From NCBI GenBank assembly GCA_000004985.1, contig GG738885.1: a stretch of 64,000 nt of DNA. One strand, given 5' to 3'. Position numbers and translations under genes: made by a program. Under the pieces are notes generated by a model. The model saw only the letters and a program-made list of their open reading frames with translations. It was not told where the DNA came from and made no database searches. This document shows positions 1 to 64,000 of this stretch, piece by piece. Origin of the DNA: Naegleria gruberi (taxonomy: Eukaryota). How positions within the stretch are numbered: the first letter of the stretch is position 1; each line of letters begins with the position of its first letter.

Positions 1-150
1 GTTATGGGATTTTTCACTGATATCTAGTAGACAAATGTTTGCTTGAACATAAATGACAAGTTTCCATCTATCTTGGCAATAGATAATAATCAGCACACTG
101 CGATTTGTTGTAAGATAATCATTTGAGTCCCCACAACATTCGAAAAAAAC

Positions 151-771
151 ATGTCACATGCCAACTTGACAACATGCAATGCAAATAAGAGTAGTTTGCA
201 TGCGCAATATTCATCGTGGTTGTGCACACCAGAGTTGAACTACTTTCTGCAAACAATTCATGATTCGTCTATTCCAAACTATTCCAATAACTTGACACAT
301 GCATGCTCGAATCGATCTTATTCAGAGGGTATCATTATGGATGAAGCATATATTGATACTCTCATTGATCTTGAGCTGAGGAATGTTCAATCTTCATTAG
401 GATTGGTTTGGAGTAAACTTTCCAATACATCAAACGATTTCACATTCGAAACAACATGTAACTCTGAGAATCTAACAACAACCAATATCATGATCAACAA
501 CAACTCCACATGCCACAAATATTCCAACAAGAACAATTCTAATACAAAGAAAGAAAAACAAGAGAAGAAACATCAACCACTTTCGAATAATTCCAAACTG
601 ACAAATAACATGTCTTTCCATCAGCCAGAATCTATAACCTTACTTGATAACAATAAGAAAATCTCAAAACAAAGGACGCCAAATTATCGTGTCAGATTTT
701 CACATAACAAATTTGAAGAAATTAGTTTTAAAAAATCAAATCCAAAAGCGAAATATATAATTTTCAAATAA
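151..771 (+). CDS. Hypothetical N/S-rich protein (206 aa ORF)
   Basis: Uninterrupted ORF. No recognisable domain. Low-complexity Asn-rich sequence, so it could be spurious. Confidence 0.25.
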   Translation: MSHANLTTCNANKSSLHAQYSSWLCTPELNYFLQTIHDSSIPNYSNNLTHACSNRSYSEGIIMDEAYIDTLIDLELRNVQSSLGLVWSKLSNTSNDFTFETTCNSENLTTTNIMINNNSTCHKYSNKNNSNTKKEKQEKKHQPLSNNSKLTNNMSFHQPESITLLDNNKKISKQRTPNYRVRFSHNKFEEISFKKSNPKAKYIIFK

Positions 772-901
772 TTATTTGATGAATGTAAATTAATTTATAG
801 AAATCCAATTGAGTAAATATGTAAATATTTAAAATTTTATCTAAATTGAGTAAAATTTTAAAGTAAAAAAGTTTAAAAAAGTAAAAATTAGAATTTCTAT
901 T

Positions 902-2407
902 TTAAATGATTATTCTCTTCTTAATGGCTTCCTTCTTTGCCAACTTTTCGAATTGAATTGTTTGTTTGAAACGATGATGAGTGTCAAGCATCAAAATGCA
1001 AATTTCAGATTCGACATCATCAAATAATGAATCAATCAAATGTTCGTTTTGAGCAGTGGCAAATAAATCCAAGTGATTCTTGACCTTATCGGTCATGTAT
1101 TTTGGCAGGTTGACAGATTTTTCACCTCTGACATCTAAATAATCTGTGTAGATTTCGAACGAAATTTCGTACTTCTTCTTTTCCACATCAAGTAAATCCT
1201 TTTCACTAAATTTCTTCTTTTTCTTCTTGTGATCTGTTGAATCAGAACCTGCATCACTACTTATTTCAGATGAAAGCTCGAACAAATATTCTTGAATGTC
1301 AAAACTCCTTTCACACAAAATTTTGTAATCTGAAATCTTTTCCAAAATTTGGAAGTTCTCAATGCTCAACTCAATCTGACAATGTTTTCTAAATAATTCT
1401 CTAGTAATTGGATGTTCCATTGTATCCATTAATAGAAATGCTCTCACTTGATTGAGTTTTCTATTAGTAGATTCATCCTTCTTGACTGATGCCACAAATG
1501 AAGTGACAATGACAGGAACTACCAATATAAGTGAAATCAAAATGACTACTAGTGAAATAGTAACCATAATGACAGTTACACTCTGACTATCCTTCTTGGT
1601 ATTATCCACATAGGAGACCATGATTTGAAATTCATCCTTATATCCATCAAGATAGGTTTGATATTGTTGTGAATTTAACAAAATCATGGCAGTTGAATAG
1701 TTTCCATTCATTGCTAGTCTGATAGCTCTTTGTTCGAGAAAGATGGCTTTGGAGGTTTCTAATTCTGCATTAGGTTTTCCCTTTAGTGCCACATTTCTAA
1801 TAGATTCTGGAACGAGTGCTTTAAAGTAAGCAGTATTGTTACTGAACTTTGACAGATAGGTATTGTACTTGGTTTGATATAATTGAGTAAGTGTTAAATT
1901 GTAATTGGAAAAGACTGAAGATCTGGCAGCTGCAATAGTTGTTTCTCTATAATAGTTAGTGTCAGAATCCAAATTATCCCACACATTGTTATATTCGTAT
2001 TGTAACACGAACGCAGCAATGATTAGACCAGCCAAAATGAGGAATGAAGTTAAATTAATAACTAGAGAACTCAAACTGAAAATTCTCAATGTTGAAAGCT
2101 GTAAAGTTCCTAAGCAAGTATTACAAGTGAGAATGACATCTGAATCTTTGCTCTTAACTGAAGAAGAACGTGGTGTTCTTATTGATGTAGTAATGGACTT
2201 GGCAGGTCCTTCTTCAGCAATATGTGAATTGGTAGTGGATGAATCATATTTTACACTTGCAAACTTTTTAGGAGGTTGCATTGGACTTGAAATTGGTGGA
2301 CTAGTTGCCAAATCGCTCGGAGAAGAACACTCTGCAGGAGAATGAAGGTTGACTTGACTGGTGCTCAACTCTTTGAGTTCTTGCAGTGAGCCACTGTTGG
2401 TGGTCAT
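902..2407 (-). CDS. Two-TM membrane protein with ~150-aa extracytoplasmic helical domain and C-terminal RGS (regulator of G-protein signalling) domain
   Basis: 501-aa ORF. Hydrophobic segments lie at ~aa 110-135 and ~275-300. The C-terminal region carries RGS hallmarks: ELFRKHCQIELSIENFQILEKISDYKIL, then KKYEISFEIYTDYL, then ICILMLDTHHRFKQT. It is a paralogue of the 21181..22869 gene. Confidence 0.7.
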   Translation of the reverse strand: MTTNSGSLQELKELSTSQVNLHSPAECSSPSDLATSPPISSPMQPPKKFASVKYDSSTTNSHIAEEGPAKSITTSIRTPRSSSVKSKDSDVILTCNTCLGTLQLSTLRIFSLSSLVINLTSFLILAGLIIAAFVLQYEYNNVWDNLDSDTNYYRETTIAAARSSVFSNYNLTLTQLYQTKYNTYLSKFSNNTAYFKALVPESIRNVALKGKPNAELETSKAIFLEQRAIRLAMNGNYSTAMILLNSQQYQTYLDGYKDEFQIMVSYVDNTKKDSQSVTVIMVTISLVVILISLILVVPVIVTSFVASVKKDESTNRKLNQVRAFLLMDTMEHPITRELFRKHCQIELSIENFQILEKISDYKILCERSFDIQEYLFELSSEISSDAGSDSTDHKKKKKKFSEKDLLDVEKKKYEISFEIYTDYLDVRGEKSVNLPKYMTDKVKNHLDLFATAQNEHLIDSLFDDVESEICILMLDTHHRFKQTIQFEKLAKKEAIKKRIII

Positions 2408-2586
2408 TTATGATTATTTTTTTGAGTTGTTAAATTGATTTCAATGAAGGTAACGCATTGGTTATAAAGGCAGTCAACTTGGGAAACGTTAAACATTGTA
2501 CAGTACAAATTAAAAATTGTGCTGTAGAAAATGGTGTCGTTGATTTGGTCCTTTGGTCAAGAAATTTTCATTTGGAAAGCATGTTT

Positions 2587-3296
2587 CTAAAAACGGACTA
2601 TGCATTGTGCATGAATTCTATTTTGATTTGTAATTAATTCAAATGTCTTTAACCATTCATTGGCTGGTTCAGTTGCTTGGTTTCCTTTCAAGATCATTTC
2701 TTTTCCAATATATTCAATAATTAAAGTAAAGGCAGGAGTAGGCTCTATTTGTTTTATTCCAACCTTTTTTTAACAATTGAATTAAATTCAGAAAAGTGAT
2801 TGCAGAAGCTACTTAATTTCAGATAGAGCATGAATAAATGTCCAAGCAAACCTCCAAACCTTTCCGAGTGAATTAATTTACATGATTTTTCACTTTCTTC
2901 AATGACTTCAAATGTGTGTTCACCAGTGAAGAGAGGGAAATATTTCCAACCCATGACTCCTTTCCATCCAAACACAAAGTGTCCCTTTTGTTGTGGACTA
3001 GATACTTGCCATTTCCATAACTTGGCATTCATTACATTATCTTCAGTGAGAATGGAAACTTTGAATGGCAACATTTGAAGATGAGAAGCATAGGCAAGAT
3101 TTGGATCGGAAACCAATCTCTTTGCAAATACTTGTTCCAATTCCAATCCTTCTCCTAGAGGTTCCCATTTAACAACCATTCCCATCGGATAATGTTCTCT
3201 CTTGGTAATATATTCAAATACATCGGAAGCAGGCTTATTGATGGTAATAGTACTGCTAACAAGTTTGTTCCAAAATTCAACCTTTGCACAATTCAT
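2587..3296 (-). CDS. SRPBCC/Bet v1-like (polyketide-cyclase/START-like fold) small protein, probably 2 exons
   Basis: ORF 2754..3296 reads like a Bet v1-type fold (W/F/G-rich, ...FVFGWKGVMGWKYFPLFTGEHTFEVIEE...). An open frame upstream on the same strand, after a probable ~95-nt intron, continues ...VGIKQIEPTPAFTLIIEYIGKEMILKGNQATEPANEWLKTFELITNQNRIHAQCIVRF with its stop at ~2587. Confidence 0.45.
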
Positions 3297-3725
3297 TTCT
3301 CTCTACAATTTCTATGATATACTAATCAATTCAACTGATATTATTCAGTTCAACTCAATAATTTACAGTTATTTTTTCTTGATGAAAACTGCAAAGCGAG
3401 ATTCCAAGCATCTATTTATGCATTTTTTTAAGGCGCACCTTTTTGTTTTTGGCGGTATGAAGGGCGACTTGGCTAAGAGTGCGTCTCAATGTTCATTAAC
3501 AAGTGTCCTTTGCTGTAAATAATTACAGTCATGTAGTGTTAATAATACTTCAGAGTGATTGCATAAATCTACCAACAACATCATGATGGTAGATTGTGCA
3601 TTATCTTGTTATTCCATGTTTTGTTTGGATATCAACTCTTTAAAATCAAAAAGCTCAAATAGGTTCATCCGAGAATCTTCTTGTTGTGGTGTGGTGATAA
3701 CATGTAATGTGCCAAGATGATGGTT

Positions 3726-4601
3726 TTATTGATTTGTTGTCTTTACACTGGTCATCCATGTCAGAATGTATTCCATCAACTGCTGTTCTGTTAGATTTTC
3801 CAATTGTTGTGGTGGTAACGGTACCATTTCATTGTTACTTGTTGCATTCTTAGTATTTGCATTCGTTGTTGCATGTTGGTTGGATTGAAATTGTATTGGA
3901 GAAATTTGCTGGTGATGTTGCATTATCAAACTACTTGTTGGAGAAGTAACAGGACTATTATGTACATTAGGATAAAGTGCATGTTGTTGTGAAACACCAT
4001 TAGGTGGAGTGGAAGGTTTCGAAGATGGAATAACATGTTGAATGTTATTACTCAGAATTGGAGCTTGTTGTTGATGTGCATTGCTCGTTTTACACACATC
4101 AACATTGGGATCTTCACCCAGAAAGACCTTCTTCAAGAAGATTTCTCTAAATTCCTCTGGTGGCATAGATTGAAAGTAGGACTGTGTTGTCGGAGACGTA
4201 TTGTTCACATTACTCCCAATATCAACATTGTTTTCAATAACATGTTGATGAGTTGGTGAAGTATTCTGAAAAGGTACATTCGTATTGCTATATTGAACAG
4301 ACATTTTTGGTTGAAGGAATTGAAAACAATGCTGCCTATTAATTACATGATTTCCAAACTGTTGTTCCTGTTGATATTGTTGCTGTTGTTGGTAAATTAA
4401 AACATTCTTCTCATTTCCAATAATCCCATTCGAAGGTGGTATCTGAAAATTTGTATTGACCAAAGAAATTGGTGACGTGTTATTCTTATTACTCCTAGTT
4501 GTTGAAGTCCTCCCATGCCTATTATTGTTATTATTAAAAAGGGAAGGATTCGTCGCCGAATTATTAACACCTTGTTGTTGTGATGGTTGTTGTTGTGGCA
4601 T
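3726..4601 (-). CDS. Q/N-rich low-complexity nuclear-type protein (291 aa)
   Basis: Long ORF with poly-Q/N tracts. It may extend into upstream exons (4600-6400 has no long ORF). Confidence 0.45.
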   Translation of the reverse strand: MPQQQPSQQQGVNNSATNPSLFNNNNNRHGRTSTTRSNKNNTSPISLVNTNFQIPPSNGIIGNEKNVLIYQQQQQYQQEQQFGNHVINRQHCFQFLQPKMSVQYSNTNVPFQNTSPTHQHVIENNVDIGSNVNNTSPTTQSYFQSMPPEEFREIFLKKVFLGEDPNVDVCKTSNAHQQQAPILSNNIQHVIPSSKPSTPPNGVSQQHALYPNVHNSPVTSPTSSLIMQHHQQISPIQFQSNQHATTNANTKNATSNNEMVPLPPQQLENLTEQQLMEYILTWMTSVKTTNQ

Positions 4602-6488
4602 TTGTTTTAAAAGTTTAAATCTTGATGAGCAAGTAGCTACATTTTCATATCAATAACACAGTAAAGGAAGTGAAGGAAACATGCAATGATCCAAATTGCG
4701 AAATCGTTCAATGACTTCCAAACGAAGAATTATTCAAAAGAAGAAACTTGTCCAATTGACCATGTCCTTGCTGAATTCCCCAGATATCATTAATTCGTAA
4801 AATAGATTCTGACATGATAACGAGTTCGAATAATTGTGGTGCCAATAACCATGTTCATTGCGTTACTATTCCTCAAAAGTAATATTAAACGACCGAACTT
4901 GCCTAAACGAAACCTAAAGAATCCAACCATCTAAAGAACAATCATTACATTTGAACTGACCATCAAATAAAAAGGAATATCACATTATCTAGATAGTGTA
5001 TGCGAATTGTAAGCAAAATCATGTCAGGCGTTGTTATCACCACAATTAAATCCTACATTAAGTGCGAGTATTGTATACAACCAGCATGTTGTTGTTGTTA
5101 TTCATCATCATCGTTAAATATCATTATGTGAGAAATTTCCAAGTTGTTGTACTTGATATTGGCATGTTCATCAGAAGAGATCTTGTTGTTGAAGATTCCA
5201 AATAAAGGGTCTCTATAATGTAATGTCAGAAATTAACCGAAAATAATTTTGTTGTGGGTTAATGATCATGTAATTGCTGATGAAGTTATTGTTGATGAAG
5301 ATGTGCTCCAACACACACAAATTACATATAATCTCACCACATGGACAATCTAAATCAATGAATGTGATTTTAGCTAAAATACCAACACATAAACATGATG
5401 TAATTTCGCAATAATTATCTGACGCCATATGTGAAGGAACATGGGAGGAAACACCAACCACAAACAAATGTTATTTCCACCACAAAACCACATCTATTTC
5501 TCTTCGGAAGCAGGCACATCAAACAATTAAAGGAGTAAATAGTCTAACATCATAATATTATACTGAGTAAACAATTCTTTTCGCAAATGGCAACAAACTT
5601 GTTGGAGATGTATTTTTCTGCTCTCCAACAACAAAGTTAATATAAAGTTGTTTCAACCCAAGCATACAAAATCATACAAATATTACATATAATTTTCATC
5701 GTGCTTATCATCATCAACCATATTATTATTGTATATTATTATTTTTTGTATGTAAACAATAACGAATGATCACATAATACAACCACACATCCATCTACAC
5801 AAAAAAACCACATAGGAATTCATACAACATTGCAAAAACCATTACTTCAAGTATGGTCATATCATCATTATCATCACTGTGGTTAACTCTCTCATGGGTA
5901 TCCACTACTCATCTCTCCAGAAGAACAAAAAAGATAACTTGCTATCATTGATGACGTAATTTTTTGTTATTTACTCAGCAAATTGAATTTCCGTTGCTAG
6001 AGAGATCCTCTTCCTGTGAGAAAACAGTGGTGAAGTTCAAATTTGGGTACGTGACCGGTTTGGGAAATTTTATTAATGTGAGATTTTGAAAGAGGGTTTG
6101 AATTTCCAAGGTATTATTCGTGGTGGGTAAAGTGGAATGTGAACCTGATTTCATCTGTTGATGAACTACAGTTGTTGTAGTTGTGATGTAAATATTGAAA
6201 ATGTCAGTGCTCAAGTTTATTTTACAGAGCTCTTGTCAATGGTTGTAAAGGAATGTCCAAAACTTGAACATCTCCAAATCATAACTTGTGTTTTCATTCC
6301 TCCTAACTGCAGATTTTAATCATAAAAACTCTAATTTTTTAATTAAATGTCTTTTGACAGCATCAACTTAAAAAGGGCAATTAATGTTCCAAATTTGTCT
6401 ATCTTTACAGCTTGTTATTGATTGGGACATATAGAAGTCTGTTTTCGTTATATAACATTTATAGGAGAGATCTCTTGGTATACGAATA

Positions 6489-7013
6489 TTGAATATTCAG
6501 TTTCTCTTTTTCTTGAAGAACTGCTTTCAAAAGAATATTAAGAAGAAAAAAATAGAAAAAAACAAGATGAGCATTCAGTGTAGACTTCAGAAAGGTCAAC
6601 AAGATTCGAATATTATTCAAGATGACACATTAATGCAAATTTTTAACCAAACTAAACATAACAAAAAGAAGATTATCAAACAGAACGAACAACAATTCGT
6701 ATGGAAACGATTCAATACATTATTCATTGATTATTTTCAAGAACCAAAAACAAAACGAAAGACATCTGACATTAGCAAACAAGAAATTTTAAAAGTATTA
6801 CATCTTACTCAAAGACAGGCATGTAAACAACTTGGATGTACATTATCCACAATGAAAAGAAGATTTTACGAATTGAAATCTGATCTTGGTTTGAAATGTT
6901 GGCCACAGAATTATAATGAAATTTGTAACTTGCCAATATTTCCAAAAATTTATCCATTGAGTTTGAGTTTTATCTTGAATGCTTCAAATGACGAAACGAG
7001 TAAATCTGAATGA
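6489..7013 (+). CDS. Small RWP-RK-like domain protein, paralogue 1 of a 4-gene tandem array
   Basis: The C-terminal domain ...ISKQEILKVLHLTQRQACKQLGCTLSTMKRRFYELKSDLGLKCWPQNY...IFPKIYPLSLSFILN aligns with the RWP-RK core (L..L...AA..LG...T.LKR.CR..GI.RWP.RK). The real start is probably the internal Met at ~6564. Confidence 0.6.
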   Translation: MNIQFLFFLKNCFQKNIKKKKIEKNKMSIQCRLQKGQQDSNIIQDDTLMQIFNQTKHNKKKIIKQNEQQFVWKRFNTLFIDYFQEPKTKRKTSDISKQEILKVLHLTQRQACKQLGCTLSTMKRRFYELKSDLGLKCWPQNYNEICNLPIFPKIYPLSLSFILNASNDETSKSE

Positions 7014-7825
7014 ATGATTCAGGATTATCAACTTGACCAAAAATCAGTCACATGCCAATCCATCAAAAAAAACCAACTTGCTAACAATAATCATCAATAA
7101 AATGTAAATAAACACAATCTTAACTCTTTCCAAAATATAAAAATTTAATTTTTTTCATTAATAAATCCAAAAAACAACAATTAAGCACACAACCAATCTC
7201 ATAGACAAAAATACAGAACTATTTGACTCACTATTTAAAATTGGACATGCAAGTTTGGTTGTTCCACTAAAACTATATAAAATTAAAGAACCTCTTTCTG
7301 ATTCACCAACAAATTTCAAAGTTGGTTTTTCAGGACAGTAAAAGAAGGAGTGTCAACTGTATGTGTATTGATCTTGCTAATAATTCATCCACTAATAATT
7401 GGAAGAATTGGAGAAACTCATACCCTGGACTCTTCATTATTTCCAATAAGAAACTCTTCGAGTATCATCAGACGTAAAATTGACTTGTTTTTTTAGTTTG
7501 AAATCTGTTGATTAAGTGAGCGATATTTGGCCCTAGTTCCAACTTAGTACGAAATCAAATCACTATCATTTCGAATAGGGTAATTTCGAATAACCTATAG
7601 GAAATGTGATTCATTGCATCTATGACTATCATGTAAATCTCTCTATTACTTAAAAATACAACAAAATTAGCATAATAGATTTTGTATTGTGGTTGATGGC
7701 ATTTCAAAGCACATCAGTTTGACATTTGGATGTAATTGTTACCTCTCTGTAGATGTCATTGCACCTAGTTGCAATAACTGTTCTGAATATTCTGAATATT
7801 TTTATGAATAATAAAAACAAACAAA

Positions 7826-8236
7826 ATGAGCTCTGTAAATAATTCCACCATGATTAGAGACACTTTGACAATGCAAATATTTGGCTCAGCAAAATCCACG
7901 AAAAAGGGCAAAATTCAATCAGCTTCTGACTGTCAATTTGTTTGGAAGAGAGTTGACACAAACTTTGGTGTATTTTTCTTGGAGAAAGATCTCGAATTTA
8001 GGTCAAAAAGAAAGACAACTGACATTAGCAAACAAGAGCTCATTAAAGTTTTACATCTTTCTCAAAGACAAGCTGCCAAATCATTGAATTGTACATTATC
8101 AACATTGAAGAGAAGATTTTATAATTTGAAAGAAGAATTTGGAATGTCAACATGGCCAAAGACATTTAAGGAAATAAGTCACCTGCCAATTTATCAGAAA
8201 ATGTATCCAATGTCTTTGAATTTCATCCTCAATTAA
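7826..8236 (+). CDS. Small RWP-RK-like domain protein, paralogue 2
   Basis: ...ISKQELIKVLHLSQRQAAKSLNCTLSTLKRRFYNLKEEFGMSTWPKTF...IYQKMYPMSLNFILN. Same domain and same orientation as the other array members. Confidence 0.65.
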   Translation: MSSVNNSTMIRDTLTMQIFGSAKSTKKGKIQSASDCQFVWKRVDTNFGVFFLEKDLEFRSKRKTTDISKQELIKVLHLSQRQAAKSLNCTLSTLKRRFYNLKEEFGMSTWPKTFKEISHLPIYQKMYPMSLNFILN

Positions 8237-9069
8237 CTGAAAATATTCCAACATACATGCTTGCAGTAACTTATCATGTGCAAGAGATGAAAATTATCAA
8301 CCTACGTTGACAAGTAGACGAAACTTTATTTGCCAGAAATTGGACAAACTTTAGATTTAAAATTCCATGAAATGTAATTAAATGTAATTAATGAATAAAT
8401 TGTTGGACGAACGAAACAAATGTATTGAACACATGCCCTTGTTAGTTGTTTTCTCACTAACTATTCGAAAAGCGTCAACCAAGATATATTGAGCTCCATA
8501 AATTTCACCTCTTTGATACATCAATACTAATACAGAGATTATATTTACTATTAGTGGATCTATCCTCCTCAATGTCTAGTTCATGTAGTATTGTTGAATA
8601 TTCATTAGCACAGATAGTTGTCCTGTTCTTCACTACTGAGTAGAATGCAAGATTAAAGTGTTTGTACATGTACTAATGGTATTTCGTCTATCGTTATTGG
8701 AAACATGAAGTTTAAACATAAATCATGAAATAGGCAAGAGGAATTACATACCTCCCTTTCCAATCTCCTTTTACATCATGAGAGGCTTTTATAAAAACCT
8801 CCTTTCTAATTCGATTTTGATTCGAACAACTTGTTAGAAACTGATTTGGAGTAAACTTGCAATTTTGTATGAAATTTGGCAAAGGCCGAGGATTGAGCCA
8901 ACAAAGCTACTGGAATATTGTTGTTCCTGCTGTTCTCAAAATGTCAACATCTTTACCTAGTTGACATTTAAGGAAAAACGACAAGAGACATATTTTTAAT
9001 AAGGAAACTATTATGACCAGAAGAAAGAATGGAAAGTTATCATTCTGTTCATTTAACAACCATTAAAAA

Positions 9070-9546
9070 ATGAACAGACAAGCTACCGGCATTACCAAAC
9101 AATCCAAACGAAACAATAGTTCACTTTCGAATAACCGATTCCATACAACGCATGTTTCGTCATCCACTTTTCCCAACACCCAAACAACCTCTCCACTCTC
9201 CAACACCATTTCCTCCTCCCAAATCATCTGGAAACAAGTCAACTCTCCCTCTGGAAAATACTTTAAAGAAAGCGCGCCAAAAGATTACCGAAAGTCCAAA
9301 ACCATTTCACAAGACGAAATGATTCGTGTATTGCATTTATCCCAAATTCACGCCTCAAAAATCCTGAATTGCAGTTTATCGACATTGAAGAGAAGATTCT
9401 ACGAATTGAAAAACAATTTTGGGCTCAAGTCGTGGCCTCAATATTTTAGAGAGGTGAGACATTTGCCGATTTTTAAGCAAATGTATCCGATGAGTTTGAC
9501 ATTTATTTTGAATGTTGATGAGGAAAAGGTGGTGAATGAGGAATAG
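9070..9546 (+). CDS. Small RWP-RK-like domain protein, paralogue 3
   Basis: ...ISQDEMIRVLHLSQIHASKILNCSLSTLKRRFYELKNNFGLKSWPQYFREVRHLPIFKQMYPMSLTFILN. This is the member closest to paralogue 4. Confidence 0.7.
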   Translation: MNRQATGITKQSKRNNSSLSNNRFHTTHVSSSTFPNTQTTSPLSNTISSSQIIWKQVNSPSGKYFKESAPKDYRKSKTISQDEMIRVLHLSQIHASKILNCSLSTLKRRFYELKNNFGLKSWPQYFREVRHLPIFKQMYPMSLTFILNVDEEKVVNEE

Positions 9547-9972
9547 TTGAGATTAGGTTTAGAATAGAGATAGTTCTGTAATTTTTGAAGAATATGGAAG
9601 ATAGATGAGAGAATATTTGTAAAATAATTTATTAATAAATCAATTGAAAACTGTAGATTTACAATTGTTGTGTTGCCAAATAATTCAAATAAAGCAATGA
9701 AGGTTTCGGAAAGTCAACCGAAACTATGTGAGAAAGTCCATCAATTAAGAAAACTCTTTACAAAACAAATATTGAGATGGAATGCATTCCCTACCCATTC
9801 TGCAAATCAAGGTTACGAAAACACAATATTCTGCAATCAACATCCATTCAAAGATCTGAGAATTTCTTAAAAGGAAAGATTCTCTGATTGACGGCTGCCA
9901 ACAGTCACAGAAATCAATAAAAGCAATTAAATTGGGTCCATCTCTCGCTTTTTAAAATCCAACCATCAGTTT

Positions 9973-11486
9973 TTGATATCTCATTCAATAACATTAAAAA
10001 AAATGGTCAACCATCTCATAATCTTGTCACTTGCCATTCTACTATTCATTTCCTCAATTTCCTGCCACATGGAAATGAAACTTCCCTCCCCACGTAAAAC
10101 ACTTCCAACAGGTGGCACCGATTACGATATGAGTTCTCCCCTAGGAGCTCAGAAACCATTTCCATGTGGTGGCAAAACCTCACTCTCCTCAATTACCACC
10201 TGGAATGCAGGTGAAACTGTTACAATCAATATCGAAGGTGGTGCCCCTCATGGTGGTGGACATTGTCAGTTTGCAATCTCTCCTCGAAGTGATCAGAAGA
10301 GGTGGATTGTTTTGGCTGATAATTTGGGAAGATGTCCATTGGATAAGAATTATTCATTCAAATTGCCAGGTGAGGTTCCAAGTGGAGATTATGTGTTTGC
10401 TTGGACTTGGATTAATGCTGTTGGAAATAGAGAGTAAGTAGTAATGGAATAGTTTGGTTTCTAATATTTTTAAGATATTACATGAATTGTGCTGATGTGA
10501 GAATTAACAATGGAGGAACTAAATTTGAAGGTAAACAACTCCTAGTAGCCAACATTCCAGATCCAAATCTTTCAGGATCATCCGTTTATTTCATTGGAGA
10601 AATTGGTGAATTCCCAAATAATCCAACTTTTGCAACTGACAAATTTCCACAAAGACCTGCTCTGACATTGACAGCAAGTGGAATTCAAGGAGGTGGAGGC
10701 GGAGGAGGCACAAATCCAACCAACCCAACCAATCCTACAAATCCTGGAATGAACAGCACTTGTAATTATTTCCTTGTTTCAGGAGATACCTTAAATGCAA
10801 TTGCTTCCAGATTTGGAACTACCTTATCTGTTATATATTCATTGAATCCAACAATTACTGATCCTACCAAGTTGCAAGTTGGTGATAAAGTTGTGTATCC
10901 ATGTTCTGGTCAATCTAGCGGTGGTTCTGGAAATACAGGTGGTGGCAGTTCAGGAAATGGAAATGGCTCTGGAACTACCAATACTTTTGGCTGTGTCTAC
11001 TCATGGACAATCATCTCAAAATTCAATGATACTAAATTAGGATTCATTGGAAAATTAAATGTCCAAACAAGTCTCGCACAGACAAACTGGAATATTGCAT
11101 GGACATTCCAAAAAGGAGGAATTTCTGCATTCAAATTGAGTAGCCAAACTTTGACATCTTCTGCACTTTCTCAGGTTGCTATTAAGGGAGAAACTCAAAT
11201 TGAAGCAAATAAGGTCATGTCCATTACGGTTTTCGGGGTTGGCGGAGTTTCAGATTCAGAAGCATTGTTTGTGAATAATGAGAGATGTACCAAGTCATCG
11301 AGTGCTGATTTTGAACAAACTAGTAATTCAGCTCCGGTGTTGGATTGCAAGTCAACTCCGACAAATTGTAAAGATTCATGTTTGGAACAGTATAATCAAT
11401 ATTGTGCTAGCTCTGGAATTGTAATTTGGAGGGGAATGAGTGCAATTATGACTGGATTGTTGATGATTTATTTGTTTGTATTGTAA
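9973..11486 (+). CDS. Secreted LPMO-like (N-terminal His, AA11/AA9-type motifs) + LysM domain protein with C-terminal GPI-anchor-like signal; 2 exons (intron ~10434..10474)
   Basis: Signal peptide MVNHLIILSLAILLFISSISC is followed directly by HMEMKLP, a His-1 as in LPMOs. A second His lies in HGGGHCQFAIS. Exon 1 ends ...VGNRE at a GTAAGT donor (10434). Acceptor AG at 10473-74 joins in frame to YYMNCADVRI (AA9/AA11-like Y..CA[QD]). Then come a G/TNP linker, a LysM domain (CNYFLVSGDTLNAIASRFGTTLSVIYSLNPTI...LQVGDKVVYPC), a G/S linker, a Cys-containing module and a hydrophobic C-terminus. Confidence 0.6.
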
Positions 11487-11774
11487 ATATAAAGATTCTT
11501 ATTGGAATAGTTTAGAATAGTCATGTTTCTTTTATGAAATGGAGATTTTTAGGTGAAGAGATGGCATGGAAAAGGAAATAGTTGAAATTTAACCAAAGTG
11601 TCATATTAATACTGAAATTGTTTAATTATGAATAATAGTTGACAGATTGACATTTAAGGATGCATCAAGGAATGTCATGAATTTTAAAAAAGGTATTTAA
11701 AATATTATACGAAACCTTACCTCACTTTTTAATGTTAGACAGAACACATTTCAAAGAAACCTAAACGAAAAACA

Positions 11775-12230
11775 ATGAACAGAAACCAAGCCACTTCAAC
11801 ACTTCCAAATACAACTTATCAGAAAGCAGACGAAACTTTAGATTCCCAAGTTATGATGAATGTCTTTAAAAAGAACAATAAACAAAATACACCCACCATG
11901 CAACAATACAACCAAATAATTTGGAAACGAATTGATACTCCAGTTGGTTCCTTTTTCAAAGAAGCTCCACTTTCGAATAGATCCAAACGAAAGACACAAC
12001 AAATCAGCAAAAAAGAAATGCTACAAGTGTTGCATCTTCCTCAAAATCAAGCAAGTAAATTACTCGATTGCAGTTTATCCACATTGAAGAGAAGATTCTA
12101 CGAATTGAAAGACGATTTTGGACTAAAGTCTTGGCCTCAATGTTTTGCAGAAGTGAGGCATTTGCCAATATTTCGTCAAATTTATCCAATGAGTTTAGAT
12201 TTCATATTGAATACCCATGAAAAAATGTAG
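11775..12230 (+). CDS. Small RWP-RK-like domain protein, paralogue 4
   Basis: ...ISKKEMLQVLHLPQNQASKLLDCSLSTLKRRFYELKDDFGLKSWPQCFAEVRHLPIFRQIYPMSLDFILN. Confidence 0.7.
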   Translation: MNRNQATSTLPNTTYQKADETLDSQVMMNVFKKNNKQNTPTMQQYNQIIWKRIDTPVGSFFKEAPLSNRSKRKTQQISKKEMLQVLHLPQNQASKLLDCSLSTLKRRFYELKDDFGLKSWPQCFAEVRHLPIFRQIYPMSLDFILNTHEKM

Positions 12231-12426
12231 AATTATTGTGGAAATTACCAAAATTAAATCTTTCCTTTTCTAGCTTTTAAAGTCATACTATTTGCACCTC
12301 AAAAGTTGGAATGTCTATCAAAATCATAACATTACCTATACCATGTTTGAAGCCAAATACAAACTTTTATTTAACACTTTTGGTTTCAAATGTACATGGA
12401 GTTTGAGCTCAAACTATACGAAATAA

Positions 12427-12765
12427 TTACAAATTATTACGGTGACAATGTTGCAAACATGAAATCTTGTAATCCCCAGTACTTCCAGCACAATACTTTG
12501 AACAATCAGATCCTTGTGAATCACTCAATGAAGAAATCAAATCAAGCAACTTTTTACTTGCCTTCTTCTTCAACTTTCTAATACTTGGGAACAATTTCTT
12601 GACGATTTGACTATCAGAGGAATTAGGATACATTCTACGAATAATATCTCTCAAAAGAGAAACAGAGTTGGATGATTTTTCTTGTTGTTGTTGTTGAGCA
12701 CTAACAGCACAGGCAAGCAAGAAAACCAAAGCAAGGACAATACAGAAAGAAATCTTATTCATATT
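12427..12765 (-). CDS. Small secreted Cys-containing protein (~113 aa)
   Basis: An internal Met begins a classic signal peptide, MNKISFCIVLALVFLLACAVSA. Mature part has QQQQQ, basic patches and 6 Cys. The upstream part of the 154-aa ORF is probably untranslated. Confidence 0.45.
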   Translation of the reverse strand, partial: NMNKISFCIVLALVFLLACAVSAQQQQQEKSSNSVSLLRDIIRRMYPNSSDSQIVKKLFPSIRKLKKKASKKLLDLISSLSDSQGSDCSKYCAGSTGDYKISCLQHCHRNNL

Positions 12766-13108
12766 GTTTAATTTTTTCAGAATGTTTAGAATAGAAATGA
12801 AATAGTTGTTGAAATTTAAAGGAAAATCACTATTCAACGTGCAAATTGGAAAAGAAATGTGTGTTTCAAGAGTGTACCGGTATTCTCTCATGTTCTGTTG
12901 TATTCTGGTAATATTGTCTTGATAATTGGTAAGATTACAATCAACATTGTAAATGAGTTTAATTAAACTGGTATGGATCTATCTTGTGTAGACGAAACTT
13001 TCCAATTGAGGGACAATGTTGGACCCAGTAACAGAAAGCTTATCACACAAATTATCACTCTCTAATTATCATGATAATACTTGAGTAAAAATAATTTGAT
13101 TTGAACAT

Positions 13109-14278
13109 TTATTGCTCAAAATCTGTCAGAACCTTAAAGTGAAGTAGGAAACTATCAACCTTTCCCTCCAACTCATCATAATAGTATTGATATGATAGGA
13201 ATGGGCATGGTGAATTCTTTTCACCACTCGAATAAATCTTCTTCAATGTTTTGATAAATAGATCAGATTCATATTTGATGTGTTTTCTGAATTGATTATC
13301 TTCATTAATTAAAGGAGTTTGATGTATTTTGAATTTGAATGCATCTTCATGAATTCTTTCGTCTAATAATTTACAAATACTCGTCAGTAATTTCTCACTA
13401 GTAATAAATCGATGACAATCCACAAAATTAATGGATTTTACATTATATTTCAATAATCCGACACATCTTTCCATCTCCTCTCGATTCAAATTACGTTGTC
13501 CCTCCTTTTTCAATGTAATTTTGTAACATGGAAGTACTAACTTATTTGGCTTTTCATCCCAATGTAAATAATCTTCAGATTCATTTAAATGATTTACATT
13601 CTTTGCCAAGCAATTGGCACAATTTGCAGTTTCACTTAAAATACTATTCAAAGCAACACATCCTTTCGAAAAGGCAACTAAATTCAGTTGAACATGTTGC
13701 TGATTTTCCCCAACATTTCTGCCAAATCCTTCATTCGGAAATAAATTATCCAAAATCTCGAATAGAACAGCATTTGCATTTCCCTTCACATAGAAATTCT
13801 CATATTCATAAATAAAACTCGATAAATCCAAAGTATTTGGTTGAATAATCACTAATCCACTCGTTTCTGGATACTTTCTATACAATATATCTAATACATG
13901 TTCATAATAAACCTCCATCACTCTTCCATTTTCATCATCATCAAAGCTTGACTCGAATGGATAATCCACCTGCAAATATTTCATAAAATCATTCAATCTC
14001 AATTGAATATCCCCAGGAAAAAAGATTGTATACTCCTTCTTTCCATTATTTCCATCATTCTTTTCATGATCAACAACAATATTAGTACTAATATTATTTA
14101 ATATTGAAATTTCTTCTATCCGATCATCACTACTAATCAATTTTAAATTATTGGCGGGAATCCATGAGGGAGAAAAGTAATGAACAATTTGTTGTCGATT
14201 TTCAGAGAGTTTTAATATTTTGGTTCGTATGAAGGAACCTGCTTTGCCAAAGAGAAACGTTGCAGGTGCTTTAGACAT
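13109..14278 (-). CDS. Hypothetical protein (389 aa), no domain recognised
   Basis: Long uninterrupted ORF with non-repetitive composition. Confidence 0.55.
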   Translation of the reverse strand: MSKAPATFLFGKAGSFIRTKILKLSENRQQIVHYFSPSWIPANNLKLISSDDRIEEISILNNISTNIVVDHEKNDGNNGKKEYTIFFPGDIQLRLNDFMKYLQVDYPFESSFDDDENGRVMEVYYEHVLDILYRKYPETSGLVIIQPNTLDLSSFIYEYENFYVKGNANAVLFEILDNLFPNEGFGRNVGENQQHVQLNLVAFSKGCVALNSILSETANCANCLAKNVNHLNESEDYLHWDEKPNKLVLPCYKITLKKEGQRNLNREEMERCVGLLKYNVKSINFVDCHRFITSEKLLTSICKLLDERIHEDAFKFKIHQTPLINEDNQFRKHIKYESDLFIKTLKKIYSSGEKNSPCPFLSYQYYYDELEGKVDSFLLHFKVLTDFEQ

Positions 14279-14446
14279 TTTTTTATATTAATATTTAAAT
14301 TCAATATTTAAATTCAATATTATTAATATTCCCGAACAAGAGAAATTAATAGAAAATATTCATGGAGTCCAACTCCCAGACAAAACTCCTTCAAAATTCT
14401 TGTTCCGAATATTTAATATATTTAAAATATTATTAAAAAAATTACA

Positions 14447-16159
14447 ATGAGCAAACGAGATTTAAAACCATTATCAAAATCATTGTTTAGTTTTCTTAAG
14501 AATCAAGATAGTGATGAGGAAGAAACGGATACTTTTTCTAGAATACAACCCTATGTAAATAATCATCAATATGAAACTGTTGATTTTACGGATAGGAGGA
14601 ATGAATTCTATAGATTGATGAGGAAGGGAATTATTGCTAGAATGGAGGAAAATTATGTTGAAGCTTGTAAATATTTAGATTTGGCTTTGGAGTTGGAACC
14701 CGATAATTATGAAGTTTATTTGGAGAAGAGTATTTGCCTGAGTTTATTTCATAGGTTTGTTATTTGTTTTACTCCAACAATTCTCATGTACATTATTGTT
14801 GAATTATTCAATAATATTACATCATCAAATTTATTATCATAATGATCGGAACATTTGCTTTTTGAACATCAAACAAATAATAATATTATTATAAATATAT
14901 TCAATGATTGATTCCATCATGCACATATTAAACTCATCATCATTTTCTAATTGTCTAATAATAATAATAACATTATTAGAACACTTTCATCAATAAGAGT
15001 ATTAGTACATGGTCTCAATCACTCAAAAAGAAGTTATTGGTTCAATGACAATGAAAGGGAATTGGAACGTGAATATTTCGGATGTCTTTTCAGAGGATTA
15101 ATAGAGGAAGTGAATGATCAACAGGAGGCTAGCTTGAAACTCTACGATCAAGCTTGCAAGCTTTATCCGACTGGATTTTATGCCTTGTTTTCATATGCTT
15201 ATGCTCTGGGTTCTATCTCTCTCAATCCGAGCACAACATTGGCACCAAATGTCAGAGAAAATTACATGAATCAAGCTTGTGAATATTTCAAAAAGGCTCT
15301 CACCTCTATTAGAAATTCTCCACTCCACTCTAAATTTCATACCTATTATATATGCATTCTGTATACAAATATTGCTTGGGTCATTAGAGAGAATAATCAA
15401 ATTGATGATGAGGCACTTGATTACTATTCTGAGGCCATTAAATTGAATGGCAAACATTTGAGATCCTATCTCTCTAGAGCCAGTTTATACTCTAAAAAGA
15501 GAGAAAATGGAAAATCTATTTCTGATTTTACAGCATGTATTGAAATTAAGGAAAAACAAACACCAAGATGGATTGGAATTGTGGACAAGATGAAAGTCTT
15601 CTTCAAAGATATGGAACAAGATTCACATATTATTTTCACAACCATCTATTTGTTCATGTCTAGACACTTGGTTGAGATTTTCACCATGAAATATATTGAT
15701 AATTTTCAAGTTGACACTCCAGAAACTACCATTACAACAAGTGGCACGTTGCTAAATAAGCAACAAACAAAGGATTATGAGAAGAGGTTGAGTGATCTCT
15801 ATGAAGAACGAGGAATTCAATTTTTAGATGATAACAAGATTGAGGAAGCACTACTTGATTTCACTGCAGCCAAAATCATTTGTCCATTCAGAGCTCACCC
15901 GTACATTTTCACGTACTTTATTGGAATTAATGTTATTGACAGATCAAAATGCTTTTCAATTTTGGAGAATTATTTGGAATTCATGGAATGTGAATCAAAT
16001 ATAAGAGGAGTGATTAGTGAAGAATCATTAAGCCAATTCGACATGTCTACTCTATACAAACACATTTCTCAACTCTACGAAGAACAAAACCAATCAAAAC
16101 AAGCCAAATCATCTCGCCTCAAGGAAAAACAATTACTTAATTATTCTAGAATTTGCTAA
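14447..16159 (+). CDS. TPR-repeat protein, probably 2 exons (ORFs 14447..14842 and 14951..16159 joined by an intron)
   Basis: TPR-like helices occur in both ORFs (YVEACKYLDLALELEPDNYEVYLEKSICL; ASLKLYDQACKLYP; LDYYSEAIKLNGKHLRSYLSRASLYS; EEALLDFTAAKIICPFRAHPYIF). A phase-2 donor near 14753 and the acceptor ...attattag at ~14969 give a continuous reading. The junction is not certain. Confidence 0.55.
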
Positions 16160-16386
16160 CAATCCTAATGGATCCATAATGATATAATAGATAGCAGTAG
16201 TGTGAAATATTGGTATTAGATTGAAACGAGTTAAAATCTCTTCCAAAAACAATAATGGTATATGCAGAAGAACCTCACCAAGAACTCAACAGTCTAAATA
16301 AGGCAAATAGACATGATCTCTGTAATGTATGAAAAGGCACCATTATACACAACAAACTCGCACAAGAACATAAAAAAATAGCCACA

Positions 16387-17496
16387 ATGTGTATAGTGCC
16401 AACAACCTCATTCAGCGAATTTAAAAGTATTGGAGAGGAAGAAGTAACGTCCAACAATGTATTAAGGATGAAAAGCTCTTCTTTAAAGTGCGAGCACTCC
16501 TTAATACGCAATCAGAGCTTACCAACAATAAGCATTCGACCAATCAAGCCACGACAAGTCCTCAACAACATGTTCCACCTCTTTATTGAGATGATTGTTT
16601 ACTTGATGAATGCAATGTACATGGCCACAGTATTTGATGTTGATGAATTGTTCCTCCCGATACAAAAGCAAATAGAAAGCAATCACTTTACCTCATCGTC
16701 ATTATCAATGGATAAGAAACATGCTAAGGAAAATTCTGAAATACCAACAACGAGAGAACTTCCCTTTGAAAGATTAACACAATCAGTTTCTTCTCTCCTT
16801 TCTCCGCCACGATCTCCAGTCAATAAGCAACATGATGCAAAATTATCTCCCAATAAGAGAAATTCTTCCTTCACCGACTTGTTTGCTCAATCTTCTCCTA
16901 GTCCATATTCCAATTTGATTGTCCTGAATGCACACTATGAGCAAATGATTATGGACATTAAGCAGACAAGCAATGTTCCCACCAATAACATGCCAACAAC
17001 AATTTCCACACCAATGAATTATGTACATAATAATGGGAAAGAAACAACAAGGAAAGAAAAGATTAAACAAACACCACTCACAACATGTGATTTCTTGATT
17101 CCAACCATTCAAATTGATTGTCCACCTGTTGAAGAACAGGAAATTTCGAATGTTACTCCACCAGAAACCATTTCTCTATTTGAATCTCCACAAGAACTCA
17201 ACCAAGCAAGAAGGAGGTCCAATTCGTTTTTTCCAGTTCAACCACCAGAGAAAACATTAACTCTAAATGGAACTAATGTAGATCAGCATGAAAATCCCAT
17301 TTTCATTGTAATTCCACCTGTTGAAGCTAGTAGTAATAACAATTCGAATGATTGCTTTGTTTCGAATAATGTGAATAGTGCATTATCAACATTCACAAAA
17401 CCAACCATTACGAGAAAGAAAAATTCCTTTACAAACTTGCTAAAACCAAACTTTCCTCAACCAACAATCTGTAAATTAGCTACACTGCACAACTAA
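16387..17496 (+). CDS. Hypothetical S/T/N-rich protein (369 aa)
   Basis: Long ORF, low complexity, no domain recognised. Confidence 0.4.
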   Translation: MCIVPTTSFSEFKSIGEEEVTSNNVLRMKSSSLKCEHSLIRNQSLPTISIRPIKPRQVLNNMFHLFIEMIVYLMNAMYMATVFDVDELFLPIQKQIESNHFTSSSLSMDKKHAKENSEIPTTRELPFERLTQSVSSLLSPPRSPVNKQHDAKLSPNKRNSSFTDLFAQSSPSPYSNLIVLNAHYEQMIMDIKQTSNVPTNNMPTTISTPMNYVHNNGKETTRKEKIKQTPLTTCDFLIPTIQIDCPPVEEQEISNVTPPETISLFESPQELNQARRRSNSFFPVQPPEKTLTLNGTNVDQHENPIFIVIPPVEASSNNNSNDCFVSNNVNSALSTFTKPTITRKKNSFTNLLKPNFPQPTICKLATLHN

Positions 17497-17791
17497 TAAA
17501 CTAATTTGCCAAGGTTTAGGATATTCACACGAGCATGATTCCAATATTATTCAAAAGAAAGTGATTTCCAAAACAATTTGTTGGACATTACATGTTGCTT
17601 GTATCAGTTTTGTTTGGCAATCGCTCTGTGTCGGTCAGTTTACCACCATGCGCCACATCAATGTCAATTGTCAACACTGACGACACTTAACAATTCCACA
17701 AGCTGAAAAAAAACAACTTCCAACACTCCTTTTCAAAACACATTGTTGAACTAAAACTTACAAAACCAATTGATAGCCACCAACACCCATC

Positions 17792-19666
17792 ATGGTTTCA
17801 ACTAGCAAGAAGAAGAACTCTTCTTCAAACACTTCCCTACCAAATAGTCCAGCCATTTCCATCACTTCAGTTGAAAGCAATGACATGAACAATTCACCAT
17901 CTTCTCTTCCTTCCTCTCCTTCGAATTCTTCCAATTTTTTCTCTTCTTCACCGAACAGCAAATCACCTGGTAGAAGACTTCACTTTTTTCCCGCCAAATC
18001 TCCTAAAAAAAAATCTACAACTTCCATCTCTACTGATTCACTTCATGCTGCAAGTAATACTAATCATGGTTGTGATGCGATAGGTGATTATACCTTTTCG
18101 TATGAGGCTGTGCTAGATGATGAGGAGACGAGACAGTGTTTATTGGAATATATGAGGACGATTAGATGTGAGGAAAGTTTGTTGTTTTTAGATCAGGTGA
18201 ATTCATTTCATAGAAAAAGATCAACTGCGAATAGGTGGAGTATGATACAGTCAATATTTGAACAATTCTTTTGTGAGCACTCGAAATATGAATTGAATTT
18301 ACCACAGAGAGTTAAGGATATGATGATTCACACCTATTCGGACGTTGTTGAGGAAATTGCTCATAGGAAGAGAATGAATCTTGATGAGGATACTAATAGT
18401 AGTAGTAATTCCAGATCATCATTGGAACAAGCAAATCAGCCACCACCACAACAACAAGTAAAACAAAACAAGAACAAGAATAATAATGAAAAGAGTAATA
18501 ATAATAATAGAAATTCTAAGGATGATTTGGATGTTTCACTAGGTTCTTTGGATTACATAGATTTGAGTGATTGTGAGGAGGCCCTAAAGAAGGCAGAGAG
18601 TTACATCCTCATCAACTTGAAAGAATATGTCTTTCCAAAGTTTGTCGGCTCTGATCACTTTCAAGGATTCATCTCAACAAAGAGCAAGACCTTTATTAAT
18701 ACTATTGGTACGGTGAAGGCCTTATCTCATTCGTGCTTTGTTGAATCATTGATGGACATGAGGAGGTGTGAAATTAATGTAGATCAAGTGAGAATGATCA
18801 AGAAACATGTCTTTGATACCAGATATTGGGATTGTATCTATCAGAAGGAAACAAGCTATGGTTTTATTTCTTCAAAAAAGTACATTCTTGGTGAGGACGA
18901 TCACGCTAAGGGTGTTTACTTTGCCAAGTGTGAAGTGATCTTTCCTTACTCTGCTGACCAAATTATGAATATCATGACCAATACAAAGAATAGAATTGAA
19001 CACGACAAGAATTTGGAAGATATCAAGAGAATTGGTTATAGAAACAAGTCTGGAACTACAAATTTTAATCCAAATCTGGTACATTCCAGTGATGAAGATG
19101 AGGATACACTCTCTTCCACTAGCTCTGCAATGTCTGACCTTCACGATACTGCATCTTCCAGATCTCATACATCAAATCATTCACATCAACAAACAAATCA
19201 TCATTCGCCAATATCAGGAAAAACCAAATTGGCCACCACATTAACACATGAACGATACAAGCTTGGTTGGCCAATCAAGTCTAGATATTATTTGCTCGCT
19301 CAGAGTATGGTACATGATACAACAGATAACATGTACATTATTGCAAAAAAGTCTTGCAGAATTCCAAATTATGATCCAGATGAAGGAACAAATATTGAAG
19401 CCATCAATATTGGTTGTTGGATGTTTCAACCTTTACTAGATGAAAATCAAAAGCCATGTTGTAAATACATTCAATTTGTTGGAACAGATTTGAGAGGAAA
19501 CATTCCAACATTTATCATTGAAAAGATTGTTAGAAAGAGAACTAGTAACTTTTACAAATCCACCATGAAAATGATCAAAGCTTGCGAAGAAGAGTCCACA
19601 ACAAGACCATTCGATTCAAGTGGTTATTTCGATACTCTAGATGAGAATGGCAGCATGGCTCTCTAA
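17792..19666 (+). CDS. RGS domain + START (StAR-related lipid-transfer) domain protein
   Basis: The RGS-like N-terminal part (YTFSYEAVLDDEETRQCLLEYMRTIRCEESLLFLDQVNSF...) is split by a poly-N/Q insert and resumes at LKKAESYILINLKEYVFPKFVGSDHFQGF. The C-terminal ~220 aa carry START-like motifs (...YFAKCEVIFPYSADQIMNIM..., ...GTDLRGNIPTFIIEKIVRKRTSNFYKSTMKMIKA). Confidence 0.65.
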   Translation: MVSTSKKKNSSSNTSLPNSPAISITSVESNDMNNSPSSLPSSPSNSSNFFSSSPNSKSPGRRLHFFPAKSPKKKSTTSISTDSLHAASNTNHGCDAIGDYTFSYEAVLDDEETRQCLLEYMRTIRCEESLLFLDQVNSFHRKRSTANRWSMIQSIFEQFFCEHSKYELNLPQRVKDMMIHTYSDVVEEIAHRKRMNLDEDTNSSSNSRSSLEQANQPPPQQQVKQNKNKNNNEKSNNNNRNSKDDLDVSLGSLDYIDLSDCEEALKKAESYILINLKEYVFPKFVGSDHFQGFISTKSKTFINTIGTVKALSHSCFVESLMDMRRCEINVDQVRMIKKHVFDTRYWDCIYQKETSYGFISSKKYILGEDDHAKGVYFAKCEVIFPYSADQIMNIMTNTKNRIEHDKNLEDIKRIGYRNKSGTTNFNPNLVHSSDEDEDTLSSTSSAMSDLHDTASSRSHTSNHSHQQTNHHSPISGKTKLATTLTHERYKLGWPIKSRYYLLAQSMVHDTTDNMYIIAKKSCRIPNYDPDEGTNIEAINIGCWMFQPLLDENQKPCCKYIQFVGTDLRGNIPTFIIEKIVRKRTSNFYKSTMKMIKACEEESTTRPFDSSGYFDTLDENGSMAL

Positions 19667-19858
19667 TTACAAATTACAATATAATAATATTTGAAGTAAA
19701 TCAAATAATAATAATTTGTCAGTTGCATTCCTGAAACTTATTCAACGAAATTTAATCTTTTGCAAATGGTAACTTGGTTTTATAATTGATGAAAACTGAC
19801 AAGGCCCATTTTAGAACATTTTCCATCACAATTTCATCAAACAATAATAATTTAAAAA

Positions 19859-20725
19859 ATGAAACAAGGCAGTCAAGCCGACAAATCATCACAACTCTTG
19901 TCAAAAACAAAGGATTATATCGACAAGACATTTGACACAAATTATTCACGTGATTGGAATGCCAATCAAGTGGTTTCCTGGATTAAATTAATAGGATTGG
20001 ACTCGTTCGCCAAATCCTTCTCCAAAATTAAAAATCTAAACGGTGATTATCTCTACAAGAATATTCTACAATCGGAAGAAGCCAATTTGGCATTAAATTT
20101 TAAATTTATTACCAAGTTTGGAAGTATTAGAAAATTATTTTTAAATTCTCAACAATTGAAGAATAATTTGTATCATTTGAATGCGGAAATGGTCATGAGC
20201 GAGGTGATTAAGAATCCAAATGTGCTTTCTCCCAAGAGTTTGAGTATTTTCTCTAAAAAAGAAGAAAGTTCTCTAAGTTCAGGTGGAAGTTTCGATTCAC
20301 TCTTCAAGAGTATGAGTGAAAGTAGTTTATTTGAAGACGATACCATGGATTTGATAACTACTAGTTATGGAAAAACAAGTGGGAGGAGTGAAAATTGTTT
20401 ACAAAATGTAACCAGTGATTCGTATATTGATTTTAAGGCCTTACCTTCAATTGATATTGCTTATTATTTAAAGAGGAAACGAATTTTAACATCAAAGGAA
20501 CATTTATCAATTGTTTTGCAACATGCCATTGATGGACAAGTTTTCCTCTCAATGAAAACTCGATTGGATTGGATTCAATTGTTTGTTTTTCATTATAAGG
20601 AATATTATCTGAGCCCTGAGGAGGTTGATATTGAGGCATATTATGTGAAAAATTGTAAATCAAATCTTGCTTGGCCAAATTCAGAACAAATTGAAGCTCT
20701 GAAAAATATTGTCACTTCACAGTGA
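19859..20725 (+). CDS. Hypothetical protein with SAM-like domain(s)
   Basis: WNANQVVSWIKLIGLDSFAKSFSKIKNLNGDYLYKNIL fits the SAM consensus (W..V..WL..IGL..Y...F....I.G..LL). Confidence 0.5.
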   Translation: MKQGSQADKSSQLLSKTKDYIDKTFDTNYSRDWNANQVVSWIKLIGLDSFAKSFSKIKNLNGDYLYKNILQSEEANLALNFKFITKFGSIRKLFLNSQQLKNNLYHLNAEMVMSEVIKNPNVLSPKSLSIFSKKEESSLSSGGSFDSLFKSMSESSLFEDDTMDLITTSYGKTSGRSENCLQNVTSDSYIDFKALPSIDIAYYLKRKRILTSKEHLSIVLQHAIDGQVFLSMKTRLDWIQLFVFHYKEYYLSPEEVDIEAYYVKNCKSNLAWPNSEQIEALKNIVTSQ

Positions 20726-20831
20726 GCTAGATGTCAATAATTTTGTTAAATTGATATCAAATGAAATCAAATGAAATGTAAATAATATATAAGAATTTAA
20801 ATATCTTTCAATATTATCATGGCTGATTAGT

Positions 20832-21167
20832 TTGTCCCAGCGGAAAGTGAACGAATCAAAGTGGAAAAAAATGACTTCGGAAAAACCTTTCAGACTTCAC
20901 ATCTGTACCACGATTTTCATTGTCTTTCTCATCTTTTTCTTCCCACCTCTAGCAGTCTTCTACATGCTAATTATTTTCCCCATGTTTCATTCAGAGTTTC
21001 GTCAAAAATTACGAAACTTGGGAACTTTTTGGTCGGAGCAAGATCCAAGTCATCCATGCGTGCATGTCATGATTTGTCTGTTGGGAACTTGTTTGTGTTA
21101 TGTTCCTGGATTATTATACTGTTTTTATATTACTTTTGCATTCTTGATTCACACAGAAGGAAAATAA
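20832..21167 (+). CDS. Pmp3/UPF0057 (Rci2/Lti6-type) hydrophobic proteolipid, long-loop variant
   Basis: FFPPLAVFYM and GYVPGLLYCFYI match the two conserved TM motifs of the Pmp3 family (FLPPLAVF...GYIPGIIHA). A ~50-aa insert separates them. Confidence 0.55.
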   Translation: MSQRKVNESKWKKMTSEKPFRLHICTTIFIVFLIFFFPPLAVFYMLIIFPMFHSEFRQKLRNLGTFWSEQDPSHPCVHVMICLLGTCLCYVPGLLYCFYITFAFLIHTEGK

Positions 21168-21180
21168 ATGTTTCGAATAT

Positions 21181-22869
21181 TTATTTATTGGAAGGAACTT
21201 TGAGAGAATCAAGATTAAGACCTGATTTACTGTCTTGAGCCTTCTTACTCTTTCTCACAGTTGGAAGTTTAATCTTGAGTGATTCCTTCTTTGTCTTTTT
21301 CTGGAATTCAACTGTTTGCTTGAATCGGTGATGGGTGTCAAGCATCAAAATACAAACTTCTCCTTCCACTGGATCGAAAATCATATCACTAAGATGTTCA
21401 TTCTCTCCTGATGCAAACAAATCTAATTGAGTTTTGACCTTGTCAGCTGCATGTTTGTTGATGTTGACAGATTTGTCACCATTGACATCTAGGAAATCAG
21501 TAAAGATTTCAAAAGCAACTTCGTACTTTTTCTTTTCAATTTCAATTAAATCTCTTTCAGTATAACCCTTTTTCTTCTTCTTTTTACCTTGGCTGTCACT
21601 ACTCATTGAAGTTGATGTTGAACCAGTGTCAGAAATGGCATCTGAAAAGGCGACAGTTAGCTCTTGATCATCATACAAGAATACTTGAATTTCAAATGAT
21701 TTCTCACATAAAATCTTGTAATCTGTAATCTTGTCAAGTAACAAGTAATTTTCCAAGCTCATTTCTTGTTTACAATATTCTTTGAATAATTTTCTAAGTT
21801 TGTTATCTCTCATGGTGTCCATAAGCATGTAGGCGTTTGCTTTCTTCAATCTCTTATTGTTGGCATTGTCAGAATTCATGGAAAAGGCAAGTGACATGAT
21901 GACTACTGGAATAACAATGACAATTGACACACAGACAATAATTAATTGCAAAGTGGTCATGGTAGTTGAGAAATCTCTATAGCTAACCTCCAAAGCCTTA
22001 AAATAATCAACAGAAGGCTTGAATTCCACTTCATACCAAGGTAAATAATCTTGATAGGTGTCAGAGCCAATTAAATTCATGGCAGCTGTAAAGTTTCCAG
22101 CTTTGACCATACTAATAGCTTGTCTCTCAACACTCATAGCCTTCACTGTCTTCATATCATAAATTGTTATATTATGTTTGACAGAATATCTCAATTCATT
22201 TGGCATGTATGCCAACATGTTATTAATTTCAGTATTGAACTTGGTTGAGTAATTTCCATAGAGATTGGCATAGCCAAGAGCAACTGTCTTGTTGTTATTG
22301 GCATAGACTGCTGAACGACATGTGTAAACCATCATGTCTCTATAATAGGAAGTGTCAAGATCCATATTTGAAATTGATGTCAATAAATTATTGCTGCCAA
22401 CGTAGCCAACAATAATGACAGTGAGTAATGCGATGAAACCAAGTAGATTAGCAGTTAAACTAGTCAAATTGACAAGCTTGAAGGATGACAGCTTGAGGGT
22501 AGTTCCACAACACATTCTGATGGCAAATAAAGAATTTGACGAGTGACTTGTCCTAGATCCAGTTCCAGATTTCTTATGGGAAGCAACAGAACTCTTCTTT
22601 TTAGACTCTTTAATGATGGTAGAAGCTGCTGGCTCTGTTGCAAAATTTGCTTTTGGTTTTGGACTGGTTGGAGTTGTTGGCGTTTGACATTTTTCCTTGA
22701 CAAGATGATCCATAGAATGACTCGAGCTAGAAAAGGATGAAGAAGCATCACCTGCTGTAAAATTTGTTGGAGTCAAGTAATAATCACAATTATGAACGTC
22801 TATTCCATTCAATTCTTCGATTGCTTTTTGCATGGAACTGTCAGCTGACACTGAAGTTGATTCTTGCAT
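21181..22869 (-). CDS. Two-TM extracytoplasmic-domain protein with C-terminal RGS domain (paralogue of 902..2407)
   Basis: 562-aa ORF with the same order: TM, ~150-aa helical ectodomain, TM, then an RGS domain (KLFKEYCKQEMSLENYLLLDKITDYKILCEKSFEIQ...KKYEVAFEIFTDFLDVNGDKSVNI...VCILMLDTHHRFKQTVEF). Confidence 0.7.
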   Translation of the reverse strand: MQESTSVSADSSMQKAIEELNGIDVHNCDYYLTPTNFTAGDASSSFSSSSHSMDHLVKEKCQTPTTPTSPKPKANFATEPAASTIIKESKKKSSVASHKKSGTGSRTSHSSNSLFAIRMCCGTTLKLSSFKLVNLTSLTANLLGFIALLTVIIVGYVGSNNLLTSISNMDLDTSYYRDMMVYTCRSAVYANNNKTVALGYANLYGNYSTKFNTEINNMLAYMPNELRYSVKHNITIYDMKTVKAMSVERQAISMVKAGNFTAAMNLIGSDTYQDYLPWYEVEFKPSVDYFKALEVSYRDFSTTMTTLQLIIVCVSIVIVIPVVIMSLAFSMNSDNANNKRLKKANAYMLMDTMRDNKLRKLFKEYCKQEMSLENYLLLDKITDYKILCEKSFEIQVFLYDDQELTVAFSDAISDTGSTSTSMSSDSQGKKKKKKGYTERDLIEIEKKKYEVAFEIFTDFLDVNGDKSVNINKHAADKVKTQLDLFASGENEHLSDMIFDPVEGEVCILMLDTHHRFKQTVEFQKKTKKESLKIKLPTVRKSKKAQDSKSGLNLDSLKVPSNK

Positions 22870-23880
22870 GATTGAGTTGTAGATTTGTTTTTTTTGTATG
22901 AGTTAGAGTTAAAAGACTGTATAGATGATGTATATTTAATGTTATTTAATTGTGATCTGTGACTGATGTCAAGATGTTCAATTAGTCGAATAATGAAGTA
23001 AAATGGTCATTGTAAGTTTAATCTGGATATCTTTGTAATGTCCGTTGAATAGGTTGATGTTCAATAATGGATCGTATGATCAGAAATGAAATCTTTATTT
23101 CTATTTTTGGTTTTAGACACTTTCGAATAATGAAATTGTTGCTCCGCTTTTTCATGGAGAAGGAATATTCGAAAGAGTGTTTGTACTCAAGTCTCTTTTT
23201 ATTGTATTTTGGATTTATTTGAGGTATTTTTTATTGTAAAGTGATATCTAGGGTTTCGAATATTTCAGTTGTGTTGAACACTATCGAATAGTTTAGTGAG
23301 GACAACGACCCATTTCGTCTGAATGCTTCATTTGTATTTAAGTGGCAAAATCAAAGTGCATCAAAACAATTGACAGCTGTAGAGGTATTTCTGTAAAGTA
23401 TTTGATTAGTGGCATATTTCTATTTTGTATGAACCAACAGCAATGCGAATAATCCACCAAATTCCAAAAATTGAATAGAAAATTACTGATTTTAATGTAG
23501 TGAGCAAATAAAATCAGTAGATTCTTCATTAAAATACAAATATTAATGTGAACTTGCGCTTTACGAAACTAGAAGAATGTCAGAAAGGCAAAGAGATGTT
23601 GTAAATAATTTTCAGGAAATTAACAATGAAGAATGAAAATATATTGAGAATTGTTACCCAAACTCGACAGTTTGTTACAACTTTTTAGAATAATCTCTAC
23701 TAAATTTCTAAATATGGAATTTTAATTATTAAAATTGGTGCAAGAGTCCAAAATCTCTTTGAAAAAATTCAATATTGAAAGAAATGGAAATTATAGAGTT
23801 AAGAATTATCAATTTTTCGATTAGATTTTAACCTTGTATGTCAGATTTTTGGCAGGTGACTTTGAAAAAAAACAACTGAC

Positions 23881-24129
23881 ATGCCACTTCGTGAAATCCT
23901 CAAAATTTTGATGGAAGATTTCATCCACTCGATGCTGATTTCCACCATTGTTGTGGACATCTTTGGTTCGAGTAACCAAAGCGAATCCTTTCAAATGCCA
24001 AACCATTACTCAATTCCAAATTGTGACATTTCCCATATTGAGAAATGTATTAATCCGTCCATTGTTATCGTTAATTTACATTTTCATCAGACGATCTTTG
24101 ATATCAAGTACTATAAACTTAAAAGTTAG
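23881..24129 (+). CDS. Small ORF (82 aa) of a 2-member family ending ...VIVNLHFHQTIFDIKY
   Basis: Paralogue of 31084..31338. The conserved C-terminal ~40 codons differ almost only at synonymous sites. Hydrophobic N-terminus. Confidence 0.4.
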   Translation: MPLREILKILMEDFIHSMLISTIVVDIFGSSNQSESFQMPNHYSIPNCDISHIEKCINPSIVIVNLHFHQTIFDIKYYKLKS

Positions 24130-24445
24130 GAAAGATTCTCAAAGAGTTTCGAAAACATTTGGTGAGTTTCCATTAGAGTTCAACAGTAAGGTAAATGATC
24201 AATTGCCATATATGAAGGAGAGACTTTGGAATTATAAAAACTCCAGGCTGTTGTAATTTTTTCTTCCAGATTGCAAATCTTATCTTTGGTAATGTTCTTG
24301 TTTCGTCCAATCAACAAGAAAATAACCCTAAGAGTGGATGTAGTTGGTGGTGTAGCCGGTAGCCGGTTACAGCCGGATGGTAGTGCGGGTAGTCGGAAGC
24401 TGTTGAATACACCTTCAAAGCCAAAAATTAATAAAAGTTCTATTT

Positions 24446-27013
24446 TTAAAATTTAACTTTATGGAAATTCATGAAAAACGAGTATTGGTTGAACATTTCT
24501 TTGCCAGCAATATTATGAATCAAACATTTACCAATTATTTGATTTAGTGCAACATAGCCTGTTGTTACATGAATGTTTGAATCAATTAATCTATATCCAA
24601 TAATTGGATGAACCGAAGAGAGACACTTTTTGATGTTGGTGAAATATACTCTTTGCTCTTTAACCTCAACAAATTGACCAACAAGTAAGGAACCATCCTT
24701 TGCCTTAAATAAAATAAATTCTTTGTTTTGTACAATTGGAATCCATTTCTTGTTTTCAGATTGATTTCTTACCCAAGGATAATTGATGTTAATTTGTTTT
24801 TGAAGTTTTTCAAAATTCGCTCCTCGTTGTTCTAAATTTTTGTGATTGGAAGAGTCATTAAATTGTTTGAAAACTTTGTGTTTCAATTCAAAAAGCAATG
24901 CCCAGAAGAACCTGGCATTTCCCCACTTCAAACAATCTTCAAAAATATGAGAATTCCAATGAAAATTAGGATTTGTAAAATTACCATTACCATATAGGGA
25001 AATGACTTGTTTCCTGAAATTGAAATGTTTCAATTTTGCAATTTCAATATTTGAAGGTGAAACCAAATCTTGAATCAAAGAAAGTACGTATTCTACGTGA
25101 TTTGACCAACATATTATATGTTTCTTCTTCAAACTGAATGAAACATCACAGTGATTCTTATTATTAATAAGAAAATCATACATAATTGGGCAACTAAAAA
25201 CCACGAATTCCAAAAAATGATCTGCTGAACAATCATTGTAATCTTTTGCAATCATTTTCAAAGGTTTACCATGATTGTTTGTATACTTGTCCATAACAGA
25301 CTGAAAATCACTTAAAATGTTGGTGTAATTGAAATATTTGAAAAATTTTTTAAGGTGTCTCCTTAAATCACCTTGAATAGAACCATGCATTAATTCAACA
25401 GTTGAATTTTCAAAAATATCACAATCCTTAATTTGTAAAAACGGACACTTCATTTGAGTATTGTTACTTTGTCGAACTTTTTCTTTTACCTGTTTGGATT
25501 TTTTGGACTTGGAATCAATCTGCATATCTTTGATTTGAATATCAGCGACTGTAATAAACTTGTAGCCATTACATGAGGTACCAATTGATAATTTTTGTTG
25601 CATTTCAATTGCTTCAGTAACAGTTCTTAAAGGATAGACTAAAGGTGTTGAAATGTCATTAGGACATTTACAATAATCTCCTTTTGGGCATTTACATTTA
25701 GAACATGTATAGCTTTCAAGAAATAATGATAGCCATCTTTGTACAGAATCCCAAATCCAAGGACCTATTAGAATTCGAATCTTTTCAATTGAATCAGTGT
25801 AAGAGTTATAAACATCAATTGATTTTCCATTAATTTCATTCAACTCTTCAACTAGTTTTGTTGCTAATTTGAATTGGGAAATATTTGTTTTTGAATTTCC
25901 TAGTAATGAAATTGATTCCATATTCGAAGTAAGAAAGCTTCGATTAAAATTCAATAAGGTGAAATATAATCCTGCTGTTTTGTCTGTACCTGTTCTATGT
26001 TTTCTAAATTCATCAATATAATACATAATGACAATTGGTGTTTCGTCTGATGAACATTTCTTTTTCAATTCTTGAAATCCTTTTGATGCGTATGGTTCAT
26101 AATCGAATAATGGTTCTTTTGTTAAATCCTCTGGCTTATTACCATTATGTATCTTTTTTGCAATAAAAGGATCTGCATATAAATATTTGATACAATTTAC
26201 AACACCATAGTATACATATTGGTCCTGTTCAGTATCATTTTCATCAATTATTGGTTGTTGAGTTTTGAAATATTTACATCTGGTTTGAATTTGATCGTAT
26301 GAAAGACATTCTTGACCACATAATTTCAGTATTTCAGTTGTATAATTGTATTGTTCTTTTGTAAACTGTTTGGATTTCAACATCATGAAACTATGCCATT
26401 CTAATTCATTAGCGAATGGAGCAAACTTATTTGAAGGATCAGTTACTTTGTATGGGTTGTTGACAGAAAAATTTTCTAAAACTAAATCTTCAATATCTTC
26501 ATAAGGATTGACATCTTTCAAATTGATATCAGTATCATTTTGAATTTGTGAGATTTTCCACTTAATATCTGTTAGCTCTGTATTTTTATCAATTGGTGTC
26601 CATGTTGATTCAAAACCTCCACACTCCAATGTATGATGTTTAAAATTGATATGATCAACATATTCCTCCATTGTGGTGTAATGTTTATCACAACACACTT
26701 TTGGAAACTTGATGGAATGTTCTTTTGTAATATGTTTCAACAACGTTTCAGATTTGACACAACTATAATCACATAAACAACATCCAAGTTTTTCCTTAGT
26801 AAAATTTTTACACTCAGAGTTTTCACAGTTACATTTAATTTGAATCTTGAATTTTGCACTTGAAATTGGTTGGTAAAATACTGTGTGTAAAGATTTCTTG
26901 CAAGAATCACAGCGTCTTTCAAAATAGATACCTTGTTCCTTGTTATTTTGTAAAGACATTTTTTTTCGTCTAAAAACTGGCTTTCGACTGAAAATTCGAA
27001 TCAAAAAAAACAC
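24446..27013 (-). CDS. Transposase-like protein (CACTA/En-Spm 'Transposase_21'/KDZ-type core), 855 aa
   Basis: Cys-rich N-terminus (CDSCKK...CNCENSECKNF...CCLCDYSC). Core region IVIMYYIDEFRKHRTGTDKTAGLYFTLLNFNRSFLTSNMESISLLGNSK resembles the DGF...S.WPV.L...NLPP..R.....L..L.PGPK block of CACTA transposases. Further CxC motifs (YTCSKCKCPKGDYCKC) and an H-rich block occur downstream. The likely start is the second Met (MSLQNN...). Confidence 0.55.
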   Translation of the reverse strand: MFFLIRIFSRKPVFRRKKMSLQNNKEQGIYFERRCDSCKKSLHTVFYQPISSAKFKIQIKCNCENSECKNFTKEKLGCCLCDYSCVKSETLLKHITKEHSIKFPKVCCDKHYTTMEEYVDHINFKHHTLECGGFESTWTPIDKNTELTDIKWKISQIQNDTDINLKDVNPYEDIEDLVLENFSVNNPYKVTDPSNKFAPFANELEWHSFMMLKSKQFTKEQYNYTTEILKLCGQECLSYDQIQTRCKYFKTQQPIIDENDTEQDQYVYYGVVNCIKYLYADPFIAKKIHNGNKPEDLTKEPLFDYEPYASKGFQELKKKCSSDETPIVIMYYIDEFRKHRTGTDKTAGLYFTLLNFNRSFLTSNMESISLLGNSKTNISQFKLATKLVEELNEINGKSIDVYNSYTDSIEKIRILIGPWIWDSVQRWLSLFLESYTCSKCKCPKGDYCKCPNDISTPLVYPLRTVTEAIEMQQKLSIGTSCNGYKFITVADIQIKDMQIDSKSKKSKQVKEKVRQSNNTQMKCPFLQIKDCDIFENSTVELMHGSIQGDLRRHLKKFFKYFNYTNILSDFQSVMDKYTNNHGKPLKMIAKDYNDCSADHFLEFVVFSCPIMYDFLINNKNHCDVSFSLKKKHIICWSNHVEYVLSLIQDLVSPSNIEIAKLKHFNFRKQVISLYGNGNFTNPNFHWNSHIFEDCLKWGNARFFWALLFELKHKVFKQFNDSSNHKNLEQRGANFEKLQKQININYPWVRNQSENKKWIPIVQNKEFILFKAKDGSLLVGQFVEVKEQRVYFTNIKKCLSSVHPIIGYRLIDSNIHVTTGYVALNQIIGKCLIHNIAGKEMFNQYSFFMNFHKVKF

Positions 27014-27018
27014 AATAA

Positions 27019-27958
27019 ATGCCAGGTAAGTACTTCCACATCAACCTTGTAACTTTTCCATCAACTGCCAATTTTACATCATTTCAGCATCATCACCATC
27101 AGTAAAAGTAAGTAGTTTAGCACCATTTATTCAACATAAATTATTCTAATAACAAAGAAGAAGACTAAATTAACCATAACATGTTTACCAGAAGCCACAT
27201 ATGAAAAGTTGGCTGACTGTTATCCCAAGGCTGCAGTGGGATGGAAGGATACTCAACGAGCGTAAGTAAGCAAATTGTTAGTTATTTATTTGATTTTATA
27301 TAGACTAAAAAGAGAAGTTATGCAATGTATTCGAATTTACTGTAAGCGAAAAGGGATTCCCCAAAATGATACTGCCATGAGTTCATGTAAAGATTGTCTG
27401 CAATTAACTTTTGGTGAAACATTGTTCAGAAAACATGTTAATGGATTGTCAACGGATACATATAAATACGTGCAAAGTATGTAAGTGAAGTTTATCCTTA
27501 AATTATTTATTAATTATTTTCCAACAATTAATTAGAGCTATTGTTATGTCAGTAAGATATTCAGCAATCTGTGGAGTTCTTTTAAAAGAAAGAGTCTAAT
27601 AGAATTAAAGAAAAAAGAGAAGCCAAAAAGAAAGAAGAATTCCAATGTAGAAGTTTCTAATATAGAAGGGGTTCCATCCTCAATTCAAGCAACAGCTATT
27701 CAACCTTCTACCTCTTCACCAACAAGAGAACATGTCAGAGCCAACAATGGTCAATTCTCTTCATTGCAGAGCTATGTTGCAGAAGATGAACAAGTTGTTT
27801 TTTTAACACTTGTTAAAGATTGGATCAAAAAACCTGACACAAGAGCAACACAACCTTCAGCAGACGCAATTAATTTGCTTGATATGGAATCAGATGGTGC
27901 AGATCTTTATTCAGATAATGGTCAATCAGACTCAGAAGAAGCACAACAATTGTAAATA
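27019..27958 (+). CDS. 5-exon gene encoding a basic Cys-containing N-terminal module and acidic C-terminal tail (putative transposon accessory/DNA-binding protein)
   Basis: GTAAGT donors and (T)nAG acceptors give MPASSPS(VK)|KKTKLTITCLPEATYEKLADCYPKAAVGWKDTQRA|LKREVMQCIRIYCKRKGIPQNDTAMSSCKDCLQLTFGETLFRKHVNGLSTDTYKYVQSI|KIFSNLWSSFKRK...VAEDEQVVFLTLVKDWIKK...SDNGQSDSEEAQQL*. Frames are open only across the proposed exons. The tiny first exon (ATGCCAG) is the weakest part. Confidence 0.5.
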
Positions 27959-28059
27959 AATAAATCAGTTTTACTCAAATTATGAAAATTGTAATGGTCA
28001 ACAGAGTAAATTAAGGGAAACTTTCAGTCAAATACCAACACACTAAAAGCCGCATAGAA

Positions 28060-28140
28060 ACTGAATGTTCACCGAATAGTCACTGAATGTTTACCATATA
28101 ATAACTGAATGGTTACTGAATATTTATTGAATAGTTACCC
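28060..28140. repeat. Degenerate tandem repeat, 6 units of ~ACTGAATRKTTAC
   Basis: gaatgttcacc gaatagtc actgaatgtttacc ... actgaatggtt actgaatatttattgaatagttaccc. Confidence 0.5.
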
Positions 28141-28938
28141 ACCAATTTCATTCCTTTACCCAACAATCAACCGACTACCAACCAACTAACACTGAACTAA
28201 AACGGTCAGGAGAGTATGGGCTGATATTCGATTAATTTCTGGAAAATCGTTCAGTTGTTTTCGGAAACAAGTTGGGGAAAATTAGGGTTGTAGTCGGTGA
28301 TAGTAGGGTTGTGGATGGGGTTTAGACGGAACATAGCCAACTAAAAACCAACTATAACACTGTCTATTACCCAAGTACTCCACTCTTAGGACAAGGATAC
28401 GCCACAACAATGCATCCTTGAATAATAATAGTAGCATGCTCATTATTGGAATAACAGGTGTGGATTCGGAATAGTGGATTTTGCTTGAATTCTTCAGAGG
28501 TAAATTACAAGAAATTCTCTGGGGATGAATCGTTATAATTTAACCAATTCGTTGAATTGCTGATCTTAACATTAAATAATCTGTATGGAATGGATCCACT
28601 AATCTCTTGTTGCATCACCATTTGAATCTCCATAGGAAATGGTTAAAATCTCTTCATCATTAAGAGAGTCGTTATATTTTTTTTAAGGCGCGAAATTCTT
28701 TTTCGCAAGTTGTATAATTCTGGAATGTTTCTAGTTGATGTACACAAATCATTGTACTATCCATGGAAGGAGACCTTGGAAATGACGAGTATAAGATAAG
28801 CTGTAGTGACACAATCAGGATGTGCTCAATACTCTCCATAGAATAACTAACAGCATGGTTTCATGAAATGGAATGTGGACTACACTTGCAATATGCTGGT
28901 CATCAACTGCATCACGTCTTGTGTTGGGGTGCTTCGCT

Positions 28939-29543
28939 TTAAGTGTTTATTAAGGTAAGGTTCATTTTACGACTTTGCCATTTAGAAGCGGTAATGCCAA
29001 GATCAACAGCATAGGACAAGATACGGAGTGCCATATTCTTTTGAATTGTTTTTAGAGTTCCACCTTCATCGACCTTAAACTTCTTCTCATTTTCATCACT
29101 GGTGCTGACCATTGGAAAAACAACTCCATTCTTGAATGTTGAGGTAATTAATTTCTGGATTTCTTCAAATTCTGGACTCTCTGAAAGCCCTGCTAACAAC
29201 TGACCTTCATCTTTAACTGTTTCGAAGGTGGATCCCTTCCAATTCAAGATAACTCCTTCAAAACCCAAATAACGACTGGAATAATTGTCAAATTTGGTTA
29301 TCACAAACATTATTCTAATTGAATGAAGTTCAACACATTGTCGATTTTTCCAGCCAAAATTTTCTTGAATTCTTCAATTGATTTGACATGGGCAACATCT
29401 ATTGTAAAGATAACCAACTGAATTCTATTCTCTTCATCGTGATTGTTTGGAATAGTTTCACTTCCGAGAAATTGTTTTTTTGGATCAATAAGGCCCCTGA
29501 ATAAGTGTTCAAAATAATTCTTGGCAGGTTCTTTTTGAATCAC
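28939..29543 (-). CDS. Hypothetical protein split into two abutting ORFs (77 aa + 123 aa) by a frame break at 29310 (TAATG)
   Basis: ORFs 29310..29543 and 28939..29310 are same-strand and overlap by one base at the TAATG junction (stop TAA 29310-29312, start ATG 29308-29310). No GT..AG pair is available for an intron. This points to an indel or assembly error near the scaffold gap, or to a pseudogene. Confidence 0.35.
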
Positions 29544-29555
29544 ACCATTTGTTTT

Positions 29556-29650
29556 TAAGGTGTTGATGAATCACGTTTCGGATTTCTTTGTAATGAATCA
29601 CGTTCAGAATTTTGGAATGGATCACGTTTCGAATCTAATTGAAAGTAACA
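29556..29650. repeat. Three tandem ~27-bp repeats sharing (G)ATGAATCACGTTYSGRAT
   Basis: gatgaatcacgtttcggatttctttgta / atgaatcacgttcagaattttggaatg / gatcacgtttcgaatctaattg. The block lies just upstream of the start of the 29543 minus-strand ORF. Confidence 0.5.
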
Positions 29651-29790
29651 TGACAACAAGCTTGTTTCAAACAAGAAAACAAAAAATGGGATCAACAACA
29701 TCTACCCTCTATTACTATGCAGAAAACGATGATTTCGATCGTATTCAAAAGAAATCTCTAACAGTTATTATTATGATGCATCTGGTATTT

Positions 29791-29840
29791 NNNNNNNNNN
29801 NNNNNNNNNNNNNNNNNNNNNNNNNNNNNNNNNNNNNNNN
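29791..29840. other. Assembly gap (run of 50 N)
   Basis: Literal n characters. Flanking annotations are unreliable. Confidence 1.
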
Positions 29841-31083
29841 GGAATTAGGTATACGTGGAAAGAAGACATGTTAAAGGAATTCTTGAAAAAGGATGAAACT
29901 AGTTGATGTTTCTTCTTGCACTGATAGGATTCTTTGCTTTGGTGATTTCTTTATTGATTTCTGCAGAATCAAATGCTCCAAATCCAGAAACAAAAGTTGA
30001 CAATGAAATCCATAAGAATAACACAAGCCAGATTACAATCACGTTTGCCACTAAAGATATAGATTGGATAAACTGTCAATCATGAAACAAAGACTGAAAC
30101 CAGCCCTTCAAATAATAGCCCTTCCACAGATTTGAATCTTCCAAGTAATGGTAAAGAAGAATTAAATCAACAAGACAATTGCCCTGAAATCTCCAATGAA
30201 AGTAATCCTCCTTTAGATAATGGCCCTTCCACCAATTTGAACCAAATAAGCACTAACCAAGTTTCGAATCAACAAGAAATAATCGGTAATAGAGAAGGGA
30301 GAGAGATGGCCATAAAATTATTATAGAACAAATCTCTTGTCCAAATAAAAATTATGACATGGTGCTCAAGTTTTGAAAAATTGTCACTTTTACAATGTGA
30401 AATTAAAATCTCATAAAATTGAGCAAGTGACATGGCTCCACGAAATGAAGAGTATCATTATATCACCAAGAGAACATTTCAGGGAATTTTTTACAAATTT
30501 AAATAATTTGTAAGAAAGGTAAGATTCGAATTTGTTGAACAAACAAATAAATAATTAAATTATTATTGTTCGTGCCATGAATTGCACTTTCGCATACATC
30601 ACAGTGTTGGAACCATTCGTAAATGGCTCGTAATGGACATGTAGATACCTTTTTTGTTATCTGAAACATTGTTTTCGTATGGATAGCAAATATCTCATAG
30701 TTCATTTGCCATTTATATGCTAAGCGAGCTTTTTGGATAGTGCGAGGACTCTGGTGATTGCAAGGGAGATTTCAAGGATACAAACTTTCGAATAATACTA
30801 TTGGAAAGGATCATAATTAGAATGTTTTTTTGTTTCAATCAAAAATGATTAACTGACAAAGATTTGATATTAACATTCGAGGTTGACAACAAGAATGCAA
30901 TTCATTCAATATTTGATATAATTGTTAATAGTATTCGTTTGGGAGATTGTCGAATATTAATATTCGAAACTCCATGTTTAAGCAAGGTCCAAAAATGCTT
31001 GGTATTGAAATTAAATACAAACAACTTTACCCCATTTGTCCTATGCGAATCCTTCAATCAATTGAAAAAAAAGAAACCACATC

Positions 31084-31338
31084 ATGCTTCTCCACAATCT
31101 ATTCGAAACTCTTATAACTAATCTTCTACTCTCCATTTACATGTCAACCATAATAGACTTGGATTTTATAGAAGAAGCCCACGAGTATACAATATCAAAT
31201 TTTTCAAATATTGGTAATTACTCTTTACCTAATGGTGACATTTTCCAAATTGAGAAATTAAGTGATCCTTCCATGGTTATTGTAAACTTGCATTTCCATC
31301 AGACGATATTTGATATCAAATATTTTCAAATGCTGTGA
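31084..31338 (+). CDS. Small ORF (84 aa), second member of the ...VIVNLHFHQTIFDIKY family
   Basis: C-terminal YSLPNGDIFQIEKLSDPSMVIVNLHFHQTIFDIKYFQML compares with YSIPNCDISHIEKCINPSIVIVNLHFHQTIFDIKYYKL at 23881..24129. DNA differences in the shared block are almost all third-codon-position changes. Confidence 0.4.
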   Translation: MLLHNLFETLITNLLLSIYMSTIIDLDFIEEAHEYTISNFSNIGNYSLPNGDIFQIEKLSDPSMVIVNLHFHQTIFDIKYFQML

Positions 31339-31557
31339 GAACAAGTAGTGGATGCAACCAAGGATTTTTTGAATATTACAATGTAAATAACGAACGGTAT
31401 TTTTCAAGATGAGGAAAGTACAATAACAAACCTTCAAAATAAATCAAATTCTAACAAATGTCGAACAATAAGTTTTTATCCAAAATACATCAAGTTCTCT
31501 ACTTGAGATTAAGGAACGAGATCGTTCATTACGAAAATTCATATTCAGAACAATGTA

Positions 31558-31630
31558 GCCCGTCTAGCTCAGTCGGTAGAGCGCAAGGCTCTTAACCTTG
31601 TGGTCGTGGGTTCGACCCCCACGGTGGGCG
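31558..31630 (+). tRNA. tRNA-Lys (anticodon CTT)
   Basis: gcccgtctagctcagtcggtagagcgcaaggctCTTaaccttgtggtcgtgggttcgacccccacggtgggcg. It folds as a cloverleaf with A box (tagctcagtcggtaga), B box (ggttcgaccc) and a T-run downstream. Confidence 0.9.
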
Positions 31631-31763
31631 TTTCATATTTTAATATTTTTCGATTCATTTTCCTCCACCTTAATTCATATTTTAGGTCGACTCTCATTTT
31701 ATTATTTTAGTTTGTATCTCATTTGGCATTTAAGCAAACAGAAAGATTTATTGTTGATTTGAT

Positions 31764-33271
31764 TTACAATTTGTTGGAATTTTTTTCAACATATTCCTTA
31801 ACATGTTCTCTTGGTGTGAAATAAAGTGGATACTTTTCAGAATCAATATATAATAAGGATTGATCCAATGATGATGGTGGCATTTCATTTCCATTATCGT
31901 GAGATAATTTGAAATGTCTAATTGCATTGATAATTGCAAAATGAATTTCAGTAAGAGCAATTCTTGATCCTGGACATTTTCTAGCACCAACTCCAAATCT
32001 TTATCAAACAATTCATTCGATTATTGTAAATAACAACAGAAATATCCTATACTTACGGAACTGACACATAATTATTGACAGGTGCCAAATCAGATCCCTT
32101 CTCGTGACGTTCAGGAATAAATTCACTACCTCTAGGAATAAACTCATCTTTCAATGTTCCCCATCTTTGCATGGCAATCACAATCGTGTCCTTTGGCACA
32201 TTAAATCCTCCAATTTCAGTATCCTTACTCAATTGTCTTCCCATTGTAAGATAGGAAAATGAATTTAATCTCAAAACTTCTTCAATGAAATTCTTTGTAT
32301 GTTTCAATTTTTTGAATTGTTCCATTGTAATTTCAAGTCCATTTTCTAAAGTTAATTCATCAATTGTTGGTTGACCAAAAACTTCAACTGATTCCTGGAA
32401 AAGTTTTTCTTGATATTCTGAATGTTGAGCTAATCTGTATAAACTATTGTTGACCATTCTGACGGTAATGTCTGTACCGGCTTGTAAGAAGGTGATCATG
32501 ACATTTTCAACTCTTTCTTCTGGATATTCTTGATCTTTGGCTCTTTCTTCTAAAATTTCTAATAATCTTGGCTTTTCGGTTGGATTAGTTTTGAATCTCT
32601 TGATGCAATATCTGCCGTATTCCAATGATTTATCCCAGACATGTTCGAAATGTTTGTATTCTTGAGTTTTGAAATACTTGTAGAGAGGTGGTTTGTTATC
32701 TGAATAATTATTAGAATCGAATAGAACTTCAGAATGAAATCTTACCTAACAAAATGGCCAAATCAAGTCCAACAATTGAATATTTTACAAAATCACGAAG
32801 ATCGAATGGGAATGATTGAACTGTTTCATCAGTCAACTTGACTCCCTATTAATTTTCACCAAAATTCACACTTTCGAATAATACAACAAACAACAACTTA
32901 CAAGGAAAACCTTCAAAACAGCATCAAAGGCATATCTCGAAGTGGCTTCAAAGTTTTTGGCAAATTTGTACTTTTCACTTCCTTCCACTGGTTGCAAATG
33001 TTTAACTAATCTTCTCAACAATTCGCCATTCAATTCCATTATTACTATTATAATTATTACTTTGATGATATGGACATGATGTAAGAATTTCCTTAGATGC
33101 TTTGTTATTTTGCTCGGAAGATGTTTGGAAATATCTCATGTTAACATGAGCTTGCTTATTCATCACCTGTTTGCTCCCGATCATTGAGGATGATAAATTA
33201 GAGAGTAAACATGATGATGAGTGTTTCATCAAGACGACAGCAGCCAACTTGTTATTCTTCTTTAATAGCAT
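31764..33271 (-). CDS. Cytochrome P450, multi-exon (at least 4 exons; 5' end uncertain)
   Basis: Last exon (31764..31997) encodes FGVGARKCPGSRIALTEIHFAI..., the heme-binding FxxGxRxCxG. The preceding exon (~32064..32698) has the I-helix FLQAGTDITV, K-helix EEVLRL and PERH. Upstream exons of ~100 nt lie between GTAAGx donors and AG acceptors (introns ~32699-32745 and 32846-32901). The N-terminal exon(s) are not resolved. Confidence 0.65.
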
Positions 33272-33590
33272 GGTTGGGCTTTCACTTGTTTTTTTGGAGA
33301 ATATTTTGCCGCATCTCTTTTTGGTTGCACTATAGACTTGAAGAAGAGGAATGCGCTCTTAGTGCGCTTGGAGAATGAGGATTTGCGATTGTTTTCAAGT
33401 AAGGAGGATTTGCGATTCGGGGAGGACACTATATTTAAATGAATTGCATAATGTGTATTGAACTAGTTTTACAAAAATTTTTGGAAGTGTACTTTATTAA
33501 TGGTCAGCTTGTTCGCCTGGTTTTTGTGAATCCTCAAACAAAAAGTAACCAACTAGCATATTGAAAATAAATTGTGTGAATATTTTAAAG

Positions 33591-36500
33591 TTAAATGTAA
33601 TACTTACTGGCAAAAACTGGAATGTATGAAAATTTTCCACCAACAATACACAAATATAATTCTGCTGGAATCATACCACCTCCTCTTCTTCTACAATTAA
33701 CTTTACATTTAAAGCTCTTTCTAGGTGCTGGTGGTGTTTTCAAAACTCGACTCACATGAGCAACGATTTGAGGATAGGACTCTGGATGAACAACATCTTC
33801 CCACCTCTCCAAGTTATCGTACAAATCACTTGGATCGTAATTCAATTTGGTTAGGAGTGTTTTGTTCAAACTGATAATTCTTCCACCAGGGAACATGAGA
33901 ATAATACCAAAATCTGATGAATCCATTTCTTGCTTATTTTCCATGAGCATGACCAATTCTTGATATGAATCTTGAATAGCTGTTGGTTTGTTATTCTCTC
34001 CATAGGTTGGTGGTTCATCGTATTGCATTTTAATTATACCCTTAGATGCCAATTCAGAGAAACGATTTCTCAAATTTTCATTGATAGCTGAGAGCATGGC
34101 TGATTCATTGGCCTTTCTCAAATTTTCCTCTTTCAGTCTCTTATTTTCCTCTCTCAAGATTTCAATTTCCTTTTGAGCATCAGTTCCTGGCTCAGTTTCG
34201 TTAGAGGTGGAGAGTCTTTTAGCAGAGTCGTTCAATTTATGTTTCAATAAGACTGTAAAAAATTAATAAGAACAAAACTGGAAGAAATTAAACTTACGTG
34301 AAATTGGGAAATTTTGAGTTAAATACTCAATGTAGGTCATGTTAGCAGTTTCTGGATTCGAATCAAATTGTTTCAAATGACCAATAGATTCTTCAATCAT
34401 TTGTTTAGTGTCATCTCCAATCTGGAGTGATTTAATCATTTCCTCGTTACTCATCTTTATCAATTTTTCGAAAATTTCCTCATCTTGTTTTGAAGAACTA
34501 GCTGGTTTTTGATTGGTATCTTCACAATCTTCTATTTGTACATCGTCATTGTTATTTACATTGCTATTATTTTGAGATCTCATCTTGTCGGCTTGTTGCT
34601 CTTCAGTAGCGTTAGAATGAGAAATTGGCATCATGTGACCCACTTCATTATGAATTTCATTTTCATCCATTTCAACAATTGATGCAAACAGTGGACTTTG
34701 AGGTGAGAATCTCAAAAATTCATCATTGGTAAAATCAATCAGAGGTGAAGCTGCTCCTCCAGGTGAAATTAATTGCTGTTGATGGAGTTGTTGTTGATGT
34801 TGTTGATTTTGAATTTTCAAGTTATTTAGTGCATTCATATGTTGTTGATGTTGATGCAAGAGAGCTTCATCAACATGCAACGAATAGGGTGTTCCAAAAA
34901 GACTCTGATTATTTTGATAATCGTAGGCAGAATTCAAATTATTGCAATGAAGGTAGAATGTATCAACTGGCGTCCTCATTAAAATTTGTGTCAATTGTTG
35001 AATTTCAGGAGGTTGATTGAGAAGGAATGGAAGTGACAATGGATGATTATCTCTGTTAGGGAAAATTACGTTACCTGCAGTGAGCATGGCTCCAGGAGTT
35101 TTTAATTCTGATTCTGTCAATTGAAGAGGTAAATTATTTACAAGATTAGGATTAATCATTTGTTGTTGAGTAGGAGGAATTCTTTGATTGGCTTGACCTT
35201 GAGTAGCTTGTTCTGGTTCAGTTTTTGGTTGAGTTGTTGTTGAAGATGAAGCAGTAGCTGTTGGTTTTTCCTTCTTCTTTTTAGGTGAAGATGCCTTCTT
35301 CTTCTTTTTCTTTTTTTCATTCTTCTCAGTAGTTGCTGTTGCTGTAGAAGATGAAGCAGCATTAATAGTGGTAGCTGTATTATTATTAGTTGATGATGAT
35401 GGTTCAACTGCATTTGATGATGTTTGTGATGATTGTGGTTTTTCAGTAGGAACATCATCCAAATCTTCATCATTATCATCTTCTCCAGATTTCTTTTTTC
35501 TTCCTCTCTTCTTTCCGACTTGATCTTGACATTCCAATCCGTGAGCTAAGCATCTAGAACAAGGTCTCTTGTCTTCACAACAAGCATGTCTAATTTTGGT
35601 GATTGTGAAATTATAATTTTTGATGAAATAATATATGATTATTATAACAAACATTGGATAAACGGTTAAATGGATAAGATGCACAATAAGAAGTGAAACT
35701 TACGCCTTTCTGCAGCTTACACAAGCCAATTTAGCAACTCTTCTAGGTCTCTTCATCATGTTGGACATTTCCTTCTGCATGTTGGCCATATTACTGTTTG
35801 ATGCTTCTTTAGTCTTATCAGAATTATTGGAAGAAGAACCATTTGAATCTGTCTTGCCAGTTATTGTTGAATTATTATTATTTGATGGTGGTACAGGAGG
35901 TGCATCTTGGTCATTCAATGATGAAGAATTAAATTCATTAATTGGCAATTCGTGATGACTAATATTCTTCAATGTATTCAATTTAGATAAATTGTTTAAA
36001 CTTGATGAGGATGGAATTGTTCCACCACTAGCCATTAAACCACCACCAGTAGCTAGTTCCACGAACATGATTAAACGACAATTGTTGATCCATTAAACCA
36101 CCAGAATTAGCAATATTTGTGCTTGCCTGAAGGTGATGTAAATTACTCAATGATGGATGAGAAAGGAGAGAATTGGTATGACTCGTCTGTTGAGAGATAT
36201 TGGATGATGATAAATTATTATTTTGACTTAGATTTGGATAGGATGATGCAGCAGCAGACATTAAGTGATGAAGTTGTTGTTGTTGATTTTGCTGATGAGA
36301 GGATAATAAATTATTAGTTGTTATTGTTGCTCCTCCAGCATTCGTTTGGGATGGTTGCGTTGGCAAATGATTGCCATAGTGATGCTGCTGCTGATGATGT
36401 TGATGTTGTCCTAGTCCGTAATAACCTGCTGTGCCATTCAACAAGGGATGTTGATGATTAGTCAGTAAATTCCCAGAAGAATTGATCAAATGCAAATTAT

Positions 36501-36654
36501 TATAAGATTCCAATCGAGGAGGAAGTACACCTCCACCACTGCTACTACCATTACCACTCAATGGTTGTCCAATAACTCCCACCGATGATGAAGCACTAAA
36601 ATCATTGCCAGGTATCGCTGATGATGAATTATTCATATTGTTGGGATTGTTCAT
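33591..36654 (-). CDS. Zn(II)2Cys6 (Gal4-type) zinc-cluster transcription factor with Q/N/H-rich regions, leucine-zipper-like coiled coil and PAS-like C-terminal region; multi-exon
   Basis: Exon ...KRPRRVAKLACVSCRKA ends at a GTAAGT donor (~35703). Acceptor ...aaaattag at ~35600 then gives AHACCEDKRPCSRCLAHGLECQ, i.e. C-x2-C-x6-C-x6-C-x2-C-x6-C. A further intron (donor after ...NFPIS at ~34290, acceptor ttttacag at ~34248) links to the 33591..34247 ORF (EIEILREENKRLKEENLRK..., then a PAS-like FGIILMFPGGRIISLNKTLLTKLNYDPSDL). The upstream ORF 36028..36654 is offset by +1 in a short overlap (36028-36068). Confidence 0.6.
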
Positions 36655-37024
36655 TTTATTTTGCTGTATCGAGATTTTGATGAGGAAAGAAATAATAGAT
36701 CATGCCAAAGAGTGTGCTAGATTGGAAAATCTCTCTGTGATCAAGACAGAGGGATGGTGGTTGATGAAGAAGAGGTTGTTGTTGTTATCGTTGTTGATTG
36801 TATTCCTTGAGATCAAAGGATTTTTTGGGCGTGAATATTTTTTTTCCTGAGCCGGAAAATTATCTTCATGTTCAAAGTCTAGATTCAAAACCCATTAAAA
36901 TTATTGAGCAGTCATAATAATTAAATATAATATTTAATAGTATTAATCAAATTACTTTTCAAAGTTGTTGAATGAATTAAATATAATAAAAATATCTTTT
37001 TAAAAATAAATAAATTTAAAAAAA

Positions 37025-37915
37025 ATGAGTCAAGATCGTTTCAAAGGGATTGGTAGTAATAGTAGCAATAATTTAACTGGAAATACACCAACCAAGTCTG
37101 ATAGTAGTACTCTGTATATTCCTCCACATTTGAGAAGTAATTCTACAGATTATGATGATCACTCCGATAGAATTCCTTCAGTTTCATCGGATATGGATGA
37201 GGATCAACAACAACAATATTATTATTATCATCGTAGATCATCGATGGATCAAGCTGGCGGAGCTCATCCAAATGTTCATTCTCAACCTCCAATTATTAAA
37301 TCAAAACAACAAATTATTGACTATATGAATCAACATAAAATTGCTTCAATTTTAAAAACCAAGTTGAATGAAGCTTTCCAACAACAAAGTCTAGATCCAA
37401 TTGAATATATTTTCCGTACCAAGAGAGTGGTACAACATGAAATTTTAATTCAACAAAGACAATCACAAATGAAGGAAATGGATATTAAACATGATGAAGT
37501 TTTAAGCTCAATACAACAAAGTAAGGAATCAATGAAGCAAGAATATGAAAAATTGGAAAAGGATCACTTGCAAGAAATTTCCACATTAAAAGCAGAAATT
37601 GAACAATTGAAAATTCAAGCTGCTCAAGTTGAAAATCAACCTGAAAGTCAAGAAAGTTTGTTGTTAGAAAAGACTTTGGAACAATTAAAGACAGAAAATG
37701 AGGAATTGGAAAAGGAAAATCAATCTTTATTGAAACGTATCAAGGAATCATCAAATAATACTACCACTACTACTGTACATCAACATTCACATGAACAAGT
37801 TACATCAAATACCATACCAGAAGAAACTCAAGAAGAACCTGTAGATATACCTTCAACAACAACAACAGAAAATGCTGTGGAAGATGATTCAGCTGATCCT
37901 TTTGCCACTGAATAA
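37025..37915 (+). CDS. Coiled-coil protein with possible RIIa-like dimerisation/docking motif
   Basis: IIDYMNQHKIASILKTKLNEAFQQQSLDPIEYIF is followed by ~120 aa of heptad-rich E/K/Q sequence and an acidic tail. Confidence 0.5.
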   Translation: MSQDRFKGIGSNSSNNLTGNTPTKSDSSTLYIPPHLRSNSTDYDDHSDRIPSVSSDMDEDQQQQYYYYHRRSSMDQAGGAHPNVHSQPPIIKSKQQIIDYMNQHKIASILKTKLNEAFQQQSLDPIEYIFRTKRVVQHEILIQQRQSQMKEMDIKHDEVLSSIQQSKESMKQEYEKLEKDHLQEISTLKAEIEQLKIQAAQVENQPESQESLLLEKTLEQLKTENEELEKENQSLLKRIKESSNNTTTTTVHQHSHEQVTSNTIPEETQEEPVDIPSTTTTENAVEDDSADPFATE

Positions 37916-38008
37916 AAATAGAGAGAAATTAATTTATTTTAAAGTCAGTCATTCACATTGATAATATTAAAAATTTTGATTTTAATTTACTAAATTGAAT
38001 ATATACAT

Positions 38009-39469
38009 TTATGGTTGTTGAGTAGTTTTCACAGATTGTACATTTGCAAGCATTTCCTTACAGAGCTCAGAGCTTTCGAATTGTAAATAGAGAGGAAACA
38101 CCATTGTACTAATCACATCCTTCTCCAAAGAATCGAACAAATCTTCCACATATCCTTCTTCCTCTATTCTCTTCTTTGCTGCATTAATTAGCTTTTTACT
38201 GGTATTCACCTCAAACACAGCATTATCCTCTAAAAAGGTATCGAAAATATACGAGGCCTTGACATGATGTTCTGGAATGATAATTTCTGAAGGCGGAATG
38301 AAGATGGTAATATCGCACGATTCATCCACAGCAAGATTTGATCCTGATTTCTTAATCAGATCGGAATTGTAGGTGAATTTCTTACAGGCCTTACATAAAA
38401 TCTTGTACTGAGCTATTTCTTCAATAAATATTGCCAATTCCAAACTGAAAATATTAGAGAGATAGGCTTTAAAGTATCTTCTCATTGTAGAATTTTCCAA
38501 AACTTCCTGTACAGTCAACTTATCTGATCCAACAGAGGCAATACTCACTCTTCCCTCCTCCACTTCTTCCTGCTGGAGAGTTTGTTCGATATTGAGAATG
38601 GATCTGGTTTTTCTAGCAGTTTGGAAAATGAAAAACATGTCAGGGAATAATTTCTTCAAATCATTCAAATATTGATCTGGTGATTGTTCTACTTCTGAAA
38701 CCAAATTGCTCGTCTCTGAACTGGCCTTTCCCAAATTGAAAATAAATTTACCATAATCAGGTCTTTCAGATAAATCCTTATAGAAATAACTAGTTTCGAA
38801 TGAACCATGACTAATAATATGCATTGTAAACAATGAAAACATATCCATATGTCTAATATCTTTCAATGAAGGTAATCTCAATTTCTTATCTTCCTTAAAC
38901 ATGAATTTCAGAATGGTTGGAAGTGCCAATGCATGTCTCACTAAACTTGCCTTTGGAACCATTAATAAACCATGTTTGATAGAGTTTGAGATTTTACAAT
39001 GCAAGAGATTGGTTCCTTTCATTGATTTTACGCACTTTTCATTGTTTTCTTGATGGCAAATCACTGGAACAACGTTCATCATTAAGAAACTGCTCAAATA
39101 ATTACTAATTGATGTGATGACATGTTGACACATGGGACAGCCGAACCATTTAATGACAATGAGGAGTACTCTGTGTTTTTCACTCAATCTGAGAACAGAA
39201 TGTCCACTTGGATGGACAATCATCTCTTCCAAAACATTCAAAATGTCAAAAGTTGCTGAGGCGTTTGACATGACCGTGTCAGCACTCTTGGAAATATCGG
39301 ATGAAGCATCTATTGTATTTCTTCTATTACATGTTTGTTCTCCAGCTAAATCTTGAGACAGGGAAACTTCGTCCTTGCTATGTCTTTTTAAATTTGATTG
39401 GGTGCCAACTGTCAAAAATCTAACGCTATTTGTTTTCTTTGAAGATGAAGCGGAGTTGGTATCACTCAT
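38009..39469 (-). CDS. Thioredoxin-fold (CxxC, AhpC/TSA- or PRXL2-like) domain + RGS-like domain protein
   Basis: N-terminal half has ...RVLLIVIKWFGCPMCQHVITSIS..., a WxxC(P)xC in a beta-alpha context. The C-terminal half is RGS-like (MRRYFKAYLSNIFSLELAIFIEEIAQYKIL...IPEHHVKASYIFDTFLEDNAVFEVN...FDSLEKDVISTMVFPLYLQF). Confidence 0.55.
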   Translation of the reverse strand: MSDTNSASSSKKTNSVRFLTVGTQSNLKRHSKDEVSLSQDLAGEQTCNRRNTIDASSDISKSADTVMSNASATFDILNVLEEMIVHPSGHSVLRLSEKHRVLLIVIKWFGCPMCQHVITSISNYLSSFLMMNVVPVICHQENNEKCVKSMKGTNLLHCKISNSIKHGLLMVPKASLVRHALALPTILKFMFKEDKKLRLPSLKDIRHMDMFSLFTMHIISHGSFETSYFYKDLSERPDYGKFIFNLGKASSETSNLVSEVEQSPDQYLNDLKKLFPDMFFIFQTARKTRSILNIEQTLQQEEVEEGRVSIASVGSDKLTVQEVLENSTMRRYFKAYLSNIFSLELAIFIEEIAQYKILCKACKKFTYNSDLIKKSGSNLAVDESCDITIFIPPSEIIIPEHHVKASYIFDTFLEDNAVFEVNTSKKLINAAKKRIEEEGYVEDLFDSLEKDVISTMVFPLYLQFESSELCKEMLANVQSVKTTQQP

Positions 39470-39959
39470 TGTTTTTTTATTGAAGCAAAATGAAAAGTCA
39501 GAAACTATACTTGACAGATGAACTCGAAATATTGACCTTGCGATTGCTGACAGAAGGGGAAAAATGTGGTAAGTAGAATTGAAAGCTGGACAAATTGGAG
39601 CGAAAAAAGAAATATTTGCAGTTTTAAATGAAATGTAGTCAGTGAATATTCCATGAGGTGGTGAAATAGCTGTTATTGACCCTCCTGCCAGGCAATAAGA
39701 GGAAGATTGTGATGTTAGGAATTACATGTCTCTAATAAACATTGGTTCAATGCCAGATCGTGAGATGAAAATTTTAAGGATTTGGCAATTATTGAATAAA
39801 GACTGATGTTATTTGAAAAGTTGTTTTGCCAAATTGCTTAAAATCATGTGCGAAGCCAATCTCCAGACGTGGCATCTTGTTGAATTGTCAAATACCAAGA
39901 CAAGGGAAAAACAAGTACTGATTTTTCAAACGCTATTTATTTTAAAAGTTTATGTGAAA

Positions 39960-40030
39960 TCGGGTGTGGTATAGTGGTAGCATTCCAGACTGTCACTCTG
40001 GCGACCCGGGTTCAATTCCCGGCACTCGAG
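39960..40030 (+). tRNA. tRNA-Asp (anticodon GTC)
   Basis: tcgggtgtggtatagtggtagcattccagactGTCactctggcgacccgggttcaattcccggcactcgag. U1 as in eukaryotic tRNA-Asp. Anticodon stem ccaga/tctgg. B box ggttcaattcc. Confidence 0.8.
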
Positions 40031-40201
40031 ATTAATTTTTGATGACATATCCAAATATTTTAATTTTGTTTTTTAAACATATGAGGAATGATACGTAATC
40101 TACCTAACCATCAATTTTTAAAGTTTCATCTCTTAAAACCACCGAGAAAATAATCAAAGATTCCAACTCTCATTTTCCTCTAACACTATTCAACATGTGG
40201 G

Positions 40202-42104
40202 TTGGTTTTTAAAAATAGGAAATTAAAAAAAATGAAAAGAAGTAATCAAACGATTGACTCAGTTGACAATGCCGATCATCACAAAAAGATTAAATTATCA
40301 ACATCCGATCAAGTAAATACATATTCCTTGTCTGATTTGACTCGGGATGAATGGACTGTGATTATTCAATATTTACCCACCGGAGGAGTGTTAATGTTGG
40401 CCATGACTTGCAAAGATAATTATGAATGGACAATGGAATATATTAAAAACGTTATTTGCAAGTATTATGTGAAAGAACATCCTAAAAAGTATTCCAGAAA
40501 CGTAACAATCAAAGAATGGTCAATAGTGAATGCATTGAGGTTTGTTTTCATTTTGGAAAATTAAATAATTGTTGGAAAGACAAATGGAAAGGCTTTGGGT
40601 GGGAAATTTGAATTTGGATCCAATTACAGAGATTCTAAAAGAAATAGCAAAAAGAAATGGATCAATTAAAGAGTTGTCAAGCTTTCTCAAATTAGATTAT
40701 GATTATGAATCTGTATTTGAATTATTGAATATAAGAAAAGAAAGCCCAACTCCAGTTCAAGTCGAAACTCTTAGTGTCAAACTACCAGATACAAATATAG
40801 GAAGACATATTTATGAGGCATTGGAGAGTCAAAAATTTATCAACACTATTGAATCAGAACTAATTGGTTATGGATTGAAGGCTGCAGAAATTGAAATGAC
40901 ATTAACCAGATCTAAATTTTTCAAAATTCTAACAAAATTGAAAGATATAGAGATTTTGCACCTCAACATTGATCAGGAATACGAATACACAATGGGTGGT
41001 ATGGGTGGAAGGGGAAAAGGAGGAATTCGTAGGCCTATTATTGATAAAATTAATGATGATGGAAAGGAAGCATTTGACGAAACTTTTGCCTACATACCTA
41101 TATTTTACAATCTAAAGACATTAAGAATAGACAAGTACTTTGATGAAAATACTGACTATATTTTTGAGATACTTGGATTGTTTCCTAACCTGGAACATTT
41201 CCATTTGATTACTTCTACAGCTATTGACGATGATCACTTAGAATTAATTTGCAAATTCTGTCCAAAATTGAAAACTCTTGATATTGCTGACGATAATGAG
41301 GCATTAAGCATCACAGATGAAGGTCTGTTAAAATTCTTAGAAAAACAAACAAGCATTGAAATAATAGATTTAGAACCTATGCCATATATTACTGGTGCTG
41401 TATTGAAAAAACTTGGAGACTTCCCAACATTGAAAAAGTTTGCAGTACAACGAACTGTTTGGTGTGAGGGTGGATACGAAGTGCAAGACAACGATGTCTA
41501 TTTTGGAGGAAATCCAAATCCAAAATTGGAATATATAGATATTGGTTCTGGGTATACTTTTAATGAGGAACAATACGAAAAATTATTTACCTCTTTGAAA
41601 ACTGTTGCACCAAATTTAAAAAGCTTTGGACAATTTGGAGAATTAGAATCCAAAAAGATTGTAGAATTATATATCAACACTTTGGAAGAATTGGAAATCA
41701 ATTTAGGCACATTCGATTTAATTCAATCATGTACCAATTTGAAAAAAGTAATATTGGATAGTGTATTGGATAAACAAGACAAGATTGTATGTAACTTGAA
41801 TGTAACTGAACTGGTTGATTATTGTTACAGTCATGAAATGTATCCAATTCTCACAGAATCATTTCCCAACTTGAAAGTTATTGAAGGCGCTCATTTCGGT
41901 CTCTTCAATTTTTTACTAGAAAACATTAATTGCTGGCCACAACTTGAATTTCTAAATGTACAAACTGAGCCTAAATTCGAACTATTAGAAACTCTAATGT
42001 CTCAAAGGCCAAAGCTTGCTATTGTAATAGAGGAAGATATGCCATTGTCACCACAAGCATTCTACTATCAATGGTTGGTCAGGGATTGTCTAAAAAAGAG
42101 ATAG
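40202..42104 (+). CDS. F-box-like + leucine-rich-repeat (cysteine-containing LRR) protein; two abutting ORFs (40202..40564, 40569..42104) with unresolved +1 junction
   Basis: N-terminal LSDLTRDEWTVIIQYLPTGGVLMLAMTCKDNYEWT is F-box-like. The downstream ORF has repeated L..L..L.L..C..ITD units (FPNLEHFHLITSTAIDDDHLELICKFCPKLKTLDIAD...). The ORF track starts the second ORF at a TTG. The first in-frame ATG is at ~40584. Confidence 0.5.
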
Positions 42105-42406
42105 TTTATTAAGGCAATCATCATTAACAAAGAATAAAAAGACTACAGCACCACAGGTTCCCAAGTTGTCTCCAACCTCAGTACTGATGTGGCTCGACGA
42201 TGCTTAACTTCTCAAATCGGACGGGATGAGGTGCATTCATCGTGGTATGGCCGTAGCCATTCATAATCATAATACAATGATAATAAGGAATATTAAAAAT
42301 AGCCATGCAATACCTTAAATTGCGAAATATTAACTTCATGCTGTTTTGAAATTGTCTCTTACCTATTATTGAAAAACATGATTGCTGAATCGTACATGAA
42401 TAACAT

Positions 42407-45400
42407 TTATTCTTTCAGTTTCAAAGTAGAGCCAAGATTTTCTTTCAATTCAATTTTTTTGTTCATACTTTCATAACTGTCAGATAGGACAAAACGTGAG
42501 AAGGTATCGTCAATATTCATAATTATGGCACAATACAAATCTGAGAGAACTTCCTTAATTTCCTTATCGTTTTGTTGATTGTTTCTTACAGATTCGAATA
42601 TTTTATGGAAGGATTTCTTGGTATTGTGTGAAATGTTAAGTTCCATTGGAGAATTATTTTCAATAAATGTAGCTTTCCACTCTTCAAAATGTTTACACAA
42701 TTCTGTGGTTGCAGGTGTGTTGCCATTATTGATAGATTCGAATACTGGTGCAAGTTTAGTCCAGAATATTACATTTTCCAACGAATGCTCAGTTTTGGCA
42801 AATTGTTTGAAAATTTCACATAATGTTGGATTTTTAAGAATTTCATTCAGTTGATTATCTTCCTCAAGTATAGACTCCTCTTTCATTTTAGTATGCTTTC
42901 CACTAATTTTAGATTTAACTAATTCATAAATTGAGACTAGAGAAACTAATCCACCAAAACTCATAATTAACATGATATTATACAATAATTCGAAAGCAAT
43001 TTGAGCAGCAGATAAGCCCTGGTTTGAAGCTACAAGAAGTGAAAATCCAAGCCCATAAGTAATAATAAAGAATATAATGCTCGTAAAGAAGAAAATAAAT
43101 TCTTTTCTGAAAGCAAGATTGTCATTCACTATCAAGTAATTTTTGATTGGATTAATCACTAATTTCTTATCTTTTAAGGTCAGTTTGGTACTCAATTGAA
43201 CATATCTTAATTCCATATAAATATCAAAAAAGTGAATTACACAAACTAATAAAGACATGACCAAAACAAATGAAAATAATGAACCAGCCATGATTGATGC
43301 ATATTGACTTGAAGAGATTACTGCTGTTTGTTGTAAGGAAATGAAAATTACATAAAAAGCAATAAAAACACATGCAACAATCAAGTTAGCAATAATGGAG
43401 AAGGTTTTGCTTGAAAATAAAAGCTTAATCCACTTGAATTTCTTCTCATTGAGCACGTCAACTTCCTTCTCATCGAAAATAGCCATAATTTCATATAGAT
43501 ATCTAAATACAATGTATCGTGAGCTTAATATCAAATAGTTTAGAATAGATAAACAATAGAAAGTGGAAGCAATCATTGTAGAAACTTGTCTCACAATCAT
43601 TGAGTTTGGATTTTTTGCTAAACTTAGAGAATTTGCAATAATGTAAGTGAAAACAAGTTCAATTAATAGTGAAATTAACGCAAAGTATGGAATTATTCCT
43701 CTACTCTTGGTTGGTGTTTTCTTACATGTGACAATAACACCCACCAATGCAATTAATGTTAAAAATATTAGGAAACAACCAATAACAATGGATGCAATAA
43801 CACCACCTTCATTAGCTAATGTCACTTTGACGTCAATAAATGATGAAAATGAAGTTGTGTGATTACAATAGCAATTGACAACACTACTATTTTTAGAAAT
43901 TTCAGAAATGCATCCATCGGTAAGCCATTTCTTACTAGTTTCATCAAAAAACTTGCAAGAGACAACAAGTGAGGAATTATTTTGTACGCTTGACAAAATT
44001 TTAGAATCCACATTCAAGGAAAGTATAATAGGATTTGCCAAATTTGAAACTTGTAAGAATTGGCCATTTAAAATATATTTCAATTCAACAACTTTTGCAA
44101 TATTAACTGAAGAACCTTTGGAAACTTTGGAAATAATACTAGCATCAGTCAAATTACTTGTTAGTTCAGTAGCATTCGAATAGAGAGAAGCCAACTTTTC
44201 CATATTGAAATAAGTAATTGAACCAACTGAAACTCCTTCTCTTACCAGATCTGAAGGTGTAGAAATGGTTGTATTTCCGTCATTGAGATATGATGAAGAA
44301 TTGAGGTTTCTAACAACTGAAACAATAAATGAAGGTGTTTCAGTTTTAAAAATACTATCTTTCTCATCACTGGATTTGGAAGAAACGAGAATCAAGGTTT
44401 CAATTACAGAACTTGAAGAGTAATTTGAAGATACAATGACATTGGAATAGGCATTCAAAACTTGACTAATGGTTGTGTCTATAGCATTAGATGATTTCAA
44501 AGTAGATACTTCTAACTGGTTCAATTCAGATGAAATTGTCGAAATCAAATTCGAAACAGTGGAAACAATAGAAGTTGTAACTGATGATTGAGATGAAATG
44601 ACATTCAAAGCAGTAGAAACCTTCAATGTCTGATCAAGATCAGAGGTATTTCTCTGAACTGTTGACAATGCTTGTGTAACCATAGTCAAAACTGAAACAG
44701 CACTAGATGCTTTCGAATAAGTATCAGAATTTGAAGCAATACTAGCAATATCCTTTGTAGAAATCGAACCTAAGAATGACTCTGTCACTACATTTTCGTA
44801 TTTCATCACTTGAATTGTTTCAGCAGTTTTAAATGAATAAGAAATTCCTCCAAATGAAATTCTTAGTACTGCAGTAAAGTTTCCTTCAGAATTCAATGAA
44901 TATGAAACAATCATTGGATTGGCAGTCGATACAATAGTAGGGTTACCAATATTGGTATAAACACCATTGTTCGAAAACAGAACAGTATAAGTTGCACTTG
45001 TCAAATATGATTTGAGATTTGAATGATACTTGACTGCAATTAGCACAGTGGAATCAACAAAAGTGATAGTATTATCAAATTTGATTGAAATATCTGGTGA
45101 GCAATCAGTAGAATTACCAGAAAGTATCCATCCATCATCACAATAAGGAGTTAGTTTTCGAATAGCTAAATTGCCGTTGTCTGAAATATATATTGAGTTA
45201 TCATTTCTATCAACTGCTAGTGAATTAAGTCGGAACGAAAACAATGATGTCTTTCCATCTTTGTATCCTGATACACCAAACGTTCCTGCAATATTTGTTA
45301 TGAAACCAGATGATTTCTTTAACATTCGAATAGAACTTCTTGAATGTGATAAAATCAAATCACCATTTGATAAATAGAAAAAATCAGCAAGAGAAGTCAA

Positions 45401-47125
45401 TGGAGACTGAATAGCAATAACACTATTAGAAGAAGTATCCCAAATAGCACATGTTCCATTACCAACCAAAGTTATCAAGGTTCCATCATTTAAAATCTTA
45501 TTAATGGTACAATTAGAAGGAAAGTAAAATACAATACATCCATCGGTAGGATCAACTGCCAATCTTTCTGCCTTAAATGTTGTAGAATTGAAATACATGG
45601 AAATTGTTTGTGAACTAAGGTCAACCAATCTAATAGTTCCCAAATCAGCAACGTAAATCTTATTTTCATAAATGGCAATATCAGCAATGCTTCCAAATCC
45701 AGCATTGGAAAGAGGACCACCATCTCCATACCCTGAAGCACTGGTTGAGGTTGTTCCTACAACCACCACATAATTTCCAGTTATTTTGTCAATTTTCATA
45801 ATTAAACTTGGAACTGCATAATAAACTTCTCCATTCCATTCATCTATTGCACCAAATAGAACACCCAATGAAGAATTAGCAGCTGGTAAACCAATTGACA
45901 AGGCTGCAAAATCATCACTTCTTCCATCTCCTCCAATAATTGAAGAGTAACCACTTTCAAATTTGTGTAGGAAATATCTCTCAAAATCCAATCCATATAA
46001 TACTCCTGGTTTGGTTCTACTAGCAGCTATCAATGAAGTACCAACATACATAGTTGTAGATTTGACACTTGTTTGATTGTCACTTGAATATCCAATAAAT
46101 ATTTTGGATTTGCAATTACCTGCGATAGTTGTTTTGGTACCGTTAGTCAAATCAAACTTGTATATGTACTTTTGTTCTTCAGCAACTATTAATTTTCCAT
46201 TCAAATCAAAAAATGCAGAACTAGCTTTGATGACTGGAAGTAGAGTTTGGCTTGTGGAACCACCAGATAAATCATATTTGAAGATACTAGTCAATGCATT
46301 CACATATAGATTATTGTCTTGTTTGAACATTTTGTCAAAGAAAAATGGTGATGAGATGATTGGAGATAGAATAGTTCTGTTTCTCCAATTCATTAAACTG
46401 ACCTTTCCATTTTGTCCTTCAGAAATATAGAGTAAATCACCATTAACAAGCACATCTTGAGCTTGATATCCACTTCCTCCGTAAATAGTTTCAATGAATC
46501 CACTTGATATGTTAAATTGTCTTACACGGTTATTACCATAATCAGCAATGAATAGAATAGTTTCGTCTGGAGAAAGTTCCACTCCTAAAGGATTGTTTAA
46601 TCTAATGCTGTTCAAATCAGATGTACCATCACCAGAAAAATTTGCTGTTCCACATACTCCCACAAGTGTTGAAATGTTTCCATTCTTGATATCCAACTTT
46701 CGAATACATCCATTACCTTGTGCTATATACATGATTGTTTCGTCTTGTGTGAGCACCATCGAGAATGGAGATATTACACTGACAGAAAGTGCAGAACCGT
46801 CCCCAGGGATAGTTTTTCTATAATTACCAGCTACAAGACTAATAATTCCGTTGTTATCTATCTTTCTAATAGCAGCCATGGATGCATCAGCAATATACAT
46901 GGATCCATCTTTTGTTGGTATGATATCCTTGATGTAACTTAGGCATGACATGCTACTCTCGAATCCATCTCCAAATCTCTGTTGAAAAAGTTGTGAGTTT
47001 CCTCCTGCGAAAGTCGAAACTGAATACTTGACGTTCGGTGGTGTTTGTGTGTGAACGGTGGTCACCAACATACAAAGACATGCCAATAATAGAAGGATAT
47101 GACACGCCACTTGAAACACTTTCAT
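42407..47125 (-). CDS. Adhesion-GPCR-like receptor fused to RGS domain: signal peptide - NHL-type beta-propeller repeats - GPS motif - 7TM - C-terminal RGS
   Basis: Single 1572-aa ORF. Signal peptide MKVFQVACHILLLLACLCMLVTTVHT. NHL-like repeats (MYIADASMAAIRKID; IMYIAQGNGCIRKLD; ILFIADYGNNRVRQFN...). GPS consensus CKFFDETSKKWLTDGCISEISKNSSVVNCYCNHTTSFSSF (C-x-C-x-H-[LT]-[ST]-x-F) sits immediately before 7 hydrophobic helices. The C-terminal LCEIFKQFAKTEHSLENVIFWTKLAPVFES...LCKHFEEWKATFIENNSPMELNISHNTKK...LYCAIIMNIDDTFSRFVLSDSYESM is an RGS box. Confidence 0.75.
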   Translation of the reverse strand: MKVFQVACHILLLLACLCMLVTTVHTQTPPNVKYSVSTFAGGNSQLFQQRFGDGFESSMSCLSYIKDIIPTKDGSMYIADASMAAIRKIDNNGIISLVAGNYRKTIPGDGSALSVSVISPFSMVLTQDETIMYIAQGNGCIRKLDIKNGNISTLVGVCGTANFSGDGTSDLNSIRLNNPLGVELSPDETILFIADYGNNRVRQFNISSGFIETIYGGSGYQAQDVLVNGDLLYISEGQNGKVSLMNWRNRTILSPIISSPFFFDKMFKQDNNLYVNALTSIFKYDLSGGSTSQTLLPVIKASSAFFDLNGKLIVAEEQKYIYKFDLTNGTKTTIAGNCKSKIFIGYSSDNQTSVKSTTMYVGTSLIAASRTKPGVLYGLDFERYFLHKFESGYSSIIGGDGRSDDFAALSIGLPAANSSLGVLFGAIDEWNGEVYYAVPSLIMKIDKITGNYVVVVGTTSTSASGYGDGGPLSNAGFGSIADIAIYENKIYVADLGTIRLVDLSSQTISMYFNSTTFKAERLAVDPTDGCIVFYFPSNCTINKILNDGTLITLVGNGTCAIWDTSSNSVIAIQSPLTSLADFFYLSNGDLILSHSRSSIRMLKKSSGFITNIAGTFGVSGYKDGKTSLFSFRLNSLAVDRNDNSIYISDNGNLAIRKLTPYCDDGWILSGNSTDCSPDISIKFDNTITFVDSTVLIAVKYHSNLKSYLTSATYTVLFSNNGVYTNIGNPTIVSTANPMIVSYSLNSEGNFTAVLRISFGGISYSFKTAETIQVMKYENVVTESFLGSISTKDIASIASNSDTYSKASSAVSVLTMVTQALSTVQRNTSDLDQTLKVSTALNVISSQSSVTTSIVSTVSNLISTISSELNQLEVSTLKSSNAIDTTISQVLNAYSNVIVSSNYSSSSVIETLILVSSKSSDEKDSIFKTETPSFIVSVVRNLNSSSYLNDGNTTISTPSDLVREGVSVGSITYFNMEKLASLYSNATELTSNLTDASIISKVSKGSSVNIAKVVELKYILNGQFLQVSNLANPIILSLNVDSKILSSVQNNSSLVVSCKFFDETSKKWLTDGCISEISKNSSVVNCYCNHTTSFSSFIDVKVTLANEGGVIASIVIGCFLIFLTLIALVGVIVTCKKTPTKSRGIIPYFALISLLIELVFTYIIANSLSLAKNPNSMIVRQVSTMIASTFYCLSILNYLILSSRYIVFRYLYEIMAIFDEKEVDVLNEKKFKWIKLLFSSKTFSIIANLIVACVFIAFYVIFISLQQTAVISSSQYASIMAGSLFSFVLVMSLLVCVIHFFDIYMELRYVQLSTKLTLKDKKLVINPIKNYLIVNDNLAFRKEFIFFFTSIIFFIITYGLGFSLLVASNQGLSAAQIAFELLYNIMLIMSFGGLVSLVSIYELVKSKISGKHTKMKEESILEEDNQLNEILKNPTLCEIFKQFAKTEHSLENVIFWTKLAPVFESINNGNTPATTELCKHFEEWKATFIENNSPMELNISHNTKKSFHKIFESVRNNQQNDKEIKEVLSDLYCAIIMNIDDTFSRFVLSDSYESMNKKIELKENLGSTLKLKE

Positions 47126-47366
47126 TTTTTTCGTGAATCATGTTGTGTGTGGCGAAATCCTCGCGCAAACTTGTTTAGTGATTTGCAACCACCAATTGCA
47201 TTGACACAAATCCACTCACAACTGGTGGTTGTAAAGAGTAATCAAATCATTGCAGAGTTCAGCAGAGTTCAAAGACTTGATAAGTAAATCCAAATCAAAA
47301 TTGCAGGAAAATTATAATTAATTATTAATAAAACGCTGTGGTTCAATCAATTTAGTTTCTTTTAGG

Positions 47367-48866
47367 TTAAAGCAATGAACAATTTGATTTTTGTGGGTTG
47401 GCTGGTTGATTTGGTTGAACTGGCTGTGTTGGTTGACCATTGTTGGTGGTGGCAGAGGAAAGATTTTTGGTTGATATTTTAATACTTCCCACAGTATTTC
47501 CATTGAATAGGTTTGGCAATTGAAGGGTGTATTCCATGAGTTTGATTGTCACTATTTTCACTCTCTTATCACTGATATCATTCAGTGTGATCGATTGTTC
47601 CTTTTTCTCTTGAATTGTTGTAACAGTTTCCAAACAAACAACTGTAAATTTCAGACTCTCCTTTTCAATACTGACTGATGTGTATTTGTTTGCTTTCAAA
47701 TCTTTTCGTTCGAGAGAGGAAAGGGAATGAATGGTTTCTACATGTTCTGGAGTGAAGTCTTGATTGAGATAGGTGGCTATCAGTTTCTCAACAAGACCAA
47801 TCTTTTTATGTGTGGATAGTTGATTATAGAGAATGTCAAAACTCATTTCTAAACCATACTTTAACAATTCAAATGGAGTATTGAGATAATTCTGGGTGAC
47901 GAATACAGGAATTACACTCAACCTAGTTTCAGAGCTTAACATTTCATAGTAAAATACATCAACCAGAGCAAGATATTGTGCCTGATCTAAATCTTCAGGA
48001 ACTCTATAATTTTCAAAATAATATTTTGGCATTCTGTGTTGTAAAATTGTGCAAAGCATTAAATCACAAACTGTTGATGTGAGTCCAAAATGTGTAATCA
48101 TAGGTTCTATACCAAATACTTGATCTGACACATCACTTGATGATCTGCAGTCCAATCCAGGATAGTGAGATACACAGCCATTATACAAATAAAACGTTTG
48201 TCCACTTGCCAATATGAAATTATTAGGTATAGAAGGTTTTCTTTTAAAAACAATTCTCAATGTAAATCTTTCATAGAAATTGATAAGACATTGCTTATTC
48301 TTACTCGAATAGGGTTTAAATTCAGTATCAATAATTTTGTTAATGCCATTATTCACCGATTTTCCACAATCCTCCATCGCTTTCACACGTCCTCTAAGTT
48401 TTCCTCTCAAACTCTTTACAAAACTCGATTTGAAAATCTCCCTCTCCACAATCAATGTATTTCCATCATCCAGAATCAATTTGAAATGCAAATCATCGAC
48501 CAAATATTGTCCCCACTCACACACATTATCTTTCAGTGAATTTGAAAAATTATTCATAACATAGGTCGTATAGGAGGGATGAAAAATCTGTAGCCTATAC
48601 TTGGTCTCCTCACATTCTCTCTGTGAGGAAGGCTTTAAAAAGGGTGAAAGTTTTGTAACCTCGTTGTTTTTTGTTGTGCCTTCTTCCTCTTGCAAAATCT
48701 TTTCATCACCATCATGATGAATAATATTATTATTATCGATATTATTAATTAAATTATTATTGGAGTTCGGATCATGTTGATTATTGTTTAAATGTTGCAT
48801 GTGAATGGTTTCTAACTTTTCAATGACTTTTAATAATTTGGGATGAACACAATAGAGAGAAAGCAA
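47367..48866 (-). CDS. Hypothetical protein (499 aa) ending in a CaaX prenylation box (CSLL)
   Basis: Long ORF. The C-terminus ...QKSNCSLL* fits C-a-a-L (geranylgeranylation-type CaaX). Confidence 0.5.
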   Translation of the reverse strand: MLSLYCVHPKLLKVIEKLETIHMQHLNNNQHDPNSNNNLINNIDNNNIIHHDGDEKILQEEEGTTKNNEVTKLSPFLKPSSQRECEETKYRLQIFHPSYTTYVMNNFSNSLKDNVCEWGQYLVDDLHFKLILDDGNTLIVEREIFKSSFVKSLRGKLRGRVKAMEDCGKSVNNGINKIIDTEFKPYSSKNKQCLINFYERFTLRIVFKRKPSIPNNFILASGQTFYLYNGCVSHYPGLDCRSSSDVSDQVFGIEPMITHFGLTSTVCDLMLCTILQHRMPKYYFENYRVPEDLDQAQYLALVDVFYYEMLSSETRLSVIPVFVTQNYLNTPFELLKYGLEMSFDILYNQLSTHKKIGLVEKLIATYLNQDFTPEHVETIHSLSSLERKDLKANKYTSVSIEKESLKFTVVCLETVTTIQEKKEQSITLNDISDKRVKIVTIKLMEYTLQLPNLFNGNTVGSIKISTKNLSSATTNNGQPTQPVQPNQPANPQKSNCSLL

Positions 48867-48895
48867 TTCGTCCGATAAGCAGAAACGAAAAATCG

Positions 48896-48990
48896 TTGCT
48901 AGTGAATCTTGATCTCTCTGTTAGATCAAGATTCACTAGATTGCTTGATCTAACAGAGAGACTAGCAATCTAGTGAATCTTGATCTAACA
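48896..48990. repeat. Dense nested palindrome / inverted + direct repeats of AGTGAATCTTGATCT
   Basis: agtgaatcttgatct(48901-15)-ctctgtt-agatcaagattcact(48923-37). Then cttgatctaacagagag, the reverse complement of ctctctgttagatcaag, and a second direct copy tagtgaatcttgatct at 48971-86. It lies between two minus-strand genes. Confidence 0.6.
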
Positions 48991-49034
48991 ACTCGAGCAT
49001 TTTTATTGTAATTGTAAATTGTTGGATTTCATGC

Positions 49035-50847
49035 TCAATCAATTATTCCTAAAAGTCTCTTTGAAACATATTGTAGCATTTCCTTATCTTTTTGCATTTG
49101 AATTGAAGCATGTGGGAAGGCATGAATATTCTGTTTGATTGCATGCCACACTAGTTCTCTATCTGATTTGTATTGTTGCTCCATAAATTCCAAACACAGT
49201 CCATTAATATTCAATATTTGAATCAGAAATTCTCTACTAAAATTCACAGAAGCACAAGGTCTGAAGAATGTATAGTCATGTGAAACAGCTTCTAGCACCA
49301 ACTCAACATGTTGAACAAAGAAGGGAAAGCAATCAAGTTGGACGAATATTTGAGGATTCTTCTTGAGTGCCTTCATTAGGAAATCTCTGTCTGAGAGAAG
49401 ATTTCTGTGAATAAAGAAAAACTTGTCGTGTGAATTGATTGCTTCGAGTCCAATCTCTGGATCTTTTTGTAGTGGCTCCTCTGCAAATCCTAGTGTTGTG
49501 CTTTGATTTCTGATGGCTGCTAGGACTATTTCTCGATCTTGTCTCTGAGATTTTGGAGCATATTTGAGTGATTCTCCAAGAGTATTCACAGCTCGTAGAG
49601 TGAAATTTCTATCCGAATCCATATGTTTCCTCAATTGAATGCAAAATGTTGGATAAATTCCAATAGGTGCCTCTGAAAGTTTGATTCTCTGTAAAATGTC
49701 ACACACTGTTTCCTTATCAAAATGACAATCACAAAAGGTAAGAGCTGATAGATTATTTTTCACAGCTTTCAAGATAATCTCCCTATTGGTTCTTAGAGAT
49801 TGGCTCACATATTGAATAGATTGCCCATAGTGTGAAACTGCTGCCAAGGCCACATCCTTATCTGCTTTCATCGAAAAGTGCAGATACGACAGAGCCAGAG
49901 GACTTGTCTTGACAGCTATTAAAGCCATTTCCTTATCAGCTTGAAATTGTGGAGCAAATTGTATTGCTGCACCATCGTCAATAACAGCAGTCATTACAAC
50001 TAGCCTGTCGTTCCTCAAATCCTCACTAGCATACCTCAAATCCATTCCATTCTTCCTCACTGCATCTAATACAATTTGTTTATCATCCACAAAAAACAAT
50101 GCCTTTTTCCAAATAATATTATTCCAATAAAGTATTACATTCAATTTAATAATCAAAAAATTAAATCAAAATTCGTTACATTATTAATTTCAAAACAGAA
50201 CTCACCTTTTTCAAAACTCGTGCCTTATATTTAACAGCATATTCTACAAATTCTCTATCATTAAACCATACATTATTGAAAAAGTCAATAGTGACCAAAT
50301 ATTTCGATTTCAAGGCAGTAAACACAATCTCTCTATCCAATCCAAAACAATGATCCAAAAAGATTGCATTTCCATCACTCTTCACAGCTTCCAATACTAA
50401 TTCTCTATCCTTCTTCAATGTATCACTTGCAAAACTCAAGTGATGTCCACTCATCTTTACAGCTTGCATCATAAAATCCCTATCCGAGCAATAAAAAGGA
50501 ATAATTCCCTTCTTTTCATAATATTCATCCAATTCATTCAATCCCAATCTATTCTTCAATGCAATCAGCAACAAATCCCTCCTATTGTATATATATTTAA
50601 TCAGTGGCCTAAAAGCAACATCTCCCTTCGTTTCCTCCACAATTCTCTGAATAACATTCACATCCCTCAACAACATGTATCGATCATCACCACCACCTGT
50701 TACACCTTCATCATTATCATTATCACCATCATCATTATCATCAATAAATTGCAAAGCCTTTGTATTCACTCGACATGCATGCACAATCGCTTCCCGATCA
50801 TTGGCGAATAACAAGACGAGAGAAGGGAACTCATCAATGTGCGCCAA
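49035..50847 (-). CDS. DUF4116-repeat protein (2 exons: 50176..50847 and 49035..50156)
   Basis: Many ~35-aa repeats of the DUF4116 type (...DREIVLAAIRNQSTTLGFAEEPLQKDPEIGLEAIN..., ...DVALAAVSHYGQSIQYVSQSLRTNREIILKAVKNN..., ...DRELVLEAVKSDGNAIFLD...). GTGAGT donor after ...KARVLKK (50176) and acceptor ...aaaaag before ALFFVDDKQIVLDAVRKNG. Confidence 0.6.
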
Positions 50848-52487
50848 AAGTTTGCGTTGTGTGGTGAGTTGACGGTAGAGAAGAGTTAGAGTTTCGGAAT
50901 GGAAATTAATATCGAGATGAACATGTACATGTGTGATGATGAGGAAGGTGATGAGAAGTTGAAGAATTATTATTCAAATTATTTATAAAGTTAAAATTGT
51001 TGGTTAAATCATCCATGGATAGATCAAAGTCATCATTATCACTGTTGACTTGTAGGAACGTTTCTGCATTATGCATTTTTTTTAAATATTGAATGTTTAA
51101 TATTATTAATCTTTACAAAAAAAGATACAAGTACAGTAATTGATACTAATAACATAATATGCATTGTATAAAACCAATTAGGCAAGTGAAAATATAAAAG
51201 GATCTAATTGTGCAGAATATTTTCCCAACTTGAAATTCAGCTCGAATTCACCAGATCCAGAAAATATATACAATGGAGAATGTAAACATATTGTTGTTAT
51301 AGAAAGACTTGTCTGAATGTCAGTAATCAACTCTACACTAAATATTGTACAGTTTAGTGATCATAATTAAAGTAAACAAAATGTCTATAATTGAGCTTAA
51401 TTACAATGATCTTTTTCTAAATTCTAAGGCGTTGCTAACTATGAAATTCATTTTACTTGAACACTGACATGTCTATTTGAAGGATAAACTTATTGGGATA
51501 AGTAAACCAAGTGAAACATGAGAGTTGTTCATTTGGAAAAGTTTGCAGTTAACGAAAACCTTTCAACAAGACTAACAGCACGTTACAAGTTTATTCAACT
51601 TTCGAATAGTTCTTCATCAACACATTTTTACTGTTGTACACCATATTGTTAATTGAATCTAAATTGCTATTGAACAGTCTACCTCAAACATCTGAATCTC
51701 ACTCATTTTCATTCGAATCGCAACTAATGGAAACTTAAAGCACAACCAAACTCAATTTACCAGAAACTTCATCCCAACAATTTCAGCTCTTTGCGTACAA
51801 CACTAAAAAGAGTTTTCTCGCCAAATCTGGACTGACTACACTAAAACGAACAGATTCCTCTTAATTTGTATTTTAATTTTCCAGATGCGAACAACAATAG
51901 CGCTGTTAAGAATTTTCTTTTGAAGAAATTCTTCTTGCTTTACTCAGAATATTAGAGTTGTTTATGTGTACATTCTTGCAGTTGCGATGTAGTGTTCCCT
52001 TTAAAATCATTCATTTAAAAAAACACACAATTGATTTTTTGACTTTCGTTTAGTTTCGTCATCTTTGTAATACAATTTTTCATCGGGAAGAAAGTTGTTC
52101 TATTAAAATATCACACAACAGTAGGTGATCAATTCGATTCAATAGTAACGTACTTTGAAATTCAATATCTCTCTTTCACAATATAGAAATTAGTGTCACA
52201 GCTTTCGAATAGATTGGAAGAAACCCCTAGAGAGAACTAGCCTTTATTGATGAATCTCTAATCATCATCATTTCTAACACACTAACGACTTGCCCAATTA
52301 ATAGAATTCATTTAATCGTTAAATAGTTTACACTCTCTTTATTCGAAACGATAATAATTAAAAAGAAATACTGAATTTCTCTTTACATAACAACATTAAT
52401 TGAAAATAACAACAACAGTAACAGCAGTATTTCTGTAAGTAATTTTGCATGCCAAGTTTCCAATAATCTTTCGAATAGAATTTTACA

Positions 52488-53990
52488 ATGTTTCCATCCT
52501 CGTCCAATAATCAACAACAACAACAAACATTCCAAGATTTATTCATCAAATCCATTAACCAAACTCAAATTAATGGATCAACAAACAACGACATGTTTCA
52601 ATCAACCTATATAACAATTCCCAATGTTTCGAATAGTGGAAGCAGTAACAGTACTTCAACTTCTGCCACCATTCAAATCCCATCAAATACTACATGGAAT
52701 TTTGGAGCCACTGATCCACAACAACAATTGACTTTGAATGAAAGTAACGGTTTACATGCACTTTCGAATACAACAAATACCAATTTAGGTAACGCCTTAA
52801 GTAACTTTAATAACGATAAAGTTTTAGAACAAGCGCTCATCATGATGGTGAACGGCGCAAACAATAGAAACAGATCTCAAAGTGCTGGCTCGATTCCAAC
52901 ATCCAATTCATTAGGTGTCTCCCCAACACTTTCGAATAACAGCCCACAAACATTTGGCGGTTCAGCTCAAGGAAATAGTTTAGTGCAGATGAGCTCGTCC
53001 TTACCGAATTCAACGTGTGCACCTTCTTTCGTCCAAGGAAAGAGTTTCAATCCAGGTCAACTAGGTTTTACTCAACCGTTTACTGTACGATCAGATTATA
53101 AGGTTTCAACAACTGAAAATCAAGATTCCACTAATGCTCCTACTAATATCAATGGTTTACAGCTTATTTTCTCAGAATTATTGACCAATCCACAACATCA
53201 AACCAATTCCATGTTCAATCTTGGTCAATTAGGACAACAGCAGAATAATTTCAATTCTGCTAATCAACAAAATCAGTTTATTCTCCATTCCCAAGCTCCA
53301 ACCTCGCAACAACAAGTTAATAACAATCAATTCAGTCCAATTTTGAGTAGTTTGATGATTAGTCAACCATCAAGTCCAATTCAAGTCACCAATCAAATCG
53401 TTATCAATTCCAATCCAATGCCAAGTGTTTCTCCAACTAGTACAAGTCCTCCAACTCAACCGTTAACTACTATGAATATCAATCCAAGTTCCATTACCAC
53501 TCATGTATCGCCAACTTGTTCTCCCACCTCAACACCTAGCAGCTCACTAACCAAGTCAACCAATGGTGGAAAGCAAAGAAGACAAAGATCTGTCTCATGC
53601 ACAAGTCAGAGCTCACCTTATCCTCCAACCACCCAACAACAATTTACTTTCCATTCACCAAACGAAACCCAAGACAGTCCAAAGAAAGGCACCAGACGAT
53701 CTGGCATTAAATTTGCAATTGACTTTATGGACAATGCACAACAATTTGACATTAAGCACACAAGTCTCACTCCATCCACAATGAAACAACACATTGCTGA
53801 GAGAGATGAGAGAGAAAGGGCAGGTGTGAAAAAAAGAGGAAGACCAAAAGGAAGTGGTATAAAACAGCAAGTGAAGAGGGGAGATTTGTTGTTCTATCAA
53901 AATTGTTACAATTCAGTTGAGGGTTTGTATAAGGGAAGAGCAGATCCTGGAAGAGATGATGACGATGATGAAGGAGGATTTACAGTGTAA
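52488..53990 (+). CDS. Q/N/S/T-rich low-complexity protein with C-terminal AT-hook (KRGRPKGSG)
   Basis: 500-aa ORF with an AT-hook GRP core near the C-terminus and an acidic DDDDDE tail. Confidence 0.5.
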   Translation: MFPSSSNNQQQQQTFQDLFIKSINQTQINGSTNNDMFQSTYITIPNVSNSGSSNSTSTSATIQIPSNTTWNFGATDPQQQLTLNESNGLHALSNTTNTNLGNALSNFNNDKVLEQALIMMVNGANNRNRSQSAGSIPTSNSLGVSPTLSNNSPQTFGGSAQGNSLVQMSSSLPNSTCAPSFVQGKSFNPGQLGFTQPFTVRSDYKVSTTENQDSTNAPTNINGLQLIFSELLTNPQHQTNSMFNLGQLGQQQNNFNSANQQNQFILHSQAPTSQQQVNNNQFSPILSSLMISQPSSPIQVTNQIVINSNPMPSVSPTSTSPPTQPLTTMNINPSSITTHVSPTCSPTSTPSSSLTKSTNGGKQRRQRSVSCTSQSSPYPPTTQQQFTFHSPNETQDSPKKGTRRSGIKFAIDFMDNAQQFDIKHTSLTPSTMKQHIAERDERERAGVKKRGRPKGSGIKQQVKRGDLLFYQNCYNSVEGLYKGRADPGRDDDDDEGGFTV

Positions 53991-54110
53991 CGCCGTTTAA
54001 ATAATAAAGAGGTTATACCACCTTTTGAACAAATATCACTTTTCTCGCTTTTATTGGAAGGTTTTTAGTCTTAATAATTTTTTATTGAGGTTTTTGGGTA
54101 ATGATACGTA

Positions 54111-54183
54111 GCCCGTCTAGCTCAGTCGGTAGAGCGCAAGGCTCTTAACCTTGTGGTCGTGGGTTCGACCCCCACGGTGGGCG
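54111..54183 (+). tRNA. tRNA-Lys (anticodon CTT), identical duplicate of 31558..31630
   Basis: Same 73-nt sequence. The downstream ~20 nt (tattttaatatttt) is also shared with the first copy. Confidence 0.9.
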
Positions 54184-54802
54184 ATTCGTATTTTAATATT
54201 TTCCCTATTTTCGTTTGTATATATCTCAGGTCTTTGCGATTCTCTCCTTTCTTTTTACATTTCTAACCAAATCCATTTTAAATATAATCCTAAATATAAT
54301 CTTCTAATTATTCACTTTAGGATATCTTCTTTCTGTTCCTAATTATTGATCATAATTGTTTGGTAAGAATGATGGCAACGATTTCCTTCTACTGATCATG
54401 ACATTTTTTTTAATATTAAAAATTGTAATCTTTCCTCCTTTCCTCATCGTCATCATTGCCCAGAAAGCTTCAATAAAAATTCTTTGAACTGTCTTTTAAT
54501 TCACACAAGAATAATCCCTTTCCAATTTTATCAAAACAATAACTTGGTATTGTGGTTTTCGAGAATCTGAGGAAGTGGAGTATTTAGGAATAGGGCACAA
54601 AGCACTACCAGGTAAGCTATTAAAAACTAGTGTAGCGATTCTTGCTTATTGCCTATGGCGGACTGATGTGGGGATGTATCCGAAGTAAGTGGCGGAAAAG
54701 TTAACACAAGTCTGAAACCAGTGGAACCACTTCCAATCGATCTTTTCCTCGCGCCAAATTCTTTTTCAAAAATTTAAATTCAAAAAAAGGAACAACACTT
54801 TT

Positions 54803-56191
54803 ATGCCTCCACGTGGAACCACAAGTAAATTCTTTCAAAAGAAGCAACAACGAGACAGTAGTAGTGAAGAAGAATCATCTGAAGCTTCGGAAGAGGAGGA
54901 AATCAAGACAAGAGTAACCAGAAGTAAAACAAAACCTTCTACATCAAAGAAGGCTTCTTCATCGACCAGTAATAAGAAGAAAAAACCAATAGACGAGGAC
55001 GACGAAGATTTTGAAGTGCTCTCTTTCTCAGAGGAAGATACTAGTAGTGAGGAGGAATATAAAGTAGCAAAAAAGAAGAATACCAAAGCAAAAGCAACAA
55101 CAAAAACAAAAGGTTCCCAATCAAAATCAACAAGAACAACAAAACGAAAAAAGAAGGAAGAATCAGACTCATCAGAAGGAGAAGAGGAAGAAGAACAGCA
55201 AAAAAAGAAGAAGAAAAAGACAACAAAAAGCAATCCAAACGGACCAAAGTTAACAGAAAAGCAAAGAGAGGAAATGAACCAGATCATAAAAAAGATCGGA
55301 GAAAGTAAGAAGTTGTTCATAGGATGTCATGTATCTTATGGATCTAAAGGTGTGGAGACTGCACCTATTGCTGCCTATGAAACAGGTTGTTATGGTGGAT
55401 TTGCATTCTTCTTGGGAAATCAGAAAACTTATAGTCAGAAGGAATATACAGACAAGATGGTGAGCACATTTATCGAGAATTGTAAAAAGTATAATTATGA
55501 TCCAAAGAATTTACTGCCACATGCCAGTTATTTGATTAATTTAGCCAATCCTGACCAAACTAAATTGGAAAAGTCAAAGACATTATTCTTAAGTGAGTAT
55601 CAAAAATGTGAAAGATTGGGAGCTGTTAGATATAATTTCCATCCTGGCTCAACTGTGGGTGCTACAACACTGGAAGCAGGTTGTAAACAAATTGCAGAAT
55701 GTATCAATTGGGCCAATGAACAAACTGTTGGTGTATGTTCAGTTTTGGAGTGCACTGCTGGTGGAGGCCATTCAATTGGTCACAAGTTTGAACACCTTAA
55801 AATGATTATCGATCATGTTGAGGATAAGAATAGAGTTGGAGTTTGTCTCGATACTTGCCACATGTTTGCAGCTGGCTATGATTTGAGAACACAGGAAGGT
55901 TGTGAAAAAGTTTTCAATGAATTTGATGAAATTGTTGGATTCAAATATTTGAAAGGAATGCACTTGAATGATAGCAAAGTAAAATTAGGTACCAAGAAGG
56001 ATCGTCACGAGAATTTAGGAAAAGGTCATTTAGGAATCGAAGTATTCAAATATATTGTAAATAATGAAAACTTTAGAAATATTCCAATGGTTTTAGAAAC
56101 ACCTGAAGGATTATATGCTGATGAAATACAGGAATTGTATAGTTATTATAATGAAAAGGAAGTTAAACCTGAATCAACTATTGATGAATAA
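54803..56191 (+). CDS. AP endonuclease, family 2 (endonuclease IV / Apn1 homologue) with K/E/S-rich N-terminal extension
   Basis: Motifs HASYLINLANP, FHPGS, LECTAGGG, LDTCHMFAAGYDL and HLNDSK...GTKKDRHENLGKGHLG match the Nfo/Apn1 xylose-isomerase-like TIM barrel and its metal ligands. The N-terminal ~170 aa are a charged low-complexity tail. Confidence 0.85.
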   Translation: MPPRGTTSKFFQKKQQRDSSSEEESSEASEEEEIKTRVTRSKTKPSTSKKASSSTSNKKKKPIDEDDEDFEVLSFSEEDTSSEEEYKVAKKKNTKAKATTKTKGSQSKSTRTTKRKKKEESDSSEGEEEEEQQKKKKKKTTKSNPNGPKLTEKQREEMNQIIKKIGESKKLFIGCHVSYGSKGVETAPIAAYETGCYGGFAFFLGNQKTYSQKEYTDKMVSTFIENCKKYNYDPKNLLPHASYLINLANPDQTKLEKSKTLFLSEYQKCERLGAVRYNFHPGSTVGATTLEAGCKQIAECINWANEQTVGVCSVLECTAGGGHSIGHKFEHLKMIIDHVEDKNRVGVCLDTCHMFAAGYDLRTQEGCEKVFNEFDEIVGFKYLKGMHLNDSKVKLGTKKDRHENLGKGHLGIEVFKYIVNNENFRNIPMVLETPEGLYADEIQELYSYYNEKEVKPESTIDE

Positions 56192-56287
56192 TTGATAGTA
56201 TTTGAATGTAAATATTGATTGGATCTAATTTGATTATTAAATAATTTTAAATTATTATTTAATTCAAAAAAGATATTTTACAAAAAA

Positions 56288-57080
56288 ATGGCTCAATTTC
56301 CACAATCCATCACACTGGAAGGCAAGTATATCACTCTCAAACCATGCTCTCCCGACGAAGATGCAGAAGAATTATTCAATACTAGTCACGGAACAGAACA
56401 CAAACTTTCAATTTGGCAACTTTTACCAATAGGTGAGGATGTTATTCAATTATTATTAATATTAAATAATATAAATATTAAATGATTTAATTGATTGAAT
56501 AATAACAGGACCATATGCTGATGTGGAAACATTTAGAAAATTCCTCACCACTTGGTGCACTGCAACAGATAACAAGAATAGACCAGAACATGTAACCTTC
56601 ACTGTTGTGGATAACAAGAGTAAGGCCAAGATTGGTGGGCTCACCTTTATGGCCATCGTACCAGAGCATGCAAGATTGGAAATTGGATTTGTTTGGTACG
56701 GAAAGGATTATCAAAATACATTTGTCAATAGTGAATGTAACTTTTTGTTAATGAGCTATGCCTTTGAAGTGTTAGGATATCAAAGAGTGGAATGGAAATG
56801 TGACAGTAGAAATGGAAGATCGAAAGGTGCTGCTTTGAAATTGGGTTTTACCTATGAAGGTACTTTTAGAAAACACATGATTGTCAAGAATAATTATAAC
56901 AGGGATTCTGATTATCTTAGTATGACAGATACTGATTGGAGTACTAAGAAACAAGCATTACAACAGAAATTATCCTACACTGACCAAGACATTCAACAAC
57001 ACAACCAATTCTTTACTCACATTAAGAAACAAGTTAATTCCTCCTCTCAATCCAAAAATGCTCGATTGAGTAAACTCTGA
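56288..57080 (+). CDS. GNAT-family N-acetyltransferase (RimJ/RimL-like), 2 exons
   Basis: Exon 1 ...LLPIG ends at a GTGAGG donor (~56439). Acceptor ...aataacag at ~56508 continues PYADVETFRKFL.... Exon 2 has a GNAT core (EIGFVWYGKDYQNTFVNSECNFLLMSYAFEVLGYQRVEWKCDSRNGRSKGAALKLGFTYEGTFRKH). Confidence 0.7.
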
Positions 57081-57091
57081 TCGGTGAATAT

Positions 57092-57721
57092 TTGACTATT
57101 ATAGAGCTGGATATGCCACTAATATATCCAAGAGATGATTTTATTTTGGGCATCAAGACTAGTTACCGAGTTTTCAACAAACATCATTTCCAACAAGTAA
57201 AAAAACACTCAACATCTGATATTCCTGCCACTAGTCAACCAATATTTAAATATTCAATCATGCCGATACATTCTATGGAAAATCGTCTCGAAGAGATGGA
57301 CGAACTCAGAGTTAAAAAACGGAAATCAGTTAAGGAACTTTCCATTCAAATGGACCTGGTCAAAAGTGTGGTCAACTATAAGGATAGACCCGATAAGAGA
57401 CAACAAGCAGCTCCTCAACTCTACGACAAGAAACAAAACATGGTAAAGAATGAAGTATCCTCGCCCAACACTAGCTCAATTACTTCTCCCAAAAATAGAC
57501 GAGCAAGTGTTGGATTCTTTCTGCCCTCACAACGTCAAACTGCCATGATAGATTCAGATTCAGATTCGGATGACGATGTGATTAATATTAAGACTCCACA
57601 AAGTGCTAGAAGTAATACAAGTAGTTCACAATCTAGGTATCCAGTGACAGTGCCCTTGTATGAAAGAAGAATACATTCGGCTAGGTCAAGTAGAGTGAGG
57701 AAGTTTGCTAATTTTTGTTGA
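57092..57721 (+). CDS. Hypothetical S-rich protein
   Basis: ORF only. Start uncertain. Confidence 0.3.
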   Translation: MTIIELDMPLIYPRDDFILGIKTSYRVFNKHHFQQVKKHSTSDIPATSQPIFKYSIMPIHSMENRLEEMDELRVKKRKSVKELSIQMDLVKSVVNYKDRPDKRQQAAPQLYDKKQNMVKNEVSSPNTSSITSPKNRRASVGFFLPSQRQTAMIDSDSDSDDDVINIKTPQSARSNTSSSQSRYPVTVPLYERRIHSARSSRVRKFANFC

Positions 57722-57834
57722 ATTCATTCACTTGCTAATTGTAAATTTGAAACCATAAACTAAGTTTGATGATCTTTAGTTTTTATTACATCAAATAAAT
57801 TTTAAAACCTAATTGTTTTGAATAATTAGAAGTT

Positions 57835-59496
57835 TTAGGCAGATAGTGAACATTGAAGTAAATTATGTAATCTTGCATAACTAGCTTCATAATCATCGGT
57901 CATGATTGCAATTTTCGAATTGTCAAATGAGAATGTTAATTGCATTACAAATTGGAGAGAAATCAAATTGTTGGACGAAAGGGCAAACGAGAATGGGATG
58001 CCTACCGATTGCATCCAGTGAGCATTCTTTGAAATTAGTCCAAGATAATGATCTCTGTTTTTGAATTCGATTTCATCAAAGTAGTAAATTACATGATCAT
58101 AGGATTTGAGTTGATTTGATAAAATTCTCTTTGAATCTTTTGAGCGAATGAGCCTTCTTGGTATTTTCATCAGTTCTATATCAATACTTGGATATTTGGA
58201 AGTAAAATCTATCATATAATCTCTAGAATAAAGTTCTGAATATGAATTGTGGAATAGTATGAGGAATTTACGACCATAAAATTCATTCTCCATTTCTTTA
58301 CATCTAATGTCAAAGGGACAAATAATATCTGGAAATGAAATCTTAAACTCGTCAATTTTTTCAAAATAAGGCTCTCCTGTTTCTGTATTCAAAACAAAAA
58401 AGAGATACTTGTTGGAAATGAGCCCTCTCTCAATTAGAAACATTAGAATTTCCCATCCTGATCTGATTAATTTCCTTAAATTCCTTTCAATTAATGGTTT
58501 ATACTCCAATCCAAATCGTTCAGAATATTCCAGTAAAAACTCCAAATGACCCTTCTTCAGAAATGTAGGCACAACAATACAGCACTCTTCCAATTCCTCA
58601 ATACTCTTCAATGTATAGCCCATATCCAATAACTTGTACGATAGAGAACTATTATTTGATTTCACTGCCTTCACCAAGAGAATATTCCTTTCAGCAACAG
58701 ATTGAATGGCTCTATCAACTTTCTGAATAAATGGATCAAAGAATGCAGTTCCAAAAAACGAAGCAAATGCCTTTGATTTCAATCTCAAATCTCTCTTATT
58801 ACATGGTACATTGAGAATGGCTCTTGTAAATCCCTCAAACATATTCAACATCACCCTCTCAGAGAACACTTGCACATAATTCCTCAATGATTTTCCAAAC
58901 CAAGGTACGTTTAACATTAATTTTCCATCAAGATACTTCTCATCAACTCTACACATATCATGAACAAGATGATCTGCCATAATTTCATTCTTTTCTTCAT
59001 TCAAACAAACTCTCATTCTAATATACGAAGAATAATCATCCAGCAGTTCACTAATAAACAATGAAACTCGATCTCCCTTATAATCAATCAATGAAAATCT
59101 AATATCACTCATCAAAGAGGATGGAAATTTAAATTCCTTCAATCTGTTTGTCTGTTTGTTTATTTCCTCCTCTTCCTCTTCCTCTTCGGCTTCATCTTTC
59201 CCATCATTAAATTCATATATCAAACTCCTCTTCAATAACATTCCCATCTCATATTCAGCAGGATGAGAGTGAGAAATAAATTCCAACCAACACGAAAACA
59301 TCCGATCTTCAATCTGTTTCGGATTCAATAATTCATTAATTCCCTTGCTTACTTGTTGATGATAATTTTGGAGGAATTTCTTGTGCTTGATGAGAAAATT
59401 CCATTCCTTGCAAACGAGGGAATAAACTAGAAAGACAGCGTTTGGCATTCCGAAAGTAAAGATTTCAAAGAGTGCATCTTGATACATTTTTTTCAA
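57835..59496 (-). CDS. Hypothetical protein with N-terminal F-box-like motif and poly-E tract
   Basis: ALFEIFTFGMPNAVFLVYSLVCKEWNFLIKHKKF resembles an F-box (L..EI...IF..L......L..VCK.W..LI). Confidence 0.5.
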   Translation of the reverse strand: MKKMYQDALFEIFTFGMPNAVFLVYSLVCKEWNFLIKHKKFLQNYHQQVSKGINELLNPKQIEDRMFSCWLEFISHSHPAEYEMGMLLKRSLIYEFNDGKDEAEEEEEEEEINKQTNRLKEFKFPSSLMSDIRFSLIDYKGDRVSLFISELLDDYSSYIRMRVCLNEEKNEIMADHLVHDMCRVDEKYLDGKLMLNVPWFGKSLRNYVQVFSERVMLNMFEGFTRAILNVPCNKRDLRLKSKAFASFFGTAFFDPFIQKVDRAIQSVAERNILLVKAVKSNNSSLSYKLLDMGYTLKSIEELEECCIVVPTFLKKGHLEFLLEYSERFGLEYKPLIERNLRKLIRSGWEILMFLIERGLISNKYLFFVLNTETGEPYFEKIDEFKISFPDIICPFDIRCKEMENEFYGRKFLILFHNSYSELYSRDYMIDFTSKYPSIDIELMKIPRRLIRSKDSKRILSNQLKSYDHVIYYFDEIEFKNRDHYLGLISKNAHWMQSVGIPFSFALSSNNLISLQFVMQLTFSFDNSKIAIMTDDYEASYARLHNLLQCSLSA

Positions 59497-59603
59497 TTTT
59501 GAAAAGTAAATATTCTAAAAATAATAAATAATATTTTTAAATACTGATTACAAAAAATTATTATTTTACATTTTTCCTAATATATTAATTACACTTAGTT
59601 ATT

Positions 59604-62372
59604 TTACAATTGATAAGGTAACCAAATTCTGTCTGGAATTGGTGGTTCATGATCTGCCAAGAAGGCAGTTGAGGAAGTTGGATTTAACATCATGAGTTGC
59701 ATGTCAAATTCATTAATTCCAACACCACTCATATTGAATGGACAAAGACAAGGTCCAAATGATCCAGTATTCGAAATATTCATGCTACTTTCAGGTAAAT
59801 TAGAAAGTGGAGCATCTTTAGAGCTGAGAATTCTCTTTCCATCTTTTAGAATTCCCAATCGAATCCAGAAACATCTGTCATATAATTTCAAAAGCCACAA
59901 GTCCCATTTTCCATCATTAGTTGTTTTGAAATAGTCCTTTCCTTCACTTGCTGATCCAATTTTAGAATCCAAATCAAAGTAGACCTTATCGAGCTCTGCA
60001 TGACTCGAAAAGACAATGAAATTCTTATCTTCAGGTACTTCATCCGAATTGGATGTCTTTTGTTGTAAATTCTTGTAAGTGTACTTGTTTCTGATACTTT
60101 CTGGAGCATATTCAATGTTACCAACGAGAGTTTTCTCATCTTCACCCAATCTGGAGTAGGCCTCTCCTGAAACAATATTTTCGACACCTTGTTGTTGAAG
60201 CTCCATGGCCATCTTCTTTCCAAATAGAGCTTCCTTAACAGGTTGATTCAAATAAAAGGCCATATCTGAAAAACCATACTTTTCAATTCTGTCCAACAAT
60301 TTCTGAACTCCCATGCCAAATGGATATTGTAAAACGTGATGAGCTGGAATGCCCTTCTTCTTGTCCTCAACTTTCGTCAATGGAACAAGTTCGAGTGCCT
60401 TGATAACATCCTGAACAAAGTGTTGATGATTGCAAGTTTTCAAATTGTACACATTGGTACCATTCCACAAACTACAAACTTCTGAGAGTTTGGATAAGAG
60501 TGCAGTAATATTCTTCTCTCCTTCCACTTTCTTAAGTGTAATGTAGTGGAAATGAGGATTGAAACGAAGCAGACCTTGAGGAGGTTTTCTAGATGGAATA
60601 ACGAGTGAATTCTCCTTCCATTCTAAAAACCAATTTCCAATCATGATACCAGTTCTCAATAATTTGTACCTATTCGTGTCTTTCATTTCAATCATGAATG
60701 ATTCGCTAAATTCAAAAACTACCAATTGACATTGTAAATAAGCTTCTTCCTTCTTTGAAGATCTACCAAACAATTTTGCCAAATTTGATTTCTTCTCTGG
60801 TTCGCACTCTTCACCATCATTGAGAGCAATGGTTCCAGACTTCTCACCAGTTGGATTATCAAAGAAGAGATAATTGTAACAATCAGGAAGTGCCAAATTC
60901 TCTGACATGAAAATCTTTTCCCTGTGTGAAAAAATTCTTCTATCAATCGGAGCAAGTTTCTTGAAAACATTCGAAACCAAAACTCTTTCCAACTCGCTCA
61001 GCTGCTTAAAATCAATCAAGAGAGGTAAACGTTCTGACAATTGAACACTCACAAAATCAATAGTAATATTTGATGTAGTGGCATGTGTCTGCTCAGAATC
61101 TGGAAACATCTTTTCAATATTATTTGTTTGTTGTGAAGCTGCCTCTGAACTAGAAGTTGCATCAAATTTCACATCAAATAATTTCTTCTTCTTTCCACTA
61201 CTATTCATCTTCTTTTGAATAATTGTATCAAAAGATGAAGGATCTGTCAATAACAAGTAAATATTCTTATATCTTGACTTGTACTTTCCCAATTGTTCAA
61301 TTAATATCAAATCATTATTCAAAATTTGTGGGAAAACTGTTTGTCTAAGTGATTTCTCATCAATTGGTCGAACACAATTATCAAGATCACTATTAACCAG
61401 ACAGGAAACTAGACGATCACGACTCTTCTTTTTTTCTTTACCATTTGATGAAGAGGAGGTGGAAGAGGATGAATTATTCATCATTATATTTTCCATCATG
61501 CTATTACTTCCAATGGAATCGAGTGATGGACGAATCATACTATTCGAATCTGATGATGAAGATGAATTAAGATCTGCTTCCTCTGTTGAATTATTGATCA
61601 TGGGAATGATGCTTCCATTTAGTGCCATTGATTTTCTTGTTGTATATCCAACAGGTTTTGGTGGTCGATAATTGACAGGTGAAACATCACTTGGTGTTGT
61701 GGGCGTAGTTGAATTTGAAGAGAATGGGGATTGATTTCCAAAGGATGTTTGTGGACTGTTGGGTGAATGTCCTTCACTAGCAGAATTTGAATGTTCAACT
61801 GCACTAATAGGATTATTCGAATTTGGACGAATCATTGATGAATCTCTTCTAGTGACTACAATACCAGTTCGATTACCGAATCTACTTGTTTTTTCCAAAT
61901 TTTCTGATGAAGCAGATTTCCTTGTTATTGCTACTGAATCCTTTCTTTGATTACTTGGAGAAATACTTGGAGAAGAAACATTATTCGAAACTGTTGTTCT
62001 CGTTGTTAAAACTCCTCCCATTTCTACATTTTCCAACTTGTCTTGAATTTCCATTAGATTCTTCTGATGAGAAATATGTTTTTGAATTGATGAATAGATT
62101 AGTTCGGCTTCGTCTTGGGAAATAATATTCTCCAAATCTGAAACTTCGAATTGGACAAGAGCAGAGCCATCCCACGATTCTTGTTTTAGAGTTGTTAATG
62201 TTGATTGTGAAAATCTGTAATTTAAAGTTCTTTCCAAGTGTCGAAGAAAGGAAAGAAAATCACCAGTTGACCAACGAGAAATTGGTTTAGATTCATCAAA
62301 TGGAAGATCTTCCGATAATGTATCTTTTGTAAATAATAAGTGTTTGTGCAATGGGTGAAGTGAGGATGACAA
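59604..62372 (-). CDS. Large hypothetical protein (922 aa), SAM-like N-terminus, S/N-rich middle, conserved-looking C-terminal ~450 aa
   Basis: Long ORF. N-terminal WSTGDFLSFLRHLERTLNYRF...LVQFEVSDLENI is SAM-like. No catalytic motif recognised. Confidence 0.5.
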   Translation of the reverse strand: MSSSLHPLHKHLLFTKDTLSEDLPFDESKPISRWSTGDFLSFLRHLERTLNYRFSQSTLTTLKQESWDGSALVQFEVSDLENIISQDEAELIYSSIQKHISHQKNLMEIQDKLENVEMGGVLTTRTTVSNNVSSPSISPSNQRKDSVAITRKSASSENLEKTSRFGNRTGIVVTRRDSSMIRPNSNNPISAVEHSNSASEGHSPNSPQTSFGNQSPFSSNSTTPTTPSDVSPVNYRPPKPVGYTTRKSMALNGSIIPMINNSTEEADLNSSSSSDSNSMIRPSLDSIGSNSMMENIMMNNSSSSTSSSSNGKEKKKSRDRLVSCLVNSDLDNCVRPIDEKSLRQTVFPQILNNDLILIEQLGKYKSRYKNIYLLLTDPSSFDTIIQKKMNSSGKKKKLFDVKFDATSSSEAASQQTNNIEKMFPDSEQTHATTSNITIDFVSVQLSERLPLLIDFKQLSELERVLVSNVFKKLAPIDRRIFSHREKIFMSENLALPDCYNYLFFDNPTGEKSGTIALNDGEECEPEKKSNLAKLFGRSSKKEEAYLQCQLVVFEFSESFMIEMKDTNRYKLLRTGIMIGNWFLEWKENSLVIPSRKPPQGLLRFNPHFHYITLKKVEGEKNITALLSKLSEVCSLWNGTNVYNLKTCNHQHFVQDVIKALELVPLTKVEDKKKGIPAHHVLQYPFGMGVQKLLDRIEKYGFSDMAFYLNQPVKEALFGKKMAMELQQQGVENIVSGEAYSRLGEDEKTLVGNIEYAPESIRNKYTYKNLQQKTSNSDEVPEDKNFIVFSSHAELDKVYFDLDSKIGSASEGKDYFKTTNDGKWDLWLLKLYDRCFWIRLGILKDGKRILSSKDAPLSNLPESSMNISNTGSFGPCLCPFNMSGVGINEFDMQLMMLNPTSSTAFLADHEPPIPDRIWLPYQL

Positions 62373-62788
62373 ATTTTAATGTATAACACACAATTAGTTT
62401 CGAATAGAGATCAATATAAAGTTATTCGAAACTAGAATACAAACCTTCTGAAGAAGCAGAAATAAACATTTTGCAAATTGATTACCTCTGAGTTACACAC
62501 AAAACACAAAAACCTCGATTTTTTTTTAATTCTTCTTCTGTGATGCAACTACATACTCGATTGACACCTGACAGTGAAATTTGAAAATAGGAATCATTTG
62601 CTCAGTCTATCTGACACGCTACAATTAAAAATCCTCTACGCAAAACTCTTCTCCTTCCTTATCAAAGCACCGAAGATGAAATTGGTAGCAAACGAAAGAG
62701 CATTTCTTCTTGACTTGGTTGACTCGACAATTCAGTACAATGTTCGATATTTTCAAATGAAAATGATAACGAACTGGAAAGAATAATT

Positions 62789-63288
62789 GATTAGAATCAG
62801 GGTTCTGCACATGAATATTGAATTTGGAAATAAACCAATATATTATTTGTTTTTGTTTTCAGTCATATACATATCAATTTTCAACTATTAATATAGAACC
62901 CATACTTTTATTTTTGAAAAGTTTTACTTTGCACGCCTCAGCACATTGTGCTAAGGTGATTAGAACCAAGCTAGAACCTGAGGCATTCTATTCAACCAGT
63001 GGTCAGTGTTCTTTTTGTTTAATTAATATTCAATAATCAATATTATTGCTATTACTCTTGTTTGTAGAACGGTATGTTTTTGATTTACATCATAACTTGC
63101 AATTAAACATCCCGGCACGATTCATTCACAAAACATCATCAGGATGTTTTTTTTTCATCAAATTTTTTAAATTTTATTAGTAACGGTAGTTTTGTGTGAT
63201 TCATGGCTCATCAAGTGTCTTTTTCTTATTTCATCGTAACCTCACAATGTGAGGTTTTGTGCAGAACCCTGATTAGAATGGATCTCGC
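62789..63288. mobile_element. MITE-like non-autonomous element (~500 bp) with ~20-bp terminal inverted repeats
   Basis: Left end gattagaatcagggttctgcaca (62789-62811). Right end tgtgcagaaccctgattagaat (63267-63288). The perfect 17-nt inverted core is AATCAGGGTTCTGCACA. The interior is AT-rich with no long ORF. Confidence 0.45.
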
Positions 63289-63689
63289 TTTGGTGTTTGA
63301 TTGGATATTATGATAATCATCACTATTGATTACAAAGAATAGTATAGTTTAGGATAAATATTGTTGAGCGAAAAGAATGAGAAAGATCTCTCTTGGACGT
63401 TTCGTGTAAAATGACTTCGACTAGTATTTATGCATGTTGTGTTGACTATTGTTGAAAGGTTGTATCGCTGGTACAGAGTTTCGAATAAGTGTTTGGAGAA
63501 ATAGGCTAAAATACCGACCCTTCAACTCGTGTCGACACATCTCAAAAAGAATCACTACCATTTACATTATTTAATATCCAATTTGTCAGACCTACAATTT
63601 TGTAAATTATAAAAATGCAGTGTAAAAAAATATTTAAAAATTATTACAAATTTCAATAAAAATTATTTATAAATTAAACAAATGAATTT

Positions 63690-64000
63690 CGATGATCTTG
63701 ATTCACTTGTTTGTAAGGTTGTTCAGCATCTCTTTTCGGTTCATCCCACATAAATACTAATTTGGAACATTCATTACTTCCAAATTTGGCACCATCTCTA
63801 ATTGCTGCTTCGAATGGATGACTCGTTTGCACCCCAACTTGTTCATTCTTTTCCTGTTCTCTTCGAACTGAGAATTCGAGTGAGTTTTTTTCAGCAAGTT
63901 CGAGGATTCGTTTACATTCGCCTGAACCTTTCTCACCTCCTTCTTGAATTGCTTTGAAATCTTTATAAAATCAAAGATTGGAAAGTGAGAATAATATTTC
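63690..64000 (-). CDS. Partial gene running off the window end (minus strand)
   Basis: Reverse strand reads ...DFKAIQEGGEKGSGECKRILELAEKNSLEFSVRREQEKNEQVGVQTSHPFEAAIRDGAKFGSNECSKLVFMWDEPKRDAEQPYKQVNQDHRN with no stops. Function not recognised. Confidence 0.3.

What the first reader, a model, noticed from the sequence alone, without database searches (positions are those of the whole stretch)
902..22869. Two paralogous 'periplasmic-sensor-like' two-TM proteins with cytoplasmic RGS domains
Genes at 902..2407 and 21181..22869 (both minus strand) share the order TM1, ~150-aa predicted extracellular all-helical domain, TM2, linker, RGS domain. Sequence identity is recognisable in every segment (e.g. 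ILMLDTHHRFKQT in both). The topology resembles bacterial MCP or histidine-kinase sensors (a four-helix-bundle-type ectodomain between two TMs), but here it is wired to a G-alpha GAP domain. That suggests ligand-regulated RGS activity without a 7TM receptor. They lie ~19 kb apart in the same orientation, consistent with segmental duplication.
Basis: partly seen in the sequence, partly recalled or inferred. Interest (0 to 1): 0.65.

Follow-up and report, generated by a model that had tools for sequence, protein, structure and literature searches.

The report
Two-helix membrane receptor-like RGS proteins
Two Naegleria gruberi genes belong to a small amoeba-specific family in which an outside-facing four-helix bundle, shaped like a bacterial chemoreceptor sensor, is joined through one membrane helix to an inside-facing RGS domain that probably switches off G proteins; this would be a receptor-type G-protein regulator built without the usual seven membrane helices.

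Summary
The window is Naegleria gruberi. The ORFs at 905-2407(-) and 21184-22869(-) are intron-free paralogues (40% identity over 454 aa, E 3e-102; ectodomain alone E 1e-21). Both have a disordered N-terminus, TM1, a ~145-aa helical domain, TM2, a short helical linker and an RGS box.

There is no sequence homology to 4HB_MCP/TarH or anything else. An exhaustive profile search of 1.84 billion proteins found the ectodomain only in about 14 Naegleria, Willaertia and unnamed metagenome proteins; every full-length one carries RGS.

"Segmental duplication" is not supported. Flanks are not duplicated, and each gene has a closer paralogue on another scaffold.

Ligand regulation and GAP activity are inferred, not shown. 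I rate it a new variant of the known receptor-RGS (7TM-RGS) theme.

The parts
905..2407 (-). Gene 1 CDS (501 aa; stop codon at 902-904), a 2TM-4HB-RGS protein = N. gruberi NAEGRDRAFT_80658
   Evidence: ORF list; translation; exact match to P0012/XP_002674272
2063..2407 (-). Gene 1 residues 1-115: S/T/P-rich N-terminal region (sequence not conserved across the family; structure not modelled) ending in the conserved juxtamembrane motif TCxG-x-L-E/Q-L; inferred cytoplasmic
   Evidence: Alignment A1; pLDDT <50-57 for the few residues (from 100) that start both models; no N-terminal hydrophobic signal segment
2006..2062 (-). Gene 1 TM1 (residues 116-134)
   Evidence: Kyte-Doolittle peak 2.48; helical in both AF2 models
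1574..2005 (-). Gene 1 ectodomain (residues 135-278): four-helix-bundle sensor-like domain. In the 12-sequence alignment R154, R162, Y177, P200, E225, N236, A240, Y249, E259 and Y266 are invariant; of these Y177, P200, E225, A240, Y249 and Y266 stay invariant in the 18-sequence alignment
1499..1573 (-). Gene 1 TM2 (residues 279-303) with V296-x-P298 invariant in all 18 family members
   Evidence: KD peak 3.29; invariant columns V197/P199 of A5; part of one continuous predicted helix, gene residues 255-331
944..1498 (-). Gene 1 cytoplasmic helical linker (residues 304-328) and RGS box (329-488). The box has a low-confidence S/D-rich plus poly-Lys insert between RGS helices (about residues 383-396)
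21184..22869 (-). Gene 2 CDS (562 aa; stop codon at 21181-21183), paralogous 2TM-4HB-RGS protein
   Evidence: ORF list; translation; 100% match to N. gruberi P0001
22396..22452 (-). Gene 2 TM1 (residues 140-158)
   Evidence: KD peak 2.16
21958..22395 (-). Gene 2 ectodomain (residues 159-304), homologous to the gene 1 ectodomain
   Evidence: BLASTP E 1e-21; ectodomain profile hit 7.8e-52
21889..21957 (-). Gene 2 TM2 (residues about 305-327)
   Evidence: KD peak 3.21; alignment A1
21304..21816 (-). Gene 2 RGS box (residues 352-522)
   Evidence: Pfam PF00615 29.6 bits, above the 23.9 cutoff

Best explanation
Both genes encode members of a small family of membrane 'receptor-GAPs'. By name the family is seen only in Naegleria and Willaertia (Heterolobosea).

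Shown by computation:
- The proteins have a long hydrophilic N-terminus, inferred to be cytoplasmic.
- A signal-anchor TM1 is followed by a ~145-aa up-down four-helix bundle. The bundle is rich in N-glycosylation sequons and so faces the outside or an organelle lumen.
- TM2 carries an invariant V-x-P motif.
- The last bundle helix, TM2 and the first RGS helix are predicted to form one continuous ~77-residue helix.
- The C-terminal RGS box keeps the residues examined that RGS4 uses to clamp the G-alpha switch regions.

Inferred:
- The RGS box accelerates GTP hydrolysis on one or more of the many Naegleria G-alpha subunits. In N. fowleri several of these are self-activating, so GTP hydrolysis is the step open to regulation.
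- The ectodomain senses an extracellular cue.
- The cue changes GAP access to G-alpha. This could happen by helix displacement or dimer rearrangement through TM2, as in bacterial 2TM sensors, or by ligand-induced clustering or endocytosis, as for plant AtRGS1.
- The ectodomain diverges much faster than the RGS box (29% against 54.5% identity between the two genes). That fits paralogues tuned to different cues with a common output.

The two genes come from an old gene duplication, not a recent segmental one.
For: - Organism and gene models.
- Paralogy in every segment.
- Two TMs in all 12 members examined, with K/R richer on the N-terminal and post-TM2 sides.
- Sequons: 65 observed against 29.6 expected in ectodomains, and 31 against 25.2 in cytoplasmic parts. 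Two sequon columns are conserved in 13/18 and 14/18 sequences.
- AF2 models have pLDDT 84.0 and 81.9 and the same helices with 11 and 18 sequences. One continuous helix runs from model residue 156 to 232.
- All 11 aligned family members keep the equivalents of RGS4 E83, S85, E/D87, N88, N128, L/V159, D163, S/T164 and R167. A neighbouring soluble RGS ORF (38012-39469) does not. hmmsearch and hhalign alignments to RGS10 and RGS4 agree.
- Identity by region.
- Every full-length protein that matches the ectodomain profile among 1.84e9 representatives, apart from two spurious repeat proteins, also has RGS.
- Literature: N. fowleri has 13 G-alpha subunits, some self-activating, and its 7TM-RGS boxes are real GAPs (PMC9283941). 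N. gruberi has 229 RGS proteins, and TM-RGS fusions are widespread (PMC3971589).
Against: - No experiment or expression data were available.
- GAP activity, plasma-membrane location, dimerisation and ligand binding are all untested.
- There is no sequence similarity to any sensor family.
- The AF2 alignments are shallow (11-18 sequences).
- Gene 1 scores just below Pfam's RGS cutoff.
- Profile searches against PDB sequences gave only E 0.07-0.9 for RGS boxes.
- The RGS4 sequence and its contact-residue list were supplied from memory.
- The RGS box has a 30-50 aa insert of unknown effect.
Confidence: 0.6

Rival explanations
1. Constitutive membrane anchor. The two TMs and the bundle only tether, orient or oligomerise an always-active RGS GAP at a membrane. 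This would do in cis what R9AP, R7BP or palmitoylation do for animal RGS proteins. No ligand is sensed.
For: Several conserved ectodomain residues are charged or aromatic (R, E, Y) and could be structural salt bridges or core contacts. Four-helix bundles are generic scaffolds.
Against: A ~145-aa glycosylation-sequon-rich folded ectodomain, kept across Naegleria and Willaertia with invariant polar residues, is much more than a tether needs. The best structural matches are specifically sensor domains with the same 2TM topology. The ectodomain diverges faster than the output domain, as expected for sensor diversification.
Confidence: 0.25
2. Non-GAP RGS scaffold on an organelle membrane, as in the SNX13/14/25-Mdm1 (SNX-RGS) proteins. 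Those have N-terminal TM helices and an RGS domain used for tethering and lipid functions, not for G-alpha deactivation.
Against: No PXA, PX or Nexin_C domain was found. All G-alpha contact residues examined are kept in 11 of 11 members, unlike a neighbouring RGS ORF that has lost them. SNX-RGS proteins are not known to have a folded domain between their TMs (general knowledge).
Confidence: 0.08
3. Origin rival. The TM1-4HB-TM2 module is a true homologue of bacterial 4HB_MCP/histidine-kinase sensors. It would have been acquired by horizontal transfer and fused to RGS, rather than being an independent (convergent) helical bundle.
Against: No Pfam sensor family matched any of 11 ectodomains at E<=10. 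No PDB sequence matched. The exhaustive HMM search returned no bacterial sensor among 1.84e9 proteins; the only hits outside the family were a YDG/Ig repeat protein and a TPR protein, each matched through a short repeated stretch. Identity in the structural alignments is 6-13%.
Confidence: 0.15
4. One reading: the pair arose by a recent segmental duplication of this chromosome region.
For: Same orientation, 18.8 kb apart. The family does duplicate locally: N. lovaniensis has two members in direct tandem.
Against: Similarity is confined to the genes themselves and is not found in the flanks. Identity is only 40%. Gene 1 groups with NAEGRDRAFT_58017 (bootstrap 100%) and gene 2 with P0002 (96%), both on other scaffolds. 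Gene 1's clade contains N. fowleri and N. lovaniensis sequences, with 63% bootstrap support.
Confidence: 0.05

Closest known systems
7TM-RGS receptor-GAPs (Arabidopsis AtRGS1; Naegleria fowleri Nf 7TM RGS1-4; Trichomonas 7TM-RGS)
   Same: A membrane receptor-like N-terminal part is fused to a C-terminal cytoplasmic RGS box. They occur in organisms with self-activating G-alpha, where the GAP step is the regulated one (PMC9283941). A 7TM-RGS gene (42410-47125) lies in the same window.
   Different: These proteins have two TMs, not seven. The sensing part is a folded four-helix bundle between the TMs, not a 7TM pocket or a large N-terminal adhesion-type ectodomain. A single continuous helix links the sensor to the RGS box.
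Bacterial 4HB sensor domains of chemoreceptors and histidine kinases (Tar/Tsr, Vc1313, MCP2201, PcaY, NarQ, TorS, HK9)
   Different: There is no detectable sequence homology. The host is eukaryotic and the domain carries N-glycosylation sequons. The output is an RGS box with no HAMP, kinase or MCP signalling domain. Dimerisation and ligand binding are untested.
SNX-RGS proteins (SNX13/14/25, yeast Mdm1)
   Same: N-terminal TM helices plus an RGS domain. The SNX13 RGS domain is a top structural match.
   Different: No PXA, PX or Nexin_C domains. A folded domain lies between the TMs. The G-alpha contact residues examined are kept.
Canonical R4-type RGS boxes (RGS4, RGS3, RGS8, RGS16)
   Same: Same helical fold (2.1 Å over 110-115 residues, 23% identity) and the same G-alpha contact residues examined.
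   Different: There is a 30-50 aa insert (extended helix, S/D-rich loop, invariant poly-Lys). Sequence similarity is weak (Pfam 23.5-29.6 bits). The box is integral to a membrane protein.

Membership tests
RGS domain (Pfam PF00615) | Sequence match to the family HMM above the curated cutoff (23.9 bits) | tested here: met
   Gene 2 scores 29.6 bits. Gene 1 scores 23.5 bits, marginally below. Relatives P0020, P0021 and P0017 score 34-35 bits.
RGS domain (Pfam PF00615) | All-helical RGS-box fold | tested here: met
RGS domain (Pfam PF00615) | G-alpha switch-contact residues (RGS4 E83, S85, E87, N88, N128, D163, R167) | tested here: met
   Conserved in 11 of 11 family members in a MAFFT alignment. 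hmmsearch and hhalign alignments are consistent. The RGS4 sequence and residue list came from memory.
RGS domain (Pfam PF00615) | GTPase-accelerating activity on a G-alpha subunit | not testable with these tools
   Needs biochemistry, for example the BODIPY-GTP assay of PMC9283941.
4HB_MCP / TarH-type bacterial sensor domains | Sequence match to the Pfam sensor families | tested here: not met
   No such family matched at E<=1 for the whole proteins or at E<=10 for 11 ectodomains. No PDB sequence hit.
4HB_MCP / TarH-type bacterial sensor domains | Up-down four-helix bundle between two TM helices, with the last helix continuous with TM2 | tested here: met
4HB_MCP / TarH-type bacterial sensor domains | Homodimer with a ligand site at the dimer interface or in the bundle | not testable with these tools
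7TM-RGS (AtRGS1-like) | Seven transmembrane helices N-terminal to the RGS box | tested here: not met
   Two hydrophobic segments in all 12 members examined and two membrane helices in the models.
7TM-RGS (AtRGS1-like) | C-terminal cytoplasmic RGS box on an integral membrane protein | tested here: met
SNX-RGS (SNX13/14/25, Mdm1) | PXA, PX and Nexin_C domains flanking the RGS domain | tested here: not met
   Pfam scan at E<=1 finds none of them.

The most novel reading that the evidence does not exclude
These proteins may be true ligand-gated receptor-GAPs: eukaryotic chemoreceptors built on the bacterial 2TM/four-helix-bundle plan, whether by convergence or ancient transfer. They would control heterotrimeric G proteins directly. 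Ligand binding to the bundle would move the continuous TM2 helix and switch RGS activity toward self-activating G-alpha subunits. A bacterivorous amoeba would then have a second, non-7TM input channel into G-protein signalling, with paralogues tuned to different cues.
Probability: 0.3. Interest if true: 0.75.

Novelty: new variant of a known kind. Interest (0 to 1): 0.55.

Why it matters
Heterotrimeric G-protein signalling is thought to be driven from the membrane by seven-helix proteins. These are either GPCRs acting as exchange factors or, in plants and many protists, 7TM-RGS proteins acting as regulated GAPs.

A conserved family that joins a bacterial-style two-helix, four-helix-bundle sensor to a GAP-competent-looking RGS box would show that the receptor-GAP logic does not depend on the 7TM scaffold. 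It would add a new class of candidate environmental receptors in Naegleria. The genus includes the lethal pathogen N. fowleri, which has homologues FDP41_010455 and FDP41_008207.

It would also give a compact, modular system in which to study how a transmembrane signal regulates an RGS domain: one sensor, one helix, one output.

Even on the conservative reading, the work adds annotation. Gene 1 carries no domain call in the precomputed Pfam record, and a previously undescribed ectodomain family is defined.

Tried and rejected
- The afdb50 fold library was not available, so eukaryotic structural neighbours of the ectodomain could not be surveyed.
- The search for homologous proteins with the ectodomain-only alignment returned only one fragment. 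This looks like a limit of the word index. The exhaustive representative search covers the same question.
- The full-family profile added no new genera.
- Profile searches against PDB sequences gave nothing significant with the full-length, cytoplasmic or ectodomain profiles. RGS10, RGS8 and RGS3 appeared only at E 0.07-0.3.
- hhalign of the cytoplasmic profile against a single RGS4 sequence gave a low probability (5%), but the alignment was in register.
- The contig look-up for P0002 failed, so I could not test whether gene 2 and its closest paralogue share duplicated flanks.
- The N. lovaniensis tandem locus L001 is not syntenic with the window.
- Anantharaman et al. 2011 (Gene 475:63), the paper most likely to have catalogued TM-RGS architectures, is not held. 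The supplement of PMC3971589 with TM counts is not held either. Prior description of a 2TM-RGS class therefore cannot be fully excluded. Full-text searches found none.
- Recent segmental duplication was rejected.
Full report
**Source and gene models.** The window has about 33% G+C. Gene 2 is 100% identical over its full length to a Naegleria gruberi 'predicted protein' on a 362,555-bp scaffold (P0001). Gene 1 is identical to XP_002674272 / NAEGRDRAFT_80658 on the same scaffold (P0012). Both are uninterrupted ORFs on the minus strand: 905-2407 (501 aa) and 21184-22869 (562 aa).

**Paralogy.**
- BLASTP of the two proteins gives 40% identity over 454 aa, E 3e-102.
- The inter-TM domain alone gives 34% over 122 aa without gaps, E 1e-21.
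- The quoted peptide ILMLDTHHRFKQT is in both.
- By region, gene 1 and gene 2 are 37% identical in TM1, 29% in the ectodomain, 32% in TM2 and 54.5% in the linker plus RGS. The output domain is therefore much better conserved than the putative sensor.

**Topology.**
- A Kyte-Doolittle scan finds two strong hydrophobic segments, 143-158 aa apart, in each of 12 family members. One member shows an overlapping double peak at TM1.
- K/R residues concentrate before TM1 and especially after TM2 (motif S-x-R/K-K-D-x-S-N-x-K-K-L-K-K). In the 15-residue flanks of the 12 proteins I count 56 on those sides against 26 on the inter-TM side (my tally of the output).
- The ~100-230 aa N-terminus is hydrophilic, S/T/P-rich and has no signal peptide, so TM1 should act as a signal anchor.
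- N-x-S/T sequons are twice as frequent in the inter-TM domain as its composition predicts (65 observed, 29.6 expected, 18 proteins). The cytoplasmic part shows 31 against 25.2.
- Two sequon columns are conserved, in 13/18 and 14/18 sequences.
- All of this agrees with an N-in/C-in protein whose bundle faces the outside or an organelle lumen. The two cannot be told apart here.

**Structure of the inter-TM domain.**
- An AlphaFold2 model of gene 1 residues 100-320 (11-sequence alignment) has mean pLDDT 84, with 91-96 in the core, and is all-helical.
- A second model of residues 100-501 (18 sequences) reproduces the same helices at pLDDT 81.9.
- Sequence identity in these superpositions is 5-13%.
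- At the sequence level there is nothing. No Pfam family matched the whole proteins apart from RGS. No consistent family matched any of 11 ectodomains at E<=10. No PDB sequence matched.
- The domain therefore works like, and looks like, a 4HB sensor. It cannot be filed as a member of 4HB_MCP or TarH.

**Distribution of the ectodomain.**
- A profile of the ectodomain alone was scored by HMMER against 1.84 billion representative proteins. It matched 16 proteins at E<=1e-3.
- Two of these are spurious: a bacterial-type YDG/Ig repeat protein, and a TPR protein hit through a 30-40 aa 'GNY..A..LL' hairpin.
- The remaining 14 are family members or fragments of them. Every full-length one has the same 2TM plus RGS architecture.
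- Named sources are N. gruberi, N. lovaniensis, N. fowleri and Willaertia magna. A few hits are unnamed metagenome or ENA sequences.
- N. gruberi has at least seven members: gene 1, gene 2, P0002, P0009, P0015, P0020 and P0024. P0027 is a fragment.
- The ectodomain was never found joined to another output domain.

**The RGS box.**
- Pfam RGS scores 29.6 bits for gene 2 and 23.5 for gene 1, against a cutoff of 23.9. Gene 1 has no domain call in the precomputed Pfam record.
- I aligned 11 family members with RGS4 using MAFFT. The RGS4 sequence and its contact list came from memory (Tesmer et al. 1997). All 11 keep the equivalents of E83, S85, E/D87, N88, N128, L/V159, D163, S/T164 and R167.
- A soluble RGS ORF elsewhere in the window (38012-39469) has lost E83, N88, D163 and R167.
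- Independent HMMER and hhalign alignments to RGS10 and RGS4 put the same motifs in register.
- The box carries a family-specific insert: an extended helix, a low-confidence S/D-rich loop and an invariant poly-Lys run.
- GAP competence is therefore a well-founded inference, but it is not shown.

**Coupling between sensor and output.**
- In the full model, one helix runs from model residue 156 to 232, which is gene 1 residues 255-331. It comprises the last bundle helix, TM2, a ~25-residue basic linker and the start of the RGS box.
- TM2 is better conserved than the ectodomain (45% against 30% mean pairwise identity). It contains a V-x-P motif invariant in all 18 sequences, including Willaertia.
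- This geometry suggests mechanical coupling of the kind used by bacterial 2TM receptors. That reading is an inference.
- Regulation by clustering or endocytosis, as in AtRGS1, is equally possible.

**Biological context.**
- N. fowleri encodes 13 G-alpha subunits, several of them self-activating, plus 28 7TM-RGS proteins whose RGS boxes are demonstrated GAPs and 79 other RGS proteins. No 2TM class is mentioned (PMC9283941).
- N. gruberi has 229 RGS proteins. RGS fused to at least one TM is reported across most eukaryotic lineages (PMC3971589).
- Where G-alpha loads GTP spontaneously, a regulated GAP is the natural receptor. This is why a sensor-RGS fusion makes functional sense.

**Duplication history.**
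- tblastx shows similarity only within the two genes, not in the flanks.
- In a neighbour-joining tree (402 columns, 200 bootstraps), gene 1 is sister to NAEGRDRAFT_58017 (100%) and gene 2 to P0002 (96%). Both sisters lie on other scaffolds.
- Gene 1's clade includes N. fowleri and N. lovaniensis proteins (63% support).
- A deep subfamily unites N. gruberi D2W391, N. lovaniensis 006401 and Willaertia (100%).
- The gene 1/gene 2 split is therefore old.
- Local tandem duplication does occur in the family. Two members are adjacent in N. lovaniensis (L001 7524-9491 and 10001-11722). A recent segmental duplication in this window is nonetheless not supported.

**Novelty and verdict.**
- The genes are in public databases as 'predicted protein' or 'RGS domain-containing protein'.
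- Receptor-RGS fusions and TM-RGS fusions in general are known.
- I found no description of this specific architecture: a 2TM protein with a 4HB-sensor-like ectodomain feeding an RGS box.
- The most relevant catalogue paper, Anantharaman et al. 2011, could not be read.
- I rate the finding a new variant of a known kind, with interest 0.55.
The regulatory mechanism is plausible but untested.

Noticed in passing
window 905-2407, 17792-19663, 21184-22869, 38012-39469, 42410-47125: Five RGS-domain ORFs lie in this 64-kb window (Pfam PF00615). Poisson P is about 4e-5. They have four different architectures, so this is a neighbourhood of RGS genes and not a simple tandem array.
   Followed up: partly
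window 42410-47125 (-): A 1572-aa ORF has an N-terminal hydrophobic signal-like segment, NHL repeats, a GPS motif (residues 1056-1094), six distinct hydrophobic segments by the KD scan (consistent with about seven TMs) between residues 1113 and 1402, and a C-terminal RGS box (39.5 bits). This is the adhesion-GPCR-like 7TM-RGS type described for N. fowleri (PMC9283941). Both receptor-RGS designs therefore sit within 25 kb of each other.
   Followed up: partly
window 17792-19663 (+): A 624-aa ORF has an N-terminal RGS match (residues 103-178, 43 bits, covering only the first 76 of 117 profile positions). It also has a long C-terminal half with no Pfam hit at E<=0.001. It lies directly upstream of gene 2's neighbourhood. 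The C-terminal domain is unidentified.
   Followed up: no
window 38012-39469 (-): A 486-aa soluble ORF (no TM) has a C-terminal RGS box (30 bits). It has lost the equivalents of RGS4 E83, N88, D163 and R167. It is a candidate non-GAP RGS and a useful internal contrast to the 2TM family.
   Followed up: partly
gene 1 residues ~209-248 (window ~1664-1783); family ectodomain profile positions 75-114: The third and fourth bundle helices carry a TPR-like sequence hairpin (E..AI.L...GNY[ST].A..LL.S..Y). It makes a bacterial-type TPR protein (P0022) match seven times at a borderline E-value. The Asn of GNY[ST] is also the best conserved N-glycosylation sequon (14/18).
   Followed up: partly
gene 1 residues 95-100 (window ~2108-2125) and the same column in all members that reach this region: A conserved juxtamembrane motif, T-C-x-G (often TCCG or TCFG), lies on the inferred cytoplasmic side just before TM1. 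Cysteines in that position are typical S-palmitoylation sites. This was not tested.
   Followed up: no
gene 1 residues ~380-398 (window ~1214-1270); gene 2 ~405-436: A family-specific insert in the RGS box consists of an S/T/D-rich low-confidence loop followed by a largely invariant run of 5-6 lysines. It could be a phosphorylation cluster plus an acidic-lipid binding patch. This is unexplained.
   Followed up: no
L001 7524-9491 and 10001-11722 (N. lovaniensis PYSW02000030.1): Two family members (P0007 and P0003) are direct tandem neighbours in N. lovaniensis. Their flanks (WGR, NUDIX, TBCC, HAD, kinase and PLD genes) share nothing with this window.
   Followed up: yes

What the first reader, a model, noticed from the sequence alone, without database searches (positions are those of the whole stretch)
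902..47125. Unusual density and architectural diversity of RGS-domain genes
Five RGS-box genes occur in 64 kb, each with a different partner: two 2-TM ectodomain-RGS genes, RGS+START (17792..19666), a thioredoxin-fold CxxC + RGS (38009..39469) and GPS-7TM-RGS (42407..47125). This points to lineage-specific expansion and domain shuffling in heterotrimeric G-protein regulation. The RGS-START and Trx-like-RGS combinations would couple lipid and redox sensing, respectively, to G-alpha GAP activity.
Basis: partly seen in the sequence, partly recalled or inferred. Interest (0 to 1): 0.65.

Follow-up and report, generated by a model that had tools for sequence, protein, structure and literature searches.

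The report
Five RGS genes in Naegleria gruberi
This stretch of the amoeba Naegleria gruberi's genome really holds five G-protein "off-switch" (RGS) genes of four different designs, but the organism is already known to carry about 229 such genes, so the grouping is only a little denser than chance allows and mostly confirms published work.

Summary
The window is Naegleria gruberi nuclear DNA. All five ORFs are exact matches to annotated proteins: NAEGRDRAFT_80658, 51040, 51041, 51045 and 80662.

**Partner domains.** These also hold:
- START is supported by the family profile.
- The "Trx-like CxxC" module is a peroxiredoxin-like (AhpC/TSA-type) thioredoxin-fold domain (hhalign 99.8%).
- The large gene reads signal peptide, NHL propeller, GPS, 7TM, RGS.
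- The 2-TM genes carry a predicted four-helix-bundle ectodomain.

**What is already published.** N. gruberi has 229 RGS proteins. RGS+START, TM-RGS and 7TM-RGS with GPS motifs in Naegleria are all described.

**Density.** It is weakly unusual. In simulation, 9-26% of random placements give some 64-kb stretch with five or more RGS genes.

**Origin of the group.**
- It is not a tandem array. The RGS boxes of the different architectures are 21-33% identical, and the two 2-TM genes are old paralogs.
- It is not conserved. The collinear N. lovaniensis segment keeps only RGS-START.

**Possibly new.** I found no description of the Prx-like-RGS architecture or of the chemoreceptor-like 2-TM RGS architecture.

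The parts
902..2407 (-). 2-TM receptor-like RGS gene (NAEGRDRAFT_80658, 501 aa). Disordered N-terminus, TM1 aa 107-139, helical ectodomain about aa 140-272, TM2 aa 273-311, RGS box aa 329-488 (nt 944-1423).
17792..19666 (+). Soluble RGS-START gene (NAEGRDRAFT_51040, 624 aa). The RGS box spans aa 103 to about 300 and is split by an Asn/Ser-rich insert. START spans about aa 300-600 with a Ser/His-rich insert.
   Evidence: Pfam RGS 43.3 bits; START 16.1-17.3 bits, below the cut-off of 22. 7 of 8 family members hit START, best E 3.1e-9. The family profile hits RGS16 at 8.9e-10, RGS4 over the whole box, and STARD10 at 5.5e-4. No TM segment.
21181..22869 (-). Second 2-TM receptor-like RGS gene (NAEGRDRAFT_51041, 562 aa). 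TM1 aa 132-164, ectodomain, TM2 aa 300-334, RGS box aa 352-522 (nt 21304-21816).
   Evidence: Pfam RGS 29.6 bits. Two TM segments. 40% identical to the 902-2407 product. Its nearest relative is P0016, on another N. gruberi scaffold.
38009..39469 (-). Soluble peroxiredoxin-like (CxxC) + RGS gene (NAEGRDRAFT_51045, 486 aa). Prx-like domain aa 77-254 (nt 38708-39241) with the motif WFGC111PMC114Q. RGS box aa 320-470 (nt 38060-38512).
   Evidence: Pfam RGS 30.1 bits. No direct Pfam hit for the N-terminal domain. Its profile finds 131 relatives. Of 60 scanned, 39 carry RGS, 29 AhpC-TSA, 10 AhpC-TSA_2 and 9 Redoxin. hhalign against stand-alone AhpC/TSA-type relatives gives 99.8%, E 3.5e-29.
42407..47125 (-). 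Adhesion-receptor-like NHL-GPS-7TM-RGS gene (NAEGRDRAFT_80662, 1572 aa). Signal peptide aa 1-28; NHL/teneurin-type propeller region aa about 48-657; Ser/Thr-rich stalk; GPS aa 1056-1094 (nt 43844-43960); 7 TM aa 1101-1403 (nt 42917-43825); RGS aa 1426-1553 (nt 42467-42850).
   Evidence: Pfam RGS 39.5, GPS 29.5 and NHL 28.2 bits. TEN_NHL 50.2 bits. Seven hydropathy peaks, the third weak, and the GPS motif C..W..C..CYCNHTTSF. The RGS box aligns to RGS5 and RGS1 with S-x-E-N, the N128 equivalent and D..RF all kept.

Best explanation
This is ordinary Naegleria gruberi chromosomal sequence. It happens to carry five members, of four unrelated architectures, of the organism's very large RGS family (about 229 genes).

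Each gene is an old, separately evolving lineage found in other heteroloboseans. They lie together because the family is so numerous and because of rearrangements specific to the N. gruberi lineage. Local duplication, local domain shuffling and selection for a cluster are not needed to explain it.

Inferred mechanism: each protein places an RGS box, which accelerates GTP hydrolysis on G-alpha subunits, under the control of a different input module.
- An adhesion-GPCR-like NHL-GPS-7TM receptor.
- Two 2-TM receptors with a four-helix-bundle ectodomain.
- A START lipid-binding pocket.
- A peroxiredoxin-like CxxC domain.

The receptor-type proteins most likely act as ligand-regulated GAPs on self-activating G-alpha subunits, as shown for plant AtRGS1 and for isolated RGS boxes of N. 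fowleri 7TM-RGS proteins.

Shown here: domain content, topology, paralogy and lack of conserved clustering. Inferred: GAP activity, and any lipid, redox or ligand control.
For: - Organism and gene models.
- RGS boxes.
- Family size and known architectures: PMC3971589 and PMC9283941. The latter shows GAP activity of the Nf 7TM RGS2-4 boxes on Nf G-alpha subunits.
- Not tandem copies. RGS boxes of the different architectures are 21-33% identical. The two 2-TM genes are 41% identical. In a neighbour-joining tree, 21181-22869 pairs with P0016 on another N. gruberi scaffold. 902-2407 pairs with an environmental sequence, and that pair groups with an N. fowleri/N. lovaniensis pair.
- Architectures are old. 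RGS-START occurs in N. fowleri and N. lovaniensis. Prx-like-RGS occurs in those species and in Willaertia magna. 2-TM-RGS occurs in both other Naegleria species.
- Not conserved as a cluster. N. lovaniensis locus L001 is collinear with the window for RGS-START, the PAS gene, the 296/337-aa gene and, weakly, DUF4116. It lacks the 13.9-kb and 11.2-kb intervals that hold the other three RGS genes of this part of the window.
- The chance of such a grouping somewhere in the genome is 0.085-0.26.
- The genes lie on both strands, among unrelated genes (LysM, TPR, C2orf69, RWP-RK, P450, PAS, tRNAs, 5S rRNA).
Against: - For one pre-chosen 64-kb window, five RGS genes is about 14 times the expectation (P 3.6e-5). 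Some real local enrichment cannot be excluded.
- I could not compute the actual genome-wide distribution of RGS genes, because the N. gruberi scaffolds are not in the contig index.
- Paralogs of two of the genes (P0016, P0010) share one other 297-kb scaffold. Their UniProt accession spacing (16 steps) equals that of the two window genes. This hints at an old segmental duplication that carried two RGS genes together.
- No GAP activity, expression or ligand data exist for any of the five.
Confidence: 0.8

Rival explanations
1. The five genes form a functional, selectively maintained 'RGS island'. Different sensors that feed into the same G-alpha pathway would be kept together for co-regulation.
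For: Fixed-window enrichment of about 14-fold, P 3.6e-5. Two paralogs of window genes share another scaffold with the same accession spacing.
Against: - The collinear N. lovaniensis segment holds only RGS-START, with no other RGS gene within +/-10 kb.
- The nearest N. lovaniensis homolog of the Prx-like-RGS gene lies on a different contig with no RGS neighbour.
- The genes are on both strands and are separated by many unrelated genes, tRNAs and a 5S rRNA gene.
- The genome-wide chance of such a stretch is 9-26%.
Confidence: 0.07
2. The grouping arose by local tandem duplication of one RGS gene, followed by domain shuffling at this locus.
For: Two of the genes (902-2407 and 21181-22869) are clear paralogs with the same 2-TM architecture, 19 kb apart. 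N. lovaniensis has an adjacent pair of this family, C9374_007672 and C9374_007673.
Against: - The two are only 41% identical over conserved columns, and each has closer relatives elsewhere: 59% to P0016 on another scaffold, and 66% to an environmental sequence.
- RGS boxes of the other architectures are 21-33% identical and barely detectable by BLAST.
- Every architecture predates the split of the Naegleria species.
Confidence: 0.08
3. The RGS boxes of the Prx-like-RGS protein, and perhaps of the RGS-START protein, are not GAPs. They would be G-alpha-binding effector or scaffold modules, as in RGS-RhoGEFs, sorting nexins, axin or GRKs. On that reading, 'redox or lipid sensing coupled to GAP activity' is wrong for them.
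For: - The Prx-like-RGS box aligns best to EhRGS-RhoGEF (E 3.8e-4) and SNX13 (7.4e-4).
- Aligned to RGS1, it has Leu at the Asn88 position and lacks the Asp163 and Arg167 equivalents. Residue roles are from the RGS4-Gi-alpha1 structure, from my own knowledge.
- The RGS-START family has Ser at the Asn88 position.
Against: - The Asn128 equivalent, the residue most important for GAP action, is kept in all five boxes.
- N. fowleri RGS-RhoGEF, also divergent, still showed GAP activity (PMC9283941).
- The RGS-START box matches R4-type RGS16 and RGS4 well (E about 1e-9 to 1e-8).
Confidence: 0.3

Closest known systems
Naegleria fowleri 7TM RGS proteins (Nf 7TM RGS1-4; Bosch et al. 2022, PMC9283941) and plant AtRGS1
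   Same: An N-terminal seven-helix membrane domain with a C-terminal cytosolic RGS box. Several N. fowleri members also carry a GPS motif and a large adhesion-type ectodomain. The 42407-47125 RGS box keeps all canonical G-alpha contact residues.
   Different: The ectodomain here is an NHL/teneurin-type propeller, not the EGF or lectin modules reported for Nf 7TM RGS2-4. The GPS cleavage position reads H-T|T rather than the usual H-L|T/S. I did not establish one-to-one orthology with any N. fowleri protein.
Metazoan adhesion GPCRs (GAIN/GPS + 7TM) and teneurins
   Same: A GPS motif with four Cys and one Trp sits immediately before TM1. The extracellular region is long and includes an NHL propeller.
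   Different: The 7TM part matches no Pfam 7TM family. The output is an RGS box, which switches G-alpha off, rather than GEF activity of the receptor. No GAIN domain was recognised by Pfam.
Bacterial chemoreceptors and sensor kinases with a periplasmic four-helix-bundle ligand-binding domain (Tar/Tsr type; Vc1313-LBD 8bsa, MCP2201 9kup, HK9 3va9, TorS 3i9w)
PRXL2 / AhpC-TSA_2 (PF13911) and AhpC-TSA (PF00578) peroxiredoxin-like thioredoxin-fold proteins
   Same: The shared motifs are FGCxxC, VHM/CHQE and (D/E)RPDY over about 165 residues. hhalign gives 99.8% to stand-alone relatives, and those relatives pass the Pfam cut-offs for AhpC-TSA and AhpC-TSA_2.
   Different: The Naegleria domain itself scores below Pfam detection. 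It is fused to an RGS box, and it carries extra conserved Cys and His residues (CHQE, HC). No peroxidase or reductase activity is known.
RGS+START combinations listed for diverse eukaryotes (de Mendoza et al. 2014, PMC3971589)
   Same: The same two domains occur in one soluble protein.
   Different: That paper gives no functional data. Here both domains are interrupted by low-complexity inserts, and the RGS box has Ser at the Asn88 position.

Membership tests
RGS domain (PF00615) | Profile-HMM match at or above Pfam's gathering score (23.9 bits) | tested here: met
   43.3, 39.5, 30.1 and 29.6 bits for four genes. The fifth (902-2407) scores 23.5 bits, 0.4 bit short, but it is 40% identical to a member that passes.
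RGS domain (PF00615) | All-helical RGS fold | tested here: met
RGS domain acting as a G-alpha GAP (R4-like) | Conserved G-alpha contact residues (RGS4 Ser85/Glu87/Asn88, Asn128, Asp163/Arg167; roles from the RGS4-Gi-alpha1 structure, my own knowledge) | tested here: inconclusive
   All are kept in 42407-47125. By motif inspection they are also kept in both 2-TM genes: SxEN, SVN and D..HRF. RGS-START has Asn88->Ser. Prx-like-RGS has Asn88->Leu and lacks Asp163 and Arg167. Asn128 is kept in all five.
RGS domain acting as a G-alpha GAP (R4-like) | Measured acceleration of G-alpha GTP hydrolysis | not testable with these tools
   Shown only for isolated boxes of N. fowleri 7TM RGS2-4 and RGS-RhoGEF (PMC9283941).
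7TM-RGS receptor-GAPs (AtRGS1 / Nf 7TM RGS) | Seven transmembrane helices N-terminal to a cytosolic RGS box | tested here: met
   Seven hydropathy peaks lie between aa 1101 and 1403. The third is weak (about 1.1 on a 19-residue Kyte-Doolittle window). The RGS box starts 23 residues after the last peak. No dedicated TM predictor was available.
GPS / adhesion-receptor autoproteolysis motif (PF01825) | GPS profile match directly before TM1, with conserved Cys/Trp pattern | tested here: met
   29.5 bits against a cut-off of 22.5, aa 1056-1094. The motif reads C..W..C..C-Y-C-N-H-T-T-S-F, and TM1 begins about 10 residues later.
GPS / adhesion-receptor autoproteolysis motif (PF01825) | Cleavage consensus H-L|T/S, and actual self-cleavage | tested here: inconclusive
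   The site reads H-T|T, with Thr instead of Leu at position -1. Cleavage cannot be tested here.
START lipid-binding domain (PF01852) | Profile-HMM match at or above the gathering score (22 bits) in this protein | tested here: not met
   16.1 bits for the whole protein and 17.3 bits for the C-terminal part. Only profile positions 89-203 of 207 are covered.
START lipid-binding domain (PF01852) | Family-level homology to START | tested here: met
   7 of 8 members of the orthologous/paralogous family match START, best E 3.1e-9. The family profile hits STARD10 (5.5e-4), STARD6 (7.6e-3) and carotenoid-binding START proteins in the PDB.
Thioredoxin-fold peroxiredoxin-like proteins (AhpC-TSA PF00578 / AhpC-TSA_2 PF13911) | Direct profile-HMM match | tested here: not met
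   No thioredoxin-clan hit except DUF929 at E 0.16. No PDB sequence hit.
Thioredoxin-fold peroxiredoxin-like proteins (AhpC-TSA PF00578 / AhpC-TSA_2 PF13911) | Homology through intermediate sequences or profile-profile comparison, with a CxxC motif at the start of helix 1 | tested here: met
   The domain profile finds 131 relatives. Of 60 scanned, 29 hit AhpC-TSA, 10 AhpC-TSA_2 and 9 Redoxin. P0096 passes both cut-offs (39.2 against 26, and 34.1 against 27). hhalign gives 99.8%, E 3.5e-29 over 163 columns. FGC-P-M/L/I-C is present in every family member whose gene model includes the domain's N-terminus, 5 of 6.
Thioredoxin-fold peroxiredoxin-like proteins (AhpC-TSA PF00578 / AhpC-TSA_2 PF13911) | Predicted thioredoxin fold | tested here: inconclusive
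   The AF2 model has pLDDT 41.7. The order of secondary-structure elements (b-a-b-a-b ... b-b-a, with the helix starting at the CxxC) fits the fold, but the model is not reliable.
Bacterial-type four-helix-bundle sensor domain (4HB_MCP and relatives) | Sequence-profile membership | tested here: not met
   No Pfam match at E <= 10 for either ectodomain.
Bacterial-type four-helix-bundle sensor domain (4HB_MCP and relatives) | Fold and TM1-bundle-TM2 topology | tested here: inconclusive
Tandem gene array / locally duplicated cluster | Neighbouring members are each other's closest relatives | tested here: not met
   Neighbour-joining tree and identity matrix. Pairwise BLAST of the RGS boxes.

The most novel reading that the evidence does not exclude
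The peroxiredoxin-like CxxC + RGS proteins would be an undescribed family of redox-gated regulators of heterotrimeric G proteins. There are three paralogs in N. gruberi, others in N. fowleri, N. lovaniensis and Willaertia, and dozens of environmental relatives. On this reading, oxidation of the FGCxxC pair changes how the attached RGS box engages G-alpha.

Separately, the 2-TM RGS proteins would be eukaryotic receptor-GAPs built on a bacterial-chemoreceptor-like four-helix-bundle sensor.

Neither architecture turned up in the literature I could search. The databases annotate only the RGS domain in these proteins. The key comparative paper (Anantharaman et al. 2011, Gene 475:63) could not be read, so prior description is not excluded.
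Probability: 0.2. Interest if true: 0.55.

Novelty: new member of a known kind. Interest (0 to 1): 0.3.

Why it matters
The main point, that Naegleria has a huge and architecturally varied RGS repertoire, is already published. This window therefore adds an illustration rather than a discovery.

What it does add is annotation. The unannotated N-terminal domain of NAEGRDRAFT_51045 and its relatives is a peroxiredoxin-like CxxC thioredoxin-fold module. The 2-TM RGS receptors have a confidently predicted helical-bundle ectodomain that resembles bacterial chemoreceptor sensors.

If these modules really gate G-alpha inactivation, they would be simple, testable examples of "receptor-GAP" signalling in a lineage where many G-alpha subunits self-activate. 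They would also be possible leads in the pathogenic relative N. fowleri, which has orthologs.

Tried and rejected
- **Direct Pfam scan of the Trx-like domain and the two ectodomains at E <= 10.** It gave nothing useful. The Trx call was settled only through a profile search of 1.84 billion representative proteins and hhalign.
- **AF2 model of the Prx-like-RGS protein from a 6-sequence alignment.** pLDDT was 41.7, too poor for a fold search.
- **PDB sequence searches.** The Prx-like domain profile gave no hit. The 2-TM family profiles gave no usable RGS alignment.
- **Exact-protein look-ups to fetch N. gruberi scaffolds.** I wanted them for a genome-wide census and to test the suspected paralogous block on the 297-kb scaffold. 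All failed because this genome is not in the contig index.
- **Foldseek against afdb50.** The library was not available.
- **Anantharaman et al. 2011 and the supplement of de Mendoza et al. 2014.** Neither is held.
- **Considered and rejected:**
  - A sixth RGS box hidden in another frame.
  - A tandem-duplication origin.
  - A conserved syntenic cluster.
  - A G-alpha gene in the window. No G-alpha hit appeared among the 38 ORFs of >= 120 aa that I scanned. A few such ORFs were not scanned.

Full report
**What the window is**

The sequence has about 33% G+C and is densely packed with long, uninterrupted ORFs.
- NAEGRDRAFT_80658 (902-2407, -)
- NAEGRDRAFT_51040 (17792-19666, +)
- NAEGRDRAFT_51041 (21181-22869, -)
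- NAEGRDRAFT_51045 (38009-39469, -)
- NAEGRDRAFT_80662 (42407-47125, -)

The ORFs are therefore accepted gene models, not chance reading frames.

Pfam finds an RGS box in all five. The scores are 43.3, 39.5, 30.1, 29.6 and 23.5 bits against a gathering score of 23.9.

A six-frame scan with a profile of the five boxes finds no further copy in the 64 kb.

**The architectures**

*(a) 42407-47125.* This gene encodes, in order:
- a signal peptide;
- an NHL/teneurin-type propeller region (TEN_NHL 50.2 bits, NHL 28-30 bits);
- a Ser/Thr-rich stalk;
- a GPS motif (29.5 bits), C..W..C..CYCNH-TT-SF, about ten residues before the first membrane helix;
- seven hydropathy peaks, the third weak;
- a C-terminal RGS box.

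The RGS box aligns to RGS5 and RGS1 with the SxEN, (E/Q)xN and DxxxRF contact motifs intact.

*(c) 17792-19666.* This is a soluble protein with an RGS box split by a low-complexity insert, followed by a START domain. On its own it scores only 16-17 bits for START against a cut-off of 22. However, seven of eight family members from N. gruberi, N. fowleri and N. lovaniensis match START, with best E 3.1e-9. The family profile also finds STARD10 and STARD6 in the PDB, alongside RGS16 and RGS4.

*(d) 38009-39469.* This protein has no membrane segment. Its N-terminal domain (aa 77-254, motif WFGCPMCQ) has no Pfam hit. A profile of this domain from five Naegleria homologs retrieves 131 proteins from 1.84 billion representatives. 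Of 60 scanned, 39 carry RGS, 29 AhpC-TSA, 10 AhpC-TSA_2 and 9 Redoxin. By counting, at least eight therefore carry both RGS and AhpC-TSA.

Stand-alone relatives of about 175 aa pass Pfam's cut-offs for AhpC-TSA and AhpC-TSA_2 (P0096). They share the FGCxxC, VHM/CHQE and DRPDY motifs. Profile-profile comparison gives 99.8% probability, E 3.5e-29, over 163 columns.

The "thioredoxin-fold CxxC" reading is therefore right. More precisely, it is a peroxiredoxin-like (PRXL2/AhpC-TSA_2-type) domain. My structure model of this protein was too poor to add anything (pLDDT 41.7).

**Is the density unusual?**

De Mendoza et al. 2014 count 229 RGS proteins in N. gruberi, more than in any other genome they surveyed (PMC3971589). 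The genome is 41 Mb with 15,727 genes (PMC4408790).

That gives 0.36 RGS genes expected per 64 kb, so five in one fixed window has P = 3.6e-5. Across the whole genome the picture changes. In random placement, 8.5% of trials give at least one 64-kb stretch with five or more genes. The figure is 26% if the true family size is 300, which is plausible because one of these five genes falls below the cut-off used for the census. For four or more genes it is 65%.

The grouping is a mild enrichment at most. I could not compute the real distribution, because the N. gruberi scaffolds are not retrievable with these tools.

**Origin of the grouping**

The RGS boxes of the different architectures are only 21-33% identical to one another.

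The two 2-TM genes are paralogs, but old ones at 41% identity over conserved columns. In a neighbour-joining tree:
- 21181-22869 pairs with P0016 on a different N. gruberi scaffold (59% identity);
- 902-2407 pairs with an environmental sequence (66% identity), and that pair groups with an N. fowleri / N. lovaniensis pair.

Every architecture is shared with other species:
- RGS-START and the 2-TM type occur in N. fowleri and N. lovaniensis.
- The Prx-like type occurs in those species and in Willaertia magna.

So no duplication or shuffling happened at this locus.

Comparison with N. lovaniensis is informative. Locus L001 is collinear with the window for RGS-START, a PAS-domain gene, a 296/337-aa gene and, weakly, a DUF4116 gene. 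In N. lovaniensis the gaps between these anchors are 3.8 kb and 0.4 kb. In N. gruberi the same gaps are 13.9 kb and 11.2 kb:
- The first holds the 2-TM gene 21181-22869.
- The second holds the Prx-like-RGS gene and the NHL-GPS-7TM-RGS gene, together with a tRNA-Asp and a 5S rRNA gene.

The closest N. lovaniensis homolog of the Prx-like-RGS gene sits on another contig with no RGS neighbour. The cluster is thus specific to the N. gruberi lineage, or was lost in the other lineage. It is not a conserved unit.

**How the genes most likely work**

This part is inference from established knowledge of the families. RGS boxes bind the transition state of G-alpha and accelerate GTP hydrolysis.

In Naegleria fowleri, isolated RGS boxes of three 7TM-RGS proteins and of RGS-RhoGEF were shown to be selective GAPs for several G-alpha subunits, including self-activating ones. 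Several 7TM-RGS proteins there carry GPS motifs and adhesion-type ectodomains (PMC9283941).

The NHL-GPS-7TM-RGS protein here belongs to that class. Like plant AtRGS1, it most likely acts as a receptor whose extracellular state controls a cytosolic GAP.

The two 2-TM proteins have the same logic with a simpler membrane anchor. Their RGS boxes keep the canonical contact motifs.

The two soluble proteins are less certain:
- The RGS-START box has Ser at the RGS4-Asn88 position.
- The Prx-like-RGS box has Leu there, lacks the Asp163 and Arg167 equivalents, and resembles EhRGS-RhoGEF and SNX13 most closely.
- All five boxes keep the Asn128 equivalent.

I rate GAP function as likely for three of the five and open for two. 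Lipid or redox control is plausible but untested.

**Comparison with what is known, and novelty**

These points are already published:
- expansion of RGS genes in N. gruberi;
- RGS with transmembrane segments;
- 7TM-RGS with GPS motifs in Naegleria;
- the RGS+START combination.

I found no description of a peroxiredoxin-like + RGS architecture, or of a chemoreceptor-like 2-TM RGS receptor, in the searchable literature. The source databases annotate only PF00615 on these proteins. The most relevant comparative study (Anantharaman et al. 2011) could not be read.

**Verdict**

The "unusual density" is marginal and not conserved. The biology is largely known. The residual interest lies in the two apparently undescribed architectures. 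Interest 0.3.

Noticed in passing
window 42140-42258 (-): A complete 5S rRNA gene (Rfam 101.5 bits) lies about 150 bp downstream of the stop codon of the NHL-GPS-7TM-RGS gene. It sits inside one of the two intervals that the collinear N. lovaniensis segment lacks.
   Followed up: partly
window 31558-31630 (+), 54111-54183 (+), 39960-40030 (+): Two tRNA-Lys(CTT) genes with the same Rfam score (66.4 bits) and one tRNA-Asp(GTC) gene are scattered among the protein-coding genes.
   Followed up: no
window 6489-7013, 7826-8236, 9070-9546, 11775-12230 (all +): Four small ORFs (136-174 aa) each carry an RWP-RK-like domain (20-29 bits, all just under the cut-off of 29.3). They lie within about 6 kb and are interrupted by a LysM gene (10482-11486). 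Unlike the RGS genes, this looks like a true local tandem family.
   Followed up: no
window 33591-36068 (-) and L001 15763-18853: A PAS-domain gene is split over three ORF pieces and is presumably spliced. Its PAS-containing exon is up to 90% identical at the protein level to N. lovaniensis, far more conserved than the neighbouring RGS genes.
   Followed up: partly
window 19667-33590 and 37916-49034, compared with L001 11960-15762 and 20099-20400: Inside a backbone collinear with N. lovaniensis, N. gruberi has 13.9 kb and 11.2 kb where N. lovaniensis has 3.8 kb and 0.4 kb. These intervals hold three of the five RGS genes, a P450 gene fragment, large ORFs with no Pfam match (24446-27013, 40569-42104, 47367-48866), tRNAs and the 5S gene. 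No outgroup was available to tell insertion from deletion.
   Followed up: partly
N. gruberi proteins P0016 (D2VWD0) and P0010 (D2VWB4) on a 297,120-bp scaffold: The closest N. gruberi paralogs of the 2-TM RGS gene 21181-22869 and of the Prx-like-RGS gene 38009-39469 lie on the same other scaffold. Their UniProt accession spacing is 16 steps, equal to that of the two window genes (D2VNN6, D2VNP2). This hints at an old segmental duplication that carried both genes. It could not be tested because the scaffold could not be fetched.
   Followed up: no
proteins P0040 (1205 aa) and P0044 (1007 aa), environmental: The same peroxiredoxin-like CxxC module also occurs C-terminal to ankyrin repeats in long unnamed proteins (P0040: Pfam; P0044: the source's name 'ankyrin repeat protein'). 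It therefore appears to be a mobile signalling module, not confined to RGS fusions.
   Followed up: partly
window 49035-50156 and 50176-50847 (-): Two adjacent DUF4116 repeat genes (231.9 and 91.6 bits). A DUF4116 gene also closes the collinear N. lovaniensis segment.
   Followed up: no
N. lovaniensis C9374_007672 / C9374_007673 (P0017, P0021), contig of 521,392 bp: In N. lovaniensis, two 2-TM RGS genes of this family have consecutive locus tags, so tandem duplication does occur in this family elsewhere. The two are 57% identical over conserved columns.
   Followed up: no
window 32053-32625 (-): A cytochrome P450 fragment (88.6 bits, profile positions 245-398 of 462) is evidently one exon of a spliced gene. 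It lies in a stretch (27-33.5 kb) with few long ORFs.
   Followed up: no

What the first reader, a model, noticed from the sequence alone, without database searches (positions are those of the whole stretch)
6489..12230. Tandem array of four small genes with a degenerate RWP-RK domain (W-P kept, flanking R/K lost)
Four same-strand paralogues (136-174 aa) share a C-terminal ~75-aa block (FVWKR...ISKQE[IL]LKVLHL[ST]QRQA.K.L.C[ST]LST[LM]KRRFYELK..[FL]G[LM]K.WP[QK]....[IV]..LPI[FY].[KQ][IM]YP[ML]SL.FILN). The segment L..L...A...L.C.LST.KRRF.EL...G.K.WP is recognisably the RWP-RK DNA-binding motif. The eponymous R-W-P-x-R-K is replaced by K-[CS]-W-P-[QK]. The N-termini are divergent and low-complexity. 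This is a lineage-specific, rapidly diversifying mini-family of putative transcription regulators, interrupted by an unrelated secreted-protein gene.
Basis: partly seen in the sequence, partly recalled or inferred. Interest (0 to 1): 0.7.

Follow-up and report, generated by a model that had tools for sequence, protein, structure and literature searches.

The report
Four small Naegleria RWP-RK regulator genes
Four neighbouring genes of the amoeba Naegleria gruberi encode small, basic helix-turn-helix proteins that are divergent but ordinary members of the RWP-RK transcription-factor family, which is already known to be greatly expanded in Naegleria.

Summary
The window is Naegleria gruberi. It carries four intact + strand paralogues of 148, 136, 158 and 151 aa that share a ~100-aa C-terminal block. 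An AA11-LPMO/LysM gene interrupts the array. The first gene starts at ATG 6567, not TTG 6489.

"Rapidly diversifying mini-family" is not supported:
- Synonymous sites between paralogues are saturated.
- Orthologue dN/dS is 0.13 or lower in the block.
- The g2-g3 order is conserved in another Naegleria.

The motif degeneracy is not special to these genes. Across 53 subfamily sequences the residue before W-P is K, R or other, and R-K is replaced by aromatics. Oomycete RWP-RKs show similar relaxation.

RWP-RK is already tabulated as the third-largest Naegleria transcription-factor family (39 in N. gruberi).

What distinguishes the subfamily is a fixed 4-residue insertion before W-P and a 22-residue linker to an S-L-x-F-I-L-N motif.

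Verdict: new members of a known kind, low interest.

The parts
6567..7013 (+). g1, 148-aa RWP-RK paralogue (NAEGRDRAFT_70552, XP_002674177); conserved block 6693-6980
   Evidence: ORF; exact match to the annotated 'predicted protein'; Pfam RWP-RK E 4.3e-5
7826..8236 (+). g2, 136-aa RWP-RK paralogue (NAEGRDRAFT_70553, XP_002674178); conserved block 7934-8233; ends at FILN
   Evidence: (E 9.8e-7, 29.0 bits); orthologue in L001 with dN/dS 0.18 overall and 0.13 in the block
9070..9546 (+). g3, 158-aa RWP-RK paralogue; conserved block 9220-9513; this exact product is not in the 15-billion-protein collection, so it is unannotated or modelled differently
   Evidence: (E 5.1e-4); the start of its orthologue lies downstream of the g2 orthologue in L001
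11775..12230 (+). g4, 151-aa RWP-RK paralogue (NAEGRDRAFT_70555, XP_002674180); conserved block 11913-12212
   Evidence: (E 3.5e-6); AlphaFold model with a beta-hairpin at 50-63 and helices at 79-85, 90-96 and 101-115, pLDDT 94-96; 97.8%-identical allele in L002 with 0 non-synonymous changes in the block
8835..9069 (+). Conserved upstream region of g3 (putative promoter and 5'UTR). It contains the palindrome ATGTCAAC-N11-GTTGACAT (8941-8967) and TTGACATTTAAGGA (8961-8974)
   Evidence: 74% identity to L001, while the rest of the g2-g3 spacer cannot be aligned; motif
7719..7727 (+). TTGACATTT, 107 bp upstream of the g2 ATG
11647..11660 (+). TTGACATTTAAGGA, 128 bp upstream of the g4 ATG. It is identical to the 14-mer upstream of g3, and these are the only two exact copies in the window
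10003..11486 (+). Interrupting gene, not part of the family: signal peptide, AA11-type LPMO domain starting at His, LysM domain, Ser/Gly/Thr-rich region and a hydrophobic C-terminal tail; 41-bp GT-AG intron at 10434-10474
   Evidence: PDB 7p3u E 4.3e-32; 4mah E 8.4e-18; Pfam LysM E 1.1e-9

Best explanation
The four genes are old tandem duplicates encoding small (136-158 aa), basic (pI 9.5-10) DNA-binding proteins of the RWP-RK transcription-factor family. They belong to a Naegleria/Willaertia subfamily.

Predicted layout of each protein:
- a disordered, poorly conserved N-terminus;
- a short beta-hairpin (Q-I-I-W-K-R...F-F-K-E);
- a basic K-R-K arm;
- a three-helix helix-turn-helix core, whose third helix (S-L-S-T-L-K-R-R-F-Y-E-L) is invariant across heterolobosean RWP-RK proteins and is the likely DNA-reading helix;
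- a buried W-P turn;
- a conserved tail (Q-x-F-x-E-x-R-H-L-P-I-F-x-x-x-Y-P-M-S-L-x-F-I-L-N).

Inferred, not shown: the tail packs on the core or forms a partner interface. The proteins bind DNA in the nucleus, probably as homo- or heterodimers with other RWP-RK paralogues on the same core element. Because they lack long effector regions, they would modulate or compete with larger family members. A 9-14-bp element conserved about 110-130 bp upstream of g2, g3 and g4 suggests common regulation or autoregulation.

Shown here: homology, predicted fold, purifying selection, age and synteny. Not shown: DNA binding, dimerisation and biological role.
For: Homology:
- Pfam RWP-RK is the best hit for all four genes and for 29 of 29 subfamily members.
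- HHalign of the subfamily against above-cutoff RWP-RK proteins gives 99.8% probability, E 1.3e-28, with the 4-residue gap and the S-L-x-F-I-L-N motif aligned.

Fold:
- The AlphaFold helix-turn-helix core has pLDDT 94-96.
- Weak sequence hits go to NtrC/Fis helix-turn-helix domains.

Selection and age:
- Block dN/dS is 0.13 in the g2 orthologue comparison (0 non-synonymous changes in the g4 block against its near-identical allele) and 0.17-0.22 where it could be computed between paralogues.
- g2-g3 order and the g3 promoter are conserved between species.

Other:
- The proteins are basic, pI 9.5-10.
- TTGACATTT lies at -107, -109 and -128 from the ATG of g2, g3 and g4. Five of the seven window copies fall inside the 5.7-kb array.

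Literature:
- 39 RWP-RK transcription factors are tabulated for N. gruberi, and same-subfamily N. fowleri DNA-binding domains are listed (PMC8296547 supplement).
- NLP4 and NIN bind semi-palindromic elements as dimers (PMC8364233).
- W and P are predicted to be buried scaffold residues, and R1 and K6 are variable in oomycetes (PMC7399023).
Against: - None of the four genes reaches Pfam's curated cutoff on its own (20.3-29.0 against 29.3 bits).
- The name-giving R...R-K residues are absent, so altered or lost DNA contacts cannot be excluded.
- No expression data were found for these genes.
- The promoter motif was found post hoc. Its relaxed 14-mer version is not enriched in the window.
Confidence: 0.85

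Rival explanations
1. The proteins are DNA-binding-defective decoys. Having lost the R and R-K residues flanking W-P, they no longer bind DNA. They would act only by titrating larger RWP-RK partners, in the way Id proteins act on bHLH factors.
For: - The flanking basic residues are replaced by C, S or T and by aromatics.
- The proteins are very small and have no recognisable effector region.
- MID acts through heterodimers with VSR1 (PMC10629530).
Against: - The predicted recognition helix S-T-L-K-R-R-F-Y and the upstream K-R-K arm are invariant and under strong purifying selection.
- The same substitutions around W-P occur in large subfamily members of 300-740 aa.
- R1 and K6 are also relaxed in oomycete RWP-RKs.
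Confidence: 0.1
2. The proteins are cell-type or mating-type switches like volvocine MID. Small RWP-RK-only proteins would redirect a larger RWP-RK partner and so specify a differentiation state, for example cryptic gametes, flagellates or cysts.
For: - The architecture matches MID: a small protein with a conserved C-terminal RWP-RK domain and a variable N-terminus.
- MID works through its N-terminal domain with VSR1.
- Naegleria has a full set of meiosis genes (PMC8296547 supplement).
- The array shares an upstream element.
Against: - There is no evidence of orthology to MID.
- There are no data on strain-, allele- or stage-specific presence or expression.
- All four genes sit among ordinary housekeeping-type neighbours.
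- Small size is common across this 53-member subfamily.
Confidence: 0.08
3. The block is a non-coding repeat or a set of decaying pseudogenes, with open frames arising by chance.
For: - The genome is AT-rich, and one copy (g3) has no matching protein in the collection.
Against: - All four frames are intact.
- Indels are in multiples of three.
- dN/dS is well below 1.
- Orthologues are intact in other Naegleria.
- The g3 promoter is conserved.
Confidence: 0.01

Closest known systems
Naegleria RWP-RK transcription-factor expansion (Herman et al. 2021, BMC Biol, PMC8296547, Additional file 5)
   Same: Same family and the same subfamily signature. The N. fowleri domains listed there (for example g10375 and g10377...VLHLSQ.QACK.L.CS.STLKR.F...K.ELGM.KWP.Y) match the window proteins. 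In N. fowleri two such genes also lie about 2.8 kb apart on one strand with an unrelated gene between them.
   Different: The paper gives only a count (39) for N. gruberi. These four genes are not named there and are 'predicted protein' in NCBI. The tandem quartet appears to have orthologues only in close relatives of N. gruberi (P0003, P0004, possibly P0005).
Chlamydomonas/Volvox MID (minus-dominance RWP-RK protein)
   Same: A small protein made of a variable N-terminus and a conserved C-terminal RWP-RK domain. MID acts with a larger RWP-RK partner.
   Different: MID keeps the canonical motif, as far as I know. No orthology, sex linkage or partner has been shown here. The window proteins add a 4-residue insertion and the Y-P-M-S-L-x-F-I-L-N tail.
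Plant NLP/NIN and RKD proteins (canonical PF02042 members)
   Same: A homologous helix-turn-helix core of the form L..A...LG...T.LKR....G...WP. Dimeric binding to semi-palindromic DNA is the known mode.
   Different: There is no PB1 or GAF-like domain (Pfam). R-W-P-x-R-K is reduced to W-P. The proteins are far shorter. The subfamily profile gave only 230 hits at E<=1e-3 among 1.84 billion representatives. The 150 listed hits, apart from the 23 that lack the motif pattern, carry the heterolobosean-type S-T-L-K-R-R-F-Y helix rather than the plant-type sequence. The library has no taxonomy, so the absence of plant proteins is inferred.
Oomycete RWP-RK proteins (Yin et al. 2020, PMC7399023)
   Same: A non-plant expansion of 12-15 genes per species, some clustered in the genome. 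R at position 1 and K at position 6 of the motif are less conserved, and W-P is predicted to be buried.
   Different: A different lineage, and no S-L-x-F-I-L-N tail is reported.
Bacterial Fis/NtrC (HTH_8), GerE/NarL and LysR helix-turn-helix domains

Membership tests
RWP-RK domain family (Pfam PF02042) | Match to the PF02042 profile at or above the curated gathering score (29.3 bits) | tested here: inconclusive
   g2 scores 29.0 bits, g4 27.3, g1 23.8 and g3 20.3. All are below the cutoff, but all are the best hit, with E 9.8e-7 to 5.1e-4. An earlier Pfam version is recorded as hitting g2 and the g4 cluster.
RWP-RK domain family (Pfam PF02042) | Demonstrable homology to proteins that pass the family threshold | tested here: met
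   HHalign of the 29-member subfamily against 20 heterolobosean RWP-RK proteins gives 99.8% probability, E 1.3e-28 over 99 columns. All 20 of the latter hit PF02042, and P0038 scores 35.7 bits, above the cutoff.
RWP-RK domain family (Pfam PF02042) | Conserved R-W-P-x-R-K hexapeptide | tested here: not met
   Only W-P is kept. The sequences are K-C-W-P-Q-N-Y, S-T-W-P-K-T-F, K-S-W-P-Q-Y-F and K-S-W-P-Q-C-F. In 53 subfamily sequences the residue before W is K in 20, R in 15 and another residue in 18, and R-K never follows. The literature shows R1 and K6 are dispensable in oomycete members.
RWP-RK domain family (Pfam PF02042) | Helix-turn-helix core with the W-P turn before a fourth helix | tested here: met
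RWP-RK domain family (Pfam PF02042) | Sequence-specific DNA binding and transcriptional regulation | not testable with these tools
   This needs EMSA, DAP-seq or reporter assays.
NLP/NIN subfamily | C-terminal PB1 domain and N-terminal GAF-like nitrate-responsive region | tested here: not met
   Pfam finds no second domain in any of the four proteins, and at 136-158 aa they are too short.
MID-type sex determinants | Small protein with a C-terminal RWP-RK domain and a divergent N-terminal interaction domain | tested here: met
   The alignment and dN/dS values show a conserved C-terminal block and a relaxed, disordered N-terminus. The comparison with MID rests.
MID-type sex determinants | Residence in a mating-type or sex-determining region, limited to one type | not testable with these tools
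   No population, haplotype or mating data are available for Naegleria.

The most novel reading that the evidence does not exclude
The quartet is a co-regulated battery of MID-like minimal RWP-RK proteins. By heterodimerising with larger Naegleria RWP-RK factors that carry the same invariant recognition helix, they would switch a developmental programme such as a cryptic sexual or gametic state, amoeba-to-flagellate conversion or encystment. The conserved TTGACATTT(AAGGA) element and the palindrome upstream of g3 would be the family's own binding site, giving an autoregulatory loop.
Probability: 0.08. Interest if true: 0.7.

Novelty: new member of a known kind. Interest (0 to 1): 0.25.

Why it matters
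There are three modest points of interest.

First, the result shows that three N. gruberi 'predicted proteins' and one gene absent from the protein collection are RWP-RK-type regulators.

Second, it defines a Naegleria/Willaertia subfamily signature that Pfam's model only half covers. The signature is a fixed 4-residue insertion before W-P, a 22-residue linker and an S-L-x-F-I-L-N tail. This explains why such genes fall just under the annotation threshold.

Third, the family keeps an identical recognition helix across dozens of paralogues, so specificity must come from partners or from regions outside the helix. That makes Naegleria a possible system for studying combinatorial RWP-RK action outside plants and algae, where these factors control nitrogen responses and gamete identity.

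None of this overturns current understanding.

Tried and rejected
- Fold search against AFDB50 was unavailable, so the model could not be compared with predicted plant or algal RWP-RK structures.
- A PDB sequence search with the family profile found no solved RWP-RK structure, only weak NtrC/Fis hits at E 0.2.
- The look-up of encoding contigs had no record for g2 in the reference assembly. Context therefore came from the window itself, L001 and L002.
- Searching the Herman et al. supplements for the four domain sequences and for N. gruberi identifiers found nothing. Only N. fowleri genes are itemised there.
- The gene and protein accessions occur in no paper of the library.
- A neighbour-joining tree of the 76-aa block grouped g3 with g4 but not g1. 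g2 was dropped because it ends at FILN. The block is too short to trust, so common origin of the quartet rests instead on the shared N-terminal similarity and query coverage.
- The palindrome pattern TGTCAA-N-TTGACA, the 8-mer GTTGACAT and the 14-mer with up to 3 mismatches are not enriched window-wide. TTGACATTT is not found upstream of subfamily genes in other loci. Only the exact 9- and 14-mers upstream of g2, g3 and g4 stand out.
- Paralogue dS is saturated, so paralogue dN/dS values are only rough. Orthologue comparisons were used instead.
- Reading the block as a non-coding repeat or as pseudogenes was rejected.
Full report
**1. What is there**

The window is AT-rich (30-37% G+C) and comes from a 362,555-bp scaffold of Naegleria gruberi. 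Three of the four predicted products match N. gruberi proteins exactly:
- g1 is NAEGRDRAFT_70552 / XP_002674177.
- g2 is NAEGRDRAFT_70553 / XP_002674178.
- g4 is NAEGRDRAFT_70555 / XP_002674180.

All three are annotated only as 'predicted protein'. The 158-aa product of g3 is not in the 15-billion-protein collection, so it is unannotated or modelled differently.

The ORFs lie on the + strand at 6567-7013, 7826-8236, 9070-9546 and 11775-12230. The eukaryotic start is ATG 6567, giving 148 aa. tblastn with the g4 block finds exactly four copies in 64 kb (E 9e-35 to 4e-67) and no decayed fifth copy.

The shared block runs from Q-[FI]-[VI]-W-K to F-I-L-N and is 96-100 aa long. It has 45 invariant alignment columns. 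The proteins are basic, with pI 9.5-10.0.

**2. Coding and selection**

Between paralogues the synonymous sites are saturated (pS 0.60-0.86). Non-synonymous divergence in the block is 0.22-0.30, giving dN/dS of about 0.17-0.22 where it can be computed, and 0.47-0.71 in the N-termini.

Two unsaturated orthologue comparisons are more informative:
- g2 against a Logan contig from another Naegleria-like organism (L001, 80% nucleotide identity): dS 0.93, dN/dS 0.13 in the block and 0.32 in the N-terminus.
- g4 against a 97.8%-identical metagenome allele (L002): no non-synonymous change in the block and 4 in the N-terminus.

L001 also carries the start of a g3 orthologue downstream of the g2 orthologue. 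About 230 bp upstream of the g3 ATG is conserved (74% identity), while the rest of the spacer cannot be aligned.

The array is therefore old, syntenic between species and under purifying selection. 'Rapidly diversifying' does not describe it. Only the disordered N-termini are relaxed.

**3. Family assignment**

PF02042 (RWP-RK) is the best Pfam hit for all four proteins. The values are E 9.8e-7, 3.5e-6, 4.3e-5 and 5.1e-4, and 29.0, 27.3, 23.8 and 20.3 bits, against a curated cutoff of 29.3. The hits cover profile positions 1-43 of 49, which means the match stops just after W-P.

A profile search returned 49 relatives from N. gruberi (other scaffolds), N. lovaniensis, N. fowleri, Willaertia magna, Acrasis kona and metagenomes. 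Some are already named 'RWP-RK domain-containing protein'. All 29 members of the close subfamily hit PF02042, best E 1.8e-8.

Profile-profile comparison of this subfamily with 20 more canonical heterolobosean proteins (…L-S-T-L-K-R-R-F-Y-E-L-G-x-G-R-W-P…) gives 99.8% probability and E 1.3e-28. All 20 of those proteins hit PF02042, and P0038 scores 35.7 bits, above the cutoff. Homology to RWP-RK is thus established, even though each window gene alone falls just under Pfam's threshold.

**4. What is and is not special about the motif**

The exhaustive search of 1.84 billion representatives found 230 clusters at E<=1e-3 and 38 at E<=1e-30. Among all sequences retrieved, 53 (including g1-g4) carry the Y-P-M-S-L-x-F-I-L-N-type tail. 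These 53 show the following:
- The distance from K-R-[RK]-[FY] to W-P is 11 residues in every one, against 7 in most other heterolobosean RWP-RKs. This is a fixed 4-residue insertion.
- The residue before W-P is K in 20, R in 15 and another residue in 18.
- The two positions that are R-K in the canonical motif are mostly aromatic (Y-F, F-Y, N-Y, D-Y).
- Lengths range from fragments to 742 aa.

Even the 89 other pattern-matched hits almost never have R-K after W-P-x. Loss of the flanking basic residues is therefore a property of the whole heterolobosean radiation, not of this quartet.

Yin et al. (PMC7399023) report the same relaxation of R1 and K6 in oomycetes, with W-P predicted to be buried.

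The S-[LM]-x-F-I-L-N core of the 'C-terminal extension' also occurs, after a variable linker, in the more canonical heterolobosean proteins, including those of Acrasis. What is specific to the subfamily is the insertion plus the fixed 22-residue linker Q-x-F-x-E-x-R-H-L-P-I-F-x-x-x-Y-P-M.

**5. Structure**

AlphaFold2 was run on the 29-sequence alignment with g4 as target. Mean pLDDT was 74. The model has:
- a disordered residue range 1-45;
- a beta-hairpin at 50-63 (block pLDDT about 88);
- three helices at 79-85, 90-96 and 101-115 (pLDDT 94-96);
- W-P at 120-121;
- short helices at 124-127 and 133-136 (pLDDT 80-89).

The invariant segment S-L-S-T-L-K-R-R-F-Y falls on helix 3, the usual recognition helix. 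It is identical across both heterolobosean alignments.

**6. Context in the literature**

Herman et al. 2021 (PMC8296547, Additional file 5) tabulate RWP-RK as the third-largest transcription-factor family in Naegleria, with 39 genes in N. gruberi and 26-27 in N. fowleri. They list N. fowleri DNA-binding domains with this subfamily's signature. One RWP-RK gene is up-regulated in mouse-passaged N. fowleri.

In N. fowleri, two subfamily genes (356 aa and 208 aa) lie on one strand about 2.8 kb apart with a UDG gene between them. Loosely tandem, interrupted arrays therefore recur. The four window genes themselves appear in no paper of the library.

**7. How it most likely works**

Shown: homology to RWP-RK, a predicted helix-turn-helix fold, basic charge, constraint, age and synteny.

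Inferred:
- The proteins bind DNA through helix 3 and the K-R-K arm.
- W-P is a structural turn.
- The tail, and perhaps the hairpin, complete the domain or form an interface.
- Because dozens of paralogues share one recognition helix, specificity probably comes from dimer partners and flanking regions, as for NLP4/NIN dimers on semi-palindromes (PMC8364233) and MID-VSR1 (PMC10629530).
- Lacking long effector regions, the four small proteins may modulate or compete with larger paralogues.

There is also a lead on regulation. The 9-mer TTGACATTT sits at -107, -109 and -128 from the ATG of g2, g3 and g4. A shared 9-mer in at least 3 of the 4 upstream regions has a shuffle mean of 0.05. Five of the seven window copies lie inside the array. 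The exact 14-mer TTGACATTTAAGGA occurs only upstream of g3 and g4. Upstream of g3 it forms the palindrome ATGTCAAC-N11-GTTGACAT, which is partly kept in L001. This was found post hoc and is only a candidate cis-element.

**8. Rivals**

- A DNA-binding-dead decoy role is possible but disfavoured, because the recognition helix is invariant and large family members carry the same substitutions.
- A MID-like cell-type switch is the most novel reading not excluded. Architecture is its only support.
- A non-coding repeat or pseudogene origin is refuted.

**9. Verdict**

The evolutionary gloss ('rapidly diversifying mini-family', 'R/K lost' as a speciality) is not. These are new, partly unannotated members of a known and already tabulated expansion, with a definable subfamily signature. 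Interest is low (0.25).

Noticed in passing
window 10003-11486 (+), intron 10434-10474: The gene that interrupts the array encodes a signal peptide followed directly by His and an AA11-type LPMO domain (PDB 7p3u E 4.3e-32; 4mah E 8.4e-18). This is followed by a Gly/Thr-Pro-Asn linker, a LysM domain (E 1.1e-9), a Ser/Gly-rich region and a hydrophobic C-terminal tail, which may be a GPI or membrane anchor. The AA11 papers returned by the search (e.g. PMC8668981) describe AA11 as a family of fungal LPMOs, and no paper in the library links AA11 with Naegleria. A heterolobosean AA11-LysM protein may deserve its own look, either as a horizontal transfer or as a wider distribution of the family.
   Followed up: partly
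window 7719-7727, 8939-8974, 11647-11660: TTGACATTT lies at matching distances (-107, -109, -128) upstream of g2, g3 and g4. The exact 14-mer TTGACATTTAAGGA occurs only upstream of g3 and g4. Upstream of g3 the motif forms the palindrome ATGTCAAC-N11-GTTGACAT. This is a candidate shared cis-element.
   Followed up: partly
window 9070-9546 (+): The 158-aa product of g3 is absent from the 15-billion-protein collection, while g1, g2 and g4 are present as NCBI proteins. g3 seems to be unannotated or modelled differently in the reference annotation, even though it has a conserved promoter and an orthologue in L001.
   Followed up: partly
L005 6045-7236 and 10001-10627 (N. fowleri GCA_008403515.1, VFQX01000051.1): Two genes of the same subfamily (356 aa and 208 aa) lie on one strand, separated by an unrelated UDG/GRF zinc-ribbon gene. 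This is the same loosely tandem, interrupted layout as in the window.
   Followed up: partly
alignments A2 and A3 (heterolobosean RWP-RK proteins): The recognition-helix segment S-L-S-T-L-K-R-R-F-Y-E is essentially invariant across dozens of paralogues and several genera. Many members also have a short hydrophobic, strand-like motif (for example K-L-x-F-[VIH]-x-x-[ED]) 10-25 residues upstream of the basic arm. AlphaFold models this motif as a confident beta-hairpin in g4. I found no description of this N-terminal element.
   Followed up: no
L002, L003, L004 (ENA ERZ929261 / ERR1078381, PRJEB11402): A public 'metagenome' assembly contains multi-gene contigs 97.8% identical to N. gruberi NEG-M. 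The sample therefore holds a closely related Naegleria strain that could be used for polymorphism-based tests.
   Followed up: no
window 13109-14278 (-): The neighbouring gene encodes a C2orf69-family protein (Pfam PF10561, E 2.2e-12). The small ORF at 12427-12891 (-) has an internal hydrophobic segment of signal-peptide type and several cysteines, and no Pfam hit.
   Followed up: no

Follow-up and report, generated by a model that had tools for sequence, protein, structure and literature searches.

Lytic polysaccharide monooxygenases (LPMOs) of family AA11 are regarded as the most widespread LPMO family in fungi (PMC12186267), of which only about five members have been characterised. AfAA11A of Aspergillus fumigatus (PDB 7P3U) is a proven LPMO whose cleavage activity is confined to alpha- and beta-chitin and oxidises C1; its copper site is built from His1, His71, Tyr133 and Ala69, and Tyr25 is a chitin-binding residue (PMC8668981). 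A Tyr, a Glu and an Asn are common to all AA11 structures, and this combination is unique to the family (PMC12186267). In these enzymes the second-sphere residue relevant to catalysis stands two positions before the axial Tyr, as Gln in AA9 (Q-x-Y) and as Glu in AA11 (E-x-Y) (PMC12186267).

The window, the whole 64,000-nucleotide stretch of Naegleria gruberi DNA that we analysed, contains an intact gene for a protein of this family, with all its features on the plus strand. Sequence and homology together predict two exons, from the ATG at 10003 to 10433 and from 10475 to 11486, which when spliced give a 1443-nt coding sequence with the frame kept, and a 480-residue protein read without interruption. 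Position 9973 is merely the mechanical TTG start of the open reading frame, and the first ATG, at 10003, has an A-rich context. The exons are separated by a 41-nt spliceosomal intron of the GT..AG type in phase 2 (10434..10474; GTAAGT...TTTTTAAG; 24% GC), and unspliced read-through would meet a TAA at 10435-10437. Both splice sites are fixed by homology because splicing rebuilds, without a gap, the family motif GNRE|YYMNCAD that is conserved in all 115 homologues, and the alternative in-frame acceptors (68 or 82 nt) would remove it. The acceptor is AAG, YAG being the commoner form. A sequence-only reading of this locus had placed the intron at the same positions, and in this it was correct. 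Elsewhere in the window there is a 45-nt intron candidate of a similar kind, on the minus strand (34253..34297).

The first 21 residues (10003..10065) form a predicted signal peptide, MVNHLIILSLAILLFISSISC, recognised by hydropathy and the -3/-1 rule, with predicted cleavage between Cys21 and His22 (MVNHLIILSLAILLFISSISC|HMEMK). Its core is hydrophobic, and the rule is satisfied by Ile at -3 and Cys at -1; the same C|HME junction is present in several homologues. In nearly all of 118 homologues the residue aligned to His22 is the His after their own signal peptide, and in the phmmer alignment it is His1 of the mature 7P3U chain, which bears out the earlier proposal of a secreted LPMO-fold domain with His at its mature N-terminus.

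Residues 22-213 correspond to an AA11 LPMO domain that is divided by the intron, with residues 22-143 and 2 nt of the Glu144 codon in exon 1 (10066..10433) and residues 144-213 in exon 2 (10475..10682). A phmmer search of the PDB matches 7p3u with E=3e-31, followed by 9exj (1e-16) and 4mah (1.8e-16), and the first of these, a match to a solved AA11 structure, is by its score far beyond chance. The 7p3u alignment spans His22 to residue 171, and BLASTP alignments to homologues extend to mature position 192; there are more than 200 such homologues, essentially all of the AA11 type.

All of the catalytic residues expected of the family are conserved in these alignments. The exon-1 part contains the first His of the copper-binding brace (His22, 10066-10068) and the second (His83, 10249-10251), together with the surface Tyr41, Ala81, Cys55, Cys88, Cys111 and Asn142. 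The exon-2 part provides the second-sphere Glu144, the axial ligand Tyr146 (10479-10481), Cys149 and Asp151 of the NCAD motif, and includes a conserved C-terminal extension (LLVAN...). His83 opens the HGGGH sequence (residues 83-87) within an A-x-H-G-G-G motif; it aligns with AfAA11A His71, is invariant in 71 sequences, and is the second His that had been pointed to in HGGGHCQ. The Y..CA[D] site picked out in the same reading is YYMNCAD at residues 145-151, and Tyr146 aligns with AfAA11A Tyr133. In mature numbering H62, Y125 and the C34/C128 pair are invariant in the 71 sequences, with H1 and E123 conserved in at least 90% of them. Asn142, Glu144 and Tyr146 are all present and make up the GN-R-E-x-Y combination, of which E-x-Y is found in 115 of the 115 homologues.

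An AlphaFold2 model of the exon-1 part (122 residues; pLDDT 85.4) predicts the immunoglobulin-like beta-sandwich of LPMOs. The model stops before the strand with Glu144 and Tyr146, and the fold match covers this part only: Foldseek against the PDB places 7p3u at the top (TMq 0.83, E=5.8e-8) and ranks five AA11 entries first (7p3u, 9exj, 9hdg, 4mah and 4mai), with AA10, AA9 and AA16 following.

The sequence-only reading had treated the aspartate of NCAD as a non-canonical sign, which is not supported. Asp is the residue after NCA in 84 of 115 homologues (Gln in only one), it is present in 7P3U itself, and the second-sphere position relevant to catalysis is not the one after NCA but the Glu of E144-x-Y146, which is intact in the Naegleria protein. 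NCAD is thus normal for AA11, and nothing here indicates new copper-site chemistry. The enzyme is canonical, and its host and domain combination are the unusual parts; copper binding and C1 oxidation of chitin are predicted.

Downstream of the catalytic domain, a first linker (residues 214-239, 10683..10760), read from the sequence, contains a run of seven Gly and a (TNP)4 repeat. It leads to a LysM (CBM50) module between Cys240 and Cys287 (10761..10904), in which residues 246-284 match Pfam PF01476 at 38.6 bits against a cut-off of 20.9 (E=1.1e-9). The domain is a genuine LysM, as had been proposed, and is nearest to chitin-binding LysMs of eukaryotes: its best solved relatives are the fungal effector Ecp6 (4b8v, 1.5e-12) and a fern chitinase LysM (5yz6, 6.7e-8), both eukaryotic and chitin-binding, and the peptidoglycan-binding LysMs of bacteria match more weakly, at 1e-4 or worse.

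A second linker (residues 288-316, 10905..10991), likewise read by eye and rich in Gly, Ser, Asn and Thr, is followed by a predicted all-beta orphan domain between Cys317 and Cys415 (10992..11288). A HMMER search of 1.84 billion representatives finds no true relatives of residues 317-415 (two matches are spurious, to low-complexity or repeat sequence), and there is no Pfam match at E<=10, no PDB sequence match, no relative in the metagenomes and, by tblastn, no paralogue within the window. A single-sequence AlphaFold2 model contains beta strands only, at a pLDDT (41.6) that makes it unreliable, and Foldseek returns nothing significant for this low-confidence model, listing assorted beta-sandwich carbohydrate-binding modules at E>=0.09. 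Inspection by eye first suggested a CBM2, and this identity was rejected: an HMM built from four solved CBM2s scores 4.5 bits, a value equalled or bettered by 160 of 2000 shuffled sequences, and Pfam CBM_2 is absent at E<=10. The next segment is a Ser/Thr-rich stalk with four cysteines (435, 442, 446 and 454; 11289..11405; read from the sequence), and the number of cysteines is even in every extracellular module. Every sequence feature named in the sequence-only reading is present where it was placed, and of the architecture proposed there the LPMO domain, the LysM and the tail stand; the orphan domain of about 100 residues and the Cys-rich stalk had been missed.

The protein ends in a putative anchoring signal, identified by hydropathy and inspection (residues 455-480 and the stop codon, 11406..11486). 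It comprises ASSG (455-458, with S456 or S457 the candidate omega site), the spacer IVIWRG and a 16-residue hydrophobic end that extends to the very C-terminus (MSAIMTGLLMIYLFVL), in agreement with the hydrophobic, GPI-like C-terminus noted before. By inspection the tail fits a putative GPI signal, with the reservation that the spacer is itself rather hydrophobic, which is atypical of such signals. Hydrophobic tail ends are also present in 7 of 120 AA11 homologues.

We consider it likely that this resident N. gruberi gene encodes a secreted, C-terminally membrane-tethered, canonical AA11 LPMO with a chitin-targeting module of its own. Cleavage of the signal peptide at C21|H22 would make His22 residue 1, and its amino group and imidazole together with His83 would form a histidine brace around one copper, with Tyr146 and Ala81 in axial positions and Glu144 and Asn142 in the second sphere, like three solved AA11 enzymes. 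Once reduced to Cu(I), the enzyme would use H2O2 or O2 to oxidise chitin at C1 and break the chain, as in AfAA11A, and the surface Tyr41 and the LysM may keep it on GlcNAc polymers. The flexible Gly/Thr/Pro/Ser linkers, the beta-rich orphan domain and the Cys-rich stalk would provide spacing from the membrane, and the C-terminal signal would attach the enzyme to the outside of the plasma membrane, a side that is topologically equivalent to the lumen of the phagosome. Its most likely role, we infer, is to attack, on the cell surface or within phagosomes, prey that have chitin walls, such as yeasts and fungal spores. Because some AA11s, AfAA11B among them, prefer soluble chito-oligomers (PMC12186267), the substrate need not be insoluble chitin.

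The same enzyme could instead have an endogenous target, the cyst wall of the amoeba itself, which it would remodel or open as the cell encysts or excysts, in analogy with the developmental roles proposed for fungal AA11s and insect AA15s. We regard this as possible though somewhat unlikely. Being tethered at the surface of the cell that makes it would suit an enzyme that acts on that cell's wall; Neurospora AA11s have been linked to development (PMC12186267) and AA15s to chitin remodelling (PMC5823890); and stage-specific expression would be consistent with public assemblies having no transcript-derived copies. However, we found no evidence for chitin in N. gruberi cyst walls, a literature search on Naegleria cyst-wall chitin or a Naegleria chitin synthase yielding nothing usable, and no orthologue appears in other cyst-forming heteroloboseans among the matches listed.

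The anchor is most likely a GPI moiety and otherwise a transmembrane helix without a tail. A single-pass C-terminal helix (approximately 459-480) with no cytoplasmic tail, holding the same enzyme in place of GPI, is an unlikely but still reasonable candidate: on one reading the hydrophobic stretch, IVIWRGMSAIMTGLLMIYLFVL, is 22 residues long, and a transmembrane domain at the C-terminus has been described for the Orciraptor AA11 (bioRxiv 10.1101/2021.12.30.474559). Such a helix would nevertheless have to accommodate Arg463 and, lacking stop-transfer charges, to finish precisely at the C-terminus, whereas the small-residue ASSG some 8-9 residues ahead of the 16-residue hydrophobic end is the classical omega-site layout, and GPI-anchored proteins have been reported from Naegleria (PMC9928731).

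Bacteria are the main food of N. gruberi, and LysM domains bind not only chitin but also peptidoglycan. The protein might accordingly be supposed to serve as a prey-capture lectin for bacteria, with the LPMO secondary or acting on some other GlcNAc-containing glycan, and we think this improbable, given that the LysM is far closer to those of Ecp6 (1.5e-12) and the fern chitinase (6.7e-8) than to the peptidoglycan-binding ones of bacteria (1e-4 or weaker), and that no LPMO is known to cleave peptidoglycan.

X325 proteins were reportedly described in 2020, by Labourel et al. and by Garcia-Santamarina et al., as carrying a His brace and a GPI tail. The sequence-only reading had raised an assignment to this group, under which the Naegleria protein would be an X325/Bim1-type, LPMO-like, GPI-anchored protein that acquires copper at the cell surface, does not cleave polysaccharides and uses the NCAD Asp as an additional copper ligand. 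The likeness lies in an LPMO-type beta-sandwich with a His brace at its N-terminus and in GPI anchoring at the cell surface, and a His brace and a GPI-like tail are indeed present here. The assignment is unsupported because NCAD is the majority state of AA11 and occurs in 7P3U; the same Asp is found in the proven chitin-active AfAA11A and in the 84 of 115 AA11 homologues, so it is no X325 marker. Against an AA11 match of 3e-31, neither Pfam nor the solved structures yield an X325- or BIM1-like match at E<=1, and no X325 entry is among the top 50 Foldseek matches of the exon-1 model, which are headed by AA11, AA10, AA9 and AA16. The two have no detectable sequence relationship, and the Naegleria protein differs further in keeping the AA11 second sphere (Asn, Glu and axial Tyr) and carbohydrate-binding features, namely the chitin-binding surface Tyr and a LysM module that argues for a polysaccharide substrate. 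We judge the X325 assignment to be very improbable and retain a canonical AA11 enzyme.

Least credible of all is that this is not a working Naegleria gene (fungal contamination or a decaying pseudogene left by a recent transfer), since, although its named homologues are all fungal at <=47% identity and the protein is missing from the protein collection searched, it is flanked on a 362-kb contig by genes identical to N. gruberi proteins, resembles its neighbours in codon usage (r=0.95), has a short AT-rich intron resembling another in the window, retains 480 uninterrupted codons with all catalytic residues kept and the cysteines paired, and falls on its own long branch and not within a modern fungal group in a neighbour-joining tree.

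The gene is native to Naegleria gruberi, with host codon usage and a spliceosomal intron. The correlation of 0.95 is that of RSCU values with the neighbours, GC3 is 0.28 and inside the window's range, and recent horizontal transfer or contamination is rejected from the codon usage, the intron and the flanking genes. The nearest relatives are from early-diverging fungi, and no specific donor is evident in the neighbour-joining tree. Among the matches listed there is no orthologue in annotated Willaertia or other Naegleria proteins, and no near-identical protein was found from transcriptome assemblies, in which the neighbouring genes do have such members. The adjoining RWP-RK open reading frame (9070..9546) is, like the LPMO, absent from the protein collection searched. 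The flanking GenBank proteins are EFC41434 (at 7826) and EFC41436 (at 11775), numbering that leaves room for exactly one model, EFC41435. The non-fungal host had been missed in the sequence-only reading.

This is a known family with a new member, unusual both in its host and in its architecture. We found no paper linking Naegleria to LPMOs in a literature search, and a canonical, apparently intact AA11 in Naegleria (Discoba) brings the non-fungal lineages to two, the first being that of the rhizarian Orciraptor. It bears on the question of whether AA11 predates Fungi or was spread by gene transfer. The combination of catalytic domain, LysM, orphan domain and membrane anchor suggests a cell-surface tool for oxidative attack on chitin in a phagotroph, and Naegleria is culturable, so the idea is open to experiment. 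Only tentatively, and as a compound statement that is unlikely to be right in every part, we propose that a fungal-type AA11 was either anciently acquired from an early-diverging fungus or inherited from an older eukaryotic ancestor, that it is tethered at the surface or in the phagosome for use against prey walls or the amoeba's own cyst wall, and that residues 317-415 constitute a new family of carbohydrate-binding modules. If so, AA11 biology would extend from fungal saprotrophy to protist phagotrophy.

Among described systems the AA11 of Orciraptor agilis (bioRxiv 10.1101/2021.12.30.474559) is also from a protist, although one in a different eukaryotic supergroup from Naegleria, and by its description it is set apart, being only ~25% identical to AoAA11 and with no LPMO-LysM fusion described. 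An environmental protein of 338 residues from a JGI metagenome (P0088) does combine an AA11 domain with one LysM, placed after it at the C-terminal end, but lacks both the orphan domain and the hydrophobic tail; it belongs to a Dikarya-like branch of AA11 (GNREMYQNCAIV), and its fusion to LysM is therefore independent of that in Naegleria. The nearest sequences are the AA11s of early-diverging fungi (Calcarisporiella, Spizellomyces, Paraphysoderma, Basidiobolus, Allomyces and Coemansia), which are 42-47% identical and share HMEMK.P.PR, HGGGHCQ and GNREYYMNCAD with the Naegleria protein. In most of these the last module is Cys-rich (C..G.W...C..GT.C) or is a CBM5/12, CBM18 or CBM19, and none of those listed has the arrangement of LysM, orphan domain and tail.

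The closest solved enzyme is AfAA11A, with ~40-45% identity across the catalytic domain (E=3e-31). Both proteins have the HMEM start, NCADV and the surface Tyr25 insertion (DY.M.SPL), and His22, Tyr41, Ala81, His83, Glu144 and Tyr146 of the Naegleria protein correspond to His1, Tyr25, Ala69, His71, Glu131 and Tyr133. The AfAA11A domain has three disulfides and that of the Naegleria protein two. AfAA11A is a soluble enzyme of a fungus, whereas the predicted Naegleria enzyme belongs to a heterolobosean amoeba and continues after the catalytic domain with the LysM, the orphan domain, the Cys-rich stalk and the tail for membrane anchoring.

The AA11 gene, which encodes a member of a lytic polysaccharide monooxygenase (LPMO) family, is divided between two adjoining ORFs at 9973..10437 (+; first ATG at 10003) and 10482..11486 (+). 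Splicing out a 41 nt intron (10434..10474, +; GTAAGT...TTTTTAAG; 24% GC) joins both in frame to give a coding sequence of 1443 nt (480 codons), and the junction codon, split as GA and A, specifies Glu144 and restores the motif GNREYYMNCAD without a gap. Because this rebuilt motif is found in 115 of 115 homologues, both splice sites are fixed by homology, bearing out the intron position proposed in the sequence-only reading; each alternative in-frame GT..AG pair would remove the motif. A candidate second short intron in the same style (34253..34297, -; 45 nt, GTAAGT...TTTTTTACAG, i.e. GTAAGT..ACAG) connects ORFs 34263..35684 and 33591..34247 (-), the latter with a PAS_3 match.

His22 does lie at the predicted cleavage site of the signal peptide, which obeys the -3/-1 rule with Ile and Cys; the same junction between Cys and HME occurs in several homologues. 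Searched against all PDB sequences, the N-terminal domain has 7P3U as its top match (E=3e-31), in an alignment that starts with His22 on the mature His1 and extends to residue 171; the runners-up are 9EXJ (1e-16) and 4MAH (1.8e-16), and AA9 is first reached only at E=0.12. 7P3U is AfAA11A, which cuts alpha- and beta-chitin only, with C1 oxidation, and has a copper site of His1/His71, axial Tyr133 and Ala69 and a chitin-binding surface tyrosine, Tyr25 (PMC8668981). Counting along the alignment, the equivalents are H22 (His1), Y41 (Tyr25), A81 (Ala69), H83 (His71) and Y146 (Tyr133), and N142 and E144 are also present. The three solved AA11s have in common a second sphere of Tyr, Glu and Asn, which occur together in this family only (PMC12186267), and the Naegleria protein has the same one. 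When 70 homologues are aligned with it, no sequence departs at H62, Y125 or C34/C128 (mature numbering), and at least 90% retain H1 and E123. A structure model built from this alignment for the exon-1 part alone (residues 22-143; pLDDT 85.4) has the proposed LPMO fold, with 7P3U as the top Foldseek match in PDB (E=5.8e-8, TMq 0.83), the remaining four AA11 entries at ranks 2-5, and AA10s, AA9s and one AA16 below. The domain is a canonical AA11 LPMO with all catalytic residues.

Every motif named in the sequence-only reading is present, and its observation is thus confirmed, with its interpretation partly supported. The part that falls is the view of NCAD as a deviation from the usual active site, suggesting a non-canonical protein of the X325 type, a group of LPMO-like copper proteins. 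The functional Gln/Glu of AA9 and AA11 lies two residues ahead of the axial Tyr (PMC12186267). Its conserved equivalent here is Glu144. Of 115 homologues, 84 have Asp directly after N-C-A and a single one has Gln; the active enzyme AfAA11A likewise carries Asp. HGGGH is also the majority form (84/115). Neither the Pfam and PDB sequence searches at E≤1 nor the 50 best Foldseek matches included anything of the X325 or BIM1-like type. Since NCAD is normal for AA11 and no such match was found, we reject the X325 assignment; this is no new kind of copper site.

Beyond the AA11 domain, a Gly7-(TNP)4 linker leads to the LysM domain claimed previously, which is bounded by Cys240 and Cys287 and scores 38.6 bits in Pfam against a cut-off of 20.9. 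Among solved structures it comes closest to Ecp6, a chitin-binding effector (1.5e-12), and to the LysM of a fern chitinase (6.7e-8), with bacterial peptidoglycan binders far behind in the PDB sequence search. A Gly/Ser linker then precedes a domain overlooked earlier, ~100 residues long with Cys317 and Cys415 as its limits; searches of 1.84 billion representative proteins, Pfam, PDB and metagenomes yielded no relative. Its single-sequence model is all-beta but unreliable (pLDDT 41.6), and a fold search with it found nothing significant; a CBM2-like pattern failed a shuffle test. Next comes a Ser/Thr stalk containing four Cys, and the Cys count is even in each extracellular module. The final segments are ASSG, IVIWRG and 16 hydrophobic residues up to the very end of the chain, in keeping with the GPI-like C-terminus described before. 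This layout is that of a predicted GPI signal, though the spacer is rather hydrophobic, and the segment may instead be a tail-less transmembrane helix.

Contamination is ruled out by codon usage (correlation 0.95 with the neighbours), GC3 (0.28, inside the neighbours' range) and the intron, and the gene is therefore resident. Four ORFs close by match N. gruberi GenBank proteins exactly, and the contig that carries these is 362,555 bp long. Among the matches listed, AA11s of early-diverging fungi come nearest (≤47% identity), with no Naegleria or Willaertia orthologue, and in a neighbour-joining tree the long branch of the Naegleria AA11 leaves from the base of the early-diverging fungal group. 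Its origin may be an old transfer or old ancestry. We found no paper linking Naegleria with LPMOs.

Four tandem small paralogous genes (6489..12230, +), each with a weak RWP-RK match, are present at 6489..7013, 7826..8236, 9070..9546 and 11775..12230 (all +), and the AA11 gene lies between the third and fourth. One GenBank accession, EFC41435, must fall between the genes flanking the AA11 gene; the protein collection searched has no entry for the AA11 protein or for the adjoining RWP-RK ORF at 9070, unlike its paralogues. The accession numbers allow one model only (EFC41437) across 12427..16159, where there are several ORFs between two annotated genes (12427..12891, -; a C2orf69 homologue, 13109..14278, -; and a TPR protein, 14951..16159, +), so the reference annotation looks incomplete or merged. 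RGS domains were found in five ORFs of the window (902..2407, -; 17792..19666, +; 21181..22869, -; 38009..39469, -; 42407..47125, -); one RGS protein of 1572 aa has its RGS at the C-terminus, together with NHL repeats and a GPCR proteolysis site (GPS) motif, and another ORF has RGS and a weak START-like match. DUF4116 repeats fill two adjoining ORFs (49035..50847, -; E=3e-70 and 2e-26), which probably belong to a single gene interrupted by a short intron. An Apn1/Nfo-type AP endonuclease (54803..56191, +) matches an N. gruberi protein at 100% identity; its closest relatives are from Willaertia (71%) and otherwise bacterial deoxyribonuclease IV (52-56% identity), which aligns over only ~60% of the query, indicating a ~180-residue extension in N. 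gruberi.

By analogy with the family, a predicted His-brace copper centre, once reduced, would take H2O2 or O2 and oxidise C1 of chitin chains. The architecture suggests an enzyme tethered at the outer face of the membrane or in the phagosome lumen, where LysM and Tyr41 would direct it to GlcNAc polymers. As biological target we tentatively prefer chitin-walled prey; the amoeba's own cyst wall seems somewhat less likely, and the target may be something else. The AA11 family itself is known, and what is new is a member in an unusual host with an unusual tethered multi-domain architecture. A hydrophobic tail also ends 7 of 120 AA11 homologues, and one environmental AA11 from a JGI metagenome, P0088, carries LysM as the Naegleria protein does.

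What the first reader, a model, noticed from the sequence alone, without database searches (positions are those of the whole stretch)
23881..31338. Two-member small-ORF family conserved at the protein level (synonymous-only divergence)
ORFs at 23881..24129 and 31084..31338 end in ...PN[CG]DI..IEK...PS[IM]VIVNLHFHQTIFDIKY. Over the block gttatcgttaatttacattttcatcagacgatctttgatatcaag versus gttattgtaaacttgcatttccatcagacgatatttgatatcaaa, every difference is a third-position synonymous change. That pattern is expected for purifying selection on a translated sequence, not for a neutral repeat. Both have hydrophobic N-termini and no recognisable domain. Both are + strand, ~7 kb apart, flanking the putative transposon and the gap region.
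Basis: seen in the sequence. Interest (0 to 1): 0.55.

Follow-up and report, generated by a model that had tools for sequence, protein, structure and literature searches.

The report
Two unannotated small Naegleria protein genes
Two roughly 83-codon reading frames in this Naegleria gruberi window are real paralogous protein-coding genes that the annotation missed, they are short versions of a nearby uncharacterised 369-residue protein, and their function is unknown.

Summary
ORFs 23881..24129 and 31084..31338 (+ strand) are 43% identical in protein over their full length (E 8e-21). DNA similarity is limited to a 106-113 nt block near the 3' end and stops at the ORF borders.

In the quoted 45-nt block, all 7 differences are third-position and synonymous. 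Over the whole ORF, synonymous sites are saturated (pS 0.73) and nonsynonymous sites are not (pN 0.32; Fisher P 3.6e-7). Only + frame 1 is open in both copies.

The window is Naegleria gruberi. Neither ORF is in the annotated proteome. A metagenome contig 98.4% identical to the second locus carries two substitutions in the ORF, both synonymous, while indels occur only in the flanks.

Each ORF starts at an ATG preceded by an in-frame TGA 5-6 codons upstream. Each also has little room downstream. They are therefore complete single-exon genes rather than exons.

There is a third, longer member: NAEGRDRAFT_51039 (16387..17496, 369 aa). It aligns collinearly with the second ORF (z 8.6 against shuffles).

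I found no Pfam, PDB, Rfam or confident structural match. The most likely reading is a lineage-restricted orphan family in which the two short genes keep only the conserved core of the long protein. The idea that they modulate the long paralog, as microProteins do, is inference only. Interest is modest.

The parts
23881..24129 (+). p1: unannotated single-exon small gene, 82 codons plus a TAG stop
   Evidence: The ORF is. It is 43% identical to p2 over its full length, E 8e-21. The synonymous excess is shown. It is not on record as a called protein.
31084..31338 (+). p2: unannotated single-exon small gene, 84 codons plus a TGA stop
   Evidence: A 98.4%-identical metagenome contig keeps the ORF intact with 2 synonymous changes. 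p2 aligns collinearly with p3 at z 8.6.
16387..17496 (+). p3: the annotated long paralog, NAEGRDRAFT_51039 / XP_002674182.1, 369 aa. Its residues ~57-192 correspond to the whole of p1 and p2
   Evidence: It is 100% identical to the N. gruberi predicted protein. Collinear alignments to p2 and p1 are. hhalign matches motif 2 with P 7e-4.
24055..24111 (+). p1 C-terminal conserved motif, PSIVIVNLHFHQTIFDIKY
   Evidence: Identical to p2 except I/M. The differences are silent third-position changes. It corresponds to p3 SNLIVLNAHYEQMIMDIKQ.
31267..31323 (+). p2 C-terminal conserved motif, PSMVIVNLHFHQTIFDIKY
23884..23964 (+). p1 N-terminal hydrophobic helix motif, residues 2-28 (PLREILKILMEDFIHSMLISTIVVDIF)
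   Evidence: Hydropathy is. It aligns with p2 and with p3 MFHLFIEMIVYLMNAMYMATVFDVDELF.
31087..31170 (+). p2 N-terminal hydrophobic helix motif, residues 2-29 (LLHNLFETLITNLLLSIYMSTIIDLDFI)
   Evidence: AF2 models a helix at residues 2-20, pLDDT ~60-70. The equivalent helix in the p3 core has pLDDT 85-93.
23862..23880 (+). p1 leader TTGAAAAAAAACAACTGAC, containing an in-frame TGA at 23863-23865
   Evidence: Read from the sequence. It is 81% similar to the p2 leader (D18). A-runs 10-25 nt before the ATG are typical of the other genes in the window.
31062..31083 (+). p2 leader TTGAAAAAAAAGAAACCACATC, containing an in-frame TGA at 31063-31065
   Evidence: (D18).

Best explanation
p1 (23881..24129) and p2 (31084..31338) are two genuine, translated, single-exon genes of Naegleria gruberi that the genome annotation missed. 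They encode ~83-residue cytosolic or peripherally membrane-associated proteins and are old paralogs. Both belong to a small Naegleria-restricted orphan family. Its annotated member, NAEGRDRAFT_51039 (p3, 16387..17496, 369 aa), lies 7.5 kb upstream on the same strand.

The short proteins consist of only the part conserved across the family. That part is an N-terminal hydrophobic helix, a short acidic/polar linker with an (I/F)E(K/R)L element, and a C-terminal hydrophobic motif, (I/V)V(L/N)N.H(F/Y).Q.I.DIK. They lack p3's 55-residue N-terminal extension, its ~40-residue SP-rich insert and its ~175-residue low-complexity tail.

Shown: homology, purifying selection on + frame 1, complete-ORF boundaries, absence from the annotation, and the relationship to p3.

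Inferred, with no direct evidence: the conserved helix and C-terminal motif pack together into a small interaction module. On that view the short paralogs bind the same partner as p3, or p3 itself, and so compete with or modulate the long protein. This is how microProteins (domain-only paralogs) work. The biochemical activity of the family is unknown.
For: Identity of the window: one search matches p3 at 100% to N. gruberi, with accessions.

Coding and selection:
- p1 and p2 are homologous over their full length, E 8e-21.
- Nothing outside the ORFs is similar, in DNA or in any frame.
- pS is 0.73 against pN 0.32, P 3.6e-7. Both halves are significant. The C-terminal block has pN/pS 0.10.
- Every other frame of the conserved block has stops.
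- Frame +1 has the best codon-usage score of the six frames in both ORFs.

Population-level check: a contig 98.4% identical to 30617-31452 has 2 substitutions in the 255-nt ORF, both synonymous. The ~580 nt of flanks have 11 differences, including two 1-nt indels.

Complete genes rather than exons:
- Both alignments start at the ATG.
- An in-frame TGA lies 5-6 codons upstream of each ATG.
- There is no AG between that TGA and the ATG in p1.
- The leaders carry the A-run seen before other genes in the window.
- The stops lie within 1-2 aligned codons of each other.
- Only 317 nt (p1) and 220 nt (p2) separate the stop from a convergent ORF and a tRNA-Lys gene respectively.

Link to p3:
- Two collinear BLASTP segments and a consistent three- and four-way alignment.
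- The gapped local score of p2 vs p3 is 93.7 against 38.9 +/- 6.4 for shuffles, 0/1000. For p1 vs p3 it is 3/1000.
- A model built from p3's two motifs ranks the p1 and p2 C-terminal motifs first among 1334 six-frame ORFs.

Core conservation: p3 and its metagenomic ortholog P0003 are 54% identical in the core against 35% overall. The part retained in p1 and p2 is therefore the conserved part.
Against: - There is no expression evidence. No transcript-derived or annotated protein identical to p1 or p2 is on record.
- The codon-usage log-likelihood (0.03-0.06 bits per codon) is well below the window's long genes (0.22-0.40). It is no better than chance ORFs of similar length (mean 0.08).
- No homolog of the short form was found outside N. 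gruberi-like DNA. This covered 1.84 billion representative proteins and JGI metagenomes, so there is no cross-species test of the short ORFs.
- The link to p3 is weaker for p1 (3/1000 shuffles). By profile-profile comparison it rests on 19 columns only (probability 26%, P 7e-4).
- The AF2 models are low confidence (pLDDT 51 and 57). They disagree on whether the C-terminal motif is strand or helix.
- The proposed interaction or competition mechanism has no direct support.
- The strain comparison is not significant on its own (Fisher P 0.19).
Confidence: 0.6

Rival explanations
1. The two ORFs are exons of larger, unannotated multi-exon genes rather than complete genes.
For: N. gruberi has spliceosomal introns. 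Clear GTAAGT donors are visible nearby at 27024-27490. GT dinucleotides overlap or abut both stop codons: AAAAGTTAGG in p1 and GCTGTGAGAA in p2. The long paralog p3 has N- and C-terminal extensions.
Against: An in-frame TGA lies 5-6 codons before each ATG, and p1 has no AG acceptor in between. Homology begins exactly at the ATG and ends at the stop, with nothing similar in any frame upstream or downstream. The candidate donors would leave different phases in the two copies. Only 220-317 nt remain before a tRNA gene or a convergent ORF. The strain contig has a 1-nt indel 22 nt after the p2 stop. tblastn found no similarity to the p3 tails near p1 or p2.
Confidence: 0.1
2. They are truncated relics of duplicated p3-like genes. 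They were once under selection but are now non-functional pseudogene fragments that happen still to be open.
For: They are unannotated, have weak codon bias and lack the flanking parts of p3. There is no expression evidence.
Against: Silent sites are saturated, yet both copies keep an intact ATG-to-stop frame of almost the same length. This is in 33% GC DNA, where an 83-codon open frame has a chance of about 0.002 (my calculation from base composition). The synonymous excess is seen in both halves. The only polymorphisms seen in p2 are synonymous. Two independent relics would not share the same start and stop positions.
Confidence: 0.1
3. The conserved block is a non-coding DNA or RNA element (a dispersed repeat, protein-binding palindrome or structured RNA), and the ORFs are incidental.
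For: The DNA similarity is short, 106-113 nt at 80-81%. p2 contains a perfect 18-bp palindrome, ATATTTGATATCAAATAT, at 31306-31323 (I6).
Against: Differences concentrate at third codon positions and are silent. Protein similarity extends about 120 nt further 5' than DNA similarity does. The palindrome is not conserved in p1. The folding energies are no better than shuffles (z -0.03 and -0.98) and the two folds differ. There is no Rfam match.
Confidence: 0.03
4. The two copies are terminal or flanking repeats of a mobile element that carries the 855-aa ORF.
For: They are direct repeats 7.2 kb apart that bracket a large ORF with no homologs.
Against: There are no LTR- or TIR-like repeats, and the only long direct repeat is the coding block itself. 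Silent sites are saturated, which is unlike element termini that are identical at insertion. The 855-aa ORF has no transposase or integrase signature in Pfam or PDB. A third family member lies outside the bracket.
Confidence: 0.02

Closest known systems
NAEGRDRAFT_51039 (XP_002674182.1, UniProt D2VNN3), an uncharacterised 'predicted protein' of Naegleria gruberi, encoded at 16387..17496 in this window
   Same: It shares the N-terminal hydrophobic helix motif, the (I/F)E(K/R)L element, a PS dipeptide and the C-terminal N.H(F/Y).Q.I.DIK motif, all in the same order. It is on the same strand and 7.5 kb away.
   Different: It is 369 aa against 82-84 aa. It has a 55-residue N-terminal extension starting MCI, a ~40-residue SP-rich insert between the motifs and a ~175-residue low-complexity tail. 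Identity to p2 and p1 over aligned columns is only 31% and lower. It is itself of unknown function, with no Pfam or PDB match.
microProteins (miPs): short domain-only paralogs of larger proteins that act by titrating them, such as Id proteins vs bHLH factors or LITTLE ZIPPER vs HD-ZIPIII (from general knowledge, not tested here)
   Same: p1 and p2 are small single-module proteins that are paralogous to the conserved core of a longer protein encoded in the same genome.
   Different: Nothing shows that the shared core is a dimerisation or interaction domain, that the proteins meet, or that p3 has an activity to be inhibited. This is an analogy only.
Unannotated small ORF genes (smORFs / sORF-encoded proteins below ~100 codons) that gene predictors routinely miss
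   Same: Their length is below 100 codons. They are absent from the annotation. They were detected only through comparative evidence of purifying selection.
   Different: Most smORF claims rest on Ribo-seq or cross-species conservation. Here the evidence is within-genome paralogy plus one near-identical strain.

Membership tests
Naegleria orphan family typified by NAEGRDRAFT_51039 | Statistically supported, collinear sequence similarity to the conserved core of NAEGRDRAFT_51039 | tested here: met
   The p2 vs p3 gapped local score is 93.7 against 38.9 +/- 6.4 for shuffles (0/1000). p1 vs p3 is 3/1000. BLASTP gives two collinear segments. By hhalign the support is weaker, motif 2 only, P 7e-4, probability 26%.
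Naegleria orphan family typified by NAEGRDRAFT_51039 | Presence of both conserved motifs (N-terminal hydrophobic helix and C-terminal N.H[FY].Q.I.DIK) in the same order | tested here: met
   A motif model built from p3 alone finds the p1 and p2 C-terminal motifs as the top non-self hits in the window, E 0.003-0.005. The N-terminal motif was not recovered by that model.
Protein-coding gene under purifying selection | Excess of synonymous over nonsynonymous divergence in one frame, with that frame open in all copies | tested here: met
   pS 0.73 vs pN 0.32, P 3.6e-7. The other five frames of the conserved block have stops. The two strain differences are both synonymous.
Protein-coding gene under purifying selection | Evidence of transcription and translation | not testable with these tools
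   No RNA-seq, EST, Ribo-seq or proteome data could be queried. Exact-sequence look-ups found no called product.
Protein-coding gene under purifying selection | Codon usage typical of the genome's genes | tested here: inconclusive
   Frame +1 is the best of the six frames. Its score (0.03-0.06) is below real genes (0.22-0.40) and within the range of chance ORFs.
microProtein (domain-only inhibitory paralog) | A small protein related to only one conserved module of a larger protein in the same genome | tested here: met
   p1 and p2 align to p3 residues ~57-192 only. That region is the part conserved between p3 and P0003, 54% vs 35% overall.
microProtein (domain-only inhibitory paralog) | The shared module mediates protein-protein interaction, and the small protein binds and modulates the large one | not testable with these tools
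   The AF2 models are low confidence. No complex prediction or experiment was possible.
Transposon terminal repeats / dispersed non-coding repeat | DNA-level repeat extending beyond any ORF, with TIR/LTR structure or neutral divergence | tested here: not met
   Similarity is confined to the ORF. The divergence is codon-position biased. There is no transposase signature in the intervening ORF.
Known protein domain families (Pfam-A) or solved structures | Significant profile match | tested here: not met
   No Pfam family at E<=1 for p1 or p2, and only noise for p3 and P0003. The best PDB profile hit has E 0.11.
Structured non-coding RNA | Rfam match, or a conserved and unusually stable secondary structure | tested here: not met
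   Only the tRNA-Lys was found in 22900-32000. Folding z-scores are -0.03 and -0.98, with different structures.

The most novel reading that the evidence does not exclude
p1 and p2 are microProtein-like regulators. On this reading, Naegleria evolved short 'core-only' copies of a lineage-specific, probably phospho-regulated protein (NAEGRDRAFT_51039) by local duplication and truncation. The short copies bind that protein or its partner through the shared helix and C-terminal motif and tune its activity. This would be the first such regulatory trio described in a heterolobosean. It would also give a way into an otherwise completely orphan protein family.
Probability: 0.2. Interest if true: 0.45.

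Novelty: new member of a known kind. Interest (0 to 1): 0.3.

Why it matters
It adds two real genes to the Naegleria gruberi gene set. It also shows that within-genome paralog comparison can recover small genes that predictors miss in an AT-rich protist genome, where chance ORFs of this length are common. It defines the conserved core of an orphan Naegleria protein family: two motifs, about 80 residues. The short and long forms sit in one 15-kb cluster, which suggests a testable regulatory relationship. Beyond that the finding is ordinary. Missed small ORFs and lineage-specific orphan families are expected in any first-generation eukaryotic annotation, and nothing here points to a new kind of system.

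Tried and rejected
1. Homologs of p1/p2.
- A word-indexed search with the p1+p2 profile found only a near-identical metagenome fragment.
- A full HMMER scan of 1.84 billion representatives with p1+p2+p3 core found only p3, that fragment, one p3 ortholog and one repetitive false positive.
- A search with the four-sequence core profile added nothing.
- Two JGI metagenome scans, one with peptide patterns and one with a back-translated HQTIFDIKY pattern, found nothing.

2. Exact-sequence look-ups of p1, p2, p3 and two alternative-start versions of p1 found nothing on record.

3. Structure. Two AF2 runs gave pLDDT 51 and 57, too poor for fold searching, so no fold search was run.

4. An internal repeat (motif 1 resembling motif 2) looked plausible by eye, especially in p3 (NAMYMATVFDVDE / NAHYEQMIMDIKQ). 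A model built from the C-terminal motifs did not recover the N-terminal ones, so I do not claim it.

5. More copies in the window. tblastn and motif-HMM scans of all six frames found none.

6. Codon usage as independent coding evidence was uninformative.

7. RNA element and palindrome explanation: rejected.

8. Transposon association: no support.

9. Literature. No paper mentions PRJEB11402, NAEGRDRAFT_51039 or small ORFs in Naegleria.

10. The shared A-rich leader first looked family-specific, but it is a general feature of gene starts in this window.

Full report
**What the window is.** The 369-aa ORF at 16387..17496 is 100% identical to a 'predicted protein' of Naegleria gruberi (NAEGRDRAFT_51039, XP_002674182.1, on a 362,555-bp scaffold). 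The rest of the window fits a eukaryote. GC content is 30-37%. Long ORFs lie on both strands and include RGS, RWP-RK and P450 domains. There are eukaryotic tRNA genes and GTAAGT introns.

**Checking the observation.**
- BLASTP aligns them from Met1 to within two or three residues of the stop, with 43% identity, 67% positives and E 8e-21.
- At the DNA level only 106-113 nt are alignable (24005-24117 vs 31217-31329, 80-81%). Nothing outside the ORFs is similar in DNA or in any translated frame.
In the 22-codon C-terminal block, differences by codon position are 1/2/10.
- Nei-Gojobori counts for all 81 aligned codons give pS 0.73 (saturated) against pN 0.32, Fisher P 3.6e-7.
- The N-terminal half (P 1.9e-4), the C-terminal half (P 4.2e-4) and the C-terminal block (pN/pS 0.10, P 3.5e-6) each show the same excess.
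- Every other frame of the conserved block is interrupted by stops in one or both copies.

However, 'synonymous-only' describes only the most conserved 15-16 codons.

**Independent check from a second strain.** The only database protein matching p1/p2 is a 65-aa fragment (P0001) from metagenome run ERR1078381.
- Its 965-bp contig is 98.4% identical to window 30617-31452.
- Within the 255-nt p2 ORF there are two differences, both synonymous (ACC>ACT and TTG>TTA). The ATG and the stop are intact.
- The ~580 nt of aligned flank carry 11 differences, including two single-base indels. One of these lies 22 nt after the stop.
- The contrast is not significant alone (P 0.19), but it points the same way.

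**Complete genes or exons?**
- In both copies an in-frame TGA lies 5-6 codons upstream of the ATG (23863-23865 and 31063-31065). In p1 there is no AG between that stop and the ATG, so the frame cannot be entered from an upstream exon.
- The two leaders are 81% similar (TTGAAAAAAAA[C/G]AA..., D18). An A-run 10-25 nt before the ATG also precedes most long genes in the window, so these look like ordinary N. gruberi gene starts.
- The stops fall within one or two aligned codons of each other.
- Downstream there are only 317 nt before the end of a convergent 855-aa ORF (p1). For p2 there are 220 nt before a tRNA-Lys(CUU) gene.

I conclude that they are complete single-exon genes.

**They are not annotated.** No protein identical to p1, p2 or alternative-start versions is on record. 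A word-indexed search that would have caught any annotated N. gruberi protein containing these sequences returned only the metagenome fragment.

**A third, longer member.** While reading the ORF list I noticed that the annotated 369-aa protein p3 (16387..17496, + strand) contains ...LFIEMIVYLMNAMYMATVFDVDELF... and ...SNLIVLNAHYEQMIMDIKQ... in the same order as the N- and C-terminal motifs of p1 and p2.
- BLASTP finds both segments collinearly, E 0.002 and 0.006 for a single comparison.
- MAFFT aligns the three proteins sensibly, also lining up an (I/F)E(K/R)L element and a PS dipeptide.
- A gapped local alignment of p2 to p3 scores 93.7 against 38.9 +/- 6.4 for 1000 shuffles (z 8.6, 0/1000). 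p1 to p3 reaches 3/1000.
- A motif model built from p3 alone ranks the p1 and p2 C-terminal motifs first among 1334 six-frame ORFs of the window.
- Profile-profile comparison is weaker: 19 columns, P 7e-4, probability 26%.

I accept p3 as a distant paralog, with less certainty for p1 than for p2. A full HMMER scan of 1.84 billion representative proteins found one further relative, P0003 (302 aa, on a 967-bp metagenome contig). It is an ortholog of p3, 54% identical in the core and 35% overall. The region that p1 and p2 retain is therefore the region conserved among the long proteins. p1 and p2 lack p3's N-terminal 55 residues, its SP-rich ~40-residue insert and its ~175-residue low-complexity tail.

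**What the proteins might be.**
- No Pfam family matches p1, p2, p3 or P0003. The best PDB profile hit has E 0.11.
- The AF2 models are poor, with pLDDT 51 for p2 and 57 for the p3 core. The only confident element is the N-terminal helix (pLDDT 85-93 in p3). The C-terminal motif is modelled as a hairpin in one model and a helix in the other.
- The N-terminal helix is hydrophobic but borderline for a membrane span (Kyte-Doolittle 1.53-1.66). In p1 it contains E, D, H and K.
- No signal of a structured RNA or a conserved palindrome explains the block. The perfect 18-bp palindrome in p2 is not conserved in p1.

**Most likely explanation.** p1 and p2 are two translated, unannotated small genes. 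They are old local duplicates belonging to a Naegleria-restricted orphan family, and they encode only the family's conserved core.

The mechanistic step is inference. A helix and a hydrophobic C-terminal motif conserved against a background of saturated silent sites suggest a small packing or interaction module. Core-only paralogs next to a long paralog carrying a disordered, SP-rich tail resemble microProteins, which act by competing for the same partner or by binding the long form. I give about 0.75 to 'real translated genes', about 0.65-0.7 to 'paralogs of p3' and about 0.2 to the microProtein-like mechanism.

**Rivals.**
- Exons of bigger genes (0.1). This is countered by the upstream in-frame stops, the shared boundaries and the lack of downstream room.
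- Decaying relics of p3-like genes (0.1). This is countered by two intact frames with identical boundaries despite saturated silent sites, in DNA where an 83-codon open frame has about 0.002 probability. That figure is my own calculation from the base composition.
- A non-coding repeat or element (0.03), and transposon termini (0.02). Both are contradicted.

**Weak points.**
- There is no expression evidence of any kind.
- Codon usage is uninformative.
- There is no cross-species test of the short form. Other Naegleria genomes could not be searched, and no relative turned up in metagenomes.
- The whole N. gruberi genome could not be scanned for further members.

**Novelty and interest.** These are new members, two unannotated genes, of a known kind of thing: small ORF genes missed by annotation and a lineage-specific orphan family. 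A specialist would not be surprised. The modest interest lies in the clean comparative signal and in the short/long paralog arrangement, which is testable.

Noticed in passing
window 6489..7013, 7826..8236, 9070..9546, 11775..12230 (all + strand): A cluster of four paralogous small proteins shares a C-terminal ...VLHLSQ.QA.K.L.C.LSTLKRRFYELK...WP... region. The two I tested match the Pfam RWP-RK domain at E 1e-6 and 5e-4, at or just below the gathering score.
   Followed up: partly
It has C2H2-like cysteine/histidine patterns near the N-terminus but no Pfam or PDB match (best E 0.25-0.44, to zinc fingers). I found no terminal repeats around it. A divergently oriented multi-exon + strand gene with GTAAGT introns starts right next to it (27020-27955). 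The transposon identity is not supported.
   Followed up: partly
window 31306..31323: A perfect 18-bp palindrome, ATATTTGATATCAAATAT, is centred on GATATC inside the p2 codons for IFDIKY. As a result the antisense strand also reads IFDIKY (minus-strand ORF 31258..31437). It is not conserved in p1, so it is probably a coincidence of codon choice.
   Followed up: yes
L001 (Logan ERR1078381_48460, 965 bp) and L002 (ENA ERZ929261): A metagenome run (ERR1078381, PRJEB11402) contains DNA 98.4% identical to N. gruberi window 30617-31452. A close Naegleria strain was therefore present in that sample. The contig begins with Illumina adapter sequence (CAGACGTGTGCTCTTCCGATCT). It diverges strongly from the window between 31452 and the tRNA-Lys gene.
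   Followed up: partly
window 31558..31630, 54111..54183, 39960..40030 (all + strand): There are two tRNA-Lys(CUU) genes and one tRNA-Asp(GUC) gene. The first tRNA-Lys lies 220 nt downstream of p2.
   Followed up: no
window 902..2407 (-), 21181..22869 (-), 17792..19666 (+), 38009..39469 (-), 42407..47125 (-): The window has an unusual density of RGS-type proteins. The proteins at 902..2407 and 21181..22869 are clear paralogs with the same membrane-spanning architecture. Pfam RGS was confirmed for 21181..22869 and for 17792..19666, and the latter also has a weak START match. p3 and p1 each sit next to one of these genes.
   Followed up: partly
window 29792..29841: This is a 50-N assembly gap. 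It is flanked on the left by three degenerate 24-27-nt tandem units (29566-29644, ATGAATCACGTTTCGGATTT...). Further upstream there are three 22-nt units at 28050-28115.
   Followed up: no
window 28939..29310 and 29310..29543 (- strand): Two adjacent minus-strand ORFs (123 aa and 77 aa) abut at 29310 and may be a single gene split by a frameshift or a short intron. There is no significant Pfam match.
   Followed up: no
window 32053..32625 (- strand): This is a cytochrome P450 exon (Pfam p450, E 5e-25, profile positions 245-398). Further exons are evidently on either side. It is convergent with p2 and the tRNA-Lys gene.
   Followed up: no
P0004 (636 aa, from the representative search): This highly repetitive protein, with ~50-residue tandem units (LMLFFLLYNIIVKKVFQTDVILSSLQYHCEEGFSNWCYSFFSTISLWRRFFK), scored E 2.7e-4 against the family profile through 8 short stretches. 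I judged it a compositional or repeat false positive.
   Followed up: no
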